Source: an uncultured Chloroflexia bacterium | GTDB taxonomy: Bacteria; Chloroflexota; Limnocylindria; Limnocylindrales; CSP1-4 | Length of the DNA stretch: 53,285 nt | NCBI GenBank assembly: GCA_963712745.1 | Contig: CAVQJC010000018.1 | Span: 1 to 53,285, forward strand | Direction of reading: 5' to 3' | Shown here: piece by piece, positions 1-53,285 of the stretch | Numbering within the stretch: the first letter of the stretch is position 1 | Layout: every line of letters begins with the position of its first letter | Made by a program: the position numbers and the translations under genes | The notes under the pieces: model-generated | What the model was told of the DNA's origin: nothing | The model's input: the letters and a program-made list of their open reading frames with translations, nothing else | Databases searched by the model: none

Positions 1-707
1 TAGCTACGCCCGGCGAGACTCCCATTCCGCGGCGACTCAGAAGGCACCGCTGGCCCGGATCCGTCCGCCGTCGGGTAGACCACTTCCAGCTCCTCGATGA
101 GCCGTCGCTCGTCGGGGCGGAGGAGCCAGGTGTAGACCAGGTAGAGCGCGATGCCGGCGGTCCAGACGACGGCGACCGCCGGCACCCAGCCCAGAAGCGG
201 CAGGGCGTCGGACTGGCGTCCGATCCAGTCGACGCCCAGGATCATGCCCGTCAGCCACAGCAGTCCGGCACCGCCCATGTAGGCGAGCGTGGCGGCGCTC
301 ATGTGGGACGACGGGCGACGCAGGTCCAACGCGGCGATCTTCGGGTCGTCCGGCGCGTAGAAGTAGGCCGCCTCCAGCCGGTGCGCCGCAGGGACGCCAC
401 TCCCGCTCCGCGCCGCCAGCGCGCGCTCGACCCACTCGGCGTGACGTCGCGCGAACACCGTGTACCAGAACAGGTAGCTCGCTTCGATGAAGACGAACGG
501 CACCAGGAACGGGACGATGAGGACGGTGCCGCCGAGCGGCTGCCACAGTGACGCCACCAGCAGCCCGATAGTGGCCAGGCTGTAGACGCGCATGTGCACG
601 AAGAACAGCTGGGAGTATCCGAAGAGCATGCCGCGCATGCGTCGCAGCTGCTGGTCGAGCTGATCGACGGTCAACCACTCCGGGTCTGCGTTGCTCCGGC
701 CTTCCAT
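1..707 (-). CDS. Hypothetical integral membrane protein (stop codon clipped by window edge)
   Basis: Not in the ORF track. Manual translation from ATG at 707 gives MEGRSNADPEWLTVDQLDQQLRRMRGMLFGYSQLFFVHMRVYSLATIGLLVASLW..., open to position 3 followed by 'TA'. It has several hydrophobic segments. Confidence 0.7.
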   Translation of the reverse strand, partial: MEGRSNADPEWLTVDQLDQQLRRMRGMLFGYSQLFFVHMRVYSLATIGLLVASLWQPLGGTVLIVPFLVPFVFIEASYLFWYTVFARRHAEWVERALAARSGSGVPAAHRLEAAYFYAPDDPKIAALDLRRPSSHMSAATLAYMGGAGLLWLTGMILGVDWIGRQSDALPLLGWVPAVAVVWTAGIALYLVYTWLLRPDERRLIEELEVVYPTADGSGPAVPSESPRNGSLAGRS

Positions 708-773
708 GTCCGCAGGATGTCACATGCCGAAGGCGACGTCACCGCGCGCGGAAGCGTGGCCTATCGTTGGTCC

Positions 774-1409
774 ATGACCGATATCCCTCGCCGGCGCGAC
801 GAAGCGCCAGAGCGGCCACTGGCACGGGCCGACCTGGACCCGGACCCGCTGGTCCAGCTCCGGACCTGGCTCGAGGCTGCTGCGGCCGCCGGGACACGCG
901 AACCGAATGCCATGACGCTGGCCACCGCCGACGTGGCCGGGGTCCCGTCCGCCCGAGTGGTCCTGCTCCGCGGTATCGATGGCCAGGGCCTCACCTGGTA
1001 CACGAACCGCGAGTCGCTCAAGGGCCGCGACCTGGCAGCCAATCCGCGCGCCGCCCTCGTCTTCCATTGGGAGCCCCAGCAACGCCAGGTGCGGGTCAGC
1101 GGCGACGTAGCCGTGGTCCCTGATGCGGAAGCGCAGGCCTACTTCTCCGCACGACCGCGCCGGAGCCAGCTCGCAGCGTGGGCCTCGCCGCAGGGGCGGC
1201 CGCTGACCGATCGAGCTGAGCTGGAGGCTGCGATGCAGCGCATCGCGGCGAAGTATCCGGATGCGGTGCCGTTGCCGCCCTTCTGGGGTGGCCACTGCTT
1301 GTGGCCGGCGATGTTCGAGTTCTGGCAGGGACGACGCGACCGCATGCACGATCGTTTCCGCTATCTGCGCGAGGGAGACGGCTGGAGGATCGACCGCCTG
1401 GCACCGTAG
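774..1409 (+). CDS. pdxH: Pyridoxamine 5'-phosphate oxidase
   Basis: Motifs EPNAMTLAT, PSARVVLL, YTNRESLKG, RQVRVSG, YFSARPRRSQ and EFWQGRRDRMHDR; ATG at 774. Confidence 0.95.
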   Translation: MTDIPRRRDEAPERPLARADLDPDPLVQLRTWLEAAAAAGTREPNAMTLATADVAGVPSARVVLLRGIDGQGLTWYTNRESLKGRDLAANPRAALVFHWEPQQRQVRVSGDVAVVPDAEAQAYFSARPRRSQLAAWASPQGRPLTDRAELEAAMQRIAAKYPDAVPLPPFWGGHCLWPAMFEFWQGRRDRMHDRFRYLREGDGWRIDRLAP

Positions 1410-1501
1410 CGCTGGCTTCGACATCGACGCTGAGGCCCGTCGGACCTGCCCGTTCGCGGATGCCTCGTACCTCTGGTCCATGACGTCCGTGGACGCCACG
1501 G

Positions 1502-1789
1502 TCAGACCAGTCGCGTGACGACACCCACGATCACGACGATGCAGCCACCCAGACCGAGCATCCGACGCCATGGGTTCACGCCCCTGACCAGCTCATCGAC
1601 CGCCCACCAACCGAGCGTTACCGATCCGGCCCACTCCAGCAGGGTGTTGGCGCTGGAGTCGGGAGCGACGAACCATCTCGCGACGACCGTGCCCATCCAG
1701 AGCAGGATGGGGAGGTTGGGCAAGTGGGCCACCAGGAGCTTCCCGGTCTGCCGGTCGCGAAACCACCAGTCGACGATGCTTCGGTACAT
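1502..1789 (-). CDS. Small hypothetical membrane protein
   Basis: MYRSIVDWWFRDRQTGKLLVAHLPNLPILLW...WAVDELVRGVNPWRRMLG; about three TM segments. Confidence 0.65.
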   Translation of the reverse strand: MYRSIVDWWFRDRQTGKLLVAHLPNLPILLWMGTVVARWFVAPDSSANTLLEWAGSVTLGWWAVDELVRGVNPWRRMLGLGGCIVVIVGVVTRLV

Positions 1790-1811
1790 CTCGGCGTCTA
1801 CCGTCGGCCCG

Positions 1812-2708
1812 TCAGGCGGCCCGTGGCGGACGGGGCACGAGCACTGGTGTGCGAGCTTTGTAGGCCTCGTAGTCCGGCAGTCCGCCCCATCGAGCGTCGG
1901 ATCTGCGCTCGAGCATGGGGACGCCACTGATGCGAGTCAGCAGCAGTGCCACGAACAGCGGCGAGATCAGGGTCAGCAGCTGCCAGCCTGCCAGGACCGG
2001 CATCGCGATGACCGCCACGCCGACCCACAGGAGTATCTCGCCGAAGTAGTTGGGATGGCGTGACCACGCCCACAGGCCGTCATCGATGAAGCGGTCCCGG
2101 TTGGCTGGATCGGCGCGAAAGCGGCTCTTCTGCCAGTCCGCGACGGCCTCGATCATGAAGCCGACCAGCCAGATGGCGAAGCCGAGCACGCTCACGACTC
2201 CGAGCGGCTCGCGTGTCGTGGCCGTGATGGCGGCCAGTGCTGCGGCAAGCGTGAGGCTGACCCAGAGTCCCTGCACGGTCCAGACGGCCAGGAAGCGAGC
2301 CGCCGACGGCTTGAGCGCATCGAAACGTTCGTCCTTGCCCGCTCTGCGGATGCGCCGGAACAGGAAGGTGCCGAGCCTGGCAGCCCACACCGCGACAATC
2401 ACCAGGAGCAGCAGAGAGCGTTCGTCGCGCACCGGCGAAAGGCCGACCGCGGCGATCGTCACGCCGATGTAGGTGAGGCTGCCGGTAAGGTCGAAGAAGC
2501 GCTCCGTCTGGCGGACGAACGCCGGCACGAAGGCGACCCACTGGACGATGAACGCGACCGCGACGCAGATCGCGAATACCGGTACGCCGGAGACGGTCTG
2601 GCCACCCTGGCTTCCGACGATCGCGGCCGCGATGCCCACGAGGATGGCCACGAGGATGGCCAGCATCGCGAGTACATCACCCCTGCCGATCCCAGGTTCC
2701 TGGTTCAT
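1812..2708 (-). CDS. DUF1295 / steroid 5-alpha-reductase-like membrane protein
   Basis: FFDLTGSLTY, WAARLGTFLFRRI, KDERFD, ADWQKSRF, GLWAWSRHPNYFGE, SGVPMLE. Confidence 0.9.
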   Translation of the reverse strand: MNQEPGIGRGDVLAMLAILVAILVGIAAAIVGSQGGQTVSGVPVFAICVAVAFIVQWVAFVPAFVRQTERFFDLTGSLTYIGVTIAAVGLSPVRDERSLLLLVIVAVWAARLGTFLFRRIRRAGKDERFDALKPSAARFLAVWTVQGLWVSLTLAAALAAITATTREPLGVVSVLGFAIWLVGFMIEAVADWQKSRFRADPANRDRFIDDGLWAWSRHPNYFGEILLWVGVAVIAMPVLAGWQLLTLISPLFVALLLTRISGVPMLERRSDARWGGLPDYEAYKARTPVLVPRPPRAA

Positions 2709-2842
2709 CGACGCGCCCGCGGGTCCGATCCTGCACGCCACGCTGCCATCTTCGCCATACGGAGGAGCATACGCCCGGGCGTCGCACGCACCAGGAACGC
2801 GAGCATGACGGATCGGCGAGACCCGGGCACACTCCCGGATGT

Positions 2843-3859
2843 ATGTGGTACGAACCGATCCTGGCTCGGGATGTCCTTCCCGACGCCTTGGTTCGCCCGG
2901 CCGTGCGTGCTCGTCTGGGACGACACCTAGCTGCGCTGAGGCGGGCCACGGGCGGCGATCCGGGGGCGGCACTGCGTCAGTTCGCCGAGCGGCTGCGTCG
3001 ACAGCCTATCGCCATCCACGCGGATGCCGCGAACCAGCAGCACTACGAGGTCTCGGCTGGCTTCTTCCGCCACTTCCTGGGTCCGCGCATGAAGTACTCG
3101 GCCTGTCACTGGCCGAGTGGCGTGTCCGACATCGCGTCTGCCGAGGACGCGATGCTGGCACTGACCTGTGCGCGCGCGGGCATCGCGGACGGGATGGATG
3201 TGCTGGACCTGGGCTGTGGTTGGGGCTCGTTCGCGCTCTACGTCGCAGAGCACTACCCAGCGACCCGAGTGCTGGCGGTGTCCAACTCGTCTTCACAGGG
3301 TGATCACATCCGGCGCGAGGTCGCCCGTCGCGGCCTTTGCGCTGTCGAGCACCGGGTCGGGAACATCGCCGATCTTGATCCCGGCCGCCGTTTCGACAGG
3401 ATCGTCTCGATCGAGATGTTCGAGCACCTCCGCAACTATGAGCTCGCGCTCCGGCGCCTTCGCGGATGGCTGGCGCCGGAGGGCCGATCGTTCATCCACG
3501 TCTTCAGCCATCGCGAGTTCGCGTACCAGTTCGACAGCGACGACTGGATGGGCCGCACCTTCTTCACCGGCGGGACCATGCCGGCGCGTGCCCTCTTCCA
3601 CGAGTTCGGGGCCGACCTCGAGGTCGTGCAGGAGTGGCACATGGACGGCCGCGACTATGCCGCCACGCTGGAGTGCTGGCTGGAGCGACTCGACGCAGCG
3701 CGCGAGTCCGTCTGGCCCATCCTGGCCGACAGATACGGCGATGGGGACGCCCGCCGCTGGTGGGCCAACTGGCGCCTCTTCTTCATGGTCTGCGCCGAAG
3801 CGTTCGGCTATGACAGCGGTCGGCAGTACGGCGTCTCGCACTACCTCCTGGGGCCTTAG
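2843..3859 (+). CDS. Cyclopropane-fatty-acyl-phospholipid synthase-like SAM-dependent methyltransferase
   Basis: ANQQHYE, LGPRMKYS, LDLGCGWG, SIEMFEH, FFTGGTMP, WRLFFMVCAEAFGY. Confidence 0.9.
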   Translation: MWYEPILARDVLPDALVRPAVRARLGRHLAALRRATGGDPGAALRQFAERLRRQPIAIHADAANQQHYEVSAGFFRHFLGPRMKYSACHWPSGVSDIASAEDAMLALTCARAGIADGMDVLDLGCGWGSFALYVAEHYPATRVLAVSNSSSQGDHIRREVARRGLCAVEHRVGNIADLDPGRRFDRIVSIEMFEHLRNYELALRRLRGWLAPEGRSFIHVFSHREFAYQFDSDDWMGRTFFTGGTMPARALFHEFGADLEVVQEWHMDGRDYAATLECWLERLDAARESVWPILADRYGDGDARRWWANWRLFFMVCAEAFGYDSGRQYGVSHYLLGP

Positions 3860-4035
3860 CTACGACGACGGCGGTCCGACCAGCTCCAGCAGATCGACGA
3901 GCGGCTGCTGGTCGACCTCGAGGAAGCCATCACGGGGCCGGTCAAGATCGACCAGCAGAGTGATGACCGCGCCGAGGACGGCGATCATCACGACCGCGGT
4001 GAGCGGGCCGCGCCGTCCCGTGAGACCGACCAGCG
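3860..4035 (-). pseudogene. C-terminal remnant of a DUF4239/bestrophin-like membrane protein
   Basis: Manual translation GLTGRRGPLTAVVMIAVLGAVITLLVDLDRPRDGFLEVDQQPLVDLLELVGPPSS*; no room for the N-terminal part before the next gene. Confidence 0.55.
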
Positions 4036-4073
4036 GGCCTGAGTCAGGGACTTCGCAGTTCTCCTGCCGGGGA

Positions 4074-4832
4074 TCAGAGCTCGGCGATCAGGGTGAGGGC
4101 GACCTCAAAGATCTCGTCTTCGGCGCGGTCGAAGGCCGTCTGCTGGTGCTCGGGCAACCGGTCGAGGAACGTACGTTCCGACAGGACCTCGTCCCAGGCC
4201 ACGAGCATGGAGACCCCCGCAGCCCCGAACGTCCTCGCGACCGCCAGCGTGGCGGCTGTCTCCATGTCCACGCCCAGGTAGCCCTCGTCCGACCACCTGC
4301 GCAGGAGGTCGACCGGCTGATTGAAGAGCGTCGGCCAGGTCACGCTTGGTCCCTGGTGGGCCGTCACGCCGTGCCGTTCCAGCAGGGCCGCCGCACGATC
4401 GGACCACTCCCCCGACGAGGCCACGCGAGCATCCGTCGAGTAGAGCGCCGTCGTCCCGTCCAACCCCAGGGCTGCGGTCGGGACCACCACATCACCTGGA
4501 CGCACGCCGGCTCCGATCACCCCACAGCTGCCCATCTGGATCGCCAGCCGTGCGCCGACGAGGGTCGCGACCTGGACGATCTCGGCGGTCCGCGGAGCTC
4601 CGTAGGGACAGGCGTAGATCAGTCTTCGCCCCGCGGAAGACCCGATGTAGACGTCAGGGATCCCGAGCTCCCGGACCGACTCCAGCCGCTTCAGGCGACG
4701 GTGTGTGTGCTGTGCGCGCCACCAGGTGCCCTCGACCACGACAGCGACCGGCCGATCATCATCAGCCAGCCCCAGCACGGTTCGCCAGGCGACCGCGTCG
4801 ACTTCCCCGACGGGACCGAGGTCAGAGCTCAT
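4074..4832 (-). CDS. Nucleoside phosphorylase family protein (PNP/UDP-like)
   Basis: PYGAP, IQMGSCG, PGDVVVPT and GVDMETA motifs; start uncertain (4832 or 4874). Confidence 0.8.
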   Translation of the reverse strand: MSSDLGPVGEVDAVAWRTVLGLADDDRPVAVVVEGTWWRAQHTHRRLKRLESVRELGIPDVYIGSSAGRRLIYACPYGAPRTAEIVQVATLVGARLAIQMGSCGVIGAGVRPGDVVVPTAALGLDGTTALYSTDARVASSGEWSDRAAALLERHGVTAHQGPSVTWPTLFNQPVDLLRRWSDEGYLGVDMETAATLAVARTFGAAGVSMLVAWDEVLSERTFLDRLPEHQQTAFDRAEDEIFEVALTLIAEL

Positions 4833-4860
4833 CCCAGACCCAGGCAAGGCCGACGGCAGA

Positions 4861-5904
4861 TCAGCCGGGCACACCCGTGGCTGATCCGACCCGTGCTCGT
4901 CGCACTTCGGCAGCGACCTTCTCCGGCGAGGGGATGTAGGCGTCCTCCAGCGGCGGGCTGAAAGGCACTGGCATGTGCGGCGCAGTCACGAGGCCGACCG
5001 GTCCGCGCAGCGCCTCGAAGGCCTCCGACGCCACGAGCCCGGCGATGTCGGTCGCCAGCGAGCAGCGCGGGTTGGATTCGTCCACGACGACCAGGTGGCC
5101 GGTCTTGCGCACCGAGCGGATGATGGTCTCGAGGTCCAGCGGCGACATCGTGCGCGGGTCGATGACCTCGGCCGATACGCCCTCTTGAGCCAGCCCATCG
5201 GCCGCCTCGACCGCGGTGTGCACCATCTTCTGGATGCCCACGATGGTCACATCGTTACCCTCGCGAACGACCTTCGCCACACCGAAGGGGATGGTGTACG
5301 ACTCCTCGGGCACGGGGCCTTCCCGCATGTACAGCCGCTTGTGTTCGATGAAGATGACCGGATCAGGGTCGCGGATGGCCTCGATCAGGAGCCCCTTGGC
5401 GTCGTACGCGGTCGACGGCGCGACCACCTTCAGCCCGGGCACATGCGTGTACAGCGAGTACAGCGCCTGCGAGTGCTCGGCCCCGGCACGGAAGCCGGCA
5501 CCAGCGACGGTGCGGATGACCATGGGGATCGAGACCTTGCCGCCGTAGACGTAGCGCATCTTGGCGGCCTGGTTGAAGACCTGGTCGAACGAGGTGCCGA
5601 TGAAATCGATGTACATGATCTCGGCCACCGGCCGTAGCCCGGCATAGGCAGCACCGATCGAGGCGCCGATGAAGCCGGTCTCGGCGATGGCGGTGTCGAT
5701 GACGCGCTCGCGCCCATAGCGCTCGAGCAGCCCCTTGGTCACGCCGAAGGGCCCACCCCAGGCATCGGCCGCGTCGGGATGCTCCTGGTCACGGCCGGCG
5801 CCACCGGCGATGTCCTCGCCGAAGAGCACCACGCGCTCGTCAGCGGCCATCTCCTGCATGAGCGCCTCGTTGATGGCGTCCTTGATGTTCAGTTCGCGGG
5901 TCAT
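4861..5904 (-). CDS. TPP-dependent 2-oxoacid/acetoin dehydrogenase E1 beta subunit (AcoB-like)
   Basis: GEDIAGG..DAWGGPFGVTKGL, DTAIAE, GAEHSQ, DPDPVIFIEHK, PVPFSPPLE. Confidence 0.9.
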   Translation of the reverse strand: MTRELNIKDAINEALMQEMAADERVVLFGEDIAGGAGRDQEHPDAADAWGGPFGVTKGLLERYGRERVIDTAIAETGFIGASIGAAYAGLRPVAEIMYIDFIGTSFDQVFNQAAKMRYVYGGKVSIPMVIRTVAGAGFRAGAEHSQALYSLYTHVPGLKVVAPSTAYDAKGLLIEAIRDPDPVIFIEHKRLYMREGPVPEESYTIPFGVAKVVREGNDVTIVGIQKMVHTAVEAADGLAQEGVSAEVIDPRTMSPLDLETIIRSVRKTGHLVVVDESNPRCSLATDIAGLVASEAFEALRGPVGLVTAPHMPVPFSPPLEDAYIPSPEKVAAEVRRARVGSATGVPG

Positions 5905-6878
5905 CGGGCTCCCTCCGGCCAGGTCGTGTACACGTCGGCGGTCATGTCCTCGGTGCTGGGCCAGTCGGCCTCGCGGGCAGCAGCCCAGGCGGCGTCCACC
6001 TCTCGCTGCGCGTCCTCGTCGATGCCATCGAGGTCGGCCGCATCGATGCGCCCCGCCACCGCCCGTCGGAAGAAATCGAGCGGGTCCTTGGCTCGCCAGC
6101 GCTCGACCTCGAAGGGCGGCTTGTAGGTCTGCGTGTCGCCCTCGTACTGGCCACCGTAGCGGTAGGTCATGGCCTCGATGAGCGAGGGGCCGCCACCGGA
6201 GCGCGCCCGCTCGATGGCCCGCTCGGTCGCTCGTCGCACCTCGAAGACGTCCATGCCGTCGACCTGCACCGCGGGGATGCCATAGGGCGTGGCCATGGCC
6301 GTCACCGAGCTGGCGTTGAGGTGGTAGTCGACCGCGGTGGTCTCCGCGTAGAGATTGTTCTCGCAGACGAAGATGACCGGCACCTGCAGCAAAGCCGCGA
6401 AGTCGAGCGCTTCATGCCAGGCGCCCTGGTGGACCGCACCGTCCCCGAAGAAGCTCACGGCCACACGATCCTGCCCCAGGCGCTGCGCGGCGAAGGCGGC
6501 ACCGGCCGCGATGGGCAGCCCGGCGGCCACGATGCCCATGCCGCCGATCATGCCCAGGTCCTGGTCCGCGACATGCATCGACCCGCCGCGCCCGTAGATG
6601 ACGCCGGTCTGCCTGCCCAGCAGCTCGCCGGCGACGGCCTCGAGGGGCATCTCACGCGCGATGGCGTGGTGATGGTTGCGGTAGGTGGTGGTGAACCAGT
6701 CGTCGTCGCGCAGGAGGGCGATGACACCGACCGCGGTGGCCTCCTCTCCGTAGGCGGTATGCGTGTAGCCCTCGGTGCGCTTCTCCATGGTCTCGAGGTG
6801 GACGCGCTCCTCGAAGCGCCTGATACGGACCATGCGCCGCCACAGATCCAGCAGCGTGGCCCGTTCGAGTTCAGACAT
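5901..6878 (-). CDS. TPP-dependent dehydrogenase E1 alpha subunit (AcoA-like)
   Basis: GRGGSMH, TPP motif FFGDGA...ENN, VDGMDV, GGGPSLIEAMTYR; RBS AGGAGG upstream. Confidence 0.9.
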   Translation of the reverse strand: MSELERATLLDLWRRMVRIRRFEERVHLETMEKRTEGYTHTAYGEEATAVGVIALLRDDDWFTTTYRNHHHAIAREMPLEAVAGELLGRQTGVIYGRGGSMHVADQDLGMIGGMGIVAAGLPIAAGAAFAAQRLGQDRVAVSFFGDGAVHQGAWHEALDFAALLQVPVIFVCENNLYAETTAVDYHLNASSVTAMATPYGIPAVQVDGMDVFEVRRATERAIERARSGGGPSLIEAMTYRYGGQYEGDTQTYKPPFEVERWRAKDPLDFFRRAVAGRIDAADLDGIDEDAQREVDAAWAAAREADWPSTEDMTADVYTTWPEGAR

Positions 6879-6923
6879 GGGTCCCCTCCTCCTTGTCGAT
6901 GCCTGGCAGGTGGATGTGAGCGG

Positions 6924-7908
6924 TCATGAAGGTGCTCCTTCAGGTTGGACCACCGCGTGCTGCAGCGGCTCGCCGGCCTGCCAGCGCGCGATGTCGTCGA
7001 TGATCATGCGGGCGTGATGTCGCCGCACGTCGTCGGCTGCGCCGGCCACATGCGGCGTGATGGTGACGTTGTCGAGCGCGCGGATGGGGTGGTCAGCTGC
7101 CAATGGCTCCTCCCAGAAGACGTCGAGGGCGGCGCCGGCGATGTCGTGGTGGCGCAATGCCTGCAGCAGCGCCGTCTCGTCCACCACCGCGGCACGGGCG
7201 GTGTTGACCAGGACGGCCTCGGCGCGCATGAGCCCGAGCTCGCGTTCGCCGATGAGCCCGCGCGTCTCGGGCGTCAGCGGGCAGTGGATGGAGACCACGT
7301 CCGAGCGCACCAGCAGCTCATCGAGGGCCACCAGTCCCACACCCCCGGGGGCGGTGGCGACGAAGGGGTCGAAGGCCAGGACCGACATGCCGAACCCCCG
7401 GGCGCGGTCGGCCACGAGCCGGCCGATGGCGCCGAGCCCTACGAGGCCGATGGTGCGCCCATCGAGCTCCGGCCCACGGAAGTGGAAGTAGGGCAGATCG
7501 CCATCGACCATCCAGCCGTCTTCGCGCAGCTGGCGCTCCGCGCGCCCGAGGCCGCGGCAGTGGTCCAGCAGCAGGCCCAGCGTGAAGTCAGCCACCGAGA
7601 TGGCATTGCGGCCGGGCGTCGCCAAGACCGTGACCCCGTGACCGGCGGCGGCGACGAGGTCGACGTTGGTGGGGTTGCCCCGGCAGGAGGCCACCAGGCG
7701 GACGCTGCGGGCAGCGGAGAACACGGACTCATCGACCCGCTCGAGCTCGCAGATGAGGACTCTCGGTGTCATCGAGAGCAGCGATGAGCTCGGCCTCGGT
7801 CATGGCCTCACGGGTCACGCCCCAGCCCGCGTGCACGGGTCGGTAGCCGAGCGACGCCAGCTCGTCGAGCCCGTCTGGCGGGAACTCGGCAGTGACGAGT
7901 GCCCTCAT
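6924..7908 (-). CDS. D-isomer-specific 2-hydroxyacid dehydrogenase (frameshift near 7762)
   Basis: N-terminus MRALVTAEF... from ATG 7908 (ATGA overlap with the kinase stop) continues in another frame as VLICELE...GLVGLGAIG, NTARA, DVFWEEP, TPHVAG. Confidence 0.85.
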
Positions 7909-9362
7909 GCCGTCCAGCCTGGGAGCGCCCCGCGCAGTGCCTCGCCGGCGGCGATGTATCGCATGTAGCCCTCCTCGAGCGCGTCGCTGTCGCGGGGTTC
8001 GATGGTGTCGCCGATGAAGGCGGGTGGTTCGGCCGCCGTGGCCGGGTCCGCGTCCGCGGAAGCGGCCAGCCAGGCGAAGGTTCGGCCGGCTGGGTAGTCG
8101 CTGGCCACGCGGCCGATGGGCCGGCCGGTGACGTCGGCCACGAGTTGGGTGAACGTGCGGGAGCGGGCGGCGCCGCCGAGCAGACAGACCCGCCTCGCAG
8201 GCGTACCGGTGGCGCGTTCGAGGTCTTCGAGGTTGCCGCGGATGCCGTAGGCGTGGGCCTCGATGAAGGCTCGGGCCACATCGGCCCGGACATGTCCGGG
8301 CTCGAAGCCGATGAGCCCGCCGGGAGCTCGACTGCTCCAGGTCTCCTCGCTCCAGATCCTGGCCGTGACGGCGGCAGTGACGCCGTTGGCGCCGGGTGCT
8401 GACGTGGCCGCCTCGTCGGCCAGCGTCTCCACGCTGGTGCCGCTGATGCGCGCGAACCAGTCGAGGCTCATGCCGGTGTAGCCGGCGTTCGTCTCTGCGG
8501 CCCACCGGTCGGGACGCAGATGGGCGCTGACCCAGGGGTGCTGTTCGGGGTCGCGAGGGAACGCCGCGGTGCTCGCCTGGAGCGGGGTGGTGGTGCCGGC
8601 CACCACGCTCACCACGCCCTCGGCCAGCCCGCCCGCGCCCGTGGCGGCGAGCTGCGTGTCACCACCTCCGGCGATGACGTCGAGGCCGCTGGGCAGGCCC
8701 AGCTCGAGGTCCCGCAGCCTCCCCACCCGCGCCCCGGCATCGACCAGCGCCGGCAACATGGCCGGGTCGAGGTCGAGCGCCTCCAGGATGTCTGTCGCCC
8801 AGGTCCGTCGCTGGACATCGAGCAACTGACCCGCGGAGGCCATCGAGGGCTCGCTCACGCGCTCACCGCAGAGTCGCCATAGCGCCCAGTCGTGGACGAA
8901 GAGCATGGTGCGGGCCCGCTCCAGCCGGCCGCGACGCTGCTCCTCGAGCAGCTTGGGCAGGGTCAGTTGCGGCGCGGACCAGTGGCCGGTGACCTCGTAG
9001 AGCCGCTCCCGGCCGATGGCTTCGCGCACCCGCTCAAGGTGGTCCGCCCCGCGGCGATCGGCATTGACTACCCCTGGCGCCAGCTCCCGGTCTTCGGCAA
9101 GCAGGACATAGCCCTGGCGCAGTGAGGTCACGCTGACTGCCGCGTAGTCATCCTTCGGGCGAGCGGCCCGGGCCACGGCCGCACGCATGGCGGCAGCTGC
9201 GGACTGCCACCAGGCGTCGGGGTCGAACTCGGCCCGGCCCGGCGCCGGATGCTGGGTCTCGGTCGGCTCCTGGGCCAGGGCCAGCACCTCGCCGCGTTCG
9301 ACGTCGGCCACGCAGGCCTTGACGGCCCCGCCTCCGAAGTCGAGCCCGGCCACCAGCGGCAT
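7905..9362 (-). CDS. FGGY-family carbohydrate kinase (LsrK/YoaC-like)
   Basis: GLDFGGGAVKA, TSLRQG, DRRG, GGGDTQ, AGTT, GGAARS. Confidence 0.88.
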   Translation of the reverse strand: MPLVAGLDFGGGAVKACVADVERGEVLALAQEPTETQHPAPGRAEFDPDAWWQSAAAAMRAAVARAARPKDDYAAVSVTSLRQGYVLLAEDRELAPGVVNADRRGADHLERVREAIGRERLYEVTGHWSAPQLTLPKLLEEQRRGRLERARTMLFVHDWALWRLCGERVSEPSMASAGQLLDVQRRTWATDILEALDLDPAMLPALVDAGARVGRLRDLELGLPSGLDVIAGGGDTQLAATGAGGLAEGVVSVVAGTTTPLQASTAAFPRDPEQHPWVSAHLRPDRWAAETNAGYTGMSLDWFARISGTSVETLADEAATSAPGANGVTAAVTARIWSEETWSSRAPGGLIGFEPGHVRADVARAFIEAHAYGIRGNLEDLERATGTPARRVCLLGGAARSRTFTQLVADVTGRPIGRVASDYPAGRTFAWLAASADADPATAAEPPAFIGDTIEPRDSDALEEGYMRYIAAGEALRGALPGWTA

Positions 9363-10018
9363 CAGGTCTTGCCGTAGCCCTTGCCGGCCGCTTCCAGTCC
9401 GCGGATCCACTCCATGTACTCGGGCGGCGTGACGGTATCGGTGTCGCCCAGTCCGGTCGCCCGGTAGGTAGCCATGGCCGCAGCCTCGAGGTTCATCGCG
9501 CGCTGGTAGGCCAGGTCGGCCGCGTCGGCCACGAGCAGGCAACCGTGGTGCTTGAGCAGCACGACCTCGGCGCCATCGAGCTGCTCGGCCACGGCCGCGG
9601 CGAGCTCGGGACTGCCGGAGTTGATGTAGGGCACCTCGTGCAGTTCGCGCACGTAGTAGGCATGGTCGGTGGTGAGGTGTCGGATGGGCGTACCCACCGC
9701 GTGCAGTGTCGTCGACACCGGCGGGTGCAGGTGGAAGACGTAGTTGGCGTCGGATCGGGCGCCGTAGGCCGCGGCGTGCATGGGCCACTCACTCGAGGGC
9801 TTGAGGCCCCCGTCGATCACGGTCCCATCGAAGCCGACGCGCACGAGCTGGTCGGGTGTCAGCTCGGCGATGCTGTAGCCACTGGGCGTGATGAGGAAAC
9901 CCTCGCCACCAGGCAGGCGGCCCGAGAGGTTACCCCCGGAGCCGACCACCAGCCCCGCGGTCACGAGCTTCTGGCCCTGGAACAGCAGGGCTTCGGCGAT
10001 GGTTCGTTCGTCGGTCAT
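9362..10018 (-). CDS. Class II aldolase/adducin family protein (FucA-like)
   Basis: GSGGNLS, ITPSG, PSSEWPMH, HLH and LKHHG metal-binding motifs. Confidence 0.9.
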   Translation of the reverse strand: MTDERTIAEALLFQGQKLVTAGLVVGSGGNLSGRLPGGEGFLITPSGYSIAELTPDQLVRVGFDGTVIDGGLKPSSEWPMHAAAYGARSDANYVFHLHPPVSTTLHAVGTPIRHLTTDHAYYVRELHEVPYINSGSPELAAAVAEQLDGAEVVLLKHHGCLLVADAADLAYQRAMNLEAAAMATYRATGLGDTDTVTPPEYMEWIRGLEAAGKGYGKT

Positions 10019-10057
10019 GGCGGTGCGTTCCCTCTCCTCTGGGTCGGCGGCCCCTGC

Positions 10058-11098
10058 CTAGGCGTTGGGCCGCAGGATGGTCTTGAGCGTCATCAGAGCC
10101 TCGTCGCGAGACTCCTCGAGAGCCGAGCCCACCTCGGCCAGGGGGTAGCTGGCGGTGACCAGGCGGCGGCCGTCGACCGCACGCGCGGCCAGCAGCTCGA
10201 GCGCCAGCCCGAACTCGGTGGGCGCCAGATGTCCACCGCGGATGTCGAGTTCCTTGAACTCGGCCACGGTGTTCCAGTCGACCGTCGCGCGCTCGCGGTA
10301 GACGCCGTAGAGCGTGATACGGCCGCCGGGGGCGACAGCATCGAGGGCCAGGTCGACCGAGGCCGTGACGCCGGTGAAGTCGACGTAGTGGTCGGGCCCG
10401 ATGCCCTCGGTCCGCTCACGCAGCTCGTCCGCAGCGTCGCTGGTCGTGACGTCGATGGCCTCGGTGGCTCCCAGCCGGCAGGCGATCTCGGCGCGCTCAG
10501 GCGTGGTCACGAGGGCCACGATCTGGCGCACGGGCTTGACCGCGGCGACGTACGCGAGCGCGCCCGCGCCGATGGCACCGATACCACTGATGACGATGGT
10601 CTCGCCCTCGGCCGGGTCGGCCCGCTCGATGGCGTGGATGCCGCAGGCCAGCGGCTCGGCCACGACGGCCTCCTCGGGAGCCAGGCCATCAGGGACGCGC
10701 CACACGCGGGCCTCGGGCGGGATGGCCATGCGCTCGGCCCAGCCACCGGGCAAGCTGCTGCCGATGTGCCGGCCATTCCGACAGAGGTGGAACCGTTCGC
10801 GCCGGCAGAGCGGGCAGACGCCGCAGGGCACCATGACCTCGTTGACGACCAGGTCGCCCTCGGCAACGCCCCAGCGTGCGCCGGCACCATCGTCGAGCTC
10901 GACGATGGTGCCCACGTTCTCGTGGCCTGGTATGAAGGGGAACGTCAGCTCCCATGGCGAGTCGCCCTTGTAGATCATGCGATCGGCGGCACATACGCCT
11001 GCGGCCTCCATGCGTACCACCGCGCCTCTGTCGAGGGTCGGGCCGGGCACATCTTCGACGCGGAAGTCGCCGGCGCCGTGCGCCACGACCGCTCTCAT
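10058..11098 (-). CDS. Zn-dependent (MDR) polyol dehydrogenase, erythritol/threitol dehydrogenase-like
   Basis: GVCAAD, PGHE, CGVCPLC...C structural Zn site, EPLAC, GIGAIG, TVDW...KELDIRGGHL. Confidence 0.85.
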   Translation of the reverse strand: MRAVVAHGAGDFRVEDVPGPTLDRGAVVRMEAAGVCAADRMIYKGDSPWELTFPFIPGHENVGTIVELDDGAGARWGVAEGDLVVNEVMVPCGVCPLCRRERFHLCRNGRHIGSSLPGGWAERMAIPPEARVWRVPDGLAPEEAVVAEPLACGIHAIERADPAEGETIVISGIGAIGAGALAYVAAVKPVRQIVALVTTPERAEIACRLGATEAIDVTTSDAADELRERTEGIGPDHYVDFTGVTASVDLALDAVAPGGRITLYGVYRERATVDWNTVAEFKELDIRGGHLAPTEFGLALELLAARAVDGRRLVTASYPLAEVGSALEESRDEALMTLKTILRPNA

Positions 11099-11943
11099 CG
11101 GTGGCCTCGTGCCCGGGCGGCCGCCTCGGTCATGGTGGTGTAGCCGTAGGCGCTCGCAGCCTCGCTGCCGATGACGCCCTCGTCCACCGCACCGTACATG
11201 TCCAGGGACATCGCACCCCCGTAGCCGATCTCGTCGATAGCGGCCATGAAGGCGGTGAAGTCGTGGTGCCAGCCTGGCGGCAGGTCAGCCTCGACCGGTC
11301 CCGGCGTGTCGCCCAGGTGCACGTGCTTGAGCCGGTCGCCGATGAGATGCAGCGCCACCGGCAGGTCCTCGCCCACCCACAGCGCGTGGCCCGTGTCGAG
11401 CAGGACGCCCAGGGCCGGATGGTCGACCGCATCGCACAGCCGCAGGGCCGCGTCGGCGTTGGCCAGCATCTCCTGGGGCTTGTACTCGACGGCGATGTCC
11501 ATGCCCAGCTCGGCCACGCCTTCGGCGATGGCCCGGAAGGACTCCACCATGACCGGCCAGACCTCGGCCGGGCGCGTGCTGCGGTCGAGCGTGTCCGCAC
11601 CCGGCCACAGCCCCAGCACGGCACAGCCGAAGGCGTCACGGCCGACCCTCGCGGTATCGAGGGCGCCCCTGATGGCGGTTGGCGCATGGTCGGGGTGGCC
11701 CAGGCCGCCGTCCGGCCACTTCCAGGGCGGCATCGAGTAGAGCACGGTGCCCACGGCCAGTCCATGCTCGTCGGTGAGCGCGACGTACTCGGCGACCCTG
11801 GCTTCGGAGAGCTGGTCCGCGACGTCGTAGACACCGAGCTCGATACCGTCGAAGCCCAGCTTCGCGCTCGACGTCCAGATCGACTCGGCCGAGTGCTTCT
11901 CGGGCCAGTAGTTCCAGTCGGCGTTGAGCAGCTTGGGGATCAC
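11095..11943 (-). CDS. Sugar phosphate isomerase/epimerase (xylose-isomerase-like TIM barrel)
   Basis: GFDGIEL, LWPGAD, EYKPQE, LDTGH, HVHLGD. Confidence 0.85.
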   Translation of the reverse strand: MIPKLLNADWNYWPEKHSAESIWTSSAKLGFDGIELGVYDVADQLSEARVAEYVALTDEHGLAVGTVLYSMPPWKWPDGGLGHPDHAPTAIRGALDTARVGRDAFGCAVLGLWPGADTLDRSTRPAEVWPVMVESFRAIAEGVAELGMDIAVEYKPQEMLANADAALRLCDAVDHPALGVLLDTGHALWVGEDLPVALHLIGDRLKHVHLGDTPGPVEADLPPGWHHDFTAFMAAIDEIGYGGAMSLDMYGAVDEGVIGSEAASAYGYTTMTEAAARARGHR

Positions 11944-12986
11944 AGGATACGGTCCTCCTTGGGGACCACCCAGGCCTGCTCCTTGGGCAGTCGCAGCGTG
12001 ATGGACTGATGCGCCTCGTGGCGCACGCCGGGTGGCGCGGTGAACTGCAGCGGCACGTCACCGGCGTGAGCCCAGACGCGCACGTGCGTGCCCAGGTACA
12101 TGGTGCGATCGACGGTGGCCTCGAAGCTGTTCTCGCCGGGGCCGACCTCGATGGCCTCCTGGCGGATGACGAGCAGGCCCTCGCCGTCGGCATGCGTGTG
12201 GCCCAGCTCCAGCGCGCCCAGCACCGACTTGAACTGACGGCCGCTGACGGTGCCGGGCACGAAGTTCTTGGTGCCGAAGAAGCGCGCTACGGCCTGGGTC
12301 GCGGGTCGCTCGTAGAAGTCCTCTGGCAGCCCGTCCTGCTGGATCCGACCCTGCAGCATCAGCGCGATGCGGTCGGCCAGCATGACGGCCTCCTCCTGGT
12401 CGTGGGTAACGAAGATGCTGGTGATGCCCAGCTCCGCCTGGATCTGGCGGATGAGGTCACGCATCTCGATGCGCAGGTTGGCATCGAGCTGGCTGAGCGG
12501 CTCGTCGAGCAGCAGGATGTCCGGCTCGGTGATGAGGCCACGAGCGAGCGAGATGCGCTGCTCCTGTCCACCGGAGAGCTGACCCGGTCGGCGGTCCTCC
12601 ATGCCCGGCAGGCGCACCAGCTCCATCATCTCGGTCACCCGCTTCTTGCGGGTCTTCTTGTCCACACCGCGCATGCGCAGTCCGAAGGCCACGTTGTCGC
12701 CGATGGACATGTGCGGGAAGAGCAGCGGCTTCTGGAAGACCATGGCCACCCGGCGCTTCTCGGCCGGGATATCGATGACCGAATCGCCGTCGAAGCGGAC
12801 ATCGCCCGAGGTCGGGTCGAGCAGGCCCGCGACCATCTTCATGGTCGTCGTCTTGCCACACCCCGAAGGGCCGAGCATGGCCACGAGCTGGCCCTTCTCG
12901 ATGCTCATGTCGATGCCGTCGACGCTGGGCTCGGTGGCGTTCTTGTAGGTCTTGGTCAGCTGGACCAGATCGACCGTGACGGTCAT
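11940..12986 (-). CDS. ABC transporter ATP-binding protein (PotA-like)
   Basis: GPSGCGKT, LSGGQ, LLLDEP, VTHDQEEA; TOBE-like tail. Confidence 0.95.
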   Translation of the reverse strand: MTVTVDLVQLTKTYKNATEPSVDGIDMSIEKGQLVAMLGPSGCGKTTTMKMVAGLLDPTSGDVRFDGDSVIDIPAEKRRVAMVFQKPLLFPHMSIGDNVAFGLRMRGVDKKTRKKRVTEMMELVRLPGMEDRRPGQLSGGQEQRISLARGLITEPDILLLDEPLSQLDANLRIEMRDLIRQIQAELGITSIFVTHDQEEAVMLADRIALMLQGRIQQDGLPEDFYERPATQAVARFFGTKNFVPGTVSGRQFKSVLGALELGHTHADGEGLLVIRQEAIEVGPGENSFEATVDRTMYLGTHVRVWAHAGDVPLQFTAPPGVRHEAHQSITLRLPKEQAWVVPKEDRIL

Positions 12987-13942
12987 GCGCGTCCGATACC
13001 CCCGACTGCTGCCTGGTCGCCACTCAGATACCGCGAGGTCAGGACCATGAGCACGATGGCAGGCGCGATGAAGAAGAGGCTCAGGGCTGCCGCGATGGCC
13101 GGATCCGAGCCCACGAACTGGAACAGCAGGAGCGGCAGCGTGACCACGATCCCACCCCCGATGAGCACGGTCATGATGTACTCGCTCCAGCTGATAAGGA
13201 AGGCGAAGAAGGCGGCTACCATGAGTCCAGGCAGCACGGCGGGGAAGGTGACGTGCAGGAAGACGCGCAGCGGATTCGCGCCCAGTACCCTGGCCTGCTC
13301 CTCGTAGCTCGTGTCGTAGTTGGCGAAGACGGCGCCCATCACCAGCACCACGTAGGGGATGGTGGGGATGAGGTGCACGAGGACCACTCCGGGGATCGTG
13401 TCAGCCAGCGAATAGCGGATGAACATCACCTGGATGCCCATGGCGACGGCGATGGCCGGCACGATGACCGGTGCCAGCAGGACGAGCTCCACGATGCGCT
13501 TTCCGCGGAAGCGGTAGAGGCCCAGCGCTCGGCCGCCGGCCAGGCCGATGGCCGCGGCGAGCACGGCCACCGCGACGGCGATGATGAGGGAGTTGACGAG
13601 GCCCTCCATGACGCCCGAGCGCTCGGAGAGGATGTAGGACCAGGCGCGGTCAGAGAGCTCGTCCGGCAGGATGGTCGGGAAGAACCAGCGATGACTGATG
13701 GACCAGAAGATGAGCGGCACGAACGGCAGCAGCAGCAGGAAGCACATCACGGCCACGAGCACGTAGCGGCCGAGGTGACGCTTGGGCTTGGGTCCGGGCA
13801 TGGTCTCCGCTGGATCCTCGCGGTCGAGCCGGGTGTCGGGTGGCATCAGGCCGGTCTCGCCGGTGATGTTGCGCTGCCCCCTGGTGATGCTCCGCTCGTC
13901 ACCGGGGTCGGGGCGGCCGGTGGTGTCACGCTCGATGTTCAC
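12983..13942 (-). CDS. ABC transporter permease
   Basis: TM helices and EAA-like loop EEQARVLGAN. Confidence 0.92.
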   Translation of the reverse strand: MNIERDTTGRPDPGDERSITRGQRNITGETGLMPPDTRLDREDPAETMPGPKPKRHLGRYVLVAVMCFLLLLPFVPLIFWSISHRWFFPTILPDELSDRAWSYILSERSGVMEGLVNSLIIAVAVAVLAAAIGLAGGRALGLYRFRGKRIVELVLLAPVIVPAIAVAMGIQVMFIRYSLADTIPGVVLVHLIPTIPYVVLVMGAVFANYDTSYEEQARVLGANPLRVFLHVTFPAVLPGLMVAAFFAFLISWSEYIMTVLIGGGIVVTLPLLLFQFVGSDPAIAAALSLFFIAPAIVLMVLTSRYLSGDQAAVGGIGRA

Positions 13943-14841
13943 GACTCACTCCGGACGTAGCGGCGAGAGAGCCAGGTGTAGGCGAACACGGCCACGGCGG
14001 TGATGACGGCGATGACCATGCTGATGGCCATGGCCTCCGACCGCGCGTTGAGGTCGACGTCGGTAAAGGCGCGATACGCGAGCACGGGCAGCGCCGCGGG
14101 ATAGGGCTGTCCCAGCAGGAAGGGCACCTCGAAGGCGCCGAAGCCGAAGGCGAAGACGATGACCGAGGTCGACACGATGGCCGGCGTGATGAGCGGCAGG
14201 ATGACGTGCCAGAAGCGCTTCCAGCGACCGGCGCCCAGCGTGCGCGCGAGGTCCTCGTAGTCGCCCACCCCGCGGGCCAGCGCGGCGAGGACGACGACCC
14301 CGATGAAGACCGTCTCCTTCCAGACGTACTCGGCGATGATGCCGACGGCGCCGCGGTCGTTGGTCAGCGCCGGGAAGTCCCCCGGGGAGTCGGTCAAGCC
14401 CAGCGCGAACCCGATGCGCGACAAGAGCCCGCCCTGGGCCAGCAGGAAGAGCATGGCCACCGCGCCGACGATATGCGGGATGGGCAGGTTGAACTGGTAG
14501 ATGAAGGTGGTGACCCGTCGACCGCGGTCGGTGTGGTAGATGAGCAGTGCGGTGCCCACGGCCAGCACGATGGAGATGATGGTCGAGACGAAGGCGATGT
14601 AGAGCGACAGTCGCAGGGACTCCCAGAAGACCCGGTCATTGAAGATCTCGACATAGGCATCGAGATTGGCGTCGGTCCGGCCGATGAGCGGCATGTAGTT
14701 GAGGCTCTGGAGGAATCCCAGGACCAGACCACCCATGAACAGGACGATGACCACGGAAAGGGCAGGCGCCAGCAGCAACCAGGGCCGGGTCCAGTCGGGG
14801 AGACGCCGACGTCGACGCCTCCCCGTGGTGGTCGCAGTCAC
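13939..14841 (-). CDS. ABC transporter permease
   Basis: TM helices, EDLARTLGA and FGAFEVPFLLG. Confidence 0.92.
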   Translation of the reverse strand: MTATTTGRRRRRRLPDWTRPWLLLAPALSVVIVLFMGGLVLGFLQSLNYMPLIGRTDANLDAYVEIFNDRVFWESLRLSLYIAFVSTIISIVLAVGTALLIYHTDRGRRVTTFIYQFNLPIPHIVGAVAMLFLLAQGGLLSRIGFALGLTDSPGDFPALTNDRGAVGIIAEYVWKETVFIGVVVLAALARGVGDYEDLARTLGAGRWKRFWHVILPLITPAIVSTSVIVFAFGFGAFEVPFLLGQPYPAALPVLAYRAFTDVDLNARSEAMAISMVIAVITAVAVFAYTWLSRRYVRSES

Positions 14842-14885
14842 GTGTCGCTAGCGGCGAAACGGACAGCTATGGCTCGCTCGCGAGG

Positions 14886-16106
14886 CTACTGCTGCAGCAC
14901 GTTCTCGGTCCAGCCGGCCTCGGTAGCCAGCAGCCAGTCTGCCTGCAGCTCCGGGTTGGCGTTCTTCACCAGCTCGGCGTTCGGGAGCACGCTGTCCGGC
15001 ACCGGGATGGCAGCGTACGCGTCAGCCAGGTCGGTACGGCCGAAATCGATGACCGGATCGGCGCCCCAGACGAGGGGGTCCGCCTTCTCCAGCTGCGCCT
15101 CCGGCGACAGCAGGATGTCCGCCACCACCTGCGCACCTGCCTGGTTGGCGGCGTTGTAGGGGATGGCCACGAAGTTGTTGTTACCGATGGTGCCGTGGTC
15201 AAAGACGAACTCGCGAGTCGTCTCGGGGAAGATGCCACGCTCCACCTGGCCGCCGACCTCGCCGGGACCGTAGGTCATGGTCATGGCGATCTCGCCGTTG
15301 GAGAACAGGTTGTCCAGCTCTTCCTTGGTCTGCGGATAGGTCTCGCCACCGCGCCAGAGGGAAGGCTCGATGCCGTTGAGGATCTCCCAGGTCTTGGCCG
15401 AAGCCTCGTCGAACTTGGCCTGGTCGAACTCGCCGAGCAGGTCCGCATAGCCACCGTTGGCGTGGTAGAGCACGTGGCGGACGAAGACGGAGCCGGTGAA
15501 GTCCGGGGGCGCCGGGTAGGTGAACATGCCCGGGTTGGCCTCGATCCACTCAAGCAGCTCGCCCATCGAGGCGGGTGGCTCTTCGACCTTGGCGGAGTCG
15601 TAGACGAACGCGAACTGCGCGTGGCTCCACGGCGATTCGCAGTCGTCGACCGGCGTGCCGAAGTCGGTGTTGATGGCGTCGGTCTCCTCCACGTACTGGC
15701 GGTTCGGCAGGCCCGATGCCCATCCGCACAGCAGCAGGTCGGCCTGCTTCGCGGTCTTGAAGTTCTCGCCGTTGATCCAGACCATGTCGACCGAGCCGTC
15801 CGCGTCGCGGCCGGCTTCCTTCTCGCCGAGGACCTTCTGGACGATCTCGGCCGCGTCACCAGGGACGCGGTTGAGGGTGATCCCAAGCTCGGCCGCCTTG
15901 TCACCGACGTAGTCGTCGACGTAGGCGTTGATGGCGTCGCTGCCGCTCCACATGTGGAAGTTGACGGTCTGACCCTCAGCCTCGGCAAGGATCGCATCCC
16001 AATCGGCCATATCGTCCTGTGCCACGACGGGCGCAGCGACAGCTGCCAGGCTGAGGCTCAACAGGCCAGCCATCCCGAGCCAGAGTGTTCGGTTCCCTGT
16101 TCGCAC
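14886..16106 (-). CDS. ABC transporter substrate-binding protein (YnjB-like)
   Basis: GTG 16106 after GAGGAGG; signal peptide; GQTVNFHMWSG, DMVWINGENF, FTYPAPPDFTG, GTIGNNNFVAIP. Confidence 0.88.
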   Translation of the reverse strand: MRTGNRTLWLGMAGLLSLSLAAVAAPVVAQDDMADWDAILAEAEGQTVNFHMWSGSDAINAYVDDYVGDKAAELGITLNRVPGDAAEIVQKVLGEKEAGRDADGSVDMVWINGENFKTAKQADLLLCGWASGLPNRQYVEETDAINTDFGTPVDDCESPWSHAQFAFVYDSAKVEEPPASMGELLEWIEANPGMFTYPAPPDFTGSVFVRHVLYHANGGYADLLGEFDQAKFDEASAKTWEILNGIEPSLWRGGETYPQTKEELDNLFSNGEIAMTMTYGPGEVGGQVERGIFPETTREFVFDHGTIGNNNFVAIPYNAANQAGAQVVADILLSPEAQLEKADPLVWGADPVIDFGRTDLADAYAAIPVPDSVLPNAELVKNANPELQADWLLATEAGWTENVLQQ

Positions 16107-16152
16107 GTTAGACACCTCCTCTGCCCGCGGCCGTCCTTGTCGGCCGGTGGCA

Positions 16153-16926
16153 CTACTGTCCGTTCGGTGCCACGGCGGCCATGGAACGCCGCCAGATGAC
16201 ATCCGAGTGTTGCGGGACCCCCCAGGTCGCTTCCTCGTAGATGATCGGACTGCCGTCTCGGTCACGTAGCACACACGTCTTGCGGATGACCGGACTGTTG
16301 TCGGGCAGCTCGAAGATCCCTTGGACCTCCTCGTCGGCGATTACGGCGGTCGCCACCTCCTCTCCGTCCTGGAGTGGCACCGGATGATGCCGTTCGATGA
16401 GTCGGTACAGACTCTGGTCGAGGCCGCTGCGGGCCAGATCGTCTGGTGCGATATCCGGCAAGACAAGTGCCGGGATGTAGGCATCCGACAGGTACACCGG
16501 CTCGTCATCCACCGTGCGCACACGCTTGATGTGCACCAGCCGGGCGTCGTCCGCGAGGCCCAGCTGGCGGGCGGCGCCGGCCGGGCCACGCGCGGTGTCG
16601 AAGGCGATGAGCTGGGCGCCTGGCGTGTGGCCGCGGCGCAGCACATCGCTGGTGAACGAGAGCAGGCACTGGGCGTTCGCGCGCGACGGATCGGCCACGA
16701 ACGTGCCCACACCCTGGTGGGTGGTGACGAGGCCTTCGCGCTGCAGCTCGGCGATGGCTCGGCGCACGGTGATGCGGCTGAGGGCGTGTTCATCGATGAG
16801 CTCGGATTCGGAGGGGAAGAGGTCCCCGGGATGGAGCTCGCCGCGCTCGATGCGGTCGCGCAGGACCGTCCGGAGTCGCTCGTACAGGGGCACGCGACCC
16901 GCCATGCCGGCGGTCTCCTCCTTCAT
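16153..16926 (-). CDS. GntR family regulator (HutC/UTRA type)
   Basis: PSESEL, SRITVRRA, GVGTFV, SFT and a UTRA-like C-terminus. Confidence 0.92.
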   Translation of the reverse strand: MKEETAGMAGRVPLYERLRTVLRDRIERGELHPGDLFPSESELIDEHALSRITVRRAIAELQREGLVTTHQGVGTFVADPSRANAQCLLSFTSDVLRRGHTPGAQLIAFDTARGPAGAARQLGLADDARLVHIKRVRTVDDEPVYLSDAYIPALVLPDIAPDDLARSGLDQSLYRLIERHHPVPLQDGEEVATAVIADEEVQGIFELPDNSPVIRKTCVLRDRDGSPIIYEEATWGVPQHSDVIWRRSMAAVAPNGQ

Positions 16927-16933
16927 GTCGATA

Positions 16934-16965
16934 CGTTATAACGAGTGACAAGCACCTTGTCGGAC
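16934..16965 (-). promoter_or_regulatory. Promoter (CCGACA-N17-TATAAC) overlapped by palindrome CGTTATAACG, candidate GntR operator
   Basis: Perfect 10-bp palindrome at 16934-16943 fits the GntR GT(N)xAC pattern; the -10 hexamer lies 8 nt from the ATG. Confidence 0.55.
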
Positions 16966-16973
16966 GATTCCGC

Positions 16974-18068
16974 TCAGGGTGCCTTCTGCAGCTTGCGGTA
17001 GAAGTCGCGGAAGACCTCGTCGCGGTCGATGCCCACCGCTTCGCGGATGAGGTGGCGGCCGTCGGGGTGCCGCCACAACAGGTCGTCGTCGAGCACCGGT
17101 GAGGGCGTGAGCCGCGAGGGCACCCACTGGGGCTGCATCAGCCAGGCGAAGCAGATGAGGTCCCAGATGACCCAGGTGCGGTCGGCCGGGTCGGTGATAC
17201 CGCGCTGGGCGCGGATAGGGTTGTGCACGTAGAGGTGGTAGAGGTAGTCGCCGATGCGACCGCGGCCCTTGACCCAGCGTTCCATGTCCGGCAGCGAGAT
17301 GGTCAGCTGGGCACCGATGTAGAACCCCGGCAGATAGACCAACGGCACGCCGCAGTCGAAGAGCAATCGGGAGGCCGGCACGTCCTGGACGAGGTTCAGC
17401 GAGGGTCGACTCGAAAGCGGGCTCCACGACGGGTAGCTGGAGGTCCAGACGACCACGATGCGCTCGATGATGCGCGGCTCGATGAGGATGGCCGAGGCGA
17501 TGTTGGTGACGGCCCCGATGGCGGCCACGTAGAGCGGCCGGTCGTCCTGGGACATGGCGCGCTCGATGAGGTGCTCGGCCGCCTCCGTCCGGACCGGCTC
17601 GTTCGGACCGGGCAGATAGCCGGGCGTGCCCCGGAAGACCTGGCCCGCGGGATCCTCTCCCAGCAGCTCGTAGACCTTGATGGCCTCCTGATAGCCGAGC
17701 TCCATGCCCTCGGCGGGCCCGACGAAGGACACGTCGTACGGGTCGGTGCCGGCGGCGATGAGGTTGCGGGCCCAGGCGTGATAGCTGCCTACGATCGCGA
17801 CCTCGGGACCCTCGCTGCGCTCGTGGCGCCGGATCTCCTCGTACGCCTTGAGGAGCGGTTCGCGATGATGGGCGAACGAGAAGGGCTCGATGAGCGTGCC
17901 CTCGATCTCGAAGACGTCCCCGGAGAGCAGGGCCCAGGCGATGGCGAACTGATCGTCGATCTCATTAGCCGTGTCGCTGTCGATGATCAGGCGGACCGGG
18001 CCCGTCGGCGGCTCCAGCATCCGCTCCAGGCGATCGGGCGACAGCACCGGGAAGACAGGTCCGTTCAT
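16974..18068 (-). CDS. Nucleoside hydrolase (inosine-uridine-preferring family)
   Basis: DSDTANEIDDQFA, IGAVTNIASA, NLVQD, VIWD; RBS GGAGGAGG. Confidence 0.88.
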   Translation of the reverse strand: MNGPVFPVLSPDRLERMLEPPTGPVRLIIDSDTANEIDDQFAIAWALLSGDVFEIEGTLIEPFSFAHHREPLLKAYEEIRRHERSEGPEVAIVGSYHAWARNLIAAGTDPYDVSFVGPAEGMELGYQEAIKVYELLGEDPAGQVFRGTPGYLPGPNEPVRTEAAEHLIERAMSQDDRPLYVAAIGAVTNIASAILIEPRIIERIVVVWTSSYPSWSPLSSRPSLNLVQDVPASRLLFDCGVPLVYLPGFYIGAQLTISLPDMERWVKGRGRIGDYLYHLYVHNPIRAQRGITDPADRTWVIWDLICFAWLMQPQWVPSRLTPSPVLDDDLLWRHPDGRHLIREAVGIDRDEVFRDFYRKLQKAP

Positions 18069-18259
18069 CGTCCTCCTCCAAGACTCGGGCATCGCGGCCG
18101 CGGCACGGTCTGATGATGCCGCATCGGCCGGCTCTCGTCGTACTTGCCAGTGTCCGCAGCGCTGGCTTCACCCCATCGGTCGACCAAGGCAGTGTGGTCA
18201 AGGCGCCGTCGGTACCGCTACTCTCCGGGTCTACGTGTCAGCCGCCAACAGAGGAGGCC

Positions 18260-19150
18260 ATGGGCGAACGGATCGGGCTGATCGGCTTCGGGATCATGGG
18301 CGCGGCCATGGCGAGCCGCTTCCTCGACGCCGGCCATGAGGTCGTCGTAGTCGACACCGAGGTCTCGGCGCGCGACCGGGCCCGGGACCTTGGTTGCGAG
18401 GTCGCCGCTGCGCCGGCGGCCGTGGGCGAGGTCGCCGACATGATGGTGGTATCGCTGCCTCGAGCGGAGCACGTTGCCGGCGTCGTTCGGGGCACGGACG
18501 GGTTGCTCAGCACCGCCGCAGCCGGAAGCGTGATCGTGGATACCAGCACCATCGACCCCGAGACCACGCGGGCCAACGCGGCGGCGGCTGCCGTGAACGG
18601 CGTGGGCTACCTCGACGCGCCGGTGCTTGGGCGTCCTCGTGGTGTTGGCGCGTGGACCCTGCCGGTCGGCGGCGAGGAGGCCGATCTGCGTCGGGCCGAA
18701 CCGGTACTTCGGATCATCGCCACGCGGATCGTGCATGTGGGTCCGGCCGGCCGAGGCAACACCGTGAAACTGCTCAATAACCTCATGTTCGGCGCCATCA
18801 ACGCCGCGACATGCGAGATGTTCGTGCTCGCCGATCGGCTGGGGATGGACCGACGGCTGCTCTTCGACACGATCGTGGACAGCGGCGCAGCGACGGTGAG
18901 CAACCTCTTCCGCGAGCTCGGGCCCAAGATCATCGAGGGCGACTTCGACCCGCAGTTCAGCATCGACAACCTCGAGAAGGACATCAGCCTCGGATTGGCG
19001 ATGGCGCGTTCGGCAGGCCTGACGCTCGAGGTCGGCGAAGCCGGTCAGCGACTGAACCAGCGGGCGCAGGCTTCGGGACACGGGAGCGAGGACTCTGCCG
19101 CGGTGGTGGAGGCGGTCGGCGCGGCACCAGGGGGCGGCGACCACCGATGA
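18260..19150 (+). CDS. Beta-hydroxyacid dehydrogenase (3-hydroxyisobutyrate/tartronate semialdehyde reductase family)
   Basis: IGFGIMG, DTSTI, DAPVLG, KLLNN, KD motifs; RBS GAGGAGG. Confidence 0.9.
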   Translation: MGERIGLIGFGIMGAAMASRFLDAGHEVVVVDTEVSARDRARDLGCEVAAAPAAVGEVADMMVVSLPRAEHVAGVVRGTDGLLSTAAAGSVIVDTSTIDPETTRANAAAAAVNGVGYLDAPVLGRPRGVGAWTLPVGGEEADLRRAEPVLRIIATRIVHVGPAGRGNTVKLLNNLMFGAINAATCEMFVLADRLGMDRRLLFDTIVDSGAATVSNLFRELGPKIIEGDFDPQFSIDNLEKDISLGLAMARSAGLTLEVGEAGQRLNQRAQASGHGSEDSAAVVEAVGAAPGGGDHR

Positions 19151-20583
19151 AGTCGATCGAGCTCGACTACGGCAGCGATCGGTTGCCGGTGGAACTGCCG
19201 GCTAGCGCCGTCGTGGTGCGCTACGGCGAGACGTACACCGATCAGCCCGCAGTGGACCCGGCGGAGGCGACCCGCGCGGCCCTCGATGCTCCGCTCGGCA
19301 TCCCGCCCCTCACCGAGCTTTCCGGCCCGGGTCGCAAGGCGGTCATCGTCTTCCCCGACCGCGTGAAGGGTGGCGCCCATCCCCTGGCCCACCGACGCGT
19401 GTCGATCCCGGCCATCATCGACGATCTGCTCCGAGGCGGCAGCCGCATCGAGGACATCTCACTGCTGTGCGCTCAAGGGCTACACCGGCGCAACACGCAC
19501 GAGGAATGGCTCGAGTACCTGGGCCCGGAGATCGTCGACCGCTTCTGGCCTGACCGCATCACCAACCACGACGCGGAAGGTGACGATCTCCTCGACCTGG
19601 GCATCGACGAGATGGGCAACGCGGTCCAGACGCACCGCGCCATCGCCGACGCGGACGTGGCGGTGCTGGTCGGTCACTGCGCGGCCAACCCATATGGGGG
19701 TTTCAGCGGCGGCTACAAGATGCTCGTCACCGGTCTCGCCGGACGCGCCTCGATCGCCAGCCACCACAACCCAGGCACGATGCATCGCGCCGACTGGCTC
19801 GGTGGCGCCATCGAATTGCACATGCGCCACCAGTTCCGATCCATCGGCGAGGCCATCGAGGATGGCATCGGCAAGCGGGTCTTCGCGGTCGATGCGGTGC
19901 TGGGGCAGTTCGGTGAGGTCCTCGACGTGCAGGCGGGCTCGATCGCGGAGGTCGAACGCGCTACCTGGCCGCTGGCGAAGCGACGCGCGGAGGTGGTGGT
20001 CGACGAGCTCGAGCAGCCGGCGGACATCCTGCTCGTCGGGCTGCCGCGCGACTTCCACTACGGACCGGGCATGGGTACCAACCCGATCCTGATGAGCCTC
20101 GCCATCGGAGCCCAGTACTCGCGTGCGGCACGGGCGCTGCGGCCGGACCCGGTGGTCATCGCGATCGCCGCCTGTGACGGCTGGTTCAACGCAGACTGGT
20201 TCCCGTCGTACGAGGAGACGTACGAGGCACTCCAACGCTACGACACGGCGGCGGCCTTCCTCGCGTCCGAGGATGCCGAGCGGATCTCGACCGATCCGGC
20301 CTACTGCGCGAGCTACTCCACGGGCTATACCTATCACCCGTTCCATGCCATGTCGATGGTCTCGGGCGGCGCCGTACCGCTCAAGTGGTGCTCGCAGGTG
20401 TACCTGGTGGGTGCGGAGCGGCCTCGCTACGCGCGCGGCATGGGCTACCGTACGTTGCCGACCGTGGCTGATGCCCTCAAGGACGCCGAGCGGTACGTGG
20501 GCTCGAATCCGCGCGTCCTCGCGACGCCCGAGTGCTACTCAGGCGGCATGGCCGTGAACCTCATCGCGGCCGGGGCGGCATGA
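19147..20583 (+). CDS. LarA-family (nickel-pincer nucleotide) protein
   Basis: ALDAPLG, GLHRR, NHD, GFSGGYK, IASHH; ATGA-coupled to the upstream dehydrogenase. Confidence 0.85.
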   Translation: MKSIELDYGSDRLPVELPASAVVVRYGETYTDQPAVDPAEATRAALDAPLGIPPLTELSGPGRKAVIVFPDRVKGGAHPLAHRRVSIPAIIDDLLRGGSRIEDISLLCAQGLHRRNTHEEWLEYLGPEIVDRFWPDRITNHDAEGDDLLDLGIDEMGNAVQTHRAIADADVAVLVGHCAANPYGGFSGGYKMLVTGLAGRASIASHHNPGTMHRADWLGGAIELHMRHQFRSIGEAIEDGIGKRVFAVDAVLGQFGEVLDVQAGSIAEVERATWPLAKRRAEVVVDELEQPADILLVGLPRDFHYGPGMGTNPILMSLAIGAQYSRAARALRPDPVVIAIAACDGWFNADWFPSYEETYEALQRYDTAAAFLASEDAERISTDPAYCASYSTGYTYHPFHAMSMVSGGAVPLKWCSQVYLVGAERPRYARGMGYRTLPTVADALKDAERYVGSNPRVLATPECYSGGMAVNLIAAGAA

Positions 20584-20610
20584 CCACCCAAATCCATATC
20601 GAGTAGCTAA

Positions 20611-20648
20611 TATATCGCCGCGTCGATGGGCGACATCGCGACGATATA
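20611..20648. terminator. Imperfect inverted repeat after the larA-like gene
   Basis: TATATCGCCGCG ... CGCGACGATATA (1 mismatch) in an AT-richer intergenic stretch. Confidence 0.35.
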
Positions 20649-20778
20649 CAATCCCTGAACGTACACTAGACACTGTGATACGTGAAGCGCTTGTCCAGAA
20701 CAGGGGGTGCCTTCTCGGGCAGGGTCGTACGCTCTGGCCTTTCCTGCCCCTACCGCCTCAGCCTCCAGGGAGGGAACC

Positions 20779-23022
20779 GTGAGCACGAGTGCCGTCTCGC
20801 TTCGAGACGCAGGGCAGGCTGACGGCGGCAAGGCCGCCGGACTGAGCTGGCTCATCGAACATGGATACGTCGTACCCGACGGTGTCGTGGTCAGGACCCC
20901 CGATGCCGCGGGTCTTGCCGCCTGGCTCAAGCCCGGGCAGCGCTACGCGGTGCGTTCCTCGGCGTCCGTCGAGGACTCGGCGACCCATTCGTTCGCCGGG
21001 CAATTCGCGACGGTGCTCGATGTCAGCGGCGAGGACGCCGTGCGCGCGGCCATCCAGGCCGTGATCGATTCGGCGCGCGACGAGCGTCTCGAGCCATACC
21101 TGCGACATGCGGGTGTCGACCCGGCCACCGTGCGCATGTCGGTCGTGGTGCAGGAGATGGTGGCTGCCAAGGCATCTGGTGTCGCCTTCAGTCGCAACCC
21201 CCTGACGGGCCTCGCCGATATCGTCATCGAGGCCTTGTCCGGAACGGGCGCCGCGCTCGTCTCGGGCAAGGCCACTCCCGATCGCTGGGTCAGCCACTGG
21301 GGCGAGTGGACGCAGGTCCCTGAGTCGAGCGATATCCCCATCGTCGCGATGGATGAGGTCGCGCAGCTCGTTGCTTCGATCGCTGACGAGCGTGACGAGG
21401 CCATCGACGTCGAATGGTCATGGGATGGCGACACGGTCTCGCTGCTCCAGGTGCGGCCCATGACGGTGGTCAACGTACCCGTTTACTCCAACCGTCTGGC
21501 CAAGGAGTTCCTGCCCGGCGTCGTGCCGCCGCTGGTGTGGTCGGTGAACGTGCCCATCGTGAACCGCGCCTGGCTGGACCTGTTCACCTCGGTCGTTGGA
21601 CCCCTGGACCTGGCGCCAGAGGATCTGTCGCGGCAGTTTGCCTATCGGGCCTACTTCAACATGGGCGCGGTCGGCGACATCTTCGAAGCCGTGAGCATGC
21701 CGCGTGACCTGCTCGAGGTACTCATGGGCATCGAGGGCGGGGACGAGCGACCGACGTTCCGACCTCGGATGGGCGTGATGCGCCATATGCCCCGCATGGG
21801 GCGGATGGCCTGGCGGCTGGCTCGCTATCACCGCGAACTGGATCGGCTCATCCCGCAGTCACAGCAGCGACTCAGGGGCATCGAGGCACGTGACCTCACA
21901 GGCCTGTCCGATGAGCAACTGCTCGAGCACATGAACGAACTCGAGACCTTGGTCGGCCGCATCGCCTTCGCCAACATCCTCGCGCCCCTCCTGTTCAACG
22001 CCTACGGGTCGGTGCTTCGCCGTCGCCTCCAGAAGCGAGGTATCGACGCACACGACATCGACTTCGGAGCCGGCCAGCCCGGCCTCATCGACTACGACCC
22101 CAAACCACGGCTCGCACAGCTCAGCGAGGGGGTCTCAGGTCTTGATGAGCCGACCCGAACCAGGGTGCTCGCCGGCGAGATCGAGCTGCTGCCGCAGGGT
22201 CAGGAATTCCTCGAGCGCTTCGGGCACGTCTCGGACTCCGGCAACGACTTCTCCAAGGTGCCCTGGCGGGAGGACCCCGTTCAGCTCGCCCCCCTGCTCC
22301 AGAGCCCGAGCCAGCCCACGACCGGTCGGCCGGAACGGCCCGCGGCGCTGCCGGACGACCTGTCACGCATCGACCGTATGCTCGCCAACCGCACCGCGCG
22401 ATACCGCTTCGAACGTGAGCGCGTGTCGTACACGTACACGCGCGCTTACGGACAATTCCGTCCGACCGCCCTGGAGATCGCGAGTCGCCTGGTCGAGCGG
22501 CACGTTCTCGACACCCGGGAGGACGTCTTCTATCTCACCAGGGCAGAGATGGAAACGGGCTTGCGCAGCGAGGGCGCCGCCGACGCGCGCGCACTGGCGG
22601 CGGCACGCAAGGCGGACGTGGAGCGACTCGCCGACGTAGAGATGCCCGAGATGATCTTCGGCGACGAGTTCGAGCCGGCACCCCCAGCGGAGCCGGATCG
22701 GCGACTGACGGGCATCCCGAGCTCTCGCGGTGTCAAGCGTGGCAGGGCACGGGTCGTGGCCGGCTTGAGCGAGGCTGGACGCGTCGAGACCGGAGACGTC
22801 GTGGTCATCCCCTACTCGGACGTGGGCTGGACGCCGATGCTGGCCCGAGCCGGCGCGATCGTCGCGGAGTCCGGCGGCTTGCTGTCCCACTCATCGATCG
22901 TGGCGCGGGAGTTCGGCATCCCCTGCGTCGTCAGCGTGGCCGGCGCCATGCGCATCCCGGATGGCTCGATGGTTCGCGTCGATGGCTTCAGCGGGGACAT
23001 CGATTGGGAGGCCGCTGCATGA
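20779..23022 (+). CDS. PEP-utilising dikinase-like enzyme (ATP-grasp + substrate domain + phosphohistidine swivel; rifampin-phosphotransferase architecture)
   Basis: GGKA, AVRSSASVED, SFAGQF, VVVQEMV, SGVAFSRNP, DVEW, LLQVRP and GGLLSHSSIVAREFGIP. Confidence 0.88.
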   Translation: MSTSAVSLRDAGQADGGKAAGLSWLIEHGYVVPDGVVVRTPDAAGLAAWLKPGQRYAVRSSASVEDSATHSFAGQFATVLDVSGEDAVRAAIQAVIDSARDERLEPYLRHAGVDPATVRMSVVVQEMVAAKASGVAFSRNPLTGLADIVIEALSGTGAALVSGKATPDRWVSHWGEWTQVPESSDIPIVAMDEVAQLVASIADERDEAIDVEWSWDGDTVSLLQVRPMTVVNVPVYSNRLAKEFLPGVVPPLVWSVNVPIVNRAWLDLFTSVVGPLDLAPEDLSRQFAYRAYFNMGAVGDIFEAVSMPRDLLEVLMGIEGGDERPTFRPRMGVMRHMPRMGRMAWRLARYHRELDRLIPQSQQRLRGIEARDLTGLSDEQLLEHMNELETLVGRIAFANILAPLLFNAYGSVLRRRLQKRGIDAHDIDFGAGQPGLIDYDPKPRLAQLSEGVSGLDEPTRTRVLAGEIELLPQGQEFLERFGHVSDSGNDFSKVPWREDPVQLAPLLQSPSQPTTGRPERPAALPDDLSRIDRMLANRTARYRFERERVSYTYTRAYGQFRPTALEIASRLVERHVLDTREDVFYLTRAEMETGLRSEGAADARALAAARKADVERLADVEMPEMIFGDEFEPAPPAEPDRRLTGIPSSRGVKRGRARVVAGLSEAGRVETGDVVVIPYSDVGWTPMLARAGAIVAESGGLLSHSSIVAREFGIPCVVSVAGAMRIPDGSMVRVDGFSGDIDWEAAA

Positions 23023-23651
23023 TCGCCGCCAGGCACAGCCGGCGTGCCAGAGGCGCAGCCATGACCCCCACGGTCGTCGTCATGATGATGCTGCTCCTGG
23101 CGACTCCTGCCGCCGCGCATGAGAACCAGGTCATCCAGTACGGATCCTTCCTGGCCGGACTCACCCACCCGGTGCTCGGCCTTGACCACCTGCTGGCCAT
23201 GGTCTCGGTGGGCATCGTCAGCGCCCTCATCGGCGGACGGGCCATCTGGACGGTCCCGGGCACCTTCGTGACCTTGATGGCCGTCGGGGGCGCAGTGGGC
23301 TGGTCGGGGCTGGCCCTGCCCGACACGATCATCGAGTTGGCCATCGCCACCTCGGTCATCCTGCTCGGCGGAGTCATCGTGCTCGATCGCCGGCTGCCGG
23401 TCCCCGTGGCCATGGCGATCGTGGCCTTCTTCGGTTTCTTCCACGGCTTCGCCCATGGCTCGGAGATCCCGCGCATCGCGGACCCGCTCGTCTATGCCGT
23501 GGGCTTCCTGTTGGGCACGATCCTGCTCCACCTCACCGGCGTGCTCATCGGAGACATGGCGAAGCGCTACGAACGCGGCCTGCTCGTCCTGAGAGGCGTC
23601 GGCGTCGTGTTCGTGGCCATCGGCGTGCTGTTCTTCATGGAGGCCCTATGA
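23019..23651 (+). CDS. HupE/UreJ family Ni/Co permease
   Basis: Signal peptide-AH, GLTHPVLGLDHLLAM, FHGFAHGSE, LH. Confidence 0.92.
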   Translation: MIAARHSRRARGAAMTPTVVVMMMLLLATPAAAHENQVIQYGSFLAGLTHPVLGLDHLLAMVSVGIVSALIGGRAIWTVPGTFVTLMAVGGAVGWSGLALPDTIIELAIATSVILLGGVIVLDRRLPVPVAMAIVAFFGFFHGFAHGSEIPRIADPLVYAVGFLLGTILLHLTGVLIGDMAKRYERGLLVLRGVGVVFVAIGVLFFMEAL

Positions 23652-24316
23652 CCGCAAGCGCAACACTCAACGCTCCATCCGGAACCGGCCCGGTGGAGGT
23701 CCTCACACCGGCCGGCAACCCCGTCGACAAGCGGGCCGTCCTGATCTGGGAGGTCGTCGCTTTCGTGGTGATCATGGTCGGCGCCTCGGCCCTGCATTTC
23801 GCCTACGAGCTATCCGGGTTCTACCAACCCATCGCCATCCTGGCCTCGGTCAACGAATCCACCTTCGAACACCTCAAGCTCTTCTTCTGGCCGGCGCTCA
23901 TCGTCACCCTCGTCGAGCACGCCTATGTCAAGGACAAGGTCAACAACTACTGGTGGGGCAAGGCCGTGGCCATGGTCGTGGCACCCATCGCCATCATCGT
24001 GAGCTTCTACTTCTACCTGGGAATCGCCCTGCCGCTGACGGGAACGGGCTACCTGGCGCTTGACATCGGCACCGGGGCTTTCGGTGTCGCCGCCGGGAAC
24101 ATCGTCGCCTATCGCATCCTGACCGCTCCTCCCAGGCGGCCCAGCTACCGCGCCATCGGGATGGCCACGATCGTAGTGCTGGCGCTGATCATGGCTACGG
24201 TCGCCTTCTTCCCACCCCAGGTCTTCCTGTTCGAAAACTTCTTCGGCTACGAGTACACAGGTGACTACGGCATCCTCGACGACTACACGCCGTACTTGGT
24301 GTTCGACGGCCTCTAG
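23648..24316 (+). CDS. Membrane protein (DUF6512-like)
   Basis: LHFAYELSG and VNESTFEHLKL; 5-6 TM segments; ATGA overlap. Confidence 0.7.
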   Translation: MTASATLNAPSGTGPVEVLTPAGNPVDKRAVLIWEVVAFVVIMVGASALHFAYELSGFYQPIAILASVNESTFEHLKLFFWPALIVTLVEHAYVKDKVNNYWWGKAVAMVVAPIAIIVSFYFYLGIALPLTGTGYLALDIGTGAFGVAAGNIVAYRILTAPPRRPSYRAIGMATIVVLALIMATVAFFPPQVFLFENFFGYEYTGDYGILDDYTPYLVFDGL

Positions 24317-24391
24317 CCCACGGGCTGTGCGGAGCCGGTAGTCGTCGGTCAGGGAACGTACGGGCGGCCAGGGCGGGCGGGTATCGCGGAG

Positions 24392-25072
24392 TCAGCCGAC
24401 CTCGGGGTGGCCGGTATAGCCCTTCCTGACATCGGCGAACCGGGATCGCCAATCGCGTGGTCCATCACGCAGGTGGCGCACGTGGTCCATGACCTCGACG
24501 CGCATCGCCCGCCAGTAGAGTGCGGTGATGAGGAGCGCGTAGAGCGCTGCCGCGGGGTCGTCGCGAGCCACGACGAACCAGGGCGCCAGGAGTAGGGTCC
24601 AGCCGTCGTAGACGATGAGACGATCGGCGAGGATGAGCCCGATGCCGATACCGAGCGGGATGGTCACGAGCAACGCGACCGGATCGACGATGAGTAGTCC
24701 ACCGAGCATCGGCGATACTCCGAAACCGCCATGGAACCGGTAGTAGACCGGCCAGACGTGTCCCACCACGGCGAATAGCGCCGCCACCAGGTAGGCCGGC
24801 TCGTCCGGGGCGATGAGCCGGAACAGCGCGGTGACCAAGGCGGCCTTGGCGATGTCGAGGAGCGATACCAGCAGGCCCCATCGTCGCCCGGCCCGGATCG
24901 AGACGCTGGTGGCACTGACGCCGCTGACCTCGATAGGCCCCGAGCCTTCGTGGAACTGGAGCTCAGCCGTTCCAAGGTCGGCTCCGGCACCCACGCGCGT
25001 CCCGATGACCCGCGCGAACGAGATCGAGCCGATCAGGTAGCCGGCGAGCGCTGCGAGGGCCATGAGTGCCAT
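24392..25072 (-). CDS. PlsY-like glycerol-3-phosphate acyltransferase family protein (divergent)
   Basis: GYLIGSI, DIAKA, GHVWPVYYRFHGGFG. Confidence 0.82.
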   Translation of the reverse strand: MALMALAALAGYLIGSISFARVIGTRVGAGADLGTAELQFHEGSGPIEVSGVSATSVSIRAGRRWGLLVSLLDIAKAALVTALFRLIAPDEPAYLVAALFAVVGHVWPVYYRFHGGFGVSPMLGGLLIVDPVALLVTIPLGIGIGLILADRLIVYDGWTLLLAPWFVVARDDPAAALYALLITALYWRAMRVEVMDHVRHLRDGPRDWRSRFADVRKGYTGHPEVG

Positions 25073-25228
25073 GGTGGTCAGGCCCCGTGCCTGGAGGCGC
25101 GAACGACGCAGCGAAGCTGGGGATCAACATCGGTCTTGGGGTCGCTCATGGTGCCCCGGGTCCATCTCGCATCGGTGCGCGATAGTCGCACAGTATCGGG
25201 GGACCCGCCGCTGCCCGCGCGCCGACCC

Positions 25229-26453
25229 CTATGGCCGTGCCAGCGTGCCGTCCGGGAGCCGAGTCTGCGTCCAGTCGACCACGCCGTCCTTGAACTGGGC
25301 CATGTCGGCGCGGAGCGGATAGCGCCGGGCGAGCTCTTCGTCGACATCGACACCCAGGCCTGGGTCGCTGCTCGGATACAGGTAGCCGTCACGTTGTTCC
25401 GGCCCACCCGGGAAGACCTCGCGCAGGACATCGGGAATGCCGGTGAACTCCTGGATGCCGAAGTTGGGCAGGGCCACGTCCAGGTGGACGTTGGCGGCAT
25501 GTCCGACCGGCGAGACATCGCTCGGGCCATGGAAGGCGGTGCGAACGCCGAACGATTCCGCGAGGGCGGCGAGCTTGCGCGCGGGCGTGAGGCCGCCGAT
25601 GTCGCTGAGGTGGACGCGGATGAAGTCGATGAGTCGGTCTGCGATGAGGCTGCGCCACTCCAGCGGATGCGTGAACAGCTCACCGATGGCGATAGGCGTT
25701 GCGGTCTGGGAGCGCAGCTCGCGGAGCCATGCCTGGTCCTCCGGCGCAAACGGATCCTCAAGGTAGAAGAGTCGATATGGCTCGAGCTCCTTGGCCAGTC
25801 GAACCGCGTCGATGGGCGCGAGACGCTCGTGGACATCGTGGAGCAGCTCGACCTCGAACCCGACCTTGTCACGAACGTGATCGAAGAGCGCCGGCACACT
25901 ACGCGCATACGAGGCGCGGTCGTAGTAGCGCCCAGGCTGGGTGCGGAGCTCCTGGCTGGTTGACGGACCCGAGCCACTCGACCCCGCCATAGCCGCCGAC
26001 CTGGCAGCGGATGTGGCGCAGGCCGTCCTCCTGCAGCTCAAGGACGCGGTCCAGGACCTCGTGGGCATCGCGTCCGTCGGCGTGCGCGTAGACCGCGGCG
26101 CCTTCCCGGACCTTGCCGCCGAGCAGCTCATACAGCGGCATCCCAGCAACCTTGCCCTTGATGTCCCACAGTGCCTGGTCCACCCCAGAGAGCGCGTTGT
26201 TGAGCACGGGCCCGTTGCGCCAGTAGGCGTTCTGGTAGACGAGCTGCCAGATGTCCTCGATGCGATGCGGATCTCGACCCACCAGCAGCGGTTCGAGATA
26301 CTCTTCGACGACGGTGCGGACGGCCAGCAGTCGCTGGGTAAAGGTCGCACAGCCGAGGCCATGCAGCCCCGGCTCCGAGGTCTCGACCTTGACCACGGCC
26401 AGCCCGACGCCCGCGGGCGCGGTGAGGATGCACTTGACCGCGGTGATACGCAT
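25229..26453 (-). CDS. Enolase-superfamily mannonate dehydratase-like protein (ManD/RspA), frameshift near 25935-25960
   Basis: N-half GLGCATFTQR, YWRNGPV, DQALWDIKGK; C-half LHDVHERL, YLEDP, GE, HGPSDVSPVG, NFGIQE. Confidence 0.85.
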
Positions 26454-26455
26454 GG

Positions 26456-27391
26456 CTATCTCCCTGGACTCTCCGATTTGGTCGGCTTGTCACGCCATGA
26501 GTGTCGGGCTTCCCAACCCAGGACCTCGCGGGCATGGTGGCAGTCGACCAGCGAGCGGTGGGGTGCGTCCGCCAAGTAGTGATCGGGATCGACGTTGGGC
26601 CACGGCACCTCCGGGTACTCGCGTTCGACCAGGGCTCGCGTGTCCTCGGCCACCGATGTGTCCCGCGCAGCCAGCAGGAAACGGTCGTGGAGAACGCCCT
26701 CGACCTGCAGGCTGCGGATGACCGCGTCGCTGACGTCTTGCACGTCGACGTAGGCCCAGTAGTTGTCGCGCCAGGTCTCGATGAACGACGCGGTCCCAAA
26801 GTCAGCCAGATGAGGGCTCGCGGGATGGGCCACGAACACGGGCCGAAGGCAGATGGTGATGAGCCCATGGCGTTCGGAGAACGAACGGCAGACCTCCTCC
26901 ATGAGGTGCTTGGAGAGCTGGTATGGGCTCATCGGATGGTGCGGGTACTCATCGTCGATGGGCAGGTACTCGGTCGGTCGCCAGCCCCCGACGCTGCCCT
27001 GTGCGTTGATGCTCGACAAGCTGACGACACGCTCGACACCCGCGTCTACCGCTGCCTGGAGCACGTTCCAGGTGCCGAGGACGTTGGTCGAGATGACCCT
27101 GGACCCGTCGCCAAGGTCCCAGGGGATGGCACCCGCGTGCACCACGGCGACCACGCCGGCCATCGCTTCTCGCACGGCCCCGAGGTCCAGTAGATCGGCC
27201 ACCCGGTGGTCGCTGTCGAGGGCGGTAGCTGGACGAAGATCCAGACCCCGCAGCAGATAGCCGTGTTCACGCAGTGCGCGACCCAGGTGCCTCCCGAGCG
27301 CGCCCTCGGAACCTGTGAGTAGCACGACTCCCGATGGGGCCGTACTCGATCGTGTCATCGGCTCGGGCGCATCGCCAGCGATGGTCTCCAT
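26456..27391 (-). CDS. NAD-dependent epimerase/dehydrogenase (extended SDR, uronate-dehydrogenase-like)
   Basis: TGSEGALG, NVLGTWNV, SS, YQLSK. Confidence 0.88.
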   Translation of the reverse strand: METIAGDAPEPMTRSSTAPSGVVLLTGSEGALGRHLGRALREHGYLLRGLDLRPATALDSDHRVADLLDLGAVREAMAGVVAVVHAGAIPWDLGDGSRVISTNVLGTWNVLQAAVDAGVERVVSLSSINAQGSVGGWRPTEYLPIDDEYPHHPMSPYQLSKHLMEEVCRSFSERHGLITICLRPVFVAHPASPHLADFGTASFIETWRDNYWAYVDVQDVSDAVIRSLQVEGVLHDRFLLAARDTSVAEDTRALVEREYPEVPWPNVDPDHYLADAPHRSLVDCHHAREVLGWEARHSWRDKPTKSESPGR

Positions 27392-27396
27392 CAGTG

Positions 27397-27460
27397 AGTA
27401 AGCGCTTTCACCATGCTATCCCGTATCAGATGATTTGAGCGTGTACACGCTTACTTGACA
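27397..27460. promoter_or_regulatory. Divergent promoter region with LacI-type operator and a second palindrome
   Basis: Minus strand TGAAAGCGCTTACT (27397-27410); perfect palindrome AGCGTGTACACGCT (27438-27451); TTGACA (27455-27460). Confidence 0.55.
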
Positions 27461-27647
27461 AGGACACTTACCATGAGTGTATCCCACACGGGACGGGCCA
27501 GCCGCGAGGTTGGGTCGAAGGCGCCGAATGGAGGAGACGCCCAGGGATCGAACGAGGACCGTCACGCCCTTCAAGGGCCACCACCAGCAGAAGCTCGGTG
27601 GGACGTCTCAGCGACCAGTCAAGCGAGGAGGAGACAGAGAAACCACG

Positions 27648-29038
27648 ATGCGTAGATTCATCATCCTGACGGCCGCGACCGCACTGGCGGTGACGGCGTT
27701 CGCCGGCAGCGCGGCAGCCCAAGACCCCGTCAACTTGCGTGTGCTGGTTCACCAGAACCCGCCCTTCGTCGCGTACATGGAGCAGTTCAACGAGCAGTTC
27801 GAGGCCAACCACCCTGATATCAAGGTGGAGATGGCGGTCGTTAACGCGAACGACCTCATGACCAGCACGCAGACCCGCTTGATGGCCAATGACGTGGACG
27901 TCATCGACATCTTCGCCTACAGCAACGCCGCAGAGCCGTACATGGAGGGCACCGATCCGCCAGGTTGGCAGTCGCTCATCGATGCGGGCCTGATCATGGA
28001 CCTGACGGACCAGCCGTTCGTGGCCAACTACGATCCGGCCTCGATCGCCGATGCCGGCACCTACAACGACCGCGTGTACCAGATCAACCTTGGGCGCGTC
28101 GGCTTCAGCGGTGTCTACGTCAACAAGGACCTGCTGGCGGAGAACGGCGTCGACGTGCCGACGACCTGGTCGAGCTGGTGACGGCCTGTGAGACGCTCAC
28201 AGATGCTGGCGTTCCGTGCATGACGGCCGGCGGCGGAGACGGCTGGCCCATCTACGTCGGTGCCTATGGGCTGCTCGGCGCCAACTACCCGGACCAGGCA
28301 GCCCTCGTCGAGGGCCTGTGGACCGGCGACATCAAGTACACCGATGCGGAGTGGCTCGACCTGCTCGCCAAGTACCAGGTGTACAACCGCGACATGATGG
28401 AGCCAGGCGCCAGCGCGCTGCCCGGCGACGGTGCGCCAGGTCGATTCGCCTCCGGCGCCGTGGCCATGTTCCCCGGCGGCACGTGGTACGGACCGGCCAT
28501 CGAGGCGCTTGAGCCCACGTTCGACTGGGCCTACATCCCCTTCCCGGGCAGCGATGATCCGGCCAACAACCAGTACATGTTCGGCAAGTACGACCAGGGC
28601 TGGGCCATCGCCGGGAACTCGTCCAAGCAGGATGCGGCGCTGACCTATCTCAGCGACTTCTCGGAGCCTGAGAACTACCAGGCCTTCGTGGACGCGGTCG
28701 GCCCCATCCCTACACAGCCAGGTGCCACGCTCAACACCAAGATCGGGCAGGAGCTGGCTCCGTACCTCGATAACTTCCGACTCGGCTTCGAGGTGATCTG
28801 GACGCCGCCCAAGGGTATGGGCCAGTTCGGCGCTCCCCCGCTGGTGAACATGTTCCAGCCGTTCGGGACCTTCGATGATCCGCAGGCTGCCGCCGAGCAG
28901 GCACAGTCCGATCTCGACTCCGGCCTCGAGCGCCATCCAGTAGGACGTCTCCTCCTCCGGTGGACCGGAGGTGTTCGCGCTGACAGTGCGAGATCTCTGG
29001 TCCACCGCGGAGGAAATCGCAGCCGGGGAATGAGATGA
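27648..29038 (+). CDS. Carbohydrate ABC substrate-binding protein (frameshift near 28171; native stop possibly 28943)
   Basis: Signal peptide MRRFIILTAATALAV...; YVNKDLL..GVDVPTTW continues as ELVTACE...FASGAVAMFPGGTW in another frame. Confidence 0.85.
28952..29013. other. Long imperfect stem-loop between SBP and permease
   Basis: TCCTCCGGTGGACCGGAG ... CTCTGGTCCACCGCGGAGGA inverted repeat, at the usual position of mRNA-stabilising hairpins. Confidence 0.5.
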
Positions 29039-29967
29039 CCTACCACTTCGGCACAGGGCGAAGGGCCAGATCCTGGCCCTACCTCATGATGGCGCCGGCG
29101 GTGATCCTGTACGTCGTGCTCGCGCTGGGCCCATCCATCGCTACGAGCTTCTTCTCGGCCACTGACGCGACCGGCCTGCCGGGCCTCCCGGTCAACTTCG
29201 TGGGGCTGGACAACTACCGCGAGTTCCTCACCCTGGGCGCGCGCGCCCAGGAGAACCTCGACGCCATCTTCAGGACACTCGTGTTCTGCGTGGCCGTGAC
29301 GACCATCCAGTTCTCCCTGGGCTTGTTCGTGTCACTCCTGCTGAACATGGGCCTGCGTGGGACGAAGTTCTTCCGGACCCTCTTCTTCCTGCCCGTCATC
29401 CTGGGCGTCACGATCCAGGGACTGATGTGGACGCTCTTCCTGTATCCGCTGGGCGGTCCGCTGCAGTCCTTCCTCGAACTGTTCGGCATGCAGTCGCTGT
29501 TCCTTGGTGGGCAACCGGCCGAGGCATTCGCCTGGGTCATCGTCGTGCAGATCTGGTCCAACCTCGGCTTCACCATGGTGATCTTCCTGGCGGGCCTGCA
29601 GACCATCCCCGAAGAGGTCTACGAGTCTGCCCGGATCGACGGCGCCAGCCGGTGGCAGGCCTTCAAGAACGTGACCTGGCCGCTCCTGACGCCAGCGGTC
29701 AACACCAACCTCGTGCTGACCATCATCGGCTCGCTGCAGGCATGGCAGCTGTTCCTCGTCCTCACCGGCTACCGCCCGGGGACGCAGGTCATGGGCTACC
29801 TCGTCTACGCGGAGGCCTTCGGGCAGACGACCGGCAGCACGACCGTCAACAGTTTCCGACAGGGCTACGGGGCGGCCGCGGCGATGATCCTCTTCGTGAT
29901 CGTCCTCGCCATCGGCATCACCACCCAGTTCTTCCTGCGACGTAGAGAGGCTCGGCTGACAGGATGA
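29035..29967 (+). CDS. Carbohydrate ABC permease
   Basis: FRTLFFLP and AGLQTIPEEVYESARIDGAS. Confidence 0.93.
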   Translation: MTYHFGTGRRARSWPYLMMAPAVILYVVLALGPSIATSFFSATDATGLPGLPVNFVGLDNYREFLTLGARAQENLDAIFRTLVFCVAVTTIQFSLGLFVSLLLNMGLRGTKFFRTLFFLPVILGVTIQGLMWTLFLYPLGGPLQSFLELFGMQSLFLGGQPAEAFAWVIVVQIWSNLGFTMVIFLAGLQTIPEEVYESARIDGASRWQAFKNVTWPLLTPAVNTNLVLTIIGSLQAWQLFLVLTGYRPGTQVMGYLVYAEAFGQTTGSTTVNSFRQGYGAAAAMILFVIVLAIGITTQFFLRRREARLTG

Positions 29968-30845
29968 GTGTGGCGACGAACCAACGGCTGGACACCGCCG
30001 CGAGCGTGTCATCCACACCGACGCCGCCCCGCAAGCCGATCGACTGGGCGCGCATGGGATCCTATCTCGTGCTGCTCGTCCTCGGGGTCATCTATCTGGG
30101 ACCGCTGCTGATGCTGCTGAACACCTCCCTGTTGACGCCGGCCGAGTTCAACCGGTCGCCGATGACCCTGCCGTCGGCACCGAGCCTGGACAACTTCTTC
30201 GAGGCCTGGGACAAGGCCAACTTCGCCCAGTACCTGCTCAACAGCATCATCTACGTCGTCATCTCGACCGTGGTCTTCGTGGTCACCGGCACGTTCCTGG
30301 CCGTCGCCATCGCACGACGTTTCGTGCGGGGTGGCGGGCTGATGTTCACGCTCTTCCTGATCGCCGTCTTCCTGCCGCCGGCGCTCATCCCGCAGTTCCA
30401 GCTCATCCTGCGCCTGGGCCTGTTCAACAACCCGCTCGGCTACGTCATGCTATTCGTGGTCAACCCCATCGGCATCGTCATCCTGGTCAGCTACATCCGG
30501 ACCATCCCCAAGGAGCTGGATGAAGCCGTGGCCATCGAGGGTGCGGGCTACCTGCGCTACGTGTTCCAGATCGTCATGCCGCTGGCGAAGCCGGCGATCG
30601 CCACGGTCGCAGTGCTGCACGCGATCGGGGTCTGGAACGAGCTGATCCTGCCGACCATCTACCTGACGAGCCAGGAGTACTTCCCCGTCACACGCGGCTT
30701 GATCGTCTTCCAGGGCGTCTACGGCAACAACTGGCCACTCCTGGCCGCTGGTGTCCTGATGATCGCCCTGCCGATGGTGGTGTTCTTCATCTTCATGCAG
30801 CGCTACATCATCGGCGGCGTCACGGCCGGTGCCGTCAAGGGCTAG
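29964..30845 (+). CDS. Carbohydrate ABC permease
   Basis: IPKELDEAVAIEGA, WNE, QRYIIGG..AGAVKG. Confidence 0.93.
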   Translation: MSVATNQRLDTAASVSSTPTPPRKPIDWARMGSYLVLLVLGVIYLGPLLMLLNTSLLTPAEFNRSPMTLPSAPSLDNFFEAWDKANFAQYLLNSIIYVVISTVVFVVTGTFLAVAIARRFVRGGGLMFTLFLIAVFLPPALIPQFQLILRLGLFNNPLGYVMLFVVNPIGIVILVSYIRTIPKELDEAVAIEGAGYLRYVFQIVMPLAKPAIATVAVLHAIGVWNELILPTIYLTSQEYFPVTRGLIVFQGVYGNNWPLLAAGVLMIALPMVVFFIFMQRYIIGGVTAGAVKG

Positions 30846-30878
30846 CCAGATGCCGGAGACGCCTGGCGACGGCGAGGA

Positions 30879-32001
30879 GTGCACCTCTTGGTAGCAGGAA
30901 GGCGCCGGCAGGCCAAGGCATCCCGACGAGTGACGGTCAAGGACGTGGCCGCGCTGGCCAGCGTCTCGACGGCCACGGTCTCGCGCGTCGTGAACGGTAA
31001 CTCTCGCGTCGGCCCTGAGGTCAAGGCCAGGGTCATCATCGCCATCGACGAGCTGGGCTACGTGCCGAACCCTTCGGCGCGTAGCCTGATGACCCAGCGC
31101 ACGGGCTCCATCGGCGTGGTCGTTCTCGAGTCGGCTGACAGGCTCTTCGGCGACCCGTTCTTCGGACAGCTGATGCTCGGCATCAGCGCGGCCCTGGCAG
31201 AACGCGACCGGCGTCTCGTGCTCATGCTCGCCCCGACACGTGACGAAGAGTCCGGGGTCGAGCGCTACCTGGTCTCCGGCCACGTCGATGGGATCGTGCT
31301 CGTGGGCCCCCACGGTGCCGACCCCCTGCTGAAGCGCCTGATCCGAGGCCGCCTACCCATGGTCGTGAGCGGCCGGCCGATGGAGGATCGATCCAGTGAG
31401 CTACGTGGACGCCCACAACCGGAGTGGCGCTGAGTCGGCCGTGCGCCACCTCATCGCAAGCGGGAGACAGACCATCGCCACCATCTACGGCACGCTGGAG
31501 CTGCCCTCCGCGAGGGACCGTCTCGAGGGCTACCACGATGCGTTGATGAGTGCTGGACGCTCGATCGATCCCTCGCTGGAGGCATCCGGAGAGTACAGAG
31601 CGGCGACCGCCTTCACGGCCATGAGAACGCTGCTCCGGAGGCACCCTGAGCTCGATGCTGTGTTCGTTGGTTCGGACAGCATGGCCATCGCGGCCATGCA
31701 GGCCATCAAGGACTCCGGTCGTCGAGTCCCGCAGGACGTCGCCGTGATCGGGTTCGACGACCTGCCGACCGCTCTCGAATCCCGGCCCACGCTATCGACC
31801 GTGCGCCAGCCCATCGAAGCCATGGGGCGCGAGATGGTGCGGCTCGTGCTCCAACAGATCAGTGACCCCGACAGCGCCGCGAACGAGGTCGTCTTTGCCA
31901 CCGAGCTCGTGCTGCGAGGCTCGACCGGCGACGTGACCCAAGAAGCGCCTGTCGCGATCAGCGCGTACGACGCGGTGGCTTCCAGTGCCCCGGGCGATTG
32001 A
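30879..32001 (+). CDS. LacI family regulator (frameshift near 31395)
   Basis: TVKDVAALASVSTATVSRV and YVPNPSARSL, then VSYVDAHN, RLEGY, RVPQDVAVIGFDD, LSTVRQP in a second frame. Confidence 0.88.
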
Positions 32002-32008
32002 GGCGACG

Positions 32009-32905
32009 ATGGGGCCCACACGTCGGGCGGGAACGTTGGCCGTGGCTGCGAGCCTCGCTCTCAGCATCGCTGCCGCGGCGGGATCCGCCCTCGGTGCCGA
32101 CCCGGCCGAGCGCCGCGAGGTAGCGCCCATGGGACCGGCCGACTGGACGCTTGCCTGGAGTGATGAGTTCGAGGGTCCCGCGGGCTCCCCAGCCGATCGG
32201 GCGAACTGGGGCTACGACCTGGGTGACGGAAGCGCCATCGGTCTCGCCGGTTGGGGCAACAACGAGCGCGAGTGGTACACCGATGACGCGGCGAACGTGG
32301 CGCTCGATGGCGATGGCCACTTGGCCATCACCGTCCGCGAACCCGATGGCAGCCAGGAGTGCTACTACGGTCCGTGCGAGTACACGTCTGCTCGGCTGCT
32401 GACCAAGGACCGCTTCGAGTTCCAGCACGGCTACCTCGAGGCACGGATCCGCGTGCCTTCGGGCTTTGGCCTGTGGCCGGCCTTCTGGCTGCTCGGGTCG
32501 AACATCGACGAGGTGAGCTGGCCCGCTTCCGGCGAGATCGATGTGATGGAGTTCGTCGGCCGGCGACCCAACGAGATCTGGGGCACCCTGCATGGACCGG
32601 GCTACTCGGGCAGCAGCGGCATCAGCGGGCAGATCGACCTTGGTGGACCGGTGGCAGACGCATTCCACACCGTCGCGCTGCATTGGGAGCCCGGCCGTAT
32701 GGCCTGGTTCCTGGATGGCTTGCCCTACCACGAAGTGACGCGCGAACAGGTCGCACCCAACGAGTGGGTCTTCGAGCAGCCCTTCTTCATGCTGCTCAAT
32801 GTGGCCGTCGGCGGCAACCTCGGAGGCCCCGTCTTCCCGGACACCGTCTTCCCCGCGCAGATGCTGGTGGAGTACGTCCGCCTCTATCAGCCGGAGGCCG
32901 CATGA
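32009..32905 (+). CDS. Secreted GH16 endo-beta-1,3-glucanase (laminarinase-like)
   Basis: Signal peptide, WSDEF, GWGNNE, YTSARL, WPAFW, catalytic EIDVME, LNVAVGG. Confidence 0.92.
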   Translation: MGPTRRAGTLAVAASLALSIAAAAGSALGADPAERREVAPMGPADWTLAWSDEFEGPAGSPADRANWGYDLGDGSAIGLAGWGNNEREWYTDDAANVALDGDGHLAITVREPDGSQECYYGPCEYTSARLLTKDRFEFQHGYLEARIRVPSGFGLWPAFWLLGSNIDEVSWPASGEIDVMEFVGRRPNEIWGTLHGPGYSGSSGISGQIDLGGPVADAFHTVALHWEPGRMAWFLDGLPYHEVTREQVAPNEWVFEQPFFMLLNVAVGGNLGGPVFPDTVFPAQMLVEYVRLYQPEAA

Positions 32906-35900
32906 TCACCCACGACGACATCGTCCGGCCGGCGCAAGCCCTGGTCCCCGCGGGCGAGCTCTCGGTCCAGGGAGGCTTCGTCACCATCGAAGGGGACCGC
33001 TACGCCCGTATCGCCGACGTCGATTCCATGCCACCGTTCCTCATGAGCGTCGTCAGTGACAGCGATGTGTGGCTGTTCGTCGGCTCGAATGGAGCCTTCA
33101 CGGCGGGGCGTCGCGATCCCGATCACGCGTTGTTCCCGAGCCAGACAGCCGACAAGATCCTGCGCGATTCGAACGCCAGCGGTGTTCGAAGTGCCCTCCT
33201 CGTATCTCGCGGTGGGCCTGTGACCCTCTGGCAGCCCTGGCTGGACGTTCCGGGGACCCGGTCGGTGCATCGGAACCTCTACAAGCGTGTCGACGGAACA
33301 GCGGTGATCTTCGAGGAGCTCAACGTCGACCTGGGCCTGCGCTTTCGCTGGCGTCTGTCGGCCTGCGAGGCCTTCGGGGTGGTCCGCCACGCCGTCGTCG
33401 ACGAGATCGCCGGCGAGGCCGTCGACGTCCGCTACCTCGACGGCTGGCACGACCTAATCCCGCCGGGGGTCCACAGGGACCTGTACGCGCGCCTGAGCTA
33501 TCTGGCCATCGCCTACATGCGCCACGAGCGCCTCGAGGAATCTCGCCTGGCGCTCTACACCCTCAACACGATGGTCTCCGATCGTCCCGAACCGTCGGAA
33601 GCGCTGCGCGTGGCGACGGCTTGGGCCATCGGCCACGCGGCTCCGCACCTGCTGCTGAGCGACGCACAGGTGGAGAGCTTCCGCCGGGGAGGCGTGGTGA
33701 CGAGCGAGTCGGAGGTCCGGGGAATGATGGGCGCGTACCTGGCGGCCGACCGGGTCGCGCTGCAGCCGAATGGCTCACATGACTGGTATGCGGTCGCAGA
33801 CACCGGCCTCGACCACCCGATGGTGCGTGAGCTGGCCCACCGACTGGACGCTCCCGATGACGAGTTGCGCTCGGCCCTGGAGGCGGCGCTGGAAGCCGAC
33901 CGCGCCGGGGTGCAGCGTCGCTTGGCTGGAGCCGACGCCACGCAGTCCACCGCCGACGAGGCCGCCACTGCCAACCATGTCGCGAACGTGCTCTTCAACC
34001 TCATGCGTGGTGGGACGTTCGAGAACGACTATGCGGTCCCGCGCCGCGACCTCGTGTCCTACCTGACCGACCAGAACCGGGTCGTGGCCGCACGTCATGA
34101 GCCCTGGCTTTCCCAGCTGCCCGAATGGATGGCCCTGGACCAGCTGCTGCGGTCGGCGCAGGCGCAAGACGACCCGCAGCTGACGCGCCTGCTGCACAGC
34201 TACCTGCCCCTCACCTTCAGCCGCCGTCACGGCGATCCAAGCCGGCCCTGGAACTGGTACACCATCCGCGTCCACGACGGTGACGACCTGGTCTACGGCT
34301 ACGAGGGCAACTGGCGCGACATATTCCAGAACTGGGAAGCCCTTGGCGTCAGCTACCCGGGCTACCTGCCCCAGTTCATCAACGTGTTCCTGAACGCGTC
34401 GACGGCGGACGGGTACAACCCCTATCGCATCACACGGGCCGGGATCGACTGGGAGGTCGAGGATGCCGATGACCCCTGGAGCCACATCGGCTACTGGGGT
34501 GACCACCAGATCGTCTACCTCCTTCGGCTGCTGGAGGCCTACGAGCGGCACGAGCCGGGCGTCCTTCGAGCAGGGCTGGGCGACCGGATCTACTCGTATG
34601 CCGACGTTCCCTACCGGATCGACGACTTCAGCTCTATCGTCGCCGACCCGCGCCATACCATCACGTTCGATCACCCGCGACACCAGGCCTTGCTGGCCGC
34701 TGCTCAGGAGCTTGGCGCCGACGGGAGGCTGATTCGCGATGACGATGGTGAGGTCCGGCTCGTCACGCTCGCGGAGAAGCTGCTGGTCCCACTGCTGATC
34801 AAGCTCACCAACCTCGTCCCCGGTAGCGGTATCTGGCTCAACACCCAGCGCCCCGAGTGGAACGATGCGAACAACGCCCTCGCGGGCCTGGGGCTATCGG
34901 TCGTGACGCTCAACGCCCTCGTGCGCTACGCCAAGTTCCTGCTGGACACGTTCTGGGGCGATGGTGACGTCGAGCTGTCAGCCTCGGTGCGCGCCTTGCT
35001 CGACGAGCTGAACGACACCCTGAGCGCGGCCGTGCTGCCGATGGATGACCAGGAGCGCTATGCGACGATGGCGCGACTCGGAAGAGCAGGCGAGGCGCAC
35101 CGGGAGGCGGTCTACGCGGGAGCTTTCGGGGCGGCGGTCCCGACGGACCCGTCGGCGATCCGTGCGCTGCTCGATAGCGCGATCCGCCTGGCCCAGGCGA
35201 CCATCCAGGCCAGCAGACGAGCGGACGGGCTCTTCCACAGCTACGACGTCCTGAGCATCGACGGTGAGCGCGCACGGGTCGATCACCTCGGACCGATGCT
35301 CGAGGGACAGGTCGCGGTCCTCGAGTCCGGGATCCTCGACGACCACGCGTCCGTCGCGCTCCTGCGCGCCCTCCGCGAGAGCGGCCTCTACCGCCCCGAT
35401 CAGCACAGCTATCTGCTCTATCCCGATCGTCCCGCTGTGCCGTTCCTCCAGCGGAACACCATCCCGGGCGCGCCGCCGCTCGTCGACCCCTCGCTCTTCG
35501 TGCTCGATCGTGAAGGCGCGTGGCACTTCCAGGCCGACCTGAGCACACTGTCGGACATCGATGACTGTCTCGACACCATCGACGCGCCGCCCCACGTGCG
35601 GGAGGAGGTTCGCCAACTCTGGCGCGACACGTTTGCGCACGACGAGTTCACCGGCCGGAGCGACCGCTTCTTCATGTTCGAGGGCCTTGGCAGCATCTAC
35701 TGGCACATGGTCGCGAAGCTCGCCGTAGCCGTGCTGGGGTGTCACGGTCGCGCCTCTGACCCGGTCGCGCGGGCGGCACTGGCGGAGATCTACCACGACA
35801 TCCGCGATGGGCTCGGTTTCCGCAAGGATCCCGCCCTCCAGGGCGCGTTCCCCACCGATCCGTACTCGCACACTCCGCAGCATCTCGGCGCGCAGCAGCC

Positions 35901-36291
35901 GGGCATGACCGGGCAGGTCAAGGAACAGGTGCTCACGAGGTTCGGGGAGCTAGGCGTCGAAGTGATCGACGGCTGTGTGCGGTTCGCGCCCCGATTGATC
36001 CCCCGGAGCGAGCTTCTCGATGCACCCAGCGGTGCGAGCTTCCGCACGGCTGACGGCAGGAGCATGTCGGTCGACCTCACACCGGGCAGCCTCGCCTTCT
36101 CGTATTGCCAGGTGCCCATCATCTACACGATCGCTGGCGCTCCCGGGATCGAGTTGGAGCATGCGGACGGCCGGATCGAACATGTCGACGGCACACAGCT
36201 GGACAAGAGGCAGAGCGCGGCGCTCTTCGAGCGTCGCAGGGCGTACCGCCGCCTGACGGTGACCGTCCCGGGCGATCAGCTGTACGAGTGA
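32902..36291 (+). CDS. GH149-like beta-1,3-glucan phosphorylase (1129 aa)
   Basis: [77 protein letters not shown]; size matches the family. Confidence 0.82.
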
Positions 36292-36346
36292 TGCCAGTCG
36301 TCCATGCCTGGCGCGTCCCCTCGCCAGCTCCCTCCGTAGGCACCTC

Positions 36347-37772
36347 ATGACGGCGGCGAGTGCGTCGACGCGTGGGACCCCTGATCCCTCGCTCGCCGTG
36401 GATCCATCGCGGTTCCCGGACACGTTCCTCTGGGGTGCCGCCACGTCGGCCTATCAGGTCGATGGTGGCGCGCGAGAAGACGGTCGCACGCCGTCGATCT
36501 GGGACACCTTCTCCCATACGCCGGGCAAGACGAATCGAGGCGACACCGGCGACGTCGCCTGCGACCACTATCACCGGTGGTCGGAGGACGTCGACCTCAT
36601 CGCGGACCTGGGCCTGAATGCCTACCGACTCTCCGTCTCCTGGCCGCGACTGCAGCCCGGCGGAGCCGGCCCACTGAACCTGCGTGGCGTGGCCTTCTAC
36701 CGCTCACTCCTGGAACGCCTTCGGTCGCGCGGTGTCCGACCTTTCGTAACGCTCTATCACTGGGAGTTGCCCCAGGAGCTCGAGGAGGCGGGCGGTTGGC
36801 CCGAACGAGACACTGCCGCTCGATTTGCCGATTTCGCGGGTGCGGCCGTGGCCGCGCTCGGTGACCTAGCGAGTGACTGGATCACCCTGAACGAGCCGTG
36901 GTGTCAGGCGTTCCTCGGCTACCACAGCGGCATCCATGCCCCGGGTCGGCAGAGCCTTGCGGACGCCGTGGCCGCTGCGCACCATCTGAACCTCGCCCAT
37001 GGCCTGGCTGTCGGCGCGATCCGGGCGGCGCGCGATGAGACAAGCATCGGTGTCGCCAACATCCTTACGCACATCCGACCCGAAGTCGCAGCGCCCCGCG
37101 GACGTCGAGGCTGCCGAGCGGGTCGACCTGAACAACAACCGGCTGTTCCTCGATCCGGTGCTGCTGGGCCACTACCCCGCCGCGGTCGAGGACCTCTACG
37201 GGGCGTACGGGTTCAGCGGACTGGTCCGAGCAGAGGATGAGTCCATCATCGGGGTCCCGCTGGACTTCCTGGCTGTCAACCACTACCACCACATGGTCAT
37301 CGAGGCAGACCCGTCAGATCCGCACCTGGGAGCTCGCGGGGTGTCGGCCGAGCCAGCGACCACCTCACTCGGCTGGTCCGTGACTCCCGAGGCCCTGTAC
37401 GCAGTGCTCATGCGCGTAGGCAGGGAGTACCCGCCCATCCCGCTATTCATCACCGAGAACGGCGCCTCGTACGCTGACTACGTCGACCCCACGGGGGCGG
37501 TGCGTGACATCGAGCGCGTCGAGTACCTGCAGGGGTACCTGGGTGCGGCTGCTCGGGCCATCGAGGCCGGCGTGGACCTGCACGGCTACTTCGCCTGGTC
37601 ACTCCTCGACAACTTCGAGTGGGGTGAGGGCTACCGGAGCCGGTTCGGCCTGGTGTACGTCGACTACGGCACGCAGCGACGAATCCCCAAGGCCAGCGCC
37701 GGCTGGTATCGCGACCTGATACGGCGACACTCGGTCAGCCAGGGTGCGCGATCGATCTCAGCGCGAGGCTGA
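36347..37772 (+). CDS. GH1 beta-glucosidase (frameshift near 37080)
   Basis: [36 protein letters not shown]. Confidence 0.9.
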
Positions 37773-37874
37773 CCGCGCTGCGAATCGAGGATGGACTCCT
37801 TGAGCAAGCGATCGATACCGCCGGCGCACGAGGCGATGCCATCGAGTTGTCCCATGGCTTGCCATACTGGGCCC

Positions 37875-38364
37875 ATGACGAACACGCGGTACTCGACCAC
37901 CCGTCCGGAGCGCGTCCGGGTCGTCGTCGCGATGCTCTTGCTCGCGCTCGCCAGTATCCCGTCGCTGGCCGCACCAGTCGCGGCCCAGGAGGAGTCGCCC
38001 GCGCCATCGGCATCTCCGACCGCGGCCGAGGCTGCCTGCGCCAGCGCCAGCGACCTGCGTTTCATCATCGACTTCATCGCTGACAGCGTGGAGTCAGAGA
38101 GCGGCCTGATCCCGGTCGCGGTCGGCGCCATCGCGGCGCTGAGTGAGGCGCGGACCCTGGCGGGACTGGCAGGCGAGACGTATCGACCGCTCGTTGAGTG
38201 ATCTCGTCGTCTCGCTCCAGGACCTGCGTGACGCGGTCGGGGACCTGGAGGACCTGGACACGGCCGGGGCCAAGCTTGCGGTCATCGGGGGATCGGTCGA
38301 GGACATCGGCAACGCGATGGACGCGCTGTCGGTGCAGCTTCGAACTCGCTGTCCGGCCGAGTAG
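37875..38364 (+). CDS. Exported hypothetical protein (frameshift near 38198)
   Basis: Signal peptide ...AAPVAAQ; GTT GAG (T) GAT CTC joins a helical C-terminus ending RCPAE*. Confidence 0.55.
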
Positions 38365-38506
38365 CCAGTCGAATCGCCTGCTCACGACCAGGGCCAGATG
38401 CCCGTAGCGGTAGCGCGGGCACGTGTTCCGCATGATCGACCTGTCGACAAGTCCTCCGCGGATGAGCAGGCGACGATCGGCCGGGTCATGCGCGATATCG
38501 TCGAGT

Positions 38507-39292
38507 TCATCCGCGCCGGCGGGTGCCCGCGCGAGCGGCATCGTCCATGTAGGGATAGCGGATGAGCCCGCGCTCGCGAAGCCACTTGTGCATGTACCCG
38601 AAATGTGTGCGTTCGAAGGCCGCGTGGAACTCGCGGGTCTCGAACTCCCCGGCGCGACGGAACCGATTGACCTGGCGGAGCTCCTTGGTCGACGCAGGCC
38701 AGCGTACGGCATTGACCACGAGCGCATAGACCACCAGATCGGGCTTGCGGCGCGCCGCGAAGTAGAGCGGCAGGTAGGCGGTCCAGCCCTCCGCTGCCAG
38801 CAGCGGGTCCCTCAGGATGTAGAGGCCGACCAGCTGGCTGGCGACGATGCTCACGGGGATCGCGAGCGGGTCTCGGGCAAGGCACATGCCCATCGTCACC
38901 GAGTCACCGCGACCGCCGGCGAACCGGTGCTGTAGCGGCAGCATCTGGCCGACACTGCTGGCCGACGCCCAGAGGATGTCGAGATGTCGGCCGGGATGGG
39001 TACGTCGAAGGACGAGGGTCGGCAATGCCACCTTGGCCATGTCCAGCAGCGAGGCCACGATGCCCAACGCTGGGCCCGCGGTGACCTCCACCGTCGTCGC
39101 TCCTGCGAAGTCGAAGCGGATCGCCTTGCCCTCGCCCCATTCGAGGATGAGGTGGTTGGTGGTGGGCTTGTGGCTGACCATGCGCTGGATGATGCGGGGG
39201 ACCTGGATCGACCCGACCGCGTATGCGACCACGGCGAGTGCGGCAGCTCGCAGGATCCGTCGCGATGTCACGATGCCTGGAAGCAGCACCAT
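38507..39292 (-). CDS. Second divergent PlsY-like acyltransferase family protein
   Basis: AYAVGSI, GATTV, DMAKV, GQMLPLQHRFAGGRG. Confidence 0.75.
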   Translation of the reverse strand: MVLLPGIVTSRRILRAAALAVVAYAVGSIQVPRIIQRMVSHKPTTNHLILEWGEGKAIRFDFAGATTVEVTAGPALGIVASLLDMAKVALPTLVLRRTHPGRHLDILWASASSVGQMLPLQHRFAGGRGDSVTMGMCLARDPLAIPVSIVASQLVGLYILRDPLLAAEGWTAYLPLYFAARRKPDLVVYALVVNAVRWPASTKELRQVNRFRRAGEFETREFHAAFERTHFGYMHKWLRERGLIRYPYMDDAARAGTRRRG

Positions 39293-39513
39293 CGGCCGGT
39301 CGCGTGCCGAGGCTGTCCTGCCACGCCGACGGCTATCGTCGCGATCAAGTGCGCCATCTGCCCATCGTAGACCGACGCCACGCGCCAGGACCAGGAGCCG
39401 CTCGAATCGAGCCCGATTCCCGCCGAGGAGTTGACGCGGTCGCTGGGTGACCCTATAGTCTCGACAAACCATCAACAGACGCGAGACATGAACCGAGGGG
39501 GCCGCACCCAGCC

Positions 39514-40332
39514 ATGAACATCGACGCCGTAAGCGCAGCACCGGCTGTGCAGATCTCGGATGAACGAAGACACAGCCTCTTTCGATGGAATGGCGTGCTG
39601 GCAGCCCTGCACGGTATCCAGGGACTCATCATCCTGGCCATCTCGCTCGCCGCGGCGGAGCTCGTCACCTCACCGGTGGTCAGCAGCTACCTGTCGTTCG
39701 ACAGCGCGACCGATTCGCTCGTCCCCGCAGAGCAGACCCTGTTCGACCTGCCCATCGGACCTGCGGTGGCACTGTTCTTCTTCCTGAGTGCGGGCGCTCA
39801 TGCGCTGTTGGCCTGGCCGGCCCGAGGCTGGTACGAACGCAAACTCGGTGAACACATCGCACCCGCGCGCTGGATCGAGTACTCACTCAGCTCGAGCGTC
39901 ATGATCGTGGTCATCGCCGCCCTCTCGGGCATCCAGGAGATCGGCACGCTGGTGGCTCTCTTCGGCATCAACGCAGCGATGAACCTGTTCGGCTGGTCGA
40001 TGGAGTCTGCCAACCAAGGTCGCGAGAAGACCCAGTGGAATCACTACGTGTTCGGCGTCATCGCGGGCATCGTGCCCTGGATCGTCATCGGCATCGCACT
40101 CTGGTCCGCCTCCAACGAACCGGGTGCTGCGGGCGTACCCACGTTCGTCTACGTCATCTTCATCTCGCTCTTCCTGAGTTTCAACGTCTTCGCCATCACC
40201 ATGATCCTGCAGTACGGCAAGGTCGGACGCTGGCGTGACTACCTGGTGGGCGAGAAGTCCTACATGCTGCTGAGCCTCATCGCCAAGACCCTGCTCGCAT
40301 GGCAGGTCTTCGCCGGAACGCTTCGGCCATGA
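39514..40332 (+). CDS. heR: Heliorhodopsin
   Basis: LHGIQ, AH, RWIEYSLSSSVM, NAAMNLFG..E, VPW, FNVFA..LQY, RDY..GEKSYMLLSLIAKTLLAW with the retinal-binding Lys. Confidence 0.93.
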   Translation: MNIDAVSAAPAVQISDERRHSLFRWNGVLAALHGIQGLIILAISLAAAELVTSPVVSSYLSFDSATDSLVPAEQTLFDLPIGPAVALFFFLSAGAHALLAWPARGWYERKLGEHIAPARWIEYSLSSSVMIVVIAALSGIQEIGTLVALFGINAAMNLFGWSMESANQGREKTQWNHYVFGVIAGIVPWIVIGIALWSASNEPGAAGVPTFVYVIFISLFLSFNVFAITMILQYGKVGRWRDYLVGEKSYMLLSLIAKTLLAWQVFAGTLRP

Positions 40333-40964
40333 CCAGGCACTGGCCCGGCGTGGCGGCCCTCGCAGCAGCGATGCTGTTGCTTCCGGCCTCGGCTGCGGCG
40401 CATTCTCCGTCGGTCACGAACGAAGTGGCGTCGGCCCCCGACGAGGCCATCGTCCTGGAGGACCCCACGCTGTCGCGCGCCGTTGGCGCACTGCTCAGTA
40501 CTCCGGGCGAGATCGACTGGTATCGGATGGACCTCCAGGCCGGAGATCCGCTCGTCGTCGGCATGACGGCCCCCGATGCCCAAGGCGCCGTGGCTGCGAC
40601 GTTCACGCTGCTCGGCCCGGGGCTGCCAGGTGCGGCCTCGAGCGGCGCGGCCGCACTTGAGCTTGCCGAGCGTGTCGACGTGGACGGCGCGGTCGTCTTC
40701 CGACCAGCAGCCGACCCGCCCCGCGAAGTGCATGGCGGGTTGGGCTTCATCAACTACGGAACGCTGCGGCTGGAAGCGCCCGAGACCGGCTCCTACTGGG
40801 TCGCGGTCTCAGCCGTGGATGCCAGCGAGACTGGCAAGTACGTCTTCGCTCCCGGGCTCCGCGAGGAGTTCGGCACGGACGCGATCGGTGGCATGGTCGA
40901 TCTCATCAGGTTCTTCAACGCACCATGGCCCGCGAGCGACGCGCAGAGCGAAGTCTCGTCCTGA
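40329..40964 (+). CDS. Exported protein with PPC-like beta-sandwich motifs
   Basis: Signal peptide ...ASAAAH; GEIDWYRMDLQAGD, APETGSYWVAV, GKYVFAPG.REEF; ATGA overlap with the heR stop. Confidence 0.7.
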   Translation: MTRHWPGVAALAAAMLLLPASAAAHSPSVTNEVASAPDEAIVLEDPTLSRAVGALLSTPGEIDWYRMDLQAGDPLVVGMTAPDAQGAVAATFTLLGPGLPGAASSGAAALELAERVDVDGAVVFRPAADPPREVHGGLGFINYGTLRLEAPETGSYWVAVSAVDASETGKYVFAPGLREEFGTDAIGGMVDLIRFFNAPWPASDAQSEVSS

Positions 40965-41057
40965 TGGCCGGCCTCATCGGGCACGTCACAGAGGGCGACG
41001 GATCTCGGGCCGACGCCGGCAACAGCGGGCCCGCCGAGATGAGGCCACGCCGGCGTA

Positions 41058-42002
41058 GTGGCTGCCCCGGCCTGGTTCACGCCGCTTCCGGAAGGTCGGG
41101 CGGTGGACCAGTCTGACCTGCTTCAGTACATCAAGAGCACAGAGAAGCTGGTCATCCCGAAGGCCGTCGGGAAGTTGTATCAGCGCGCGGAGATGCTCAG
41201 CAAGCTGCCAGTGGGCGTGCAGAAGTGGATCGTTGGTCGGGCAAGCGGAAGCAGCTCGGAGATCGCGTTCGTGGTCGAGCCGTACAGCCTCTTCCTGGCC
41301 TACGAGATCGAGGATGTAGCAGAAGCCGCCAGGCAACTACCGCCTGGCTACGAGCTGGTGCCGACCGCGATGTTCGCGGATACGGCACCGACACCCTGCG
41401 CGATCATCGGCGCATTCAACGTGCACACCTCCGTGTTCTGGGGAAGCCGCGTGGAGTTCTCTCTCATCGCAGAGAACAAGCGGACGGGAATGCTGTCGTG
41501 GGTCATCTGCGATTACGAGTCGAACACCATCAGCTACGACCCCGGCCAAGGGTTCTCCGGATCGAGCACCAGCCATGCGGTGGTCACGACTTCCCATGCT
41601 GGCGATCTGATCGTCGACGTGGAGAGCGAGCACAGTCGCAATCGCATCGCAAGCGTCGCGAACCTGAACGCGGCTTCGATGCGACCGCTTGACCAGCGCC
41701 TCTGGCTTGATGGGAATCTCTCCGTGGATTACGGAGGACGGCTGCTGGATAAGGATTCCGTTCCCTTCGGTCTCGTCTTCGACCCCGGAGAAGTGGAGCA
41801 AGCCCTGCACATCCCGCTGGAAGCCGTCGAGGTCGAGAGCAACACGTTCGGGCACGGGCTCCTGGCCAGCGAGCCCTTCGAGGCATGCTGCTTTCCCTTC
41901 GCTCAGCATTACCAGACCACCAGTTTCCCCGCGTCAAGCCCTATCACGAACCGGGAGGACCTGGAAAAGGCGGTCAAGGAGATGAACTCCGGCTCGCGGT
42001 AG
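41058..42002 (+). CDS. Hypothetical protein (possible acetoacetate-decarboxylase-like fold)
   Basis: Long ORF with protein-like composition; AARQLPPGYEL pattern; start may be GTG 41103. Confidence 0.65.
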   Translation: MAAPAWFTPLPEGRAVDQSDLLQYIKSTEKLVIPKAVGKLYQRAEMLSKLPVGVQKWIVGRASGSSSEIAFVVEPYSLFLAYEIEDVAEAARQLPPGYELVPTAMFADTAPTPCAIIGAFNVHTSVFWGSRVEFSLIAENKRTGMLSWVICDYESNTISYDPGQGFSGSSTSHAVVTTSHAGDLIVDVESEHSRNRIASVANLNAASMRPLDQRLWLDGNLSVDYGGRLLDKDSVPFGLVFDPGEVEQALHIPLEAVEVESNTFGHGLLASEPFEACCFPFAQHYQTTSFPASSPITNREDLEKAVKEMNSGSR

Positions 42003-42641
42003 TCAACCCGTATCCACCGGGACTCCCGCACAGCGTTCGTGGTTCCAGACGCCTTCCCGGCTGGAGCGTACCCTGCGGCTCCGGTCGATGCCCGCCCCGC
42101 GTGCGAAACGGCAGGGCCCGACGCCTGCGTTGACCCATGACTGATCCGATGGCGGTGAAGGCGAAGGCCGCGCTGGCCGGGTAGCCCGCGAGGAGCACCG
42201 CACCAGAGGTTCGAGCGACCGATCCCGTTCGCTCGACCGACCGCGGCCTGGCTCATGCGACCATCGACGAGCTCGATCAGGTGGTCGAGCTCATGGAGCG
42301 GCTCTGGGACGGCTCGCCTGGTACGACTCCAGCCGCCGACACGCAGGGATTTCACGGGGTCTCATCGGTGCGTCTCCTCGTGAGACCGCCTGGCCAAGTG
42401 GGGAGACCAGACACACTGCTCATTCGGTGCGCGCGATGAGACCCCGTGAACTGGAGCTGCCGAGGGAAACGGACCGCTCCAGCAAGGCCGACGGTCGACC
42501 CACAAAGGCCGGCGGCGGCCGGGCGGCCGAGCCCTAACCCGAGGGACGGCGCCCGTGATGAGCGTGCCCTCCCGTGAGCGTCCCGTCATGACAATTCGTC
42601 ATCTCCACGAGGCCACCGGCCAAAGCCTGCAGCGCCACACG

Positions 42642-42747
42642 CTCGGCAGCGTCCTCACGGTCCATGTCGATCACGCTCATGTGGGGCGCCAGTCAGCCAG
42701 GATCACTTCCGCATCCAGCGAGGGTGCTTGGCCTTCACAGACCGAAG
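42642..42747 (-). pseudogene. Degenerate fragment of a paralog of the 43975-44754 response regulator
   Basis: Reads DAEVILADWRP(H)MSVIDMDREDAAE with indels, versus EAEAILAAWRPHVSVVDMDSEDSAE at 44539-44645; DNA similarity is visible. Confidence 0.7.
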
Positions 42748-43295
42748 GGCATGAGCCTCCTCATCGAAGTCCTCGATGGCGACCAGCCGCGAAGCGAGCT
42801 CGACGGCGGCGTCGGCGTCACCAGTGGCCAGCCGGGCCGTCGCCGACTCTCGCAGGACGGAGGCGCTGATGCCTGCGAACCGTCGCCGTTCGGCGAGGAG
42901 CCACGTCTCGAAGGCGGGGCTGCCTGGGATATCGATGCCTTCGAGGAGCTCGTGTCCCAGGCCTGGGACCGCGACAGCAGCCGCCACGTCAGCACCGCCA
43001 AGGACGACGACGTCGACGACGCTGTCGTCGGGCAGCTTGACCGTCAGTGGTTCGCCGCCCAGCGCGACAGGGTCGCCCAGCGTCCGCCGCAGCTGTGCCA
43101 GGTTCCAGCGCAAGGTACCGAGCGGGTCCGCGGCCTCGTCGAACAGCAGGTCGCCACCCGCTCTCGCGACGGCGCTCGCGGCGTGAGCAACAGGTAATCG
43201 AGGAGCGCCCAGGCCTTGCGACCGCGTGGCGACGGGGCCGGCCGGCCGTCGATCTTCACGCTCGGGTTGCCCAGCAGGTCGATGGTGACACTCAT
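42703..43295 (-). pseudogene. Truncated, frameshifted SARP/BTAD transcriptional activator
   Basis: IDLLG..PRGRKAWALL.YLLL..SRERVA, shift near 43150, LRWNLAQLRR..FETWLLAERRR..DEEAHAL, then abrupt loss of homology. Confidence 0.75.
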
Positions 43296-43541
43296 GACAT
43301 CGACAGCCTGACCCTGCGGTCGTCGGATGACATCCGGTCCGGGCCGATCAGAAGGGTGGCTCGGGGCGGCGGTCGTGCGGGTATCCCACGCTCGGACCCA
43401 GCTGACCTCGGATGGCGATGCGGACCAGGGCGGACTGCACGCGCCTGCCTTGCCGCCGGGCGCCGACCACGACACCAGCACCCATCGACCCGATGGAGCG
43501 CCGCTGTCGCAGGGCCTGGGTCCACCTTGAAGCGGCGGTCA

Positions 43542-43736
43542 TCAGTTCGTCCCCAGCCCGAGAGCGGCGCGACGTAGCAGGGCGTGAAGACTCACGCGCC
43601 CGAAGCGCAGGGGCGGGGCAGACCCTGAGTCTTGGCGCCCGGCCTTGATGGAGGCCGGGAGTCGATCACGATCGGCATCGTCCCGCAGGTTGGCAATGCG
43701 GGCCTCGGCTAGAACCCTCATATGGTGGTCGTGCAT
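43542..43736 (-). CDS. Small hypothetical protein (64 aa)
   Basis: RBS GGAGAG; MHDHHMRVLAEARIANLRDDADRDRL; upstream direct repeats. Confidence 0.5.
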   Translation of the reverse strand: MHDHHMRVLAEARIANLRDDADRDRLPASIKAGRQDSGSAPPLRFGRVSLHALLRRAALGLGTN

Positions 43737-43775
43737 CGGTCTCTCCGGTCCTGCGAGCGACGGGGGTGTGCTCGA

Positions 43776-43819
43776 TGTGACGCACGATGGCGTGGCTCCG
43801 TGTGACGCTGCGTGTGACG
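43776..43819. repeat. Three TGTGACG direct repeats, candidate winged-helix regulator site
   Basis: Copies at 43776, 43801 and 43813. Confidence 0.5.
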
Positions 43820-43974
43820 GGAAACCCTGACGGAACCGCGATCCAAAGCGTCATCGTCTGCAGGAGATCGACGGGTTCATGAGGACGCGCCGTTCCACCC
43901 GCAGGCCCAGCGAGCAACGTCGGTGTCGCTCAGGCAGCGACCGCCCAAGACCCGCGCGGCAGTCGATCGGCGGC

Positions 43975-44754
43975 TCACTGGGGCTGGTCTTCGGACCCCT
44001 GCTCGGTAGCCCAGCCCTGGTTCGAGAAGGTGGGGATGAACCGATAGCCCTTGCCAGGGACCGTGGAGATGAAACGCGGATGCCGATAGTCGTTTTGCAG
44101 CTTGATGCGCAGGCTGCGGATATGGCGATCGACGATGTTGCTCTCGGACAGGAAGTCGGTGCCCCAGACCGCATCGAGGATCTCGTCCCGGGTCACCACG
44201 CTACCGGCGCGACTCGCGAGCAGGTACATCAGGCTCTGCTCGATGCCGGTGAGGTGGATGACCGAGTCACCAGCGCGCACGACGCGATGGACGATGTCGA
44301 GCTCGACCTCACCGAGCCTGATCGTCGGTACGATGGGCAGGTCGGTCCCCGACGCGCGGCGGCCGATGACGATGGAACGCGCCAGCAGCTCCTCGGGCGA
44401 GAACGGCACTGTCAGGATGTCGTCGACCCCGAGCTCGAAGGCCTTGAGCTTCGTCTTGAGGTCGCCGCGTCGCGTGAGGCCCAGGACCGGCGTCCGACTC
44501 TGCCGCATGCTGTTCGAGGCGCCGAGCCGCAACATCAGCTCGGCGCTGTCCTCGCTGTCCATGTCGACCACGCTCACATGGGGACGCCAGGCGGCGAGGA
44601 TCGCCTCCGCCTCCGCCAGGTTGCTCGTCGCCCGCACCACGAAGAGGCCGTGGTTGAGGGTCAGCTCGATGAGGTCGACGACCAGAGGGCGGTCGTAGAA
44701 GACCAGGGCACGGCGCGCCGCGGGGTCGACCGCATCCAGGTTCGTTTCGGTCAC
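43975..44754 (-). CDS. OmpR-family response regulator, atypical receiver, orphan
   Basis: VVDMD, DDILTVPFSPEELLAR, wHTH VVTRDEIL..VWG..VDRHIRSLRIKL, TVPGKGYRF. Confidence 0.9.
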   Translation of the reverse strand: MTETNLDAVDPAARRALVFYDRPLVVDLIELTLNHGLFVVRATSNLAEAEAILAAWRPHVSVVDMDSEDSAELMLRLGASNSMRQSRTPVLGLTRRGDLKTKLKAFELGVDDILTVPFSPEELLARSIVIGRRASGTDLPIVPTIRLGEVELDIVHRVVRAGDSVIHLTGIEQSLMYLLASRAGSVVTRDEILDAVWGTDFLSESNIVDRHIRSLRIKLQNDYRHPRFISTVPGKGYRFIPTFSNQGWATEQGSEDQPQ

Positions 44755-45029
44755 GGCGCGGATCCCTCACGGTGCATCGGAGACACACATGATTCTAGCG
44801 TGGCGTGTCGCGGTGCAGTTTGAGCGCACGATCGGCTCCCGCGGCCGGCACCTGGTGCGGACCGGCAGGCAGGGGATGACCATCGGCCTGGATCGCCGTG
44901 GTGTGGTGCCTGGGCAACGTTTGCGGTACGTATTCCGATTCAGACCTTGGGTCTGAGCGTCGCCACGGCCACGAGGTCACCCGCGATGCGTACCCATCCC
45001 TCATCGGCGGGAGCCCATCCCTGGGACAG

Positions 45030-45064
45030 CACGAAGCCCGAGCGTGGTTGGCGCGGGCTTCGTG
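45030..45064 (-). terminator. Hairpin downstream of groEL
   Basis: 11-bp perfect stem CACGAAGCCCG / CGGGCTTCGTG, 20 nt past the stop. Confidence 0.6.
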
Positions 45065-45083
45065 GCTTGGCCGAGTGACCGGA

Positions 45084-46793
<1,710 letters not shown>

Positions 46794-47171
46794 TCAGCCC
46801 TCGACGACGGCGAAGATGTCCTTCTGGCTGACGATGAGGAGATCCTCGTCGTCGATCTTGAACTCGGTGCCGGCGTACTTGGCATAGAGGACCTTGTCCC
46901 CGACCTTGACGTCCATCGGCTCGCGGTCGCCATCGTCATTCAGCCGACCGGGCCCGGCGGCGATGATCTCGCCCTCCTGGGGCTTCTCCTTGGCCGTGTC
47001 CGGCAGGACGATGCCGCTCTTGGTCATCTCCTCGCGCGGGGTGGGCCTGATGACGACGCGATCGCCCAGGGGCCGCATGCTCGTGCGCGGGACGGACGCC
47101 TGCGTCGACTTGGAGGGAGCCCGAGTAGGGCTGGGATCCGTGGCCTGCACGGGCGCGCTCGAAGTAGTCAT
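46794..47171 (-). CDS. groS: Co-chaperonin GroES
   Basis: PLGDRVVI, SGIVLPDTAKEKPQEG, VKVGDKVLYAKYAGTE; RBS AAGGGG. Confidence 0.96.
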   Translation of the reverse strand: MTTSSAPVQATDPSPTRAPSKSTQASVPRTSMRPLGDRVVIRPTPREEMTKSGIVLPDTAKEKPQEGEIIAAGPGRLNDDGDREPMDVKVGDKVLYAKYAGTEFKIDDEDLLIVSQKDIFAVVEG

Positions 47172-47256
47172 CACTTCCCCTTGTCGGTGCGGACATCCGG
47201 GGGAGCGGAGCGTGGGTGCCACCGCCGGTAGAGTCTCCGGCCACTGCCGTCCTTGC

Positions 47257-47309
47257 AGTGTGCACCACGATGATGGTAATGTCAACTGTAGTTGTGGTAC
47301 ACCAACTGT
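47257..47309. promoter_or_regulatory. groES promoter (TTGACA-N17-CACACT, minus strand) overlapped by CAACT/AGTTG repeats
   Basis: -35 at 47285-47280; inverted repeats CAACTgtAGTTG (47283-47294) and AGTTG-N8-CAACT (47290-47307); CAACTGT occurs twice. Confidence 0.55.
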
Positions 47310-47323
47310 GTGAAAGGAGCGCG

Positions 47324-47683
47324 ATGGGAGTCTCGATCGGATCGGTCCTGAGACAGGCCCGTGAGGTGCGCGGACGCACGTCCGTCGAGACCGCGCGCAG
47401 CGCCAGGATCTCCTCGGCCTATCTGAGCAAGCTCGAGAACGATGCCGTGAAGCGTCCCTCGCCCGAGGTCCTCCATCGGCTCAGCAAGGTCCTCGATGTG
47501 CCCTACGCGGAGCTCATGGCGCTCGTCGGCCACCCGCTACCGAGCGTCGACGCGTCTCCCGACCACGCTCGCCTCGGCGAGGCGTTGTTCGCCGATCTCA
47601 CCGACGACGAGCGAGATGAGCTCATCGAGTACCTGGCCTGGTATCGAACGAGGAAGCGGTCGATGCGCGCGGGCGAGTCGTGA
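47324..47683 (+). CDS. XRE-family HTH regulator
   Basis: LRQARE..ISSAYLSKLEND..PS..L..LSKVL; RBS AAAGGAG. Confidence 0.88.
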   Translation: MGVSIGSVLRQAREVRGRTSVETARSARISSAYLSKLENDAVKRPSPEVLHRLSKVLDVPYAELMALVGHPLPSVDASPDHARLGEALFADLTDDERDELIEYLAWYRTRKRSMRAGES

Positions 47684-47757
47684 GGTAGGCAGCGAGGTTC
47701 ATGCCCGCGGCGCAGGGCCTGATGTCCAAGGTCCTCGAGCAGTGACGAAGCCTGACG

Positions 47758-47913
47758 CTATGAGCACAAGCCAGCAGCAGGGCCTGGCAGCAGCGGTCGG
47801 CCGGCCTTGCGGGCCAACTCCAGTACGGTCTCCGGCCGTCCCGTGCCCGCTACGTGACAATGGAGTTCCACCTTGGGAGTCCGATCGAACTCGTCCGTGC
47901 TCTGCGTGGTCAT
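47758..47913 (-). pseudogene. N-terminal remnant of adenosine deaminase
   Basis: PKVELHCHVAGT.RPETVLELARK followed by an early stop. Confidence 0.65.
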
Positions 47914-48008
47914 CGCTCGGCCCCCCGCTGTTGAGAACGGCAGGTCGGCTCTCGGTCGTATGCATCGCTGGCGCGATTGACAAAGCCGGTGATCGGGCGC
48001 ACCGTGAA

Positions 48009-48105
48009 GGTCGCAGAGGAGGCCGAGCTTCGCCAGGTCGTTGAAGACCCGGAGCCCACGACGCGCCGCCCTGCTTGGCCGTGGTTGACCTTCGTCTGCT
48101 TGACC
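48009..48105 (+). ncRNA. Candidate structured 5' leader RNA (three-way junction)
   Basis: Lies just after TTGACA-N17-CACCGT (47977-48005). Outer stem 48009-48026/48085-48105; inner hairpins CTTC/GAAG and CCACG/CGTGG. Confidence 0.4.
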
Positions 48106-48202
48106 GCGGTGGAACATGGTCTCGCGACAGGTCGGAAGTCGAAGCATCGATCCGTTGTCGGCCCCGAGCCCGCGCGGTGTGCGGGACGTTAGAAGGGCTT
48201 CA

Positions 48203-49375
48203 GTGGCACGTATCGCGCTTGTCTCCACCTACCCACCGCGGCGCTGTGGCATCGCCTCGTTCACCTCCGACCTCGGCCGGGCCATCGGGGACCACGAGAT
48301 CGTCGCCCTCAGCGGCCCTGACGACACCATCGCGACGGACCACCCGGTCCACCACATCATCCGAACCGGCGTTCGTTCCGACTATGCGCGAGCGGCTCGC
48401 TCGCTCGGCGACTGCGGTGTCAGCGTCGTGTCCGTGCAGCACGAGTACGGCATCTGGGGTGCCAACGACGGCGAAGGCGTCCTCGACTTCCTGGCCGCGC
48501 TGTCCGTGCCGGCCGTGGCCACGCTGCACACCGTGCTGCGCCACCCGACGGTCGGGCAGCGGCGGGTCATGCAAGGCGTTCTCGATGCCACCGCAGCCGT
48601 GGTCGTGATGTCGAAGGCCGCGGCCACCATCCTGGTCGACCGCTACGGCGCCGACCCGGGCCACGTGGAGATCATCCCCCATGGCGTACCCGATCTGCCG
48701 TTCGTGGAACCCGATACGGTCAAGGCCAGCCTCGGACTGGACGGCCACGATGTCCTGTTGAGCTTCGGCCTGGTCGGGCCGAGCAAGGGCTACGAGTCGG
48801 TGATCGAGGCCATGCCGGACGTCGTGCGGGCGGTACCCAACGCCCGCTACGTGATCCTTGGGGCGACCCATCCTCAGCTGCAGCGGACCGAAGGCGAACG
48901 CTACCGGCTGAGCCTCGAGAAGCTGGCCGCCGATCTGGGCATGACCGAGCATGTGATGTTCGTCGACCGGTTCGTGAGCCAGCACGAGCTGGGCCGATGG
49001 CTCGAGGCAGCAGACGTGTTCGTGACGCCATATCCGAACCTCGACCAGATCGTCTCCGGCACGCTCTCCTATGCCATGGCAGCTGGCAAGGCATCGGTCT
49101 CCACCCCGTACCTGTATGCTTCCGAGATCCTCGCCGACGGGCGCGGTCGACTGGTGCCACCACAGACGCCTGAGGCCATGAGCCGGGCACTGGTCGAGCT
49201 CCTGCAGGACCACGGTCTTCGTGCCGCGATGGCACGACGCGCCTACCACTATGGTCGCGCGATGGTCTGGTCCCAGGTGGCGAGGGATTACGAACGGCTC
49301 TTCACGGGGCTCTGGACGGTGCCGCGAGAGGTGGCGGTCCTGGACGTCTCGACAGGGTCGGTGTCCGTTGCCTGA
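48203..49375 (+). CDS. GT4 glycosyltransferase
   Basis: STYPPRRCGIASF, QHEYGIWG, IPHG, SFGL..KG, TPYPNLDQIVSGTLSYA. Confidence 0.9.
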   Translation: MARIALVSTYPPRRCGIASFTSDLGRAIGDHEIVALSGPDDTIATDHPVHHIIRTGVRSDYARAARSLGDCGVSVVSVQHEYGIWGANDGEGVLDFLAALSVPAVATLHTVLRHPTVGQRRVMQGVLDATAAVVVMSKAAATILVDRYGADPGHVEIIPHGVPDLPFVEPDTVKASLGLDGHDVLLSFGLVGPSKGYESVIEAMPDVVRAVPNARYVILGATHPQLQRTEGERYRLSLEKLAADLGMTEHVMFVDRFVSQHELGRWLEAADVFVTPYPNLDQIVSGTLSYAMAAGKASVSTPYLYASEILADGRGRLVPPQTPEAMSRALVELLQDHGLRAAMARRAYHYGRAMVWSQVARDYERLFTGLWTVPREVAVLDVSTGSVSVA

Positions 49376-50468
49376 GCTGTTCCCACTCTTCGCGGTGAAT
49401 TGCCGACACCTCGAGAGACTGACCACCGGGATCGGCATCATGCAGCACGCGCAAGGGCCTCGACCGGATCCGGGTCATGGCTACTGCACCGACGACGTGG
49501 CCCGGGCCCTGCTGGTCGACCTGCTCCATGGGCGAGAACTCGGCTGGCCGGCCGTCGAGACGAGTGCCGCCCGGAACGTGACTTTCCTGGCTGAGGCCTT
49601 CGAGCGTTCAAGCGGGCGTTTCCGCAATCTGAGGCGATCGGACGGTGCGTGGCTGGACGTCCCCGGTTCGGAAGACGCCAACGCACGTGCGCTTCACGCA
49701 CTGGGCGAGGTCATCGGTTCGACACTCGCGGGTCCGGCGCGCCGGGAAGCCACCACGCTGTTCGTGGACGCGCTCCCGACCGCGAGCCGAGTCAGGTCGC
49801 TGCGGCCGCGCGCGACCGTGATCCTGGCTTGTGACGCCGCGGTTCGCGCAGGCATGATCGGCGAGGTCAACGACGTCTACCAACGGGTGGCGGACGATCT
49901 GTGGCGGACATTCGCCCACCGCGAATCGGATGCTGCCTGGCCCTGGCCGGAGTCGATCGTCACGTATGAGAACGAGCTTCCGGCACAGGCGCTGATCGTC
50001 GCCGGCCGCTGGCTCGATCGACCGCGCATGATCCAGGCCGGACTGCGCGTCCTCGACTGGCTCATCGATGCACAATCGAGCGCTGGGGGGTACTTGCGGA
50101 CCGTCGGCAACGCAGGCTGGTGGCCGCGAGGAGGCCATGCGGCTCGCTTCGATCAGCAACCCATCTCCACCACGACGCTGCTGCTCGCGGCCGAGACCGC
50201 GTTCGAGGAGACGGGCGCACCGCGCTACCGCGAGGCCATGGAATCCGCCTATGGCTGGTTCCTGGGTCGCAATGATGCCGACGCTCCCGTCGCCGACCCG
50301 ACCTGCGGTGCGGGTGCCGACGGTGTCGGTCCGGCCGGTGTCAGCCGGAACCAGGGGGCGGAATCGACGCTCATGTGGCTCATCGCCCTTGAGCACATGC
50401 GCGGCCTGCGGGCTCGAAGCGAGGGGCCGGACGTGATCCCGGGTCATGCCCTCGCAAGCAGCGCGTGA
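49368..50468 (+). CDS. GT4-associated six-hairpin glycosidase-like protein
   Basis: HLERLT..GIMQHA, GYCTDDVARAL, WPWPE..TYEN, FDQQP, WFLGRN, NQGAES. Confidence 0.8.
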   Translation: MPELFPLFAVNCRHLERLTTGIGIMQHAQGPRPDPGHGYCTDDVARALLVDLLHGRELGWPAVETSAARNVTFLAEAFERSSGRFRNLRRSDGAWLDVPGSEDANARALHALGEVIGSTLAGPARREATTLFVDALPTASRVRSLRPRATVILACDAAVRAGMIGEVNDVYQRVADDLWRTFAHRESDAAWPWPESIVTYENELPAQALIVAGRWLDRPRMIQAGLRVLDWLIDAQSSAGGYLRTVGNAGWWPRGGHAARFDQQPISTTTLLLAAETAFEETGAPRYREAMESAYGWFLGRNDADAPVADPTCGAGADGVGPAGVSRNQGAESTLMWLIALEHMRGLRARSEGPDVIPGHALASSA

Positions 50469-50548
50469 CGGCGGCGGGCCGAGAGAGGCCGCGATCACCT
50501 CAGCGATAGGGCAGGTACGAGGTGTGGCAGTCAGACCGGGAGGCAGCC

Positions 50549-51604
50549 ATGGCTGACCCGCTGCGCGTGGCCATGCTCGCGCCGATCTCGTGGCGGGTAC
50601 CGCCACGTCACTACGGTCCCTGGGAACAGTTCGTGTCCCTCCTGACAGAGGGCCTCGTCAGGCGCGGTGTCGATGTCACGCTGTTTGCCACCGCGGACTC
50701 GGTGACCAGTGCCCACCTCAGCGCCTGCGTTCCCCGCGGGTACTCCGAGGATCAGTCGCTGGACCCCAAGGTCTGCGAGAGCCTGCACATCTCAGCGCTC
50801 TTCGAGCGGGCGGACGAATTCGACATCATCCACAACAGCTTCGACTTCCTGCCGCTCACCTACAGCGGCCTGGTCCAGACGCCCGTGCTCACGACCGTCC
50901 ATGGTTTCTCATCCGAACGCATCGTGGCCGTCTATGAGAAGTACGACGAGCGGGCCTATTACGTCGCCATCAGCGAGGCCGACCGGCACGAGCGGCTTCA
51001 CTACGTCGCCACCATCCACCACGGCATCGACATGGCCGCATTCGAGGCACGTCAGGAGCCAGGCACCTATCTGCTCTTCTTCGGCCGGATCCACCCCGAC
51101 AAGGGCACTGAGGAGGCCATCGACGTCGCGGAGCGAGTCGGCCTGCCGCTGATCATCGCGGGCATCATCCAGGATCGCGAGTACTTCGTTCGATCGGTGG
51201 AGCCGCGGCTGGATGGGGAGCGCGTCAGGTACGTCGGGCCGGTGGGGCCGGAGGCTCGAGGCGATCTGCTCGGCGGGGCCAGGGCGCTGCTGCACCTCAT
51301 CGAATTCGAAGAGCCCTTCGGATACAGCGTCGTCGAGGCCATGGCCTGCGGCACACCGGTCATCGCCAACGCCCGGGGATCGATGCCGGAGATCGTCCGC
51401 CACGGCGAGAGCGGGTACCTGGTCCACAGCCTCGACGAAGCGGTGGCCGCCGTTCACGCCGCAGGCGACATCGATCGCCTGGCGGTGCGCGCATCGGTCG
51501 AGCGGCGCTTCGACGTGGAGCGGATGGTGGACGAGTACCTCGAGGTCTATCGACGTGTCATCGGACAGTGGCAAGCGGGAGGGCGCAAGCTCGGCGCCGA
51601 CTGA
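50549..51604 (+). CDS. GT4 glycosyltransferase
   Basis: VPPRHYGPWE, GRIHPDKG, EPFGYSVVEAMACGTPV. Confidence 0.92.
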   Translation: MADPLRVAMLAPISWRVPPRHYGPWEQFVSLLTEGLVRRGVDVTLFATADSVTSAHLSACVPRGYSEDQSLDPKVCESLHISALFERADEFDIIHNSFDFLPLTYSGLVQTPVLTTVHGFSSERIVAVYEKYDERAYYVAISEADRHERLHYVATIHHGIDMAAFEARQEPGTYLLFFGRIHPDKGTEEAIDVAERVGLPLIIAGIIQDREYFVRSVEPRLDGERVRYVGPVGPEARGDLLGGARALLHLIEFEEPFGYSVVEAMACGTPVIANARGSMPEIVRHGESGYLVHSLDEAVAAVHAAGDIDRLAVRASVERRFDVERMVDEYLEVYRRVIGQWQAGGRKLGAD

Positions 51605-51636
51605 CCCGCGGAGCTGCGCAGGCGGTGGCGCGGCGG

Positions 51637-53097
51637 TCAGGTGAGCCGGTCGAGGATATCCGCGAGCGGGATGGCGGCGATGCCACTGCCCAGGTCGGAG
51701 AAGCCATACGGGATGACCAGGTCATCACCGTGGATCAGGCTGCCGCACGAGTAGACCACGTTGGGCACGTAGCCATCGCGCTCGTCCTCGGTGGGAACCA
51801 GCAGCGGCTCGTCGAGGTGGCCGATGACCCGCCGAGGGTCCTCGAGGTCGAGGAGGATCGCTCCGAGCGCGTAGCGGCGCATCGGACCGACGCCATGGGT
51901 GATGACCAGCCAGCCGGCCGCGGTCTCAAGCGGCGAGCCGCAATTGCCGAGCTGCATCAGCTCCCACGGACGCTCCGGCTGCTGGATCCGGATCGGGTCA
52001 TCCCAGTAGCGGACGTCATCGGAGAACATCAGGTAGTTGCTCTCGTTGTCCTGTCGCGAGAGGGCTGCGTAGCGCCCCCCGATCATCCGCGGGAAGAGGG
52101 CCATGCCCTTGTTGGTCGCCGCTTCGCCGTTGAGGGTGGCGACACGGAAGGTGCAGAAGTCAGCCGTCTCGATGAGCTGCGGCAGGATCTGGAAGCCGTC
52201 AAAGGCGGTGTAGACGGCGAAGTACAGGACCGTGCCATCCGCGTGGACGAAGCGCACGAAGCGAGCGTCCTCCATGCCCTGGCTCTCGGCCGGGCTGGAA
52301 GGGAAGATGACCCGCTCGGAGATGTGCGAACCTGCCGCGAACTCGATGGTGTAGTTGGATGCGGCGACCCAGTGGATGATCCGCGTCGTCTCATACGTCA
52401 CGGCCCGATCGATGCCGCCAGCATGCAGGTCGGCGATGGAGGTCTCGAGCTGAGCCAGCGTGAACTCGTCCGGCAGGGGATCGAGCACCAGGCCGGCGAT
52501 CTCGTTGAGCACGCCCAGCTCCTGCAGCTTCACCCGGAAGACGTGACGCTGATAGCGCGCCTCACGGCGCTCTCCGATGGAGGTGAAGGGACTCGGCTCG
52601 TCGATAGAGATGCGGCCACCCACGTCGATGACACCTGAGCGGAACTCGATCGAGGAGAGGTGTCCTTCACCGATCGCCCGCAGGCTCAGGATGAAGCGTT
52701 GCTCCCCCTCACGAAGACCGGTCTGGTCCGGGGCCGCGACGATGGACGGGTTTGAGAGCGCCGCGGCCTCGATCGAATACTCGTGCGTGAAGTAGGCGCC
52801 GATGAGGAGCCGCCGGTCCTGGGTCAGACCGTCAGAGCCATCGATCAGTCCGGCCACGGCCTCGTAGTTGCGCAGGAGATCACTCTCGAGCTCGGGGTGC
52901 CGGTCCGCGAACTGGGCCAACGTGGAGGTGAGCGTGACGGACGCTTCGGCCTCCGAGAGGCCCAGGACCCGGTCGATGACCTGGCGGGCTCGAGCGTGGC
53001 CATTCGAGGGGATGTGGGCACCGGGCATGAAGGGCTTGATGACCACTCGCCGAGCATCGGGATACAGGCGAACCTGCGTTCGGGTAACGGGTATCAC
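51637..53097 (-). CDS. GH130-family glycosidase/phosphorylase (long form)
   Basis: EYSIEAAALSNPS, EDARFV, NKGMALFP, LSRQD, GNCGSP, HGVG, GYVPNVVYSCG. Confidence 0.88.
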   Translation of the reverse strand: MIPVTRTQVRLYPDARRVVIKPFMPGAHIPSNGHARARQVIDRVLGLSEAEASVTLTSTLAQFADRHPELESDLLRNYEAVAGLIDGSDGLTQDRRLLIGAYFTHEYSIEAAALSNPSIVAAPDQTGLREGEQRFILSLRAIGEGHLSSIEFRSGVIDVGGRISIDEPSPFTSIGERREARYQRHVFRVKLQELGVLNEIAGLVLDPLPDEFTLAQLETSIADLHAGGIDRAVTYETTRIIHWVAASNYTIEFAAGSHISERVIFPSSPAESQGMEDARFVRFVHADGTVLYFAVYTAFDGFQILPQLIETADFCTFRVATLNGEAATNKGMALFPRMIGGRYAALSRQDNESNYLMFSDDVRYWDDPIRIQQPERPWELMQLGNCGSPLETAAGWLVITHGVGPMRRYALGAILLDLEDPRRVIGHLDEPLLVPTEDERDGYVPNVVYSCGSLIHGDDLVIPYGFSDLGSGIAAIPLADILDRLT

Positions 53098-53285
53098 GCT
53101 GGGTTTGAGAGCCCAGGTCCCCAAGGCGTGCCGCCACGGCCGTGCGCGTGTATCACGTGAAGAGCGTACGGCATCCGCCGCCGATGCGATAGGAGTCCCG
53201 TCCTGGTGCTGGACCGAGAGCCAGGCGAGCGGAGCCGGCGGGCTGTGGCCTGGTCCGGTTCTTGTCGGTGTCGGCTGACGTCTGG

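Follow-up and report, generated by a model that had tools for sequence, protein, structure and literature searches.

A GntR-controlled gene cluster of an uncultured Chloroflexia bacterium proposed to degrade an imported ribofuranoside

The window analyzed here, a 53,285-nucleotide stretch of DNA from an uncultured Chloroflexia bacterium, carries a 16-gene cluster at positions 4074–20583, in which a run of 14 minus-strand genes, judging from their arrangement, very probably forms one co-transcribed catabolic unit. We propose that this GntR-controlled operon degrades an imported ribofuranoside, either a nucleoside or a nucleoside-like compound, and that the sugar bypasses the ribokinase/pentose-phosphate route; 5'-substituted ribosides are candidate substrates. 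We give this reading a probability of about one half. The cluster is one variant within a large mosaic family that is not confined to this organism. Full-text literature searches found no description of it, which agrees with the initial annotation of an undescribed pathway.

Results

Gene content and operon structure

The genes and families first assigned by eye were borne out by Pfam and NCBIfam, giving 14 genes on the minus strand and two on the plus strand:

4074–4874, minus strand: PNP_UDP_1-family protein, last operon gene (Pfam, 82.4 bits)
4861–5904, minus strand: TPP-dependent E1 beta (Pfam Transket_pyr and Transketolase_C)
5901–6878, minus strand: TPP-dependent E1 alpha (Pfam E1_dh, 257.9 bits)
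6924–7908, minus strand: D-2-hydroxyacid dehydrogenase, frameshifted (Pfam 2-Hacid_dh_C, 200.4 bits, C-terminal piece)
7905–9362, minus strand: FGGY sugar kinase (Pfam FGGY_N and FGGY_C)
9362–10018, minus strand: class II (FucA/DrdA-type) aldolase (Pfam Aldolase_II, 145.7 bits)
10058–11098, minus strand: Zn-dependent medium-chain dehydrogenase (Pfam ADH_N and ADH_zinc_N)
11095–11943, minus strand: AP_endonuc_2 TIM barrel, putative sugar isomerase/epimerase (Pfam, 122.1 bits)
11940–12986, minus strand: ABC ATPase with TOBE_2 domain (Pfam ABC_tran and TOBE_2)
12983–13942, minus strand: ABC permease (Pfam BPD_transp_1)
13939–14841, minus strand: ABC permease (Pfam BPD_transp_1)
14886–16115, minus strand: secreted substrate-binding protein, YnjB type (NCBIfam NF008633, PRK11622)
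16153–16926, minus strand: GntR/HutC-type regulator (Pfam GntR, 66 bits; UTRA, 91.5 bits)
16974–18068, minus strand: nucleoside-hydrolase-like protein, 364 aa, first operon gene (Pfam IU_nuc_hydro, 45.8 bits)
18069–18259: divergent intergenic region, 191 bp, between two start codons with Shine-Dalgarno sequences
18260–19150, plus strand: HIBADH-family (beta-hydroxyacid) dehydrogenase (Pfam NAD_binding_2 and NAD_binding_11)
19147–20583, plus strand: LarA-like (Lar_N) protein (Pfam Lar_N, 115.2 bits)

Overlapping stop and start codons, as originally noticed, were read from the sequence at seven minus-strand junctions: ATGA or GTGA overlaps at permease/permease (GTGA), permease/ATPase, ATPase/TIM barrel, TIM barrel/Zn dehydrogenase, FGGY kinase/2-hydroxyacid dehydrogenase and E1 alpha/E1 beta, and a TGATG by which the aldolase stop overlaps the kinase start ATG. 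The predicted divergent dehydrogenase–LarA pair is present on the plus strand and is translationally coupled through an ATGA overlap. Gaps of 37–47 nt separate hydrolase/GntR, GntR/binding protein, binding protein/permease and 2-hydroxyacid dehydrogenase/E1 alpha, and one of 39 nt separates Zn dehydrogenase/aldolase. No terminator-like site was found in any intergenic gap of the run; the four in the region (mean of 3.3 in shuffled sequence) all lie inside genes. The genes outside the cluster, encoding a CMAS methyltransferase, a DUF1295 protein and a PPDK_N/PEP-utiliser protein, are unrelated to it, which supports the cluster boundaries. The divergent intergenic region is presumed to hold the promoter and operator; its only palindrome is a weak one at 18169–18194, and neither a promoter consensus nor an Rfam match was found in these 191 bp.

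The gene set is conserved elsewhere. The complete gene order is found again in L002 and L004, and L003 keeps it as far as the contig extends (loci of three other Chloroflexota MAG species; 65–93% amino-acid identity), so that the arrangement exceeds chance expectation. The HIBADH–LarA pair is absent beside the L004 cluster, and a 2H phosphoesterase gene sits between E1 beta and PNP in L002 and L003. None of 400 further genomes sampled from the phylum had a match to the TIM-barrel gene (E ≤ 1e-20). The 2-hydroxyacid dehydrogenase had been assigned to the right family, but its gene is split over two frames, with an N-terminal piece at 7732–7908 in the other frame; relative to the intact genes of L002, L003 and L004 (323–327 aa) it carries a 1-nt insertion near 7760, probably an assembly error.

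Of the cluster's proteins, only two score above a curated NCBIfam cut-off, the binding protein and E1 beta, in each case for a subfamily model. Equivalog cut-offs, including those for the DHAP shunt, Lsr, tetronate, fucose and other named pathways, are reached by none of the enzymes.

Importer, hydrolase and phosphorylase-like protein

The binding protein scored 477.2 bits with NF008633 (cut-off 203). Translation starts at GTG 16115 or 16106, preceded by GGAGG and followed by a signal-peptide-like N-terminus. Its AF2 model has a pLDDT of 85.0, and its structural neighbours are PhnS, FbpA, PotD, ThiB, AgtB and AfuA-type binding proteins. Among the invariant columns (n = 52) there are 0 Arg/Lys/His, 8 Asp/Glu and 11 aromatic residues, suggesting a neutral or cationic ligand. 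The permeases are nearest to the NCBIfam models PotB/C, PhnU/V, ModB and CysT and meet no cut-off; the ATPase is 42% identical to that of a Marinovum cluster.

The "nucleoside hydrolase" and "nucleoside phosphorylase" of the initial annotation do fall into these superfamilies, but from their profile scores both are distant members. The hydrolase-like protein, starting at ATG 18068 with GGAGGAGG upstream, scored 45.8 bits with IU_nuc_hydro (cut-off 34.2), and its Sde182_NH-like match was sub-threshold. At E ≤ 1e-10, its family comprises more than 5245 members. Its AF2 model has a pLDDT of 88.4, and the Foldseek PDB matches listed are all nucleoside/riboside hydrolases (TM 0.56–0.76, 11–17% identity). 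The N-terminal Asp cluster is invariant, as is a W-D that aligns by eye with the 'HD' motif. In a profile alignment with YeiK (about 15% identity), the canonical 'AEFN' is replaced by 'PSLN', with Ser223 and Asn225 invariant, and the Asn of 'GN.TP' is not conserved. The replaced Glu and Asn presumably bind the ribose 5'-OH in the canonical enzymes, and the alignment hints that the 5' pocket is changed relative to these. The PNP-like protein, starting at GTG 4874 or ATG 4832, reached 36–39 bits with the best DeoD models (cut-offs 230–338). In a profile alignment to PNP structures, its Met-Glu ribose pair is retained, as is the Asp of the 'SDH' site, but Gln stands in place of the Arg of 'RVG(S/T)CG'.

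Catabolic enzymes

The TIM barrel meets no NCBIfam cut-off, and its best PDB matches are ketose 3-epimerases (about 48 bits). The best NCBIfam model of the Zn dehydrogenase is threonine dehydrogenase (161 bits, cut-off 458). For the aldolase, every NCBIfam model is below cut-off; the best PDB match is 6BTD, the 5-deoxyribulose-1-phosphate aldolase DrdA, with a small preference over FucA (91.7 vs 81.4 bits). The glutamate of PSSE and the histidines of HxH and HHG are aligned, and Thr occupies the position of the FucA/DrdA tyrosine. Among the NCBIfam models, XylB comes closest to the FGGY kinase (231.9 bits, cut-off 380). E1 beta meets NF006667 (343.4 vs 321), E1 alpha is below the TIGR03182 cut-off (316.2 vs 393.85), and genes for E2 and E3 are absent from the cluster.

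The HIBADH starts at ATG 18260 with AGGAGG upstream. The LarA-like protein is far under every LarA-family cut-off (best LarAH14/15/16, 189.9 vs 740), no LarB or LarE was found above cut-off in the window's own MAG (84.6% complete), and LarA occurs in 0 of 56 hydrolase-bearing sources outside the window's clade. LarC was not found in any of the four carrier genomes (G000, G401, G402 and G403), which makes the racemization of the acid product that had been envisaged doubtful.

A cross-phylum core with exchangeable enzymes

A cross-phylum core, made up of the nucleoside-hydrolase-like protein, its YnjB-type ABC importer and the regulator of the GntR family, is found on Rhodobacterales plasmids and on many, mostly marine, metagenome contigs. 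On three Rhodobacterales plasmids these genes are all together, with identities to the window of 51–53% (hydrolase), 33–35% (binding protein), 38–40% (permeases), 39–42% (ATPase) and 28–30% (GntR regulator). We sampled 62 hydrolase-bearing sources; many of the metagenome loci are near-duplicates, so the following counts, which include them, are not independent. The binding protein accompanies the hydrolase in 37/62, the ATPase in 43/62 and a GntR-family gene in 33/62.

In distant clusters, unrelated families with equivalent roles take the place of the isomerase (a FucI/SftI-like isomerase with a TIM barrel resembling ketose 3-epimerases), the kinase (DhaK/DhaL) and the aldolase (LacD type). 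The LacD-type aldolase and Dak1 each occur in 29/62 sources (together in 25), a 476-aa isomerase-like protein in 29/62 (remote sulfoquinovose isomerase match, 86 bits vs 700) and a psicose-3-epimerase-like TIM barrel in 24/62. As non-homologous isomerases, kinases and aldolases accompany this hydrolase and importer there, the sequence of import, glycosidic cleavage, isomerization, phosphorylation and C–C cleavage put forward initially is reinforced.

E1 beta occurs in 18/62 and the PNP-like gene in 16/62 sources. Blocks of hydrolase, PNP, E1 alpha and E1 beta are found in L044, L057, L073 and L086 (74–78% and 66–68% identity to E1 alpha and E1 beta of the window), and the L089 contig stops after E1 alpha; the PNP-like proteins beside the hydrolase in distant contigs are 43–47% identical to that of the window. 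This recurrence suggests that the accessory genes of the window are part of the system. Sister clusters encode an aldehyde dehydrogenase, an acetate-CoA-ligase-like enzyme (368 bits vs 729) and a thiolase; the ligase/thiolase and PDH-like E1 modules are mutually absent (0/18 E1 beta sources, 0/15 thiolase sources).

Discussion

In the proposed pathway, uptake would proceed through the YnjB-type binding protein and PotABC-like importer, and the glycosidic bond would be cut by the divergent hydrolase, with the PNP_UDP_1-family enzyme offering a second ribosyl-bond cleavage; these steps have support at family level. The TIM barrel may then convert the free sugar to a ketose, the FGGY kinase may phosphorylate it, and the aldolase may split the product into DHAP and a short aldehyde, which the Zn dehydrogenase, 2-hydroxyacid dehydrogenase and E2-less E1 would carry towards acyl-CoA. 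The hydrolase fold points to a riboside, as do a Bmp/PnrA binding protein paired with the hydrolase at five loci, an ADP-ribosylglycohydrolase gene immediately preceding it at three, and the 2H phosphoesterase neighbours. The resemblance to DrdA and the aldehyde dehydrogenase, ligase and thiolase of sister clusters hint at an acetyl-yielding aldolase fragment. The substrate class is the weakest inference: it may comprise ribosides that are 5'-deoxy or carry another 5' substituent, for example 5'-deoxyadenosine or MTA-type compounds; a SAM by-product is one candidate among several.

Several observations argue against this reading. XylB and LsrK, the nearest models of the kinase, place the phosphate at the far end of a ketopentose, whereas the C1 kinases FucK and RhaB scored 80 and 67 bits. 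A plain 5-deoxyribose route needs no 2-hydroxyacid dehydrogenase, HIBADH, LarA-like protein or E1. By Pfam, no MtnA- or MtnK-type gene lies within the cluster (elsewhere in the genome there are a true MtnN and a gene of the IF-2B family), and the aldolase's preference for DrdA is small, with Thr aligned to the FucA/DrdA tyrosine.

Some relatives have neighbours that suggest O-glycosides or oligosaccharides: GH42 directly after the hydrolase in four loci, a GH51 ArfA-like gene in eight sources (220 bits vs 625) and a sulfatase in three. The substrate could accordingly be an O-glycoside or small oligosaccharide with a cis-2,3-diol furanose (a ribofuranoside, apiofuranoside or arsenosugar-type 5-substituted riboside), with the hydrolase acting as a furanosidase and the remaining enzymes degrading the freed unusual sugar and a hydroxy-acid or polyol aglycone. 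The 2-hydroxyacid dehydrogenase, HIBADH and LarA-like protein could then have roles, and the sulfolactaldehyde reductase-like HIBADH of marine members (280 vs 348), the sulfoquinovose isomerase-like protein and the LacD-type aldolase are consistent with this. We nevertheless consider it unlikely: the structural neighbours of the hydrolase among the matches listed all act on N-ribosides, the Bmp/PnrA, PNP-like, ADP-ribosylglycohydrolase and 2H genes indicate nucleoside or nucleotide chemistry, such glycoside hydrolases and sulfatases are absent from the window and L002–L004, and we know of no O-glycosidase with a nucleoside-hydrolase fold.

Ordinary nucleoside or ribose catabolism, in which the hydrolase and phosphorylase would free ribose or ribose-1-phosphate, this is converted via ribulose-1-phosphate to DHAP and glycolaldehyde, and the dehydrogenases, E1 and HIBADH serve glycolaldehyde, glycolate and glyoxylate assimilation, seems improbable. 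The aldolase does match a haloarchaeal ribulose-1-phosphate aldolase model (86.8 bits), the HIBADH tartronate semialdehyde reductase, its best NCBIfam model (178), the 2-hydroxyacid dehydrogenase glyoxylate reductase (204.8) and the TIM barrel hydroxypyruvate isomerase (40.9), but all four scores are well under the cut-offs (300, 341, 455 and 353, respectively). Moreover, the hydrolase subfamily lacks the residues aligned to the canonical Glu and Asn, and a dedicated high-affinity importer with a 14-gene operon would be redundant with a presumed ribokinase.

It is more improbable still that the cluster is a patchwork of a polyol/tetritol-type operon, a spare pyruvate/acetoin dehydrogenase E1 and stray nucleoside enzymes with no single pathway. 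The five gaps in the run, the greatly differing gene sets around the hydrolase among lineages and the seven E1 beta paralogues of G000 besides the cluster's own would suit this, yet the gaps lack terminator-like sites, the entire order is kept in L002 and L004, and E1 alpha/beta (66–78%) and the PNP-like protein are again found next to the hydrolase in contigs of distant phylogenetic origin. Processing of AI-2 (DPD) or S-ribosylhomocysteine is highly improbable: LsrK is the kinase's second-best model (157 bits) and best solved relative (5YA0, 137 bits), but its cut-off of 528 is far from reached, LsrF, LsrG and LsrACDB-type genes are absent, and the importer belongs to the PotABC/YnjB rather than the Lsr type.

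Related clusters centred on this hydrolase and transporter are common in marine bacteria, and they appear not to have been studied before. If the substrate of the ribofuranoside operon proposed here is a 5'-deoxy or 5'-substituted riboside, the operon would be a counterpart of the DHAP shunt that works on the free sugar.

Gene content and organisation of the cluster

The window is the entire contig C18 (53,285 bases) of genome G000, an assembly of 4.2 Mb that is 84.55% complete and has a GC content of about 68%. The initial annotation had described a cluster of 16 genes, and Pfam and NCBIfam scans returned every gene family that it had named. Stop and start codons overlap at seven minus-strand junctions and at the HIBADH/LarA junction. 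The cluster is therefore confirmed, because the families match, the codons overlap, and the genes on either side are unrelated to it.

Genes of the cluster as assigned by Pfam and NCBIfam, minus-strand genes in transcription order
16974-18068, minus: nucleoside-hydrolase-like protein (first)
16153-16926, minus: GntR/UTRA regulator (second)
14886-16115, minus: binding protein (third)
13939-14841 and 12983-13942, minus: two permeases, between binding protein and ATPase
11940-12986, minus: ABC ATPase
11095-11943, minus: AP_endonuc_2 TIM barrel
10058-11098, minus: Zn dehydrogenase
9362-10018, minus: class II aldolase
7905-9362, minus: FGGY kinase
6924-7908, minus: D-2-hydroxyacid dehydrogenase, split by a frameshift
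5901-6878, minus: E1 alpha
4861-5904, minus: E1 beta
4074-4874, minus: PNP_UDP_1 protein (last)
191 bp between the hydrolase and HIBADH genes: divergent intergenic region
18260-19150, plus: HIBADH-family dehydrogenase
19147-20583, plus: Lar_N (LarA-like) protein

No Rfam family, riboswitches included, matched anywhere in the window at the gathering thresholds, and a promoter scan gave no promoter-like sites. The terminator scan returned four terminator-like sites, not above the number from shuffled sequence, and the operator scan found a single weak palindrome in the divergent region. A heliorhodopsin gene lies at 39514-40332 of the window on the plus strand (PF18761, 300.1 bits).

A 1-nt insertion near position 7760 (7730-7775, minus strand) puts the D-2-hydroxyacid dehydrogenase in two frames. 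Its orthologues in L002, L003 and L004, the cluster loci of three other Chloroflexota species, are intact at 323-327 aa. Four more window genes likewise consist of two ORFs that overlap but differ in frame: an SBP_bac_1/8 binding protein (27477-29038), a LacI regulator (30879-32001), a GH1 glycosidase (36347-37772) and an MR_MLE enzyme (25229-26453). These four suggest that indel errors are frequent in the assembly. Because comparable breaks also occur in three cluster genes of L004, an assembly indel is a likelier explanation of the split dehydrogenase than a true pseudogene.

Scores against curated protein families

Only two cluster proteins, the binding protein and E1 beta, scored above a curated NCBIfam cut-off, in each case that of a subfamily model. 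Every other enzyme missed the curated cut-offs, and widely. At the level of NCBI's protein naming, the enzymes therefore do not group with a characterised pathway.

NCBIfam scores in bits against the model's cut-off
Binding protein: NF008633 (YnjB type), 477.2 against 203, above
E1 beta: NF006667, 343.4 against 321, above
Class II aldolase: FucA, 99.8 against 264; OtnC, 92.7 against 250; below
FGGY kinase: XylB, 231.9 against 380; LsrK, 157.1 against 528; below
TIM barrel: best model, 48 against 300, below
Zn dehydrogenase: best model, 161 against 458, below
2-Hydroxyacid dehydrogenase: best model, 220 against 454, below
HIBADH: best model, 178 against 341, below
LarA-like protein: best model, 189.9 against 740, below
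Hydrolase: best model, 32 against 382, below
PNP-like protein: best model, 39 against 338, below

The searched full texts gave no description of the window cluster or of the related Rhodobacterales cluster, although subscription journals or supplements could hold one. PMC9038784 likewise gave no description; the sole "nucleoside hydrolase" there is Ruegeria pomeroyi iunH, an ordinary one.

Conservation in Chloroflexota

When one genome per species was scanned, the TIM-barrel gene had three genuine relatives, and the nearest cluster-bearing relatives are metagenome-assembled genomes labelled Chloroflexia or Anaerolineaceae. The whole minus-strand order is kept in L002 and L004, and in L003 up to the contig end, at 65-93% identity. 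The HIBADH-LarA pair is also present in L002, and L004 has no match to it above 45% identity. At E ≤ 1e-20 the TIM barrel had no match in a sample of 400 other genomes of the phylum, 23 of them from the same family. The cluster is thus conserved, but its distribution is patchy. L002 (17099-17656) and L003 (10786-11400) have a 2H phosphoesterase gene (PF13563, 76.2 bits) inserted between E1 beta and the PNP-like gene; the window lacks it, and the two genes overlap there.

Related clusters on plasmids and metagenome contigs

At least 5245 of 7999 candidates scored were relatives of the hydrolase at E ≤ 1e-10. A tblastn search of plasmids with the hydrolase returned six records, three of them from Rhodobacterales, and one shared cluster was found on plasmids of Marinovum algicola, Paracoccus seriniphilus and Parasedimentitalea marina. 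In this Rhodobacterales cluster the hydrolase lies directly behind a PotA-like ATPase, a "COG4134-type" binding protein and two permeases. The cluster also contains a GntR regulator, a 470-aa protein annotated as "L-fucose isomerase" or hypothetical, a sugar isomerase/epimerase, DhaL, DhaK and a "tagatose-1,6-bisphosphate aldolase", and usually adds an aldehyde dehydrogenase, an AMP-dependent ligase, a small protein, a thiolase and an MFS transporter. Identity to the window proteins is 51-53% for the hydrolase, 33-35% for the binding protein, 38-40% for the permeases, 39-42% for the ATPase and 28-30% for the regulator.

Metagenome contigs were scanned with a profile, and 80 loci were retained from the 257 relatives found. 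ORFs were called and clustered in the 57 loci of at least 6 kb, the 23 shorter ones being excluded. Together with L002-L004, three plasmid loci and the window, these make 64 sources, 62 of which have the hydrolase.

Gene families among the 62 hydrolase-bearing sources; the counts are not independent, because many loci are near-duplicates from similar samples
43/62: ATPase
37/62: binding protein
33/62: GntR
29/62: LacD-type aldolase; Dak1; 476-aa isomerase-like protein
24/62: psicose-3-epimerase-like TIM barrel
19/62: aldehyde dehydrogenase
18/62: E1 beta
16/62: E1 alpha; PNP-like
15/62: thiolase; AMP ligase; HIBADH family
11/62: SDR
10/62: MR_MLE
9/62: GMC oxidoreductase
8/62: GH51-like
5/62: Bmp/PnrA binding protein
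4/62: GH42
3/62: ADP-ribosylglycohydrolase; sulfatase

The system was found in soil Chloroflexota, on roseobacter plasmids and on mostly marine metagenome contigs, with GC contents from 0.29 to 0.69. The window TIM barrel (24% identity) and HIBADH (26-33%) are merely distant relatives of the marine ones. The FGGY kinase has no counterpart inside the marine clusters, the class II aldolase and 2-hydroxyacid dehydrogenase have no match at all, and the Zn dehydrogenase has a single match (31%), adjoining the hydrolase in L061. As judged from sequence, in the Chloroflexota version an FGGY kinase takes the place of the DhaK/L kinase and a class II aldolase that of the LacD class I aldolase, and nothing corresponds to the FucI/SftI-like isomerase. 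The MR_MLE gene of the window was rejected as part of the marine MR_MLE module, with just 26% identity over 192 residues.

Some neighbourhoods differ in other ways. In the metagenome loci L020, L024 and L027 the hydrolase immediately follows an ADP-ribosylglycohydrolase-family gene, and in L020, L024, L028 and L034 it is immediately followed by a GH42 gene. Five loci (L035, L037, L038, L040 and L042) have a Bmp/PnrA-type binding protein and an SDR upstream of the hydrolase, with a PemK/MazF-like toxin gene nearby and no YnjB-type importer. Very low-GC marine contigs, L041 (GC 0.29) and L069-L082 (GC 0.33-0.36), carry a set comprising GH51-like, ABC importer, isomerase-like, E1 alpha/beta, GntR, hydrolase, TIM barrel, DhaL/K, LacD aldolase, aldehyde dehydrogenase, HIBADH, MR_MLE and GMC genes. 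Because these contigs carry the full version, the system also occurs in streamlined-looking marine genomes.

The nucleoside-hydrolase-like and PNP-like proteins

The hydrolase is a member of PF01156 (45.8 bits, gathering threshold 34.2). A Foldseek search of the PDB with its AF2 model (pLDDT 88.4) gave, among the matches listed, all nucleoside or riboside hydrolases, with TM scores of 0.56-0.76. In the ESM Atlas it groups with "nucleoside hydrolase family protein" clusters and nothing further, and it scored only 28-32 bits against the RihB, RihC and UriH equivalogs, whose cut-offs are 382-459. IU-type nucleoside hydrolases have an N-terminal calcium-binding motif, DxDxxxDD. Residues were read from the family alignment and a profile alignment to YeiK. 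The Asp cluster (D30, D32, D38 and D39) is invariant in the family, with the spacing DxDx5DD (DSDTANEIDD), that is, five residues rather than three. In the Crithidia enzyme, the Glu and Asn of "GN.TP..AEFN" hold the ribose 5'-OH, and the residues that are retained here hold the 2',3'-diol and calcium. In the "AEFN" segment, Glu gives way to an invariant Ser (S223), and the last Asn is invariant (N225); the Asn of "GN.TP" is not conserved. Because Glu and Asn are replaced while the diol and calcium residues are kept, the subfamily would read the ribose diol and not the 5'-OH, if these residue roles hold.

The PNP-like protein matches PNP_UDP_1 in Pfam (82.4 bits). Its "DMETA" aligns with the ribose-binding Met-Glu of "VEME(A/T)", and its "WDE" with the "SDH" Asp of PNPs. 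The family also retains an Arg at the position of the first phosphate Arg. The PNP phosphate site further includes the Arg of "RVG(S/T)CG", which is Gln in 14 of 15 family members; the "YGAPR" segment has an invariant Arg that is new. The protein scored 36-39 bits against DeoD equivalogs (cut-offs 230-338) and was unmatched by the MTAP and MtnN models.

The YnjB-type importer

As in YnjBCD (NF008633 / PRK11622), the binding protein of the window passes the subfamily model, but the window transporter has two separate permeases and stands within a sugar-catabolic operon. No substrate was reported for E. coli YnjB in the literature searched, and a PDB sequence search with the binding protein gave no matches. 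Structural neighbours of its predicted model (pLDDT 85.0) were PhnS, FbpA, PotD, ThiB, AgtB and AfuA-type proteins. Together they span binders of phosphonate, iron, polyamine, thiamine, opine and sugar-phosphate, so the structure was discarded as a ligand clue; the model points to a class, not a ligand. Among 52 columns invariant in 15 orthologues there are no Arg, Lys or His residues, eight Asp or Glu and 11 aromatic residues. With this composition, the ligand may be neutral or cationic.

The E1 pair and the acyl-CoA modules

The window E1 pair has E1_dh, Transket_pyr and Transketolase_C domains, and E1 alpha scored below its equivalog cut-off. The best solved relative is human PDH E1 alpha (176 bits). 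In four metagenome loci (L044, L057, L073 and L086) the gene order is hydrolase, PNP-like, E1 alpha, E1 beta, and the window proteins are 74-78% (E1 beta), 66-68% (E1 alpha) and 43-47% (PNP-like) identical to theirs. E1 alpha, E1 beta and the PNP-like protein therefore belong to the system, because homologues recur beside the hydrolase in distant contigs. In contrast to pyruvate or acetoin dehydrogenase, the window cluster has no E2 or E3, and its E1 pair is linked to hydrolase and PNP genes across phyla. Elsewhere in G000, contigs C5, C11, C14 and C20 hold another seven E1 beta paralogues (at 45-50% identity with that of the cluster) and four E2 genes (PF00198); the E2 genes are on C11, C14 and C20, three of them near other E1 beta paralogues. 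This set of 2-oxoacid dehydrogenase components is unusually large for a 4.2 Mb genome.

E1 beta (18 sources) and the thiolase/ligase (15 sources) were found together in no source, an exclusivity that is a lead and not proof, given truncated contigs and duplicates. The best model of the ligase is acetate-CoA ligase (368 against 729), and E1 is PDH-like. Because the two never co-occur, we suggest that the E1 pair and the ligase/thiolase are alternative ways from the same small product to acyl-CoA.

The LarA-like protein and the proposed racemisation

Racemisation of the acid product, proposed in the initial annotation, is a weak part of it. The LarA-like protein has a Lar_N domain (115.2 bits) and widely misses all LarA-family NCBIfam cut-offs (best 189.9 against 740). 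LarC was found in none of four cluster-carrying genomes; G000 has no match to LarB and none to LarE above cut-off, and at 84.55% completeness this does not prove absence. The HIBADH-LarA pair adjoins the hydrolase solely in the closest relatives (both genes in L002 and L012, HIBADH only in L013) and is not beside the cluster in L004. Racemisation is thus doubtful, because Lar cofactor genes were not found and the pair is limited to these relatives. Downstream of the LarA-like gene, at a distance of 2.4 kb, there is a HupE/UreJ nickel/cobalt permease gene (23004-23651, plus strand, 181.7 bits), with a PPDK_N/PEP-utiliser gene between the two.

Comparison with known pathways

The DHAP shunt, or 5-deoxyribose disposal, comprises MtnN or MtnP, MtnK/DrdK, MtnA/DrdI and Ald2/DrdA (PMC6079011). 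It combines nucleoside cleavage, a ketose 1-phosphate and a FucA-type class II aldolase that gives DHAP and a small aldehyde, as the window would. However, a Pfam scan of 17 ORFs covering all 16 genes found neither an MtnK/DrdK kinase nor an MtnA/DrdI (IF-2B) isomerase; one IF-2B gene lies on another contig of G000. The window would instead isomerise the free sugar with the TIM barrel, phosphorylate it with the FGGY kinase and free the base with the NH-fold hydrolase, and the shunt has no equivalent of its ABC importer, E1 alpha/beta, 2-hydroxyacid dehydrogenase and LarA-like protein. A whole-genome search for MTA phosphorylase (TIGR01694) and MTA/SAH nucleosidase (TIGR01704) gave no match on C18 at E ≤ 0.001, and a true MtnN is found on contig C1 (114.2 against 73.8).

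Pathways of the L-fucose and L-rhamnose type use an isomerase, an FGGY kinase, a class II aldolase and an aldehyde reductase. The window shares the FGGY kinase, the Aldolase_II enzyme, an alcohol dehydrogenase for the aldehyde and the reaction order, but it misses the FucA (99.8/264), FucK (80.2/470.9) and RhaB (66.9/527.95) equivalogs, its isomerase is neither FucI nor RhaA, and its substrate would enter as a glycoside through the NH-fold hydrolase. Sulfo-EMP catabolism of sulfoquinovose uses an isomerase, a kinase, the LacD-family aldolase YihT and the HIBADH-family reductase YihU. The marine sister clusters resemble it in a LacD-family aldolase, a HIBADH resembling sulfolactaldehyde reductase (280 against 348) and a remotely SftI-like isomerase, whereas the window itself uses a class II aldolase and an FGGY kinase; no sulfoquinovosidase is present, all scores are below equivalog cut-offs, and nothing indicates a sulfonate. 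The AI-2 Lsr system is not matched, with LsrK missed (157.1 against 528) and the LsrF, LsrG and LsrACDB families not in the cluster, nor are the tetronate (Otn/Ltn/Den) pathways, whose OtnC (92.7/250), OtnI (35.3/325) and LtnD (150.4/350) equivalogs were missed and whose DUF1537 kinase was not found in the cluster by Pfam scan.

Aldolase, kinase and proposed route

The best solved relative of the aldolase is 6BTD (91.7 bits). This is DrdA, a 5-deoxyribulose-1-phosphate aldolase with Glu76 as base, according to PMC6079011. The PSSE Glu and the metal-binding His residues of HxH/HHG align with those of DrdA and FucA, and a Thr stands at the position of the DrdA/FucA Tyr. The FGGY kinase is closest to XylB and LsrK. 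This fits a phosphate placed on a terminal CH2OH, remote from the carbonyl, better than one on C1, and counts against a simple DHAP-shunt analogy. The configuration accepted by FucA/DrdA-type aldolases is 3R,4R (ribulose), and that accepted by class I aldolases of the fructose and tagatose type is 3S. A ketose 3-epimerase-like enzyme would accompany the LacD-type aldolase because the aldolase classes differ in C3 configuration. For 5-deoxyribulose-1-phosphate, 3R,4R is inferred in PMC6079011. A route from 5-deoxyribose to DXP via reduction, oxidation, the FGGY kinase and an AraD-like 4-epimerase (1-deoxyketose) looked appealing but was not adopted, as the aldolase retains the FucA-type Glu and nothing supports the route.

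The evidence best fits a regulated operon for riboside uptake and breakdown, accompanied by a putative module for 2-hydroxy and 2-oxo acids. The substrate would be taken up by the importer, after which the riboside would undergo glycosidic cleavage, and the released sugar would be isomerised, phosphorylated and cleaved by the aldolase. A 5'-deoxy or 5'-substituted riboside would be the most economical substrate class, with several genes unexplained by it. We give a chance of roughly one in five to a wider proposal: that the window belongs to a catabolic system, globally distributed and so far unrecognised, that degrades 5'-deoxy/5'-substituted ribosides (5'-deoxyadenosine, MTA, arsenosugar- or sulfonium-type ribosides). 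It would be defined by a new hydrolase subfamily with a remodelled 5' pocket and a YnjB-type ABC importer, with the E2-less PDH-like E1 alpha/beta as a functional alternative to an acyl-CoA ligase/thiolase module in converting the sugar's deoxy end to acyl-CoA.

This proposal would give a function to a large nucleoside-hydrolase subfamily without an assigned one (at least 5245 relatives at E ≤ 1e-10), and YnjB (COG4134-type) ABC importers would, if it is true, gain their first. One catabolic logic rebuilt from unrelated enzyme families across lineages would be a clean case of non-orthologous replacement. Sister clusters are carried by three cultivable strains, Marinovum algicola DG 898 (plasmid pMaD8), Paracoccus seriniphilus DSM 14827 and Parasedimentitalea marina W43. 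Because it recurs in mostly marine metagenome contigs and on cultivable roseobacter plasmids, the system may mark a widely used dissolved organic compound.

Follow-up and report, generated by a model that had tools for sequence, protein, structure and literature searches.

A Chloroflexota heliorhodopsin gene overlapping the gene of a predicted exported protein in one small clade

Organization of the locus

The window analyzed here is the whole stretch of 53,285 nucleotides from an uncultured Chloroflexia bacterium (contig CAVQJC010000018.1, positions 1 to 53,285). Within it, a heliorhodopsin (HeR) gene lies directly upstream of a gene for a putative exported protein, referred to below as EXP, and is divergent from a gene of the PlsY family. 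The relevant features are the following.

38507..39292, minus strand: non-canonical PlsY-family paralogue (PlsY-like), 261 aa, carrying a conserved tail of ~60 aa at the C-terminus; a neighbor only
39293..39513, between the divergent genes: PlsY-like/HeR spacer, 221 bp
39431..39459, plus strand: putative σ70-like promoter of the HeR-EXP unit, TTGACG-17-TATAGT
39458..39487, no strand: inverted repeat GTCTCG-N18-CGAGAC, arms at 39458-39463 and 39482-39487; probably chance
39514..40332, plus strand: HeR gene, 272 aa, intact, with zero internal stops
39859..39861, plus strand: codon GCA of Ala116, at the position of Asn101 in HeR 48C12
40285..40287, plus strand: codon AAG of Lys258, the retinal-binding lysine of helix 7, placed by alignment with TaHeR and 48C12
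40329..40332, plus strand: ATGA overlap of the HeR stop and the EXP start, read from the sequence
40329..40964, plus strand: EXP gene, predicted exported protein, 211 aa, directly 3' of HeR
40401..40403, plus strand: codon of His25, the expected N-terminus of mature EXP (signal peptide, residues 1-24)
41058..42002, plus strand: ORF of 314 aa, a possible third gene, starting 93 bp after EXP
24392..25072, minus strand: second PlsY-family paralogue, also non-canonical

An earlier, sequence-only reading of this DNA had described an intact heliorhodopsin that shares an intergenic region of ~220 bp with a divergent PlsY-like gene, and whose stop codon overlaps the start codon of a gene for a protein with a signal peptide. 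The arrangement was recovered as described: the spacer measures 221 bp, and the TGA of HeR (40330-40332) and the ATG of EXP (40329-40331) overlap in a 4-nt ATGA. The same reading had noted that a retinal-synthesis gene is missing from the window, and Pfam scans of 79 window ORFs (9 + 70) likewise revealed no members of carotenoid/retinal-synthesis families.

The 314-aa ORF downstream of EXP has zero Pfam or NCBIfam matches. A homologue with 79% identity is found in L033, one of the related loci described below, where it begins ~1.4 kb downstream of the EXP match; in L001, another such locus, the homologue is missing. One protein-atlas cluster points to the ADC family for this ORF (21% of the cluster members).

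The heliorhodopsin

Heliorhodopsins are characterized by retinal binding, a long photocycle, and an inverted topology. The HeR product matches the Pfam profile PF18761 over its entire length (profile positions 1-242 of 242, E-value of 1.3e-89, 300.1 bits, cut-off 26.7) and the NCBIfam HeR equivalog NF038020 with 302.1 bits (cut-off 100). Among solved structures, the best match is TaHeR (6is6, 1.5e-66), and HeR 48C12 (6su3) is matched at 3e-49. The match to these two proteins is full-length, and the functional residues align with theirs: K258, the retinal lysine, with the lysine of the SLVAK motif; E122 with the counterion glutamate of helix 3; H33 and H96 with the two conserved histidines of helices 1 and 2 (His23 and His80 of 48C12); and the Schiff-base serine. 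K258, E122, H33, and H96 are invariant in all 40 rows of the HeR alignment (A2). Both curated profiles and the aligned Schiff-base residues confirm the identity of the protein as a heliorhodopsin.

One position is different. The window protein has the motif EHIAPARW, with an alanine three residues before the arginine, where TaHeR and 48C12 have an asparagine. The impression that the usual Asn before RWxEY had been replaced by Ala was therefore correct, the alignment with TaHeR and 48C12 placing A116 (codon GCA) at the site of the Asn101 gate.

Linkage of the HeR and EXP genes

We examined the HeR-EXP arrangement in a set of 39 loci containing EXP homologues, 38 of which could be assessed for the gene upstream (L039 is truncated by the end of its contig). 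In addition to the window, a HeR gene was found directly upstream of EXP in two assessable loci, L001 and L033. In both, the 4-nt overlap is conserved, as GTGA in L001 and as ATGA in L033. The other 36 assessable loci have no HeR gene directly upstream; in L016, one is located 3 kb from EXP, on the opposite strand. The three HeR-linked EXPs form a single clade with support of 99/97 in a tree of 37 rows, and no HeR-EXP pairing in independent lineages was detected among the 38 assessable loci. The HeR-EXP linkage is thus real but narrow, with one origin.

The upstream flanks of the three linked pairs all differ, comprising the PlsY-like gene in the window, UbiA and a 128-aa ORF in L001, and a two-component system and PNPOx in L033. 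Moreover, six further HeR and EXP clusters have longest contigs of equal size (2348, 9672, 2202, 15226, 10110, and 2388), which makes these contigs candidates for additional linked ones. The maintenance of the pair while its upstream flanks changed, together with the six equal-sized contig matches, hints at selection for the HeR-EXP pair.

In eight of the 39 loci, which belong to a sister clade, EXP is located behind a DUF2177 gene. DUF2177 is the most HeR-specific neighbor in two published surveys, including a preprint (10.1101/2021.02.16.431466). Since sister-clade EXP genes lie behind a published HeR neighbor, EXP may be part of a network related to HeR and not simply a passenger. Other stable contexts of EXP are a GFO/IDH/MocA cluster (16 loci), a cyclophilin cluster (15 loci), and a SIS cluster (14 loci), and COX1 genes adjoin EXP in three loci.

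The intergenic region

The element TTGACG-17-TATAGT has 10 of 12 matches, and is the sole promoter-like site in the 38300-42300 region (shuffle mean, 0.3). Its -35 element, TTGACGCG, and an ACAAAC box that follows the -10 element are invariant across the window, L001, and L033. Judging from these sequences, the real signal of the spacer is the putative σ70-like promoter, with its -35 box conserved in both L001 and L033.

The inverted repeat GTCTCG-N18-CGAGAC does lie at 39458-39487, as the sequence-only reading had it, but does not exceed the chance level. The repeat is one of six six-base inverted repeats or palindromes within the 221-bp spacer, a pattern of this type occurs at least once in 40 of 100 window shuffles, and it is not conserved in L001. 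An operator function was rejected on the grounds of this chance-level occurrence and the missing conservation in L001. Known RNA elements in the leader, riboswitches included, were also rejected, as Rfam had 0 matches at the gathering score in the whole window. A terminator scan yielded zero sites after EXP; its sole site lies inside HeR, and that number is within the shuffle expectation.

The exported protein

EXP has a typical signal peptide, and its homologues, which fall into 284 clusters, begin at the same methionine. No Pfam (at E ≤ 0.01) or NCBIfam family matched EXP, a comparison with PDB sequences gave 0 matches at E ≤ 10, and in the protein atlas EXP falls only in unnamed clusters. 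The AF2 model of EXP (pLDDT 81.9, pTM 0.76) has as its top Foldseek match the collagen-binding domain s3b of ColG (1nqd; E-value of 1e-4, TM-score of 0.67 by target and 0.39 by query). On the basis of this model, EXP is predicted to represent an unnamed family with a collagen-binding-domain-like/PPC-like beta-sandwich. Weak matches to the PPC profile (PF04151) were found in seven of 41 EXP-like relatives, at 18-25 bits, below the cut-off of 25.9. The EXP model thus shares a beta-sandwich of like topology with PPC and collagen-binding domains (PF04151; ColG s3b, 1nqd), while EXP itself lacks a PPC match at E ≤ 0.01, is stand-alone and, by prediction, secreted, and has extra helices and an invariant N-terminal histidine.

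After the signal peptide, all 40 aligned EXP relatives contain an A|H-x-P motif (the bar marking the predicted cleavage site), as judged by sequence pattern. In secreted copper proteins such as LPMO, CopC, and YcnI, the N-terminal residue is a histidine; in those of the histidine-brace type, a second ligand lies next to this His1. EXP would resemble them in that histidine is the first residue after its predicted cleavage site, and its fold weakly matches that of the copper-binding CorA/MopE (4bz4; E-value of 4.4e-4, TM-score of 0.32). No sequence relation of EXP to the LPMO, CopC, YcnI, or CorA/MopE families was found, and, in contrast to these copper proteins, the second histidine of EXP (H135) is invariant in close relatives but replaced by phenylalanine in distant ones.

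In distant relatives, EXP is fused to a C-terminal 4-TM membrane domain. The idea that DUF2177 is this 4-TM domain as a separate, split-off gene was rejected, since the hhalign probability is 0.3%.

Relation between HeR and EXP

The data above allow one to ask what the two proteins have to do with each other. A genuine functional partnership of HeR and EXP is possible, if doubtful. EXP, an N-terminal-His beta-sandwich, would then be positioned at the outer face of HeR, either as a light-signal effector or to deliver a metal or lipophilic cofactor, and the operon would fix the stoichiometry. An overlap conserved in three genomes despite rearranged upstream flanks is consistent with such a partnership, as are the six contigs whose equal sizes make them probably linked, and the proximity of EXP to DUF2177, a published HeR neighbor. 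The EXP-linked HeR clade also has residue changes of its own at the outer TM1/ECL1 edge, a difference from TaHeR and 48C12. Finally, the fusion of distant EXP relatives to a 4-TM domain suggests that the EXP fold normally works at the membrane.

Against a partnership stand the single origin of the linkage and the 36 of 38 assessable EXP loci without HeR directly upstream. The invariant residues of EXP are the same with or without an adjacent HeR. Nor can Ala116 touch an exported protein, because the position is described as being on the cytoplasmic side (PMC7049168). A complex prediction for HeR (A2) and mature EXP (A1, residues 25-205), run without controls, gave values of 0.00 and 0.00 versus a mark of 0.32, which speak neither for nor against binding. 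The extracellular partner proposed by the sequence-only reading is partly supported: the overlap is conserved in L001 and L033, but the linked loci form a single clade.

A broader version of the partnership would unite HeR, DUF2177, and EXP in one envelope-facing, light-responsive Chloroflexota system. In such a system, EXP, with its N-terminal histidine and possible binding of a metal or lipophilic ligand, would act with HeR from the outside, a partnership fixed in the Ala116 clade as an overlapping operon. We consider this version improbable. If true, EXP would be the first protein to be proposed as an extracellular partner of a heliorhodopsin.

The Asn101 position

In 48C12, Asn101 is described as the sole side chain between the Schiff-base cavity and the cytoplasmic bulk, and as highly conserved (PMC7049168). 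A highly improbable alternative to an ordinary heliorhodopsin is that Ala116 would leave the Schiff-base cavity open toward the cytoplasmic interface, with altered photochemistry or with access for ions or small molecules, in which case the variant residue, and not the neighboring genes, would be the notable feature of the locus. Ala occupies the Asn101-equivalent position in 10 of the 120 close HeR clusters listed and in all three genomes that carry the HeR-EXP operon, including L001 and L033; the HeR of L016 has Asn. The nearby ICL1 residues A103, K110, and A118, where the linked clade again differs from TaHeR and 48C12, co-vary with Ala116. These observations speak for an altered protein. 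However, Gln is already present in 104 of the 120 close clusters listed, and Asn in only six, which indicates that this clade tolerates variation at the position. The remaining cavity residues that PMC7049168 names are all retained, except for Met230 at the Gln213 position, where Met is a frequent variant according to the same source.

The PlsY-like gene

The start codon assigned to the PlsY-like gene is the one common to its homologues, which make up 32 clusters, two of which bear source names as Chloroflexota or Ca. Limnocylindrales MAG proteins. The product scores 46.9 bits with PF02660 (cut-off 24.1) and only 31.5 bits with the PlsY equivalog TIGR00023, for which the cut-off is 137.2. The corresponding values for the second paralogue, which is 34% identical (alignment A3), are 65 bits and 61.9 bits. 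A profile match to aaPlsY (5xj5; 9.9e-14, chain residues 9-177) places the PlsY-like protein in the same superfamily as a true, distant member, with Thr41 and the Gly-rich loop retained. It differs from aaPlsY by a 5-residue insertion in motif 1, by having no aligned motif 3, and by the added conserved C-terminal tail of ~60 aa.

In PlsY, the phosphate of glycerol-3-phosphate (G3P) is held by a clamp of Ser35, Arg45, Lys104, and Asn180, and the acyl-phosphate ligands are Thr41 and His92, with Asn37 named alongside them (PMC5700162). In the PlsY-like protein, the clamp residues S35, R45, and K104 are replaced by F, V, and R, respectively; Asn180 is beyond the aligned part, which stops at chain residue 177, where PlsY has His177, and the family columns that follow contain no conserved His. 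Of the acyl-phosphate ligands, T41 is kept and H92 is replaced by a Q that is nearly invariant in the family; N37 is F in the window protein and A in the family consensus. Based on these replacements, the PlsY-like protein is probably not a glycerol-3-phosphate acyltransferase.

A tblastn search with both window paralogues located no PlsY-like gene in any of the 39 EXP loci, and the gene is missing even at L001 and L033, which keep HeR-EXP and have full 10-kb flanks. No contig size is common to the 32 PlsY-like clusters and the 120 HeR clusters listed. In a published operon survey of 448 HeRs, PlsY is not among the ten neighbor groups, and neither PlsY nor acyltransferase occurs as a word in the nine supplementary files searched. 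Among the literature matches listed, per-paper term counts revealed none with heliorhodopsin and PlsY together.

The sequence-only reading had proposed a light-regulated membrane-lipid module. The divergent arrangement with its 221-bp spacer and the superfamily membership of the PlsY-like protein agree with this proposal. A role of HeR in lipid remodelling has, moreover, been put forward on the basis of DegV, DUF2177, and DUF1295 neighbors (preprint 10.1101/2021.02.16.431466), and DegV/FakB is described as part of a system that makes acyl-phosphate, the substrate of PlsY (PMC9136124). What would remain of the lipid link is thematic, by way of the preprint proposal. Given the low equivalog score, the mostly replaced substrate-binding residues, the 0 of 39 loci with a PlsY-like gene, and an inverted repeat at chance level, it is very unlikely indeed that HeR regulates the divergent PlsY-like enzyme and thus, by way of a regulatory region common to both genes, exerts light control over the synthesis of membrane lipids, and the module is not supported.

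Discussion

We think it rather likely that the locus contains an ordinary HeR with its own promoter, in a lineage-specific two-gene operon with EXP, and that the PlsY-like gene is a chance neighbor. The host would belong to a Chloroflexota lineage of soil or freshwater (Ca. Limnocylindrales), and its HeR would be ordinary and intact, with a σ70-type promoter of its own. In one small clade, HeR would have come to lie directly ahead of the single-copy EXP gene, forming the two-gene operon, and the two genes would be transcribed together and translated by means of the stop/start overlap. HeR would most likely be a retinal photoreceptor with a slow photocycle and would modulate another protein, as reported for other HeRs. 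Its Schiff-base residues are all in place, with only the cytoplasm-side cavity Asn exchanged, for Ala in this clade and for Gln in most close relatives. EXP would be secreted, with its signal peptide cleaved before the invariant histidine. It probably has a function of its own, since many genomes without an adjacent HeR retain it together with the same set of conserved residues. The PlsY-like gene may have been brought next to HeR by rearrangement.

Published HeR operons include those with glutamine synthetase, photolyase, and the ABC transporter OmrDE, and the helR-DUF2177-alpha/beta hydrolase operon of Dehalococcoides (PMC9529153; PMC9769723; PMC11109279). HeR-EXP is similar to these operons in having its genes on the same strand, with a very short or negative gap (a 4-nt overlap in three genomes) and one promoter (one promoter-like site). 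It differs from them in that EXP is predicted to be exported, belongs to no named family, and is outside the ten published neighbor groups, and in that the linkage is limited to one small clade.

The function of HeR is known in few cases, each of which was reached through an operon neighbor. The HeR-EXP locus adds an operon type that is invisible to domain-based surveys, because EXP has no Pfam family. It ties EXP to DUF2177, the most HeR-specific neighbor in print according to the surveys cited above, and draws attention to a natural variant in which the Asn101 cavity gate is Ala. Should HeR and EXP not bind each other, the locus is that of an ordinary HeR, and the lipid-module idea should not be carried forward on this evidence. 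If they do bind, EXP would be the first heliorhodopsin partner located at the outer face.

Heliorhodopsin Gene and Its Gate Residue

The features on which the analysis rests are as follows.
24392-25072, minus strand: second PlsY-family paralogue, equally non-canonical (PF02660, 65 bits)
38507-39292, minus strand: PlsY-family protein, 261 aa, divergent from the heliorhodopsin (HeR) gene
39431-39459, plus strand: promoter TTGACG-17-TATAGT, sole promoter-like site of the 4 kb scanned
39514-40332, plus strand: HeR open reading frame, 272 aa, full-length heliorhodopsin
39859-39861, plus strand: GCA codon of HeR Ala116, three residues ahead of the Arg of RWxEY
40329-40964, plus strand: exported signal-peptide protein (EXP), 211 aa, whose ATG at 40329 overlaps the HeR stop TGA at 40330-40332

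In the window (53,285 bp, G+C 67%), HeR covered the whole Pfam PF18761 profile (1.3e-89) and scored 302 bits against the NCBIfam HeR equivalog, whose cut-off is 100. Its closest solved relatives were TaHeR (PDB 6is6, 1.5e-66), followed by 48C12 (3e-49). K258 aligned to the retinal lysine of both proteins, E122 to the counterion, H33 and H96 to the two conserved histidines, and S92, S126, and S254 to the Schiff-base serines, while Y107, E164, Y243, and E247 aligned to 48C12 cavity residues named in PMC7049168. The single exception was Ala116, which occupies the position of an Asn in TaHeR and 48C12 (Asn101). Thus, both the intact heliorhodopsin and the Ala in place of the usual Asn before RWxEY, proposed in the sequence-only reading, were borne out.

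Asn101 is described in PMC7049168 as highly conserved and as the sole side chain separating the Schiff-base cavity from the cytoplasmic bulk. Among the best 120 of 5,347 HeR cluster matches, Gln occupied this gate position in 104, Ala in 10, and Asn in 6. The clade therefore does not as a rule have Asn there, and Ala is confined to the nearest relatives. Ala was found in all three EXP-linked HeRs (the window and L001 and L033, two loci from the genome scan below), and Asn in the HeR of a further locus, L016.

Promoter in the Intergenic Spacer

The spacer between HeR and the PlsY-like gene measured 221 bp, in agreement with the ~220 bp given earlier. The inverted repeat GTCTCG-N18-CGAGAC that had been noticed there is present (39458-39463 and 39482-39487), but the spacer has six 6-nt inverted repeats or palindromes in all, this one included; shuffling the window 100 times reproduced the pattern in 40 cases, and the repeat is not in the aligned L001 sequence. 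Promoter-like sites numbered one in the 4 kb scanned versus a shuffle mean of 0.3, and both the −35 element TTGACGCG and an ACAAAC box past the −10 element were shared unchanged by the window, L001, and L033. The conserved element of the spacer is thus the predicted promoter. Rfam gave no match anywhere in the window.

Exported Protein Encoded Downstream of HeR

The overlap of the HeR stop codon with the start of a signal-peptide protein had been pointed out before, and the coordinates agree with it. The EXP signal peptide ends AAA|H. Searches of Pfam, NCBIfam, and PDB sequences returned no match to EXP. Even so, EXP represents a genuine, conserved family: 284 clusters matched at E ≤ 1e-3, and a 1.84-billion library gave 220 representatives, of which 38 were below 1e-10. 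The best 120 of the 284 clusters were 65-81% identical and, except for one with the source name nitroreductase, were unnamed or called “hypothetical protein”.

An AlphaFold model built from 32 sequences (pLDDT 81.9, pTM 0.76) is a beta-sandwich plus helices. Among PDB structures it best matched the collagen-binding domain of ColG (1nqd; E 1e-4; TM 0.67 by target, 0.39 by query), with a further match to the lysozyme inhibitor PliG and a weak one to copper-binding CorA (4bz4). Sub-threshold PPC (PF04151) matches occurred in 7 of 41 distant EXP-like relatives. In all 40 aligned close and distant relatives, the signal-peptide cleavage motif is followed by His and then x-Pro; H135 is invariant in close relatives and Phe in distant ones. 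Many distant relatives (~340 aa) carry an additional C-terminal four-helix membrane domain. In these relatives (among proteins P0282-P0318, ~330-370 aa), an EXP-like domain that also starts with A|H-x-P is fused to ~4 predicted membrane helices; DUF2177 was considered for this membrane domain and found to be unrelated.

Conservation of the HeR-EXP Linkage

An EXP-based genome scan yielded 39 loci, all from Chloroflexota MAGs, many labelled Ca. Limnocylindrales, in which HeR and the PlsY-like gene were sought by tblastn with the window proteins. Only two loci have HeR immediately 5′ of EXP: L001 (identity 84%) and L033 (85-94%, frameshifted). The HeR of L016, 69% identical, is encoded on the other strand at a distance of 3 kb, L039 is interrupted by a contig end, and no HeR was detected in the remaining 35 of 39 loci. 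Neither the PlsY-like gene nor its paralogue was detected by tblastn in any of the 39. The 4-nt overlap is retained as GTGA in L001 and ATGA in L033. In a maximum-likelihood EXP tree (37 rows, omitting four with segments under 120 aa: L034, L038, L038b, and L039), the three HeR-linked EXPs formed one clade with 99/97 support.

The three genomes differ in their upstream flank, which holds the PlsY-like gene in the window, a UbiA prenyltransferase gene and a 128-aa ORF in L001, and two histidine kinases, a LuxR response regulator, and PNPOx in L033. The HeR-EXP linkage is single-origin and clade-limited; of the linkages proposed earlier, that to EXP is shared by L001 and L033, and that to the PlsY-like gene is not. 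Six further HeR and EXP clusters share longest-contig sizes (2348, 9672, 2202, 15226, 10110, and 2388), which suggests additional linked contigs, with Ala on three of them and Gln on the other three.

Located 93 bp past EXP is a 314-aa ORF (41058-42002) with no Pfam or NCBIfam match and an atlas lead to acetoacetate-decarboxylase-like clusters, one of them with PF06314 in 21% of its members. Only L033 has a copy of this ORF, 79% identical and likewise 3′ of EXP.

Elsewhere, EXP and a GFO/IDH/MocA oxidoreductase cluster are divergently oriented in 16 loci; SIS-domain genes accompany this arrangement in 14 loci, and a cyclophilin gene lies 3′ of EXP in 15. DUF2177 is directly 5′ of EXP on the same strand in 8 of 39 loci (L021, L022, L027, L028, L030, L031, L035, and L037), all within a single, separate 14-row clade of the EXP tree; no HeR is within reach in these loci. 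As far as our literature search showed, this adjacency is new, and it connects EXP loosely to the published HeR neighbourhood. In L004, L006, and L015, COX1 (heme-copper oxidase subunit I), with a 241-aa ORF ahead of it, is encoded 3′ of EXP on the same strand, and in L015 directly after EXP. The COX1 adjacency is a weak hint of a copper-related role for EXP, with its N-terminal His.

PlsY-like Neighbour

The PlsY-like protein exceeded the PF02660 cut-off (46.9 bits) but scored only 31.5 bits against the PlsY equivalog, whose cut-off is 137.2. A profile from 26 family members matched solved aaPlsY (5xj5) at 9.9e-14. Compared with aaPlsY, Thr41 is retained, whereas Ser35 is replaced by Phe, Asn37 by Phe/Ala, Arg45 by Val, His92 by Gln, and Lys104 by Arg; the alignment ends ahead of His177 and Asn180. 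In PMC5700162, those aaPlsY residues form the glycerol-3-phosphate clamp, the acyl-phosphate ligands, and the oxyanion helper, and their mutation abolishes most activity, K104R being the mildest. The PlsY-like protein thus looks catalytically different from PlsY.

The family is small (32 clusters, with an organism name on only two, Chloroflexota and Ca. Limnocylindrales MAGs) and has a strongly conserved C-terminal tail of ~60 aa. This tail (38507-38700) is cytoplasmic and rich in His, Glu, and Arg, and had no Pfam or PDB counterpart at the thresholds applied. The second paralogue scored 61.9 bits against TIGR00023 (cut-off 137.2) and adjoins HupE/UreJ and DUF6512 genes (23004-24316, plus strand).

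Other Genes of the Window

A beta-glucan utilisation cluster (27477-37772) lies just upstream of the HeR region, with a sugar ABC binding protein and permeases, a LacI regulator, GH16, GH1, and a GH149 beta-1,3-glucan phosphorylase (NF058639, 1257 bits). Four genes are each split over two frames, as if frameshifted: GH1 (36347-37772), the solute-binding protein (27477-29035), LacI (30846-31998), and an enolase-superfamily enzyme (25232-26489). EXP or HeR is likewise frameshifted in the related long-read MAG loci L026, L033, L034, and L038; long-read assembly errors are likelier than pseudogenes. HeR, EXP, and the PlsY-like gene are intact in the window. ORFs at 42590-43480 (minus strand) look like fragments of one regulator split over frames; they had no Pfam match at 1e-5 and may resemble SARP-type activators.

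Interpretation

Published surveys are annotation-based, relying on Pfam/COG domains (PMC8612252 and the Chazan preprint, 10.1101/2021.02.16.431466) or annotated product names (PMC11109279), and EXP, having no named domain, would be invisible to them. Neighbours reported in PMC8612252 include glutaredoxin/GSHPx, glyoxalase, catalase, DICT, and histidine kinases. In the preprint, the neighbours most specific to HeR are DegV and DUF2177, frequently accompanied by DUF1295; it proposes membrane-lipid remodelling for HeRs and finds blh seldom near them. The lack of retinal genes in the window is thus usual, and a lipid role has already been proposed in print on different grounds. Neither PlsY nor acyltransferase occurs as a word in nine searched supplementary files of PMC11109279, and none of the full-text search matches listed combined heliorhodopsin with PlsY by term counts. 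A DUF1295 membrane protein gene, 36 kb from HeR, overlaps a cyclopropane-fatty-acyl-phospholipid-synthase-like methyltransferase gene (1812-3859).

HeR is intact and has a conserved promoter, its overlapping downstream gene encodes an exported beta-sandwich protein, and its PlsY-like neighbour is non-conserved and non-canonical. HeR and EXP would be co-transcribed and translationally coupled, HeR may be a slow photoreceptor modulating some partner, and EXP would be secreted with His25 as its first residue. We consider it probable that HeR is of the ordinary kind and that its operon with EXP is a lineage-specific arrangement. That HeR and EXP are true partners is a tentative alternative, about which we are doubtful. 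Ala116 is on the cytoplasmic side, so that contact with an exported protein is impossible; the linked HeR clade is also distinct at the outer TM1/ECL1 edge (L45, A47, A48, and E49). We regard it as improbable that the Ala116 change is the main functional point. Slightly less credible still is a PlsY-based lipid function; a gene unique to the window, with residues that look catalytically different, adds little to the published lipid idea. Of the light-regulated lipid module with an extracellular partner proposed in the sequence-only reading, the HeR-EXP half is partly supported and the PlsY-like half is not. The locus contributes a new operon partner for HeR (EXP) and a naturally occurring gate variant (Ala116).
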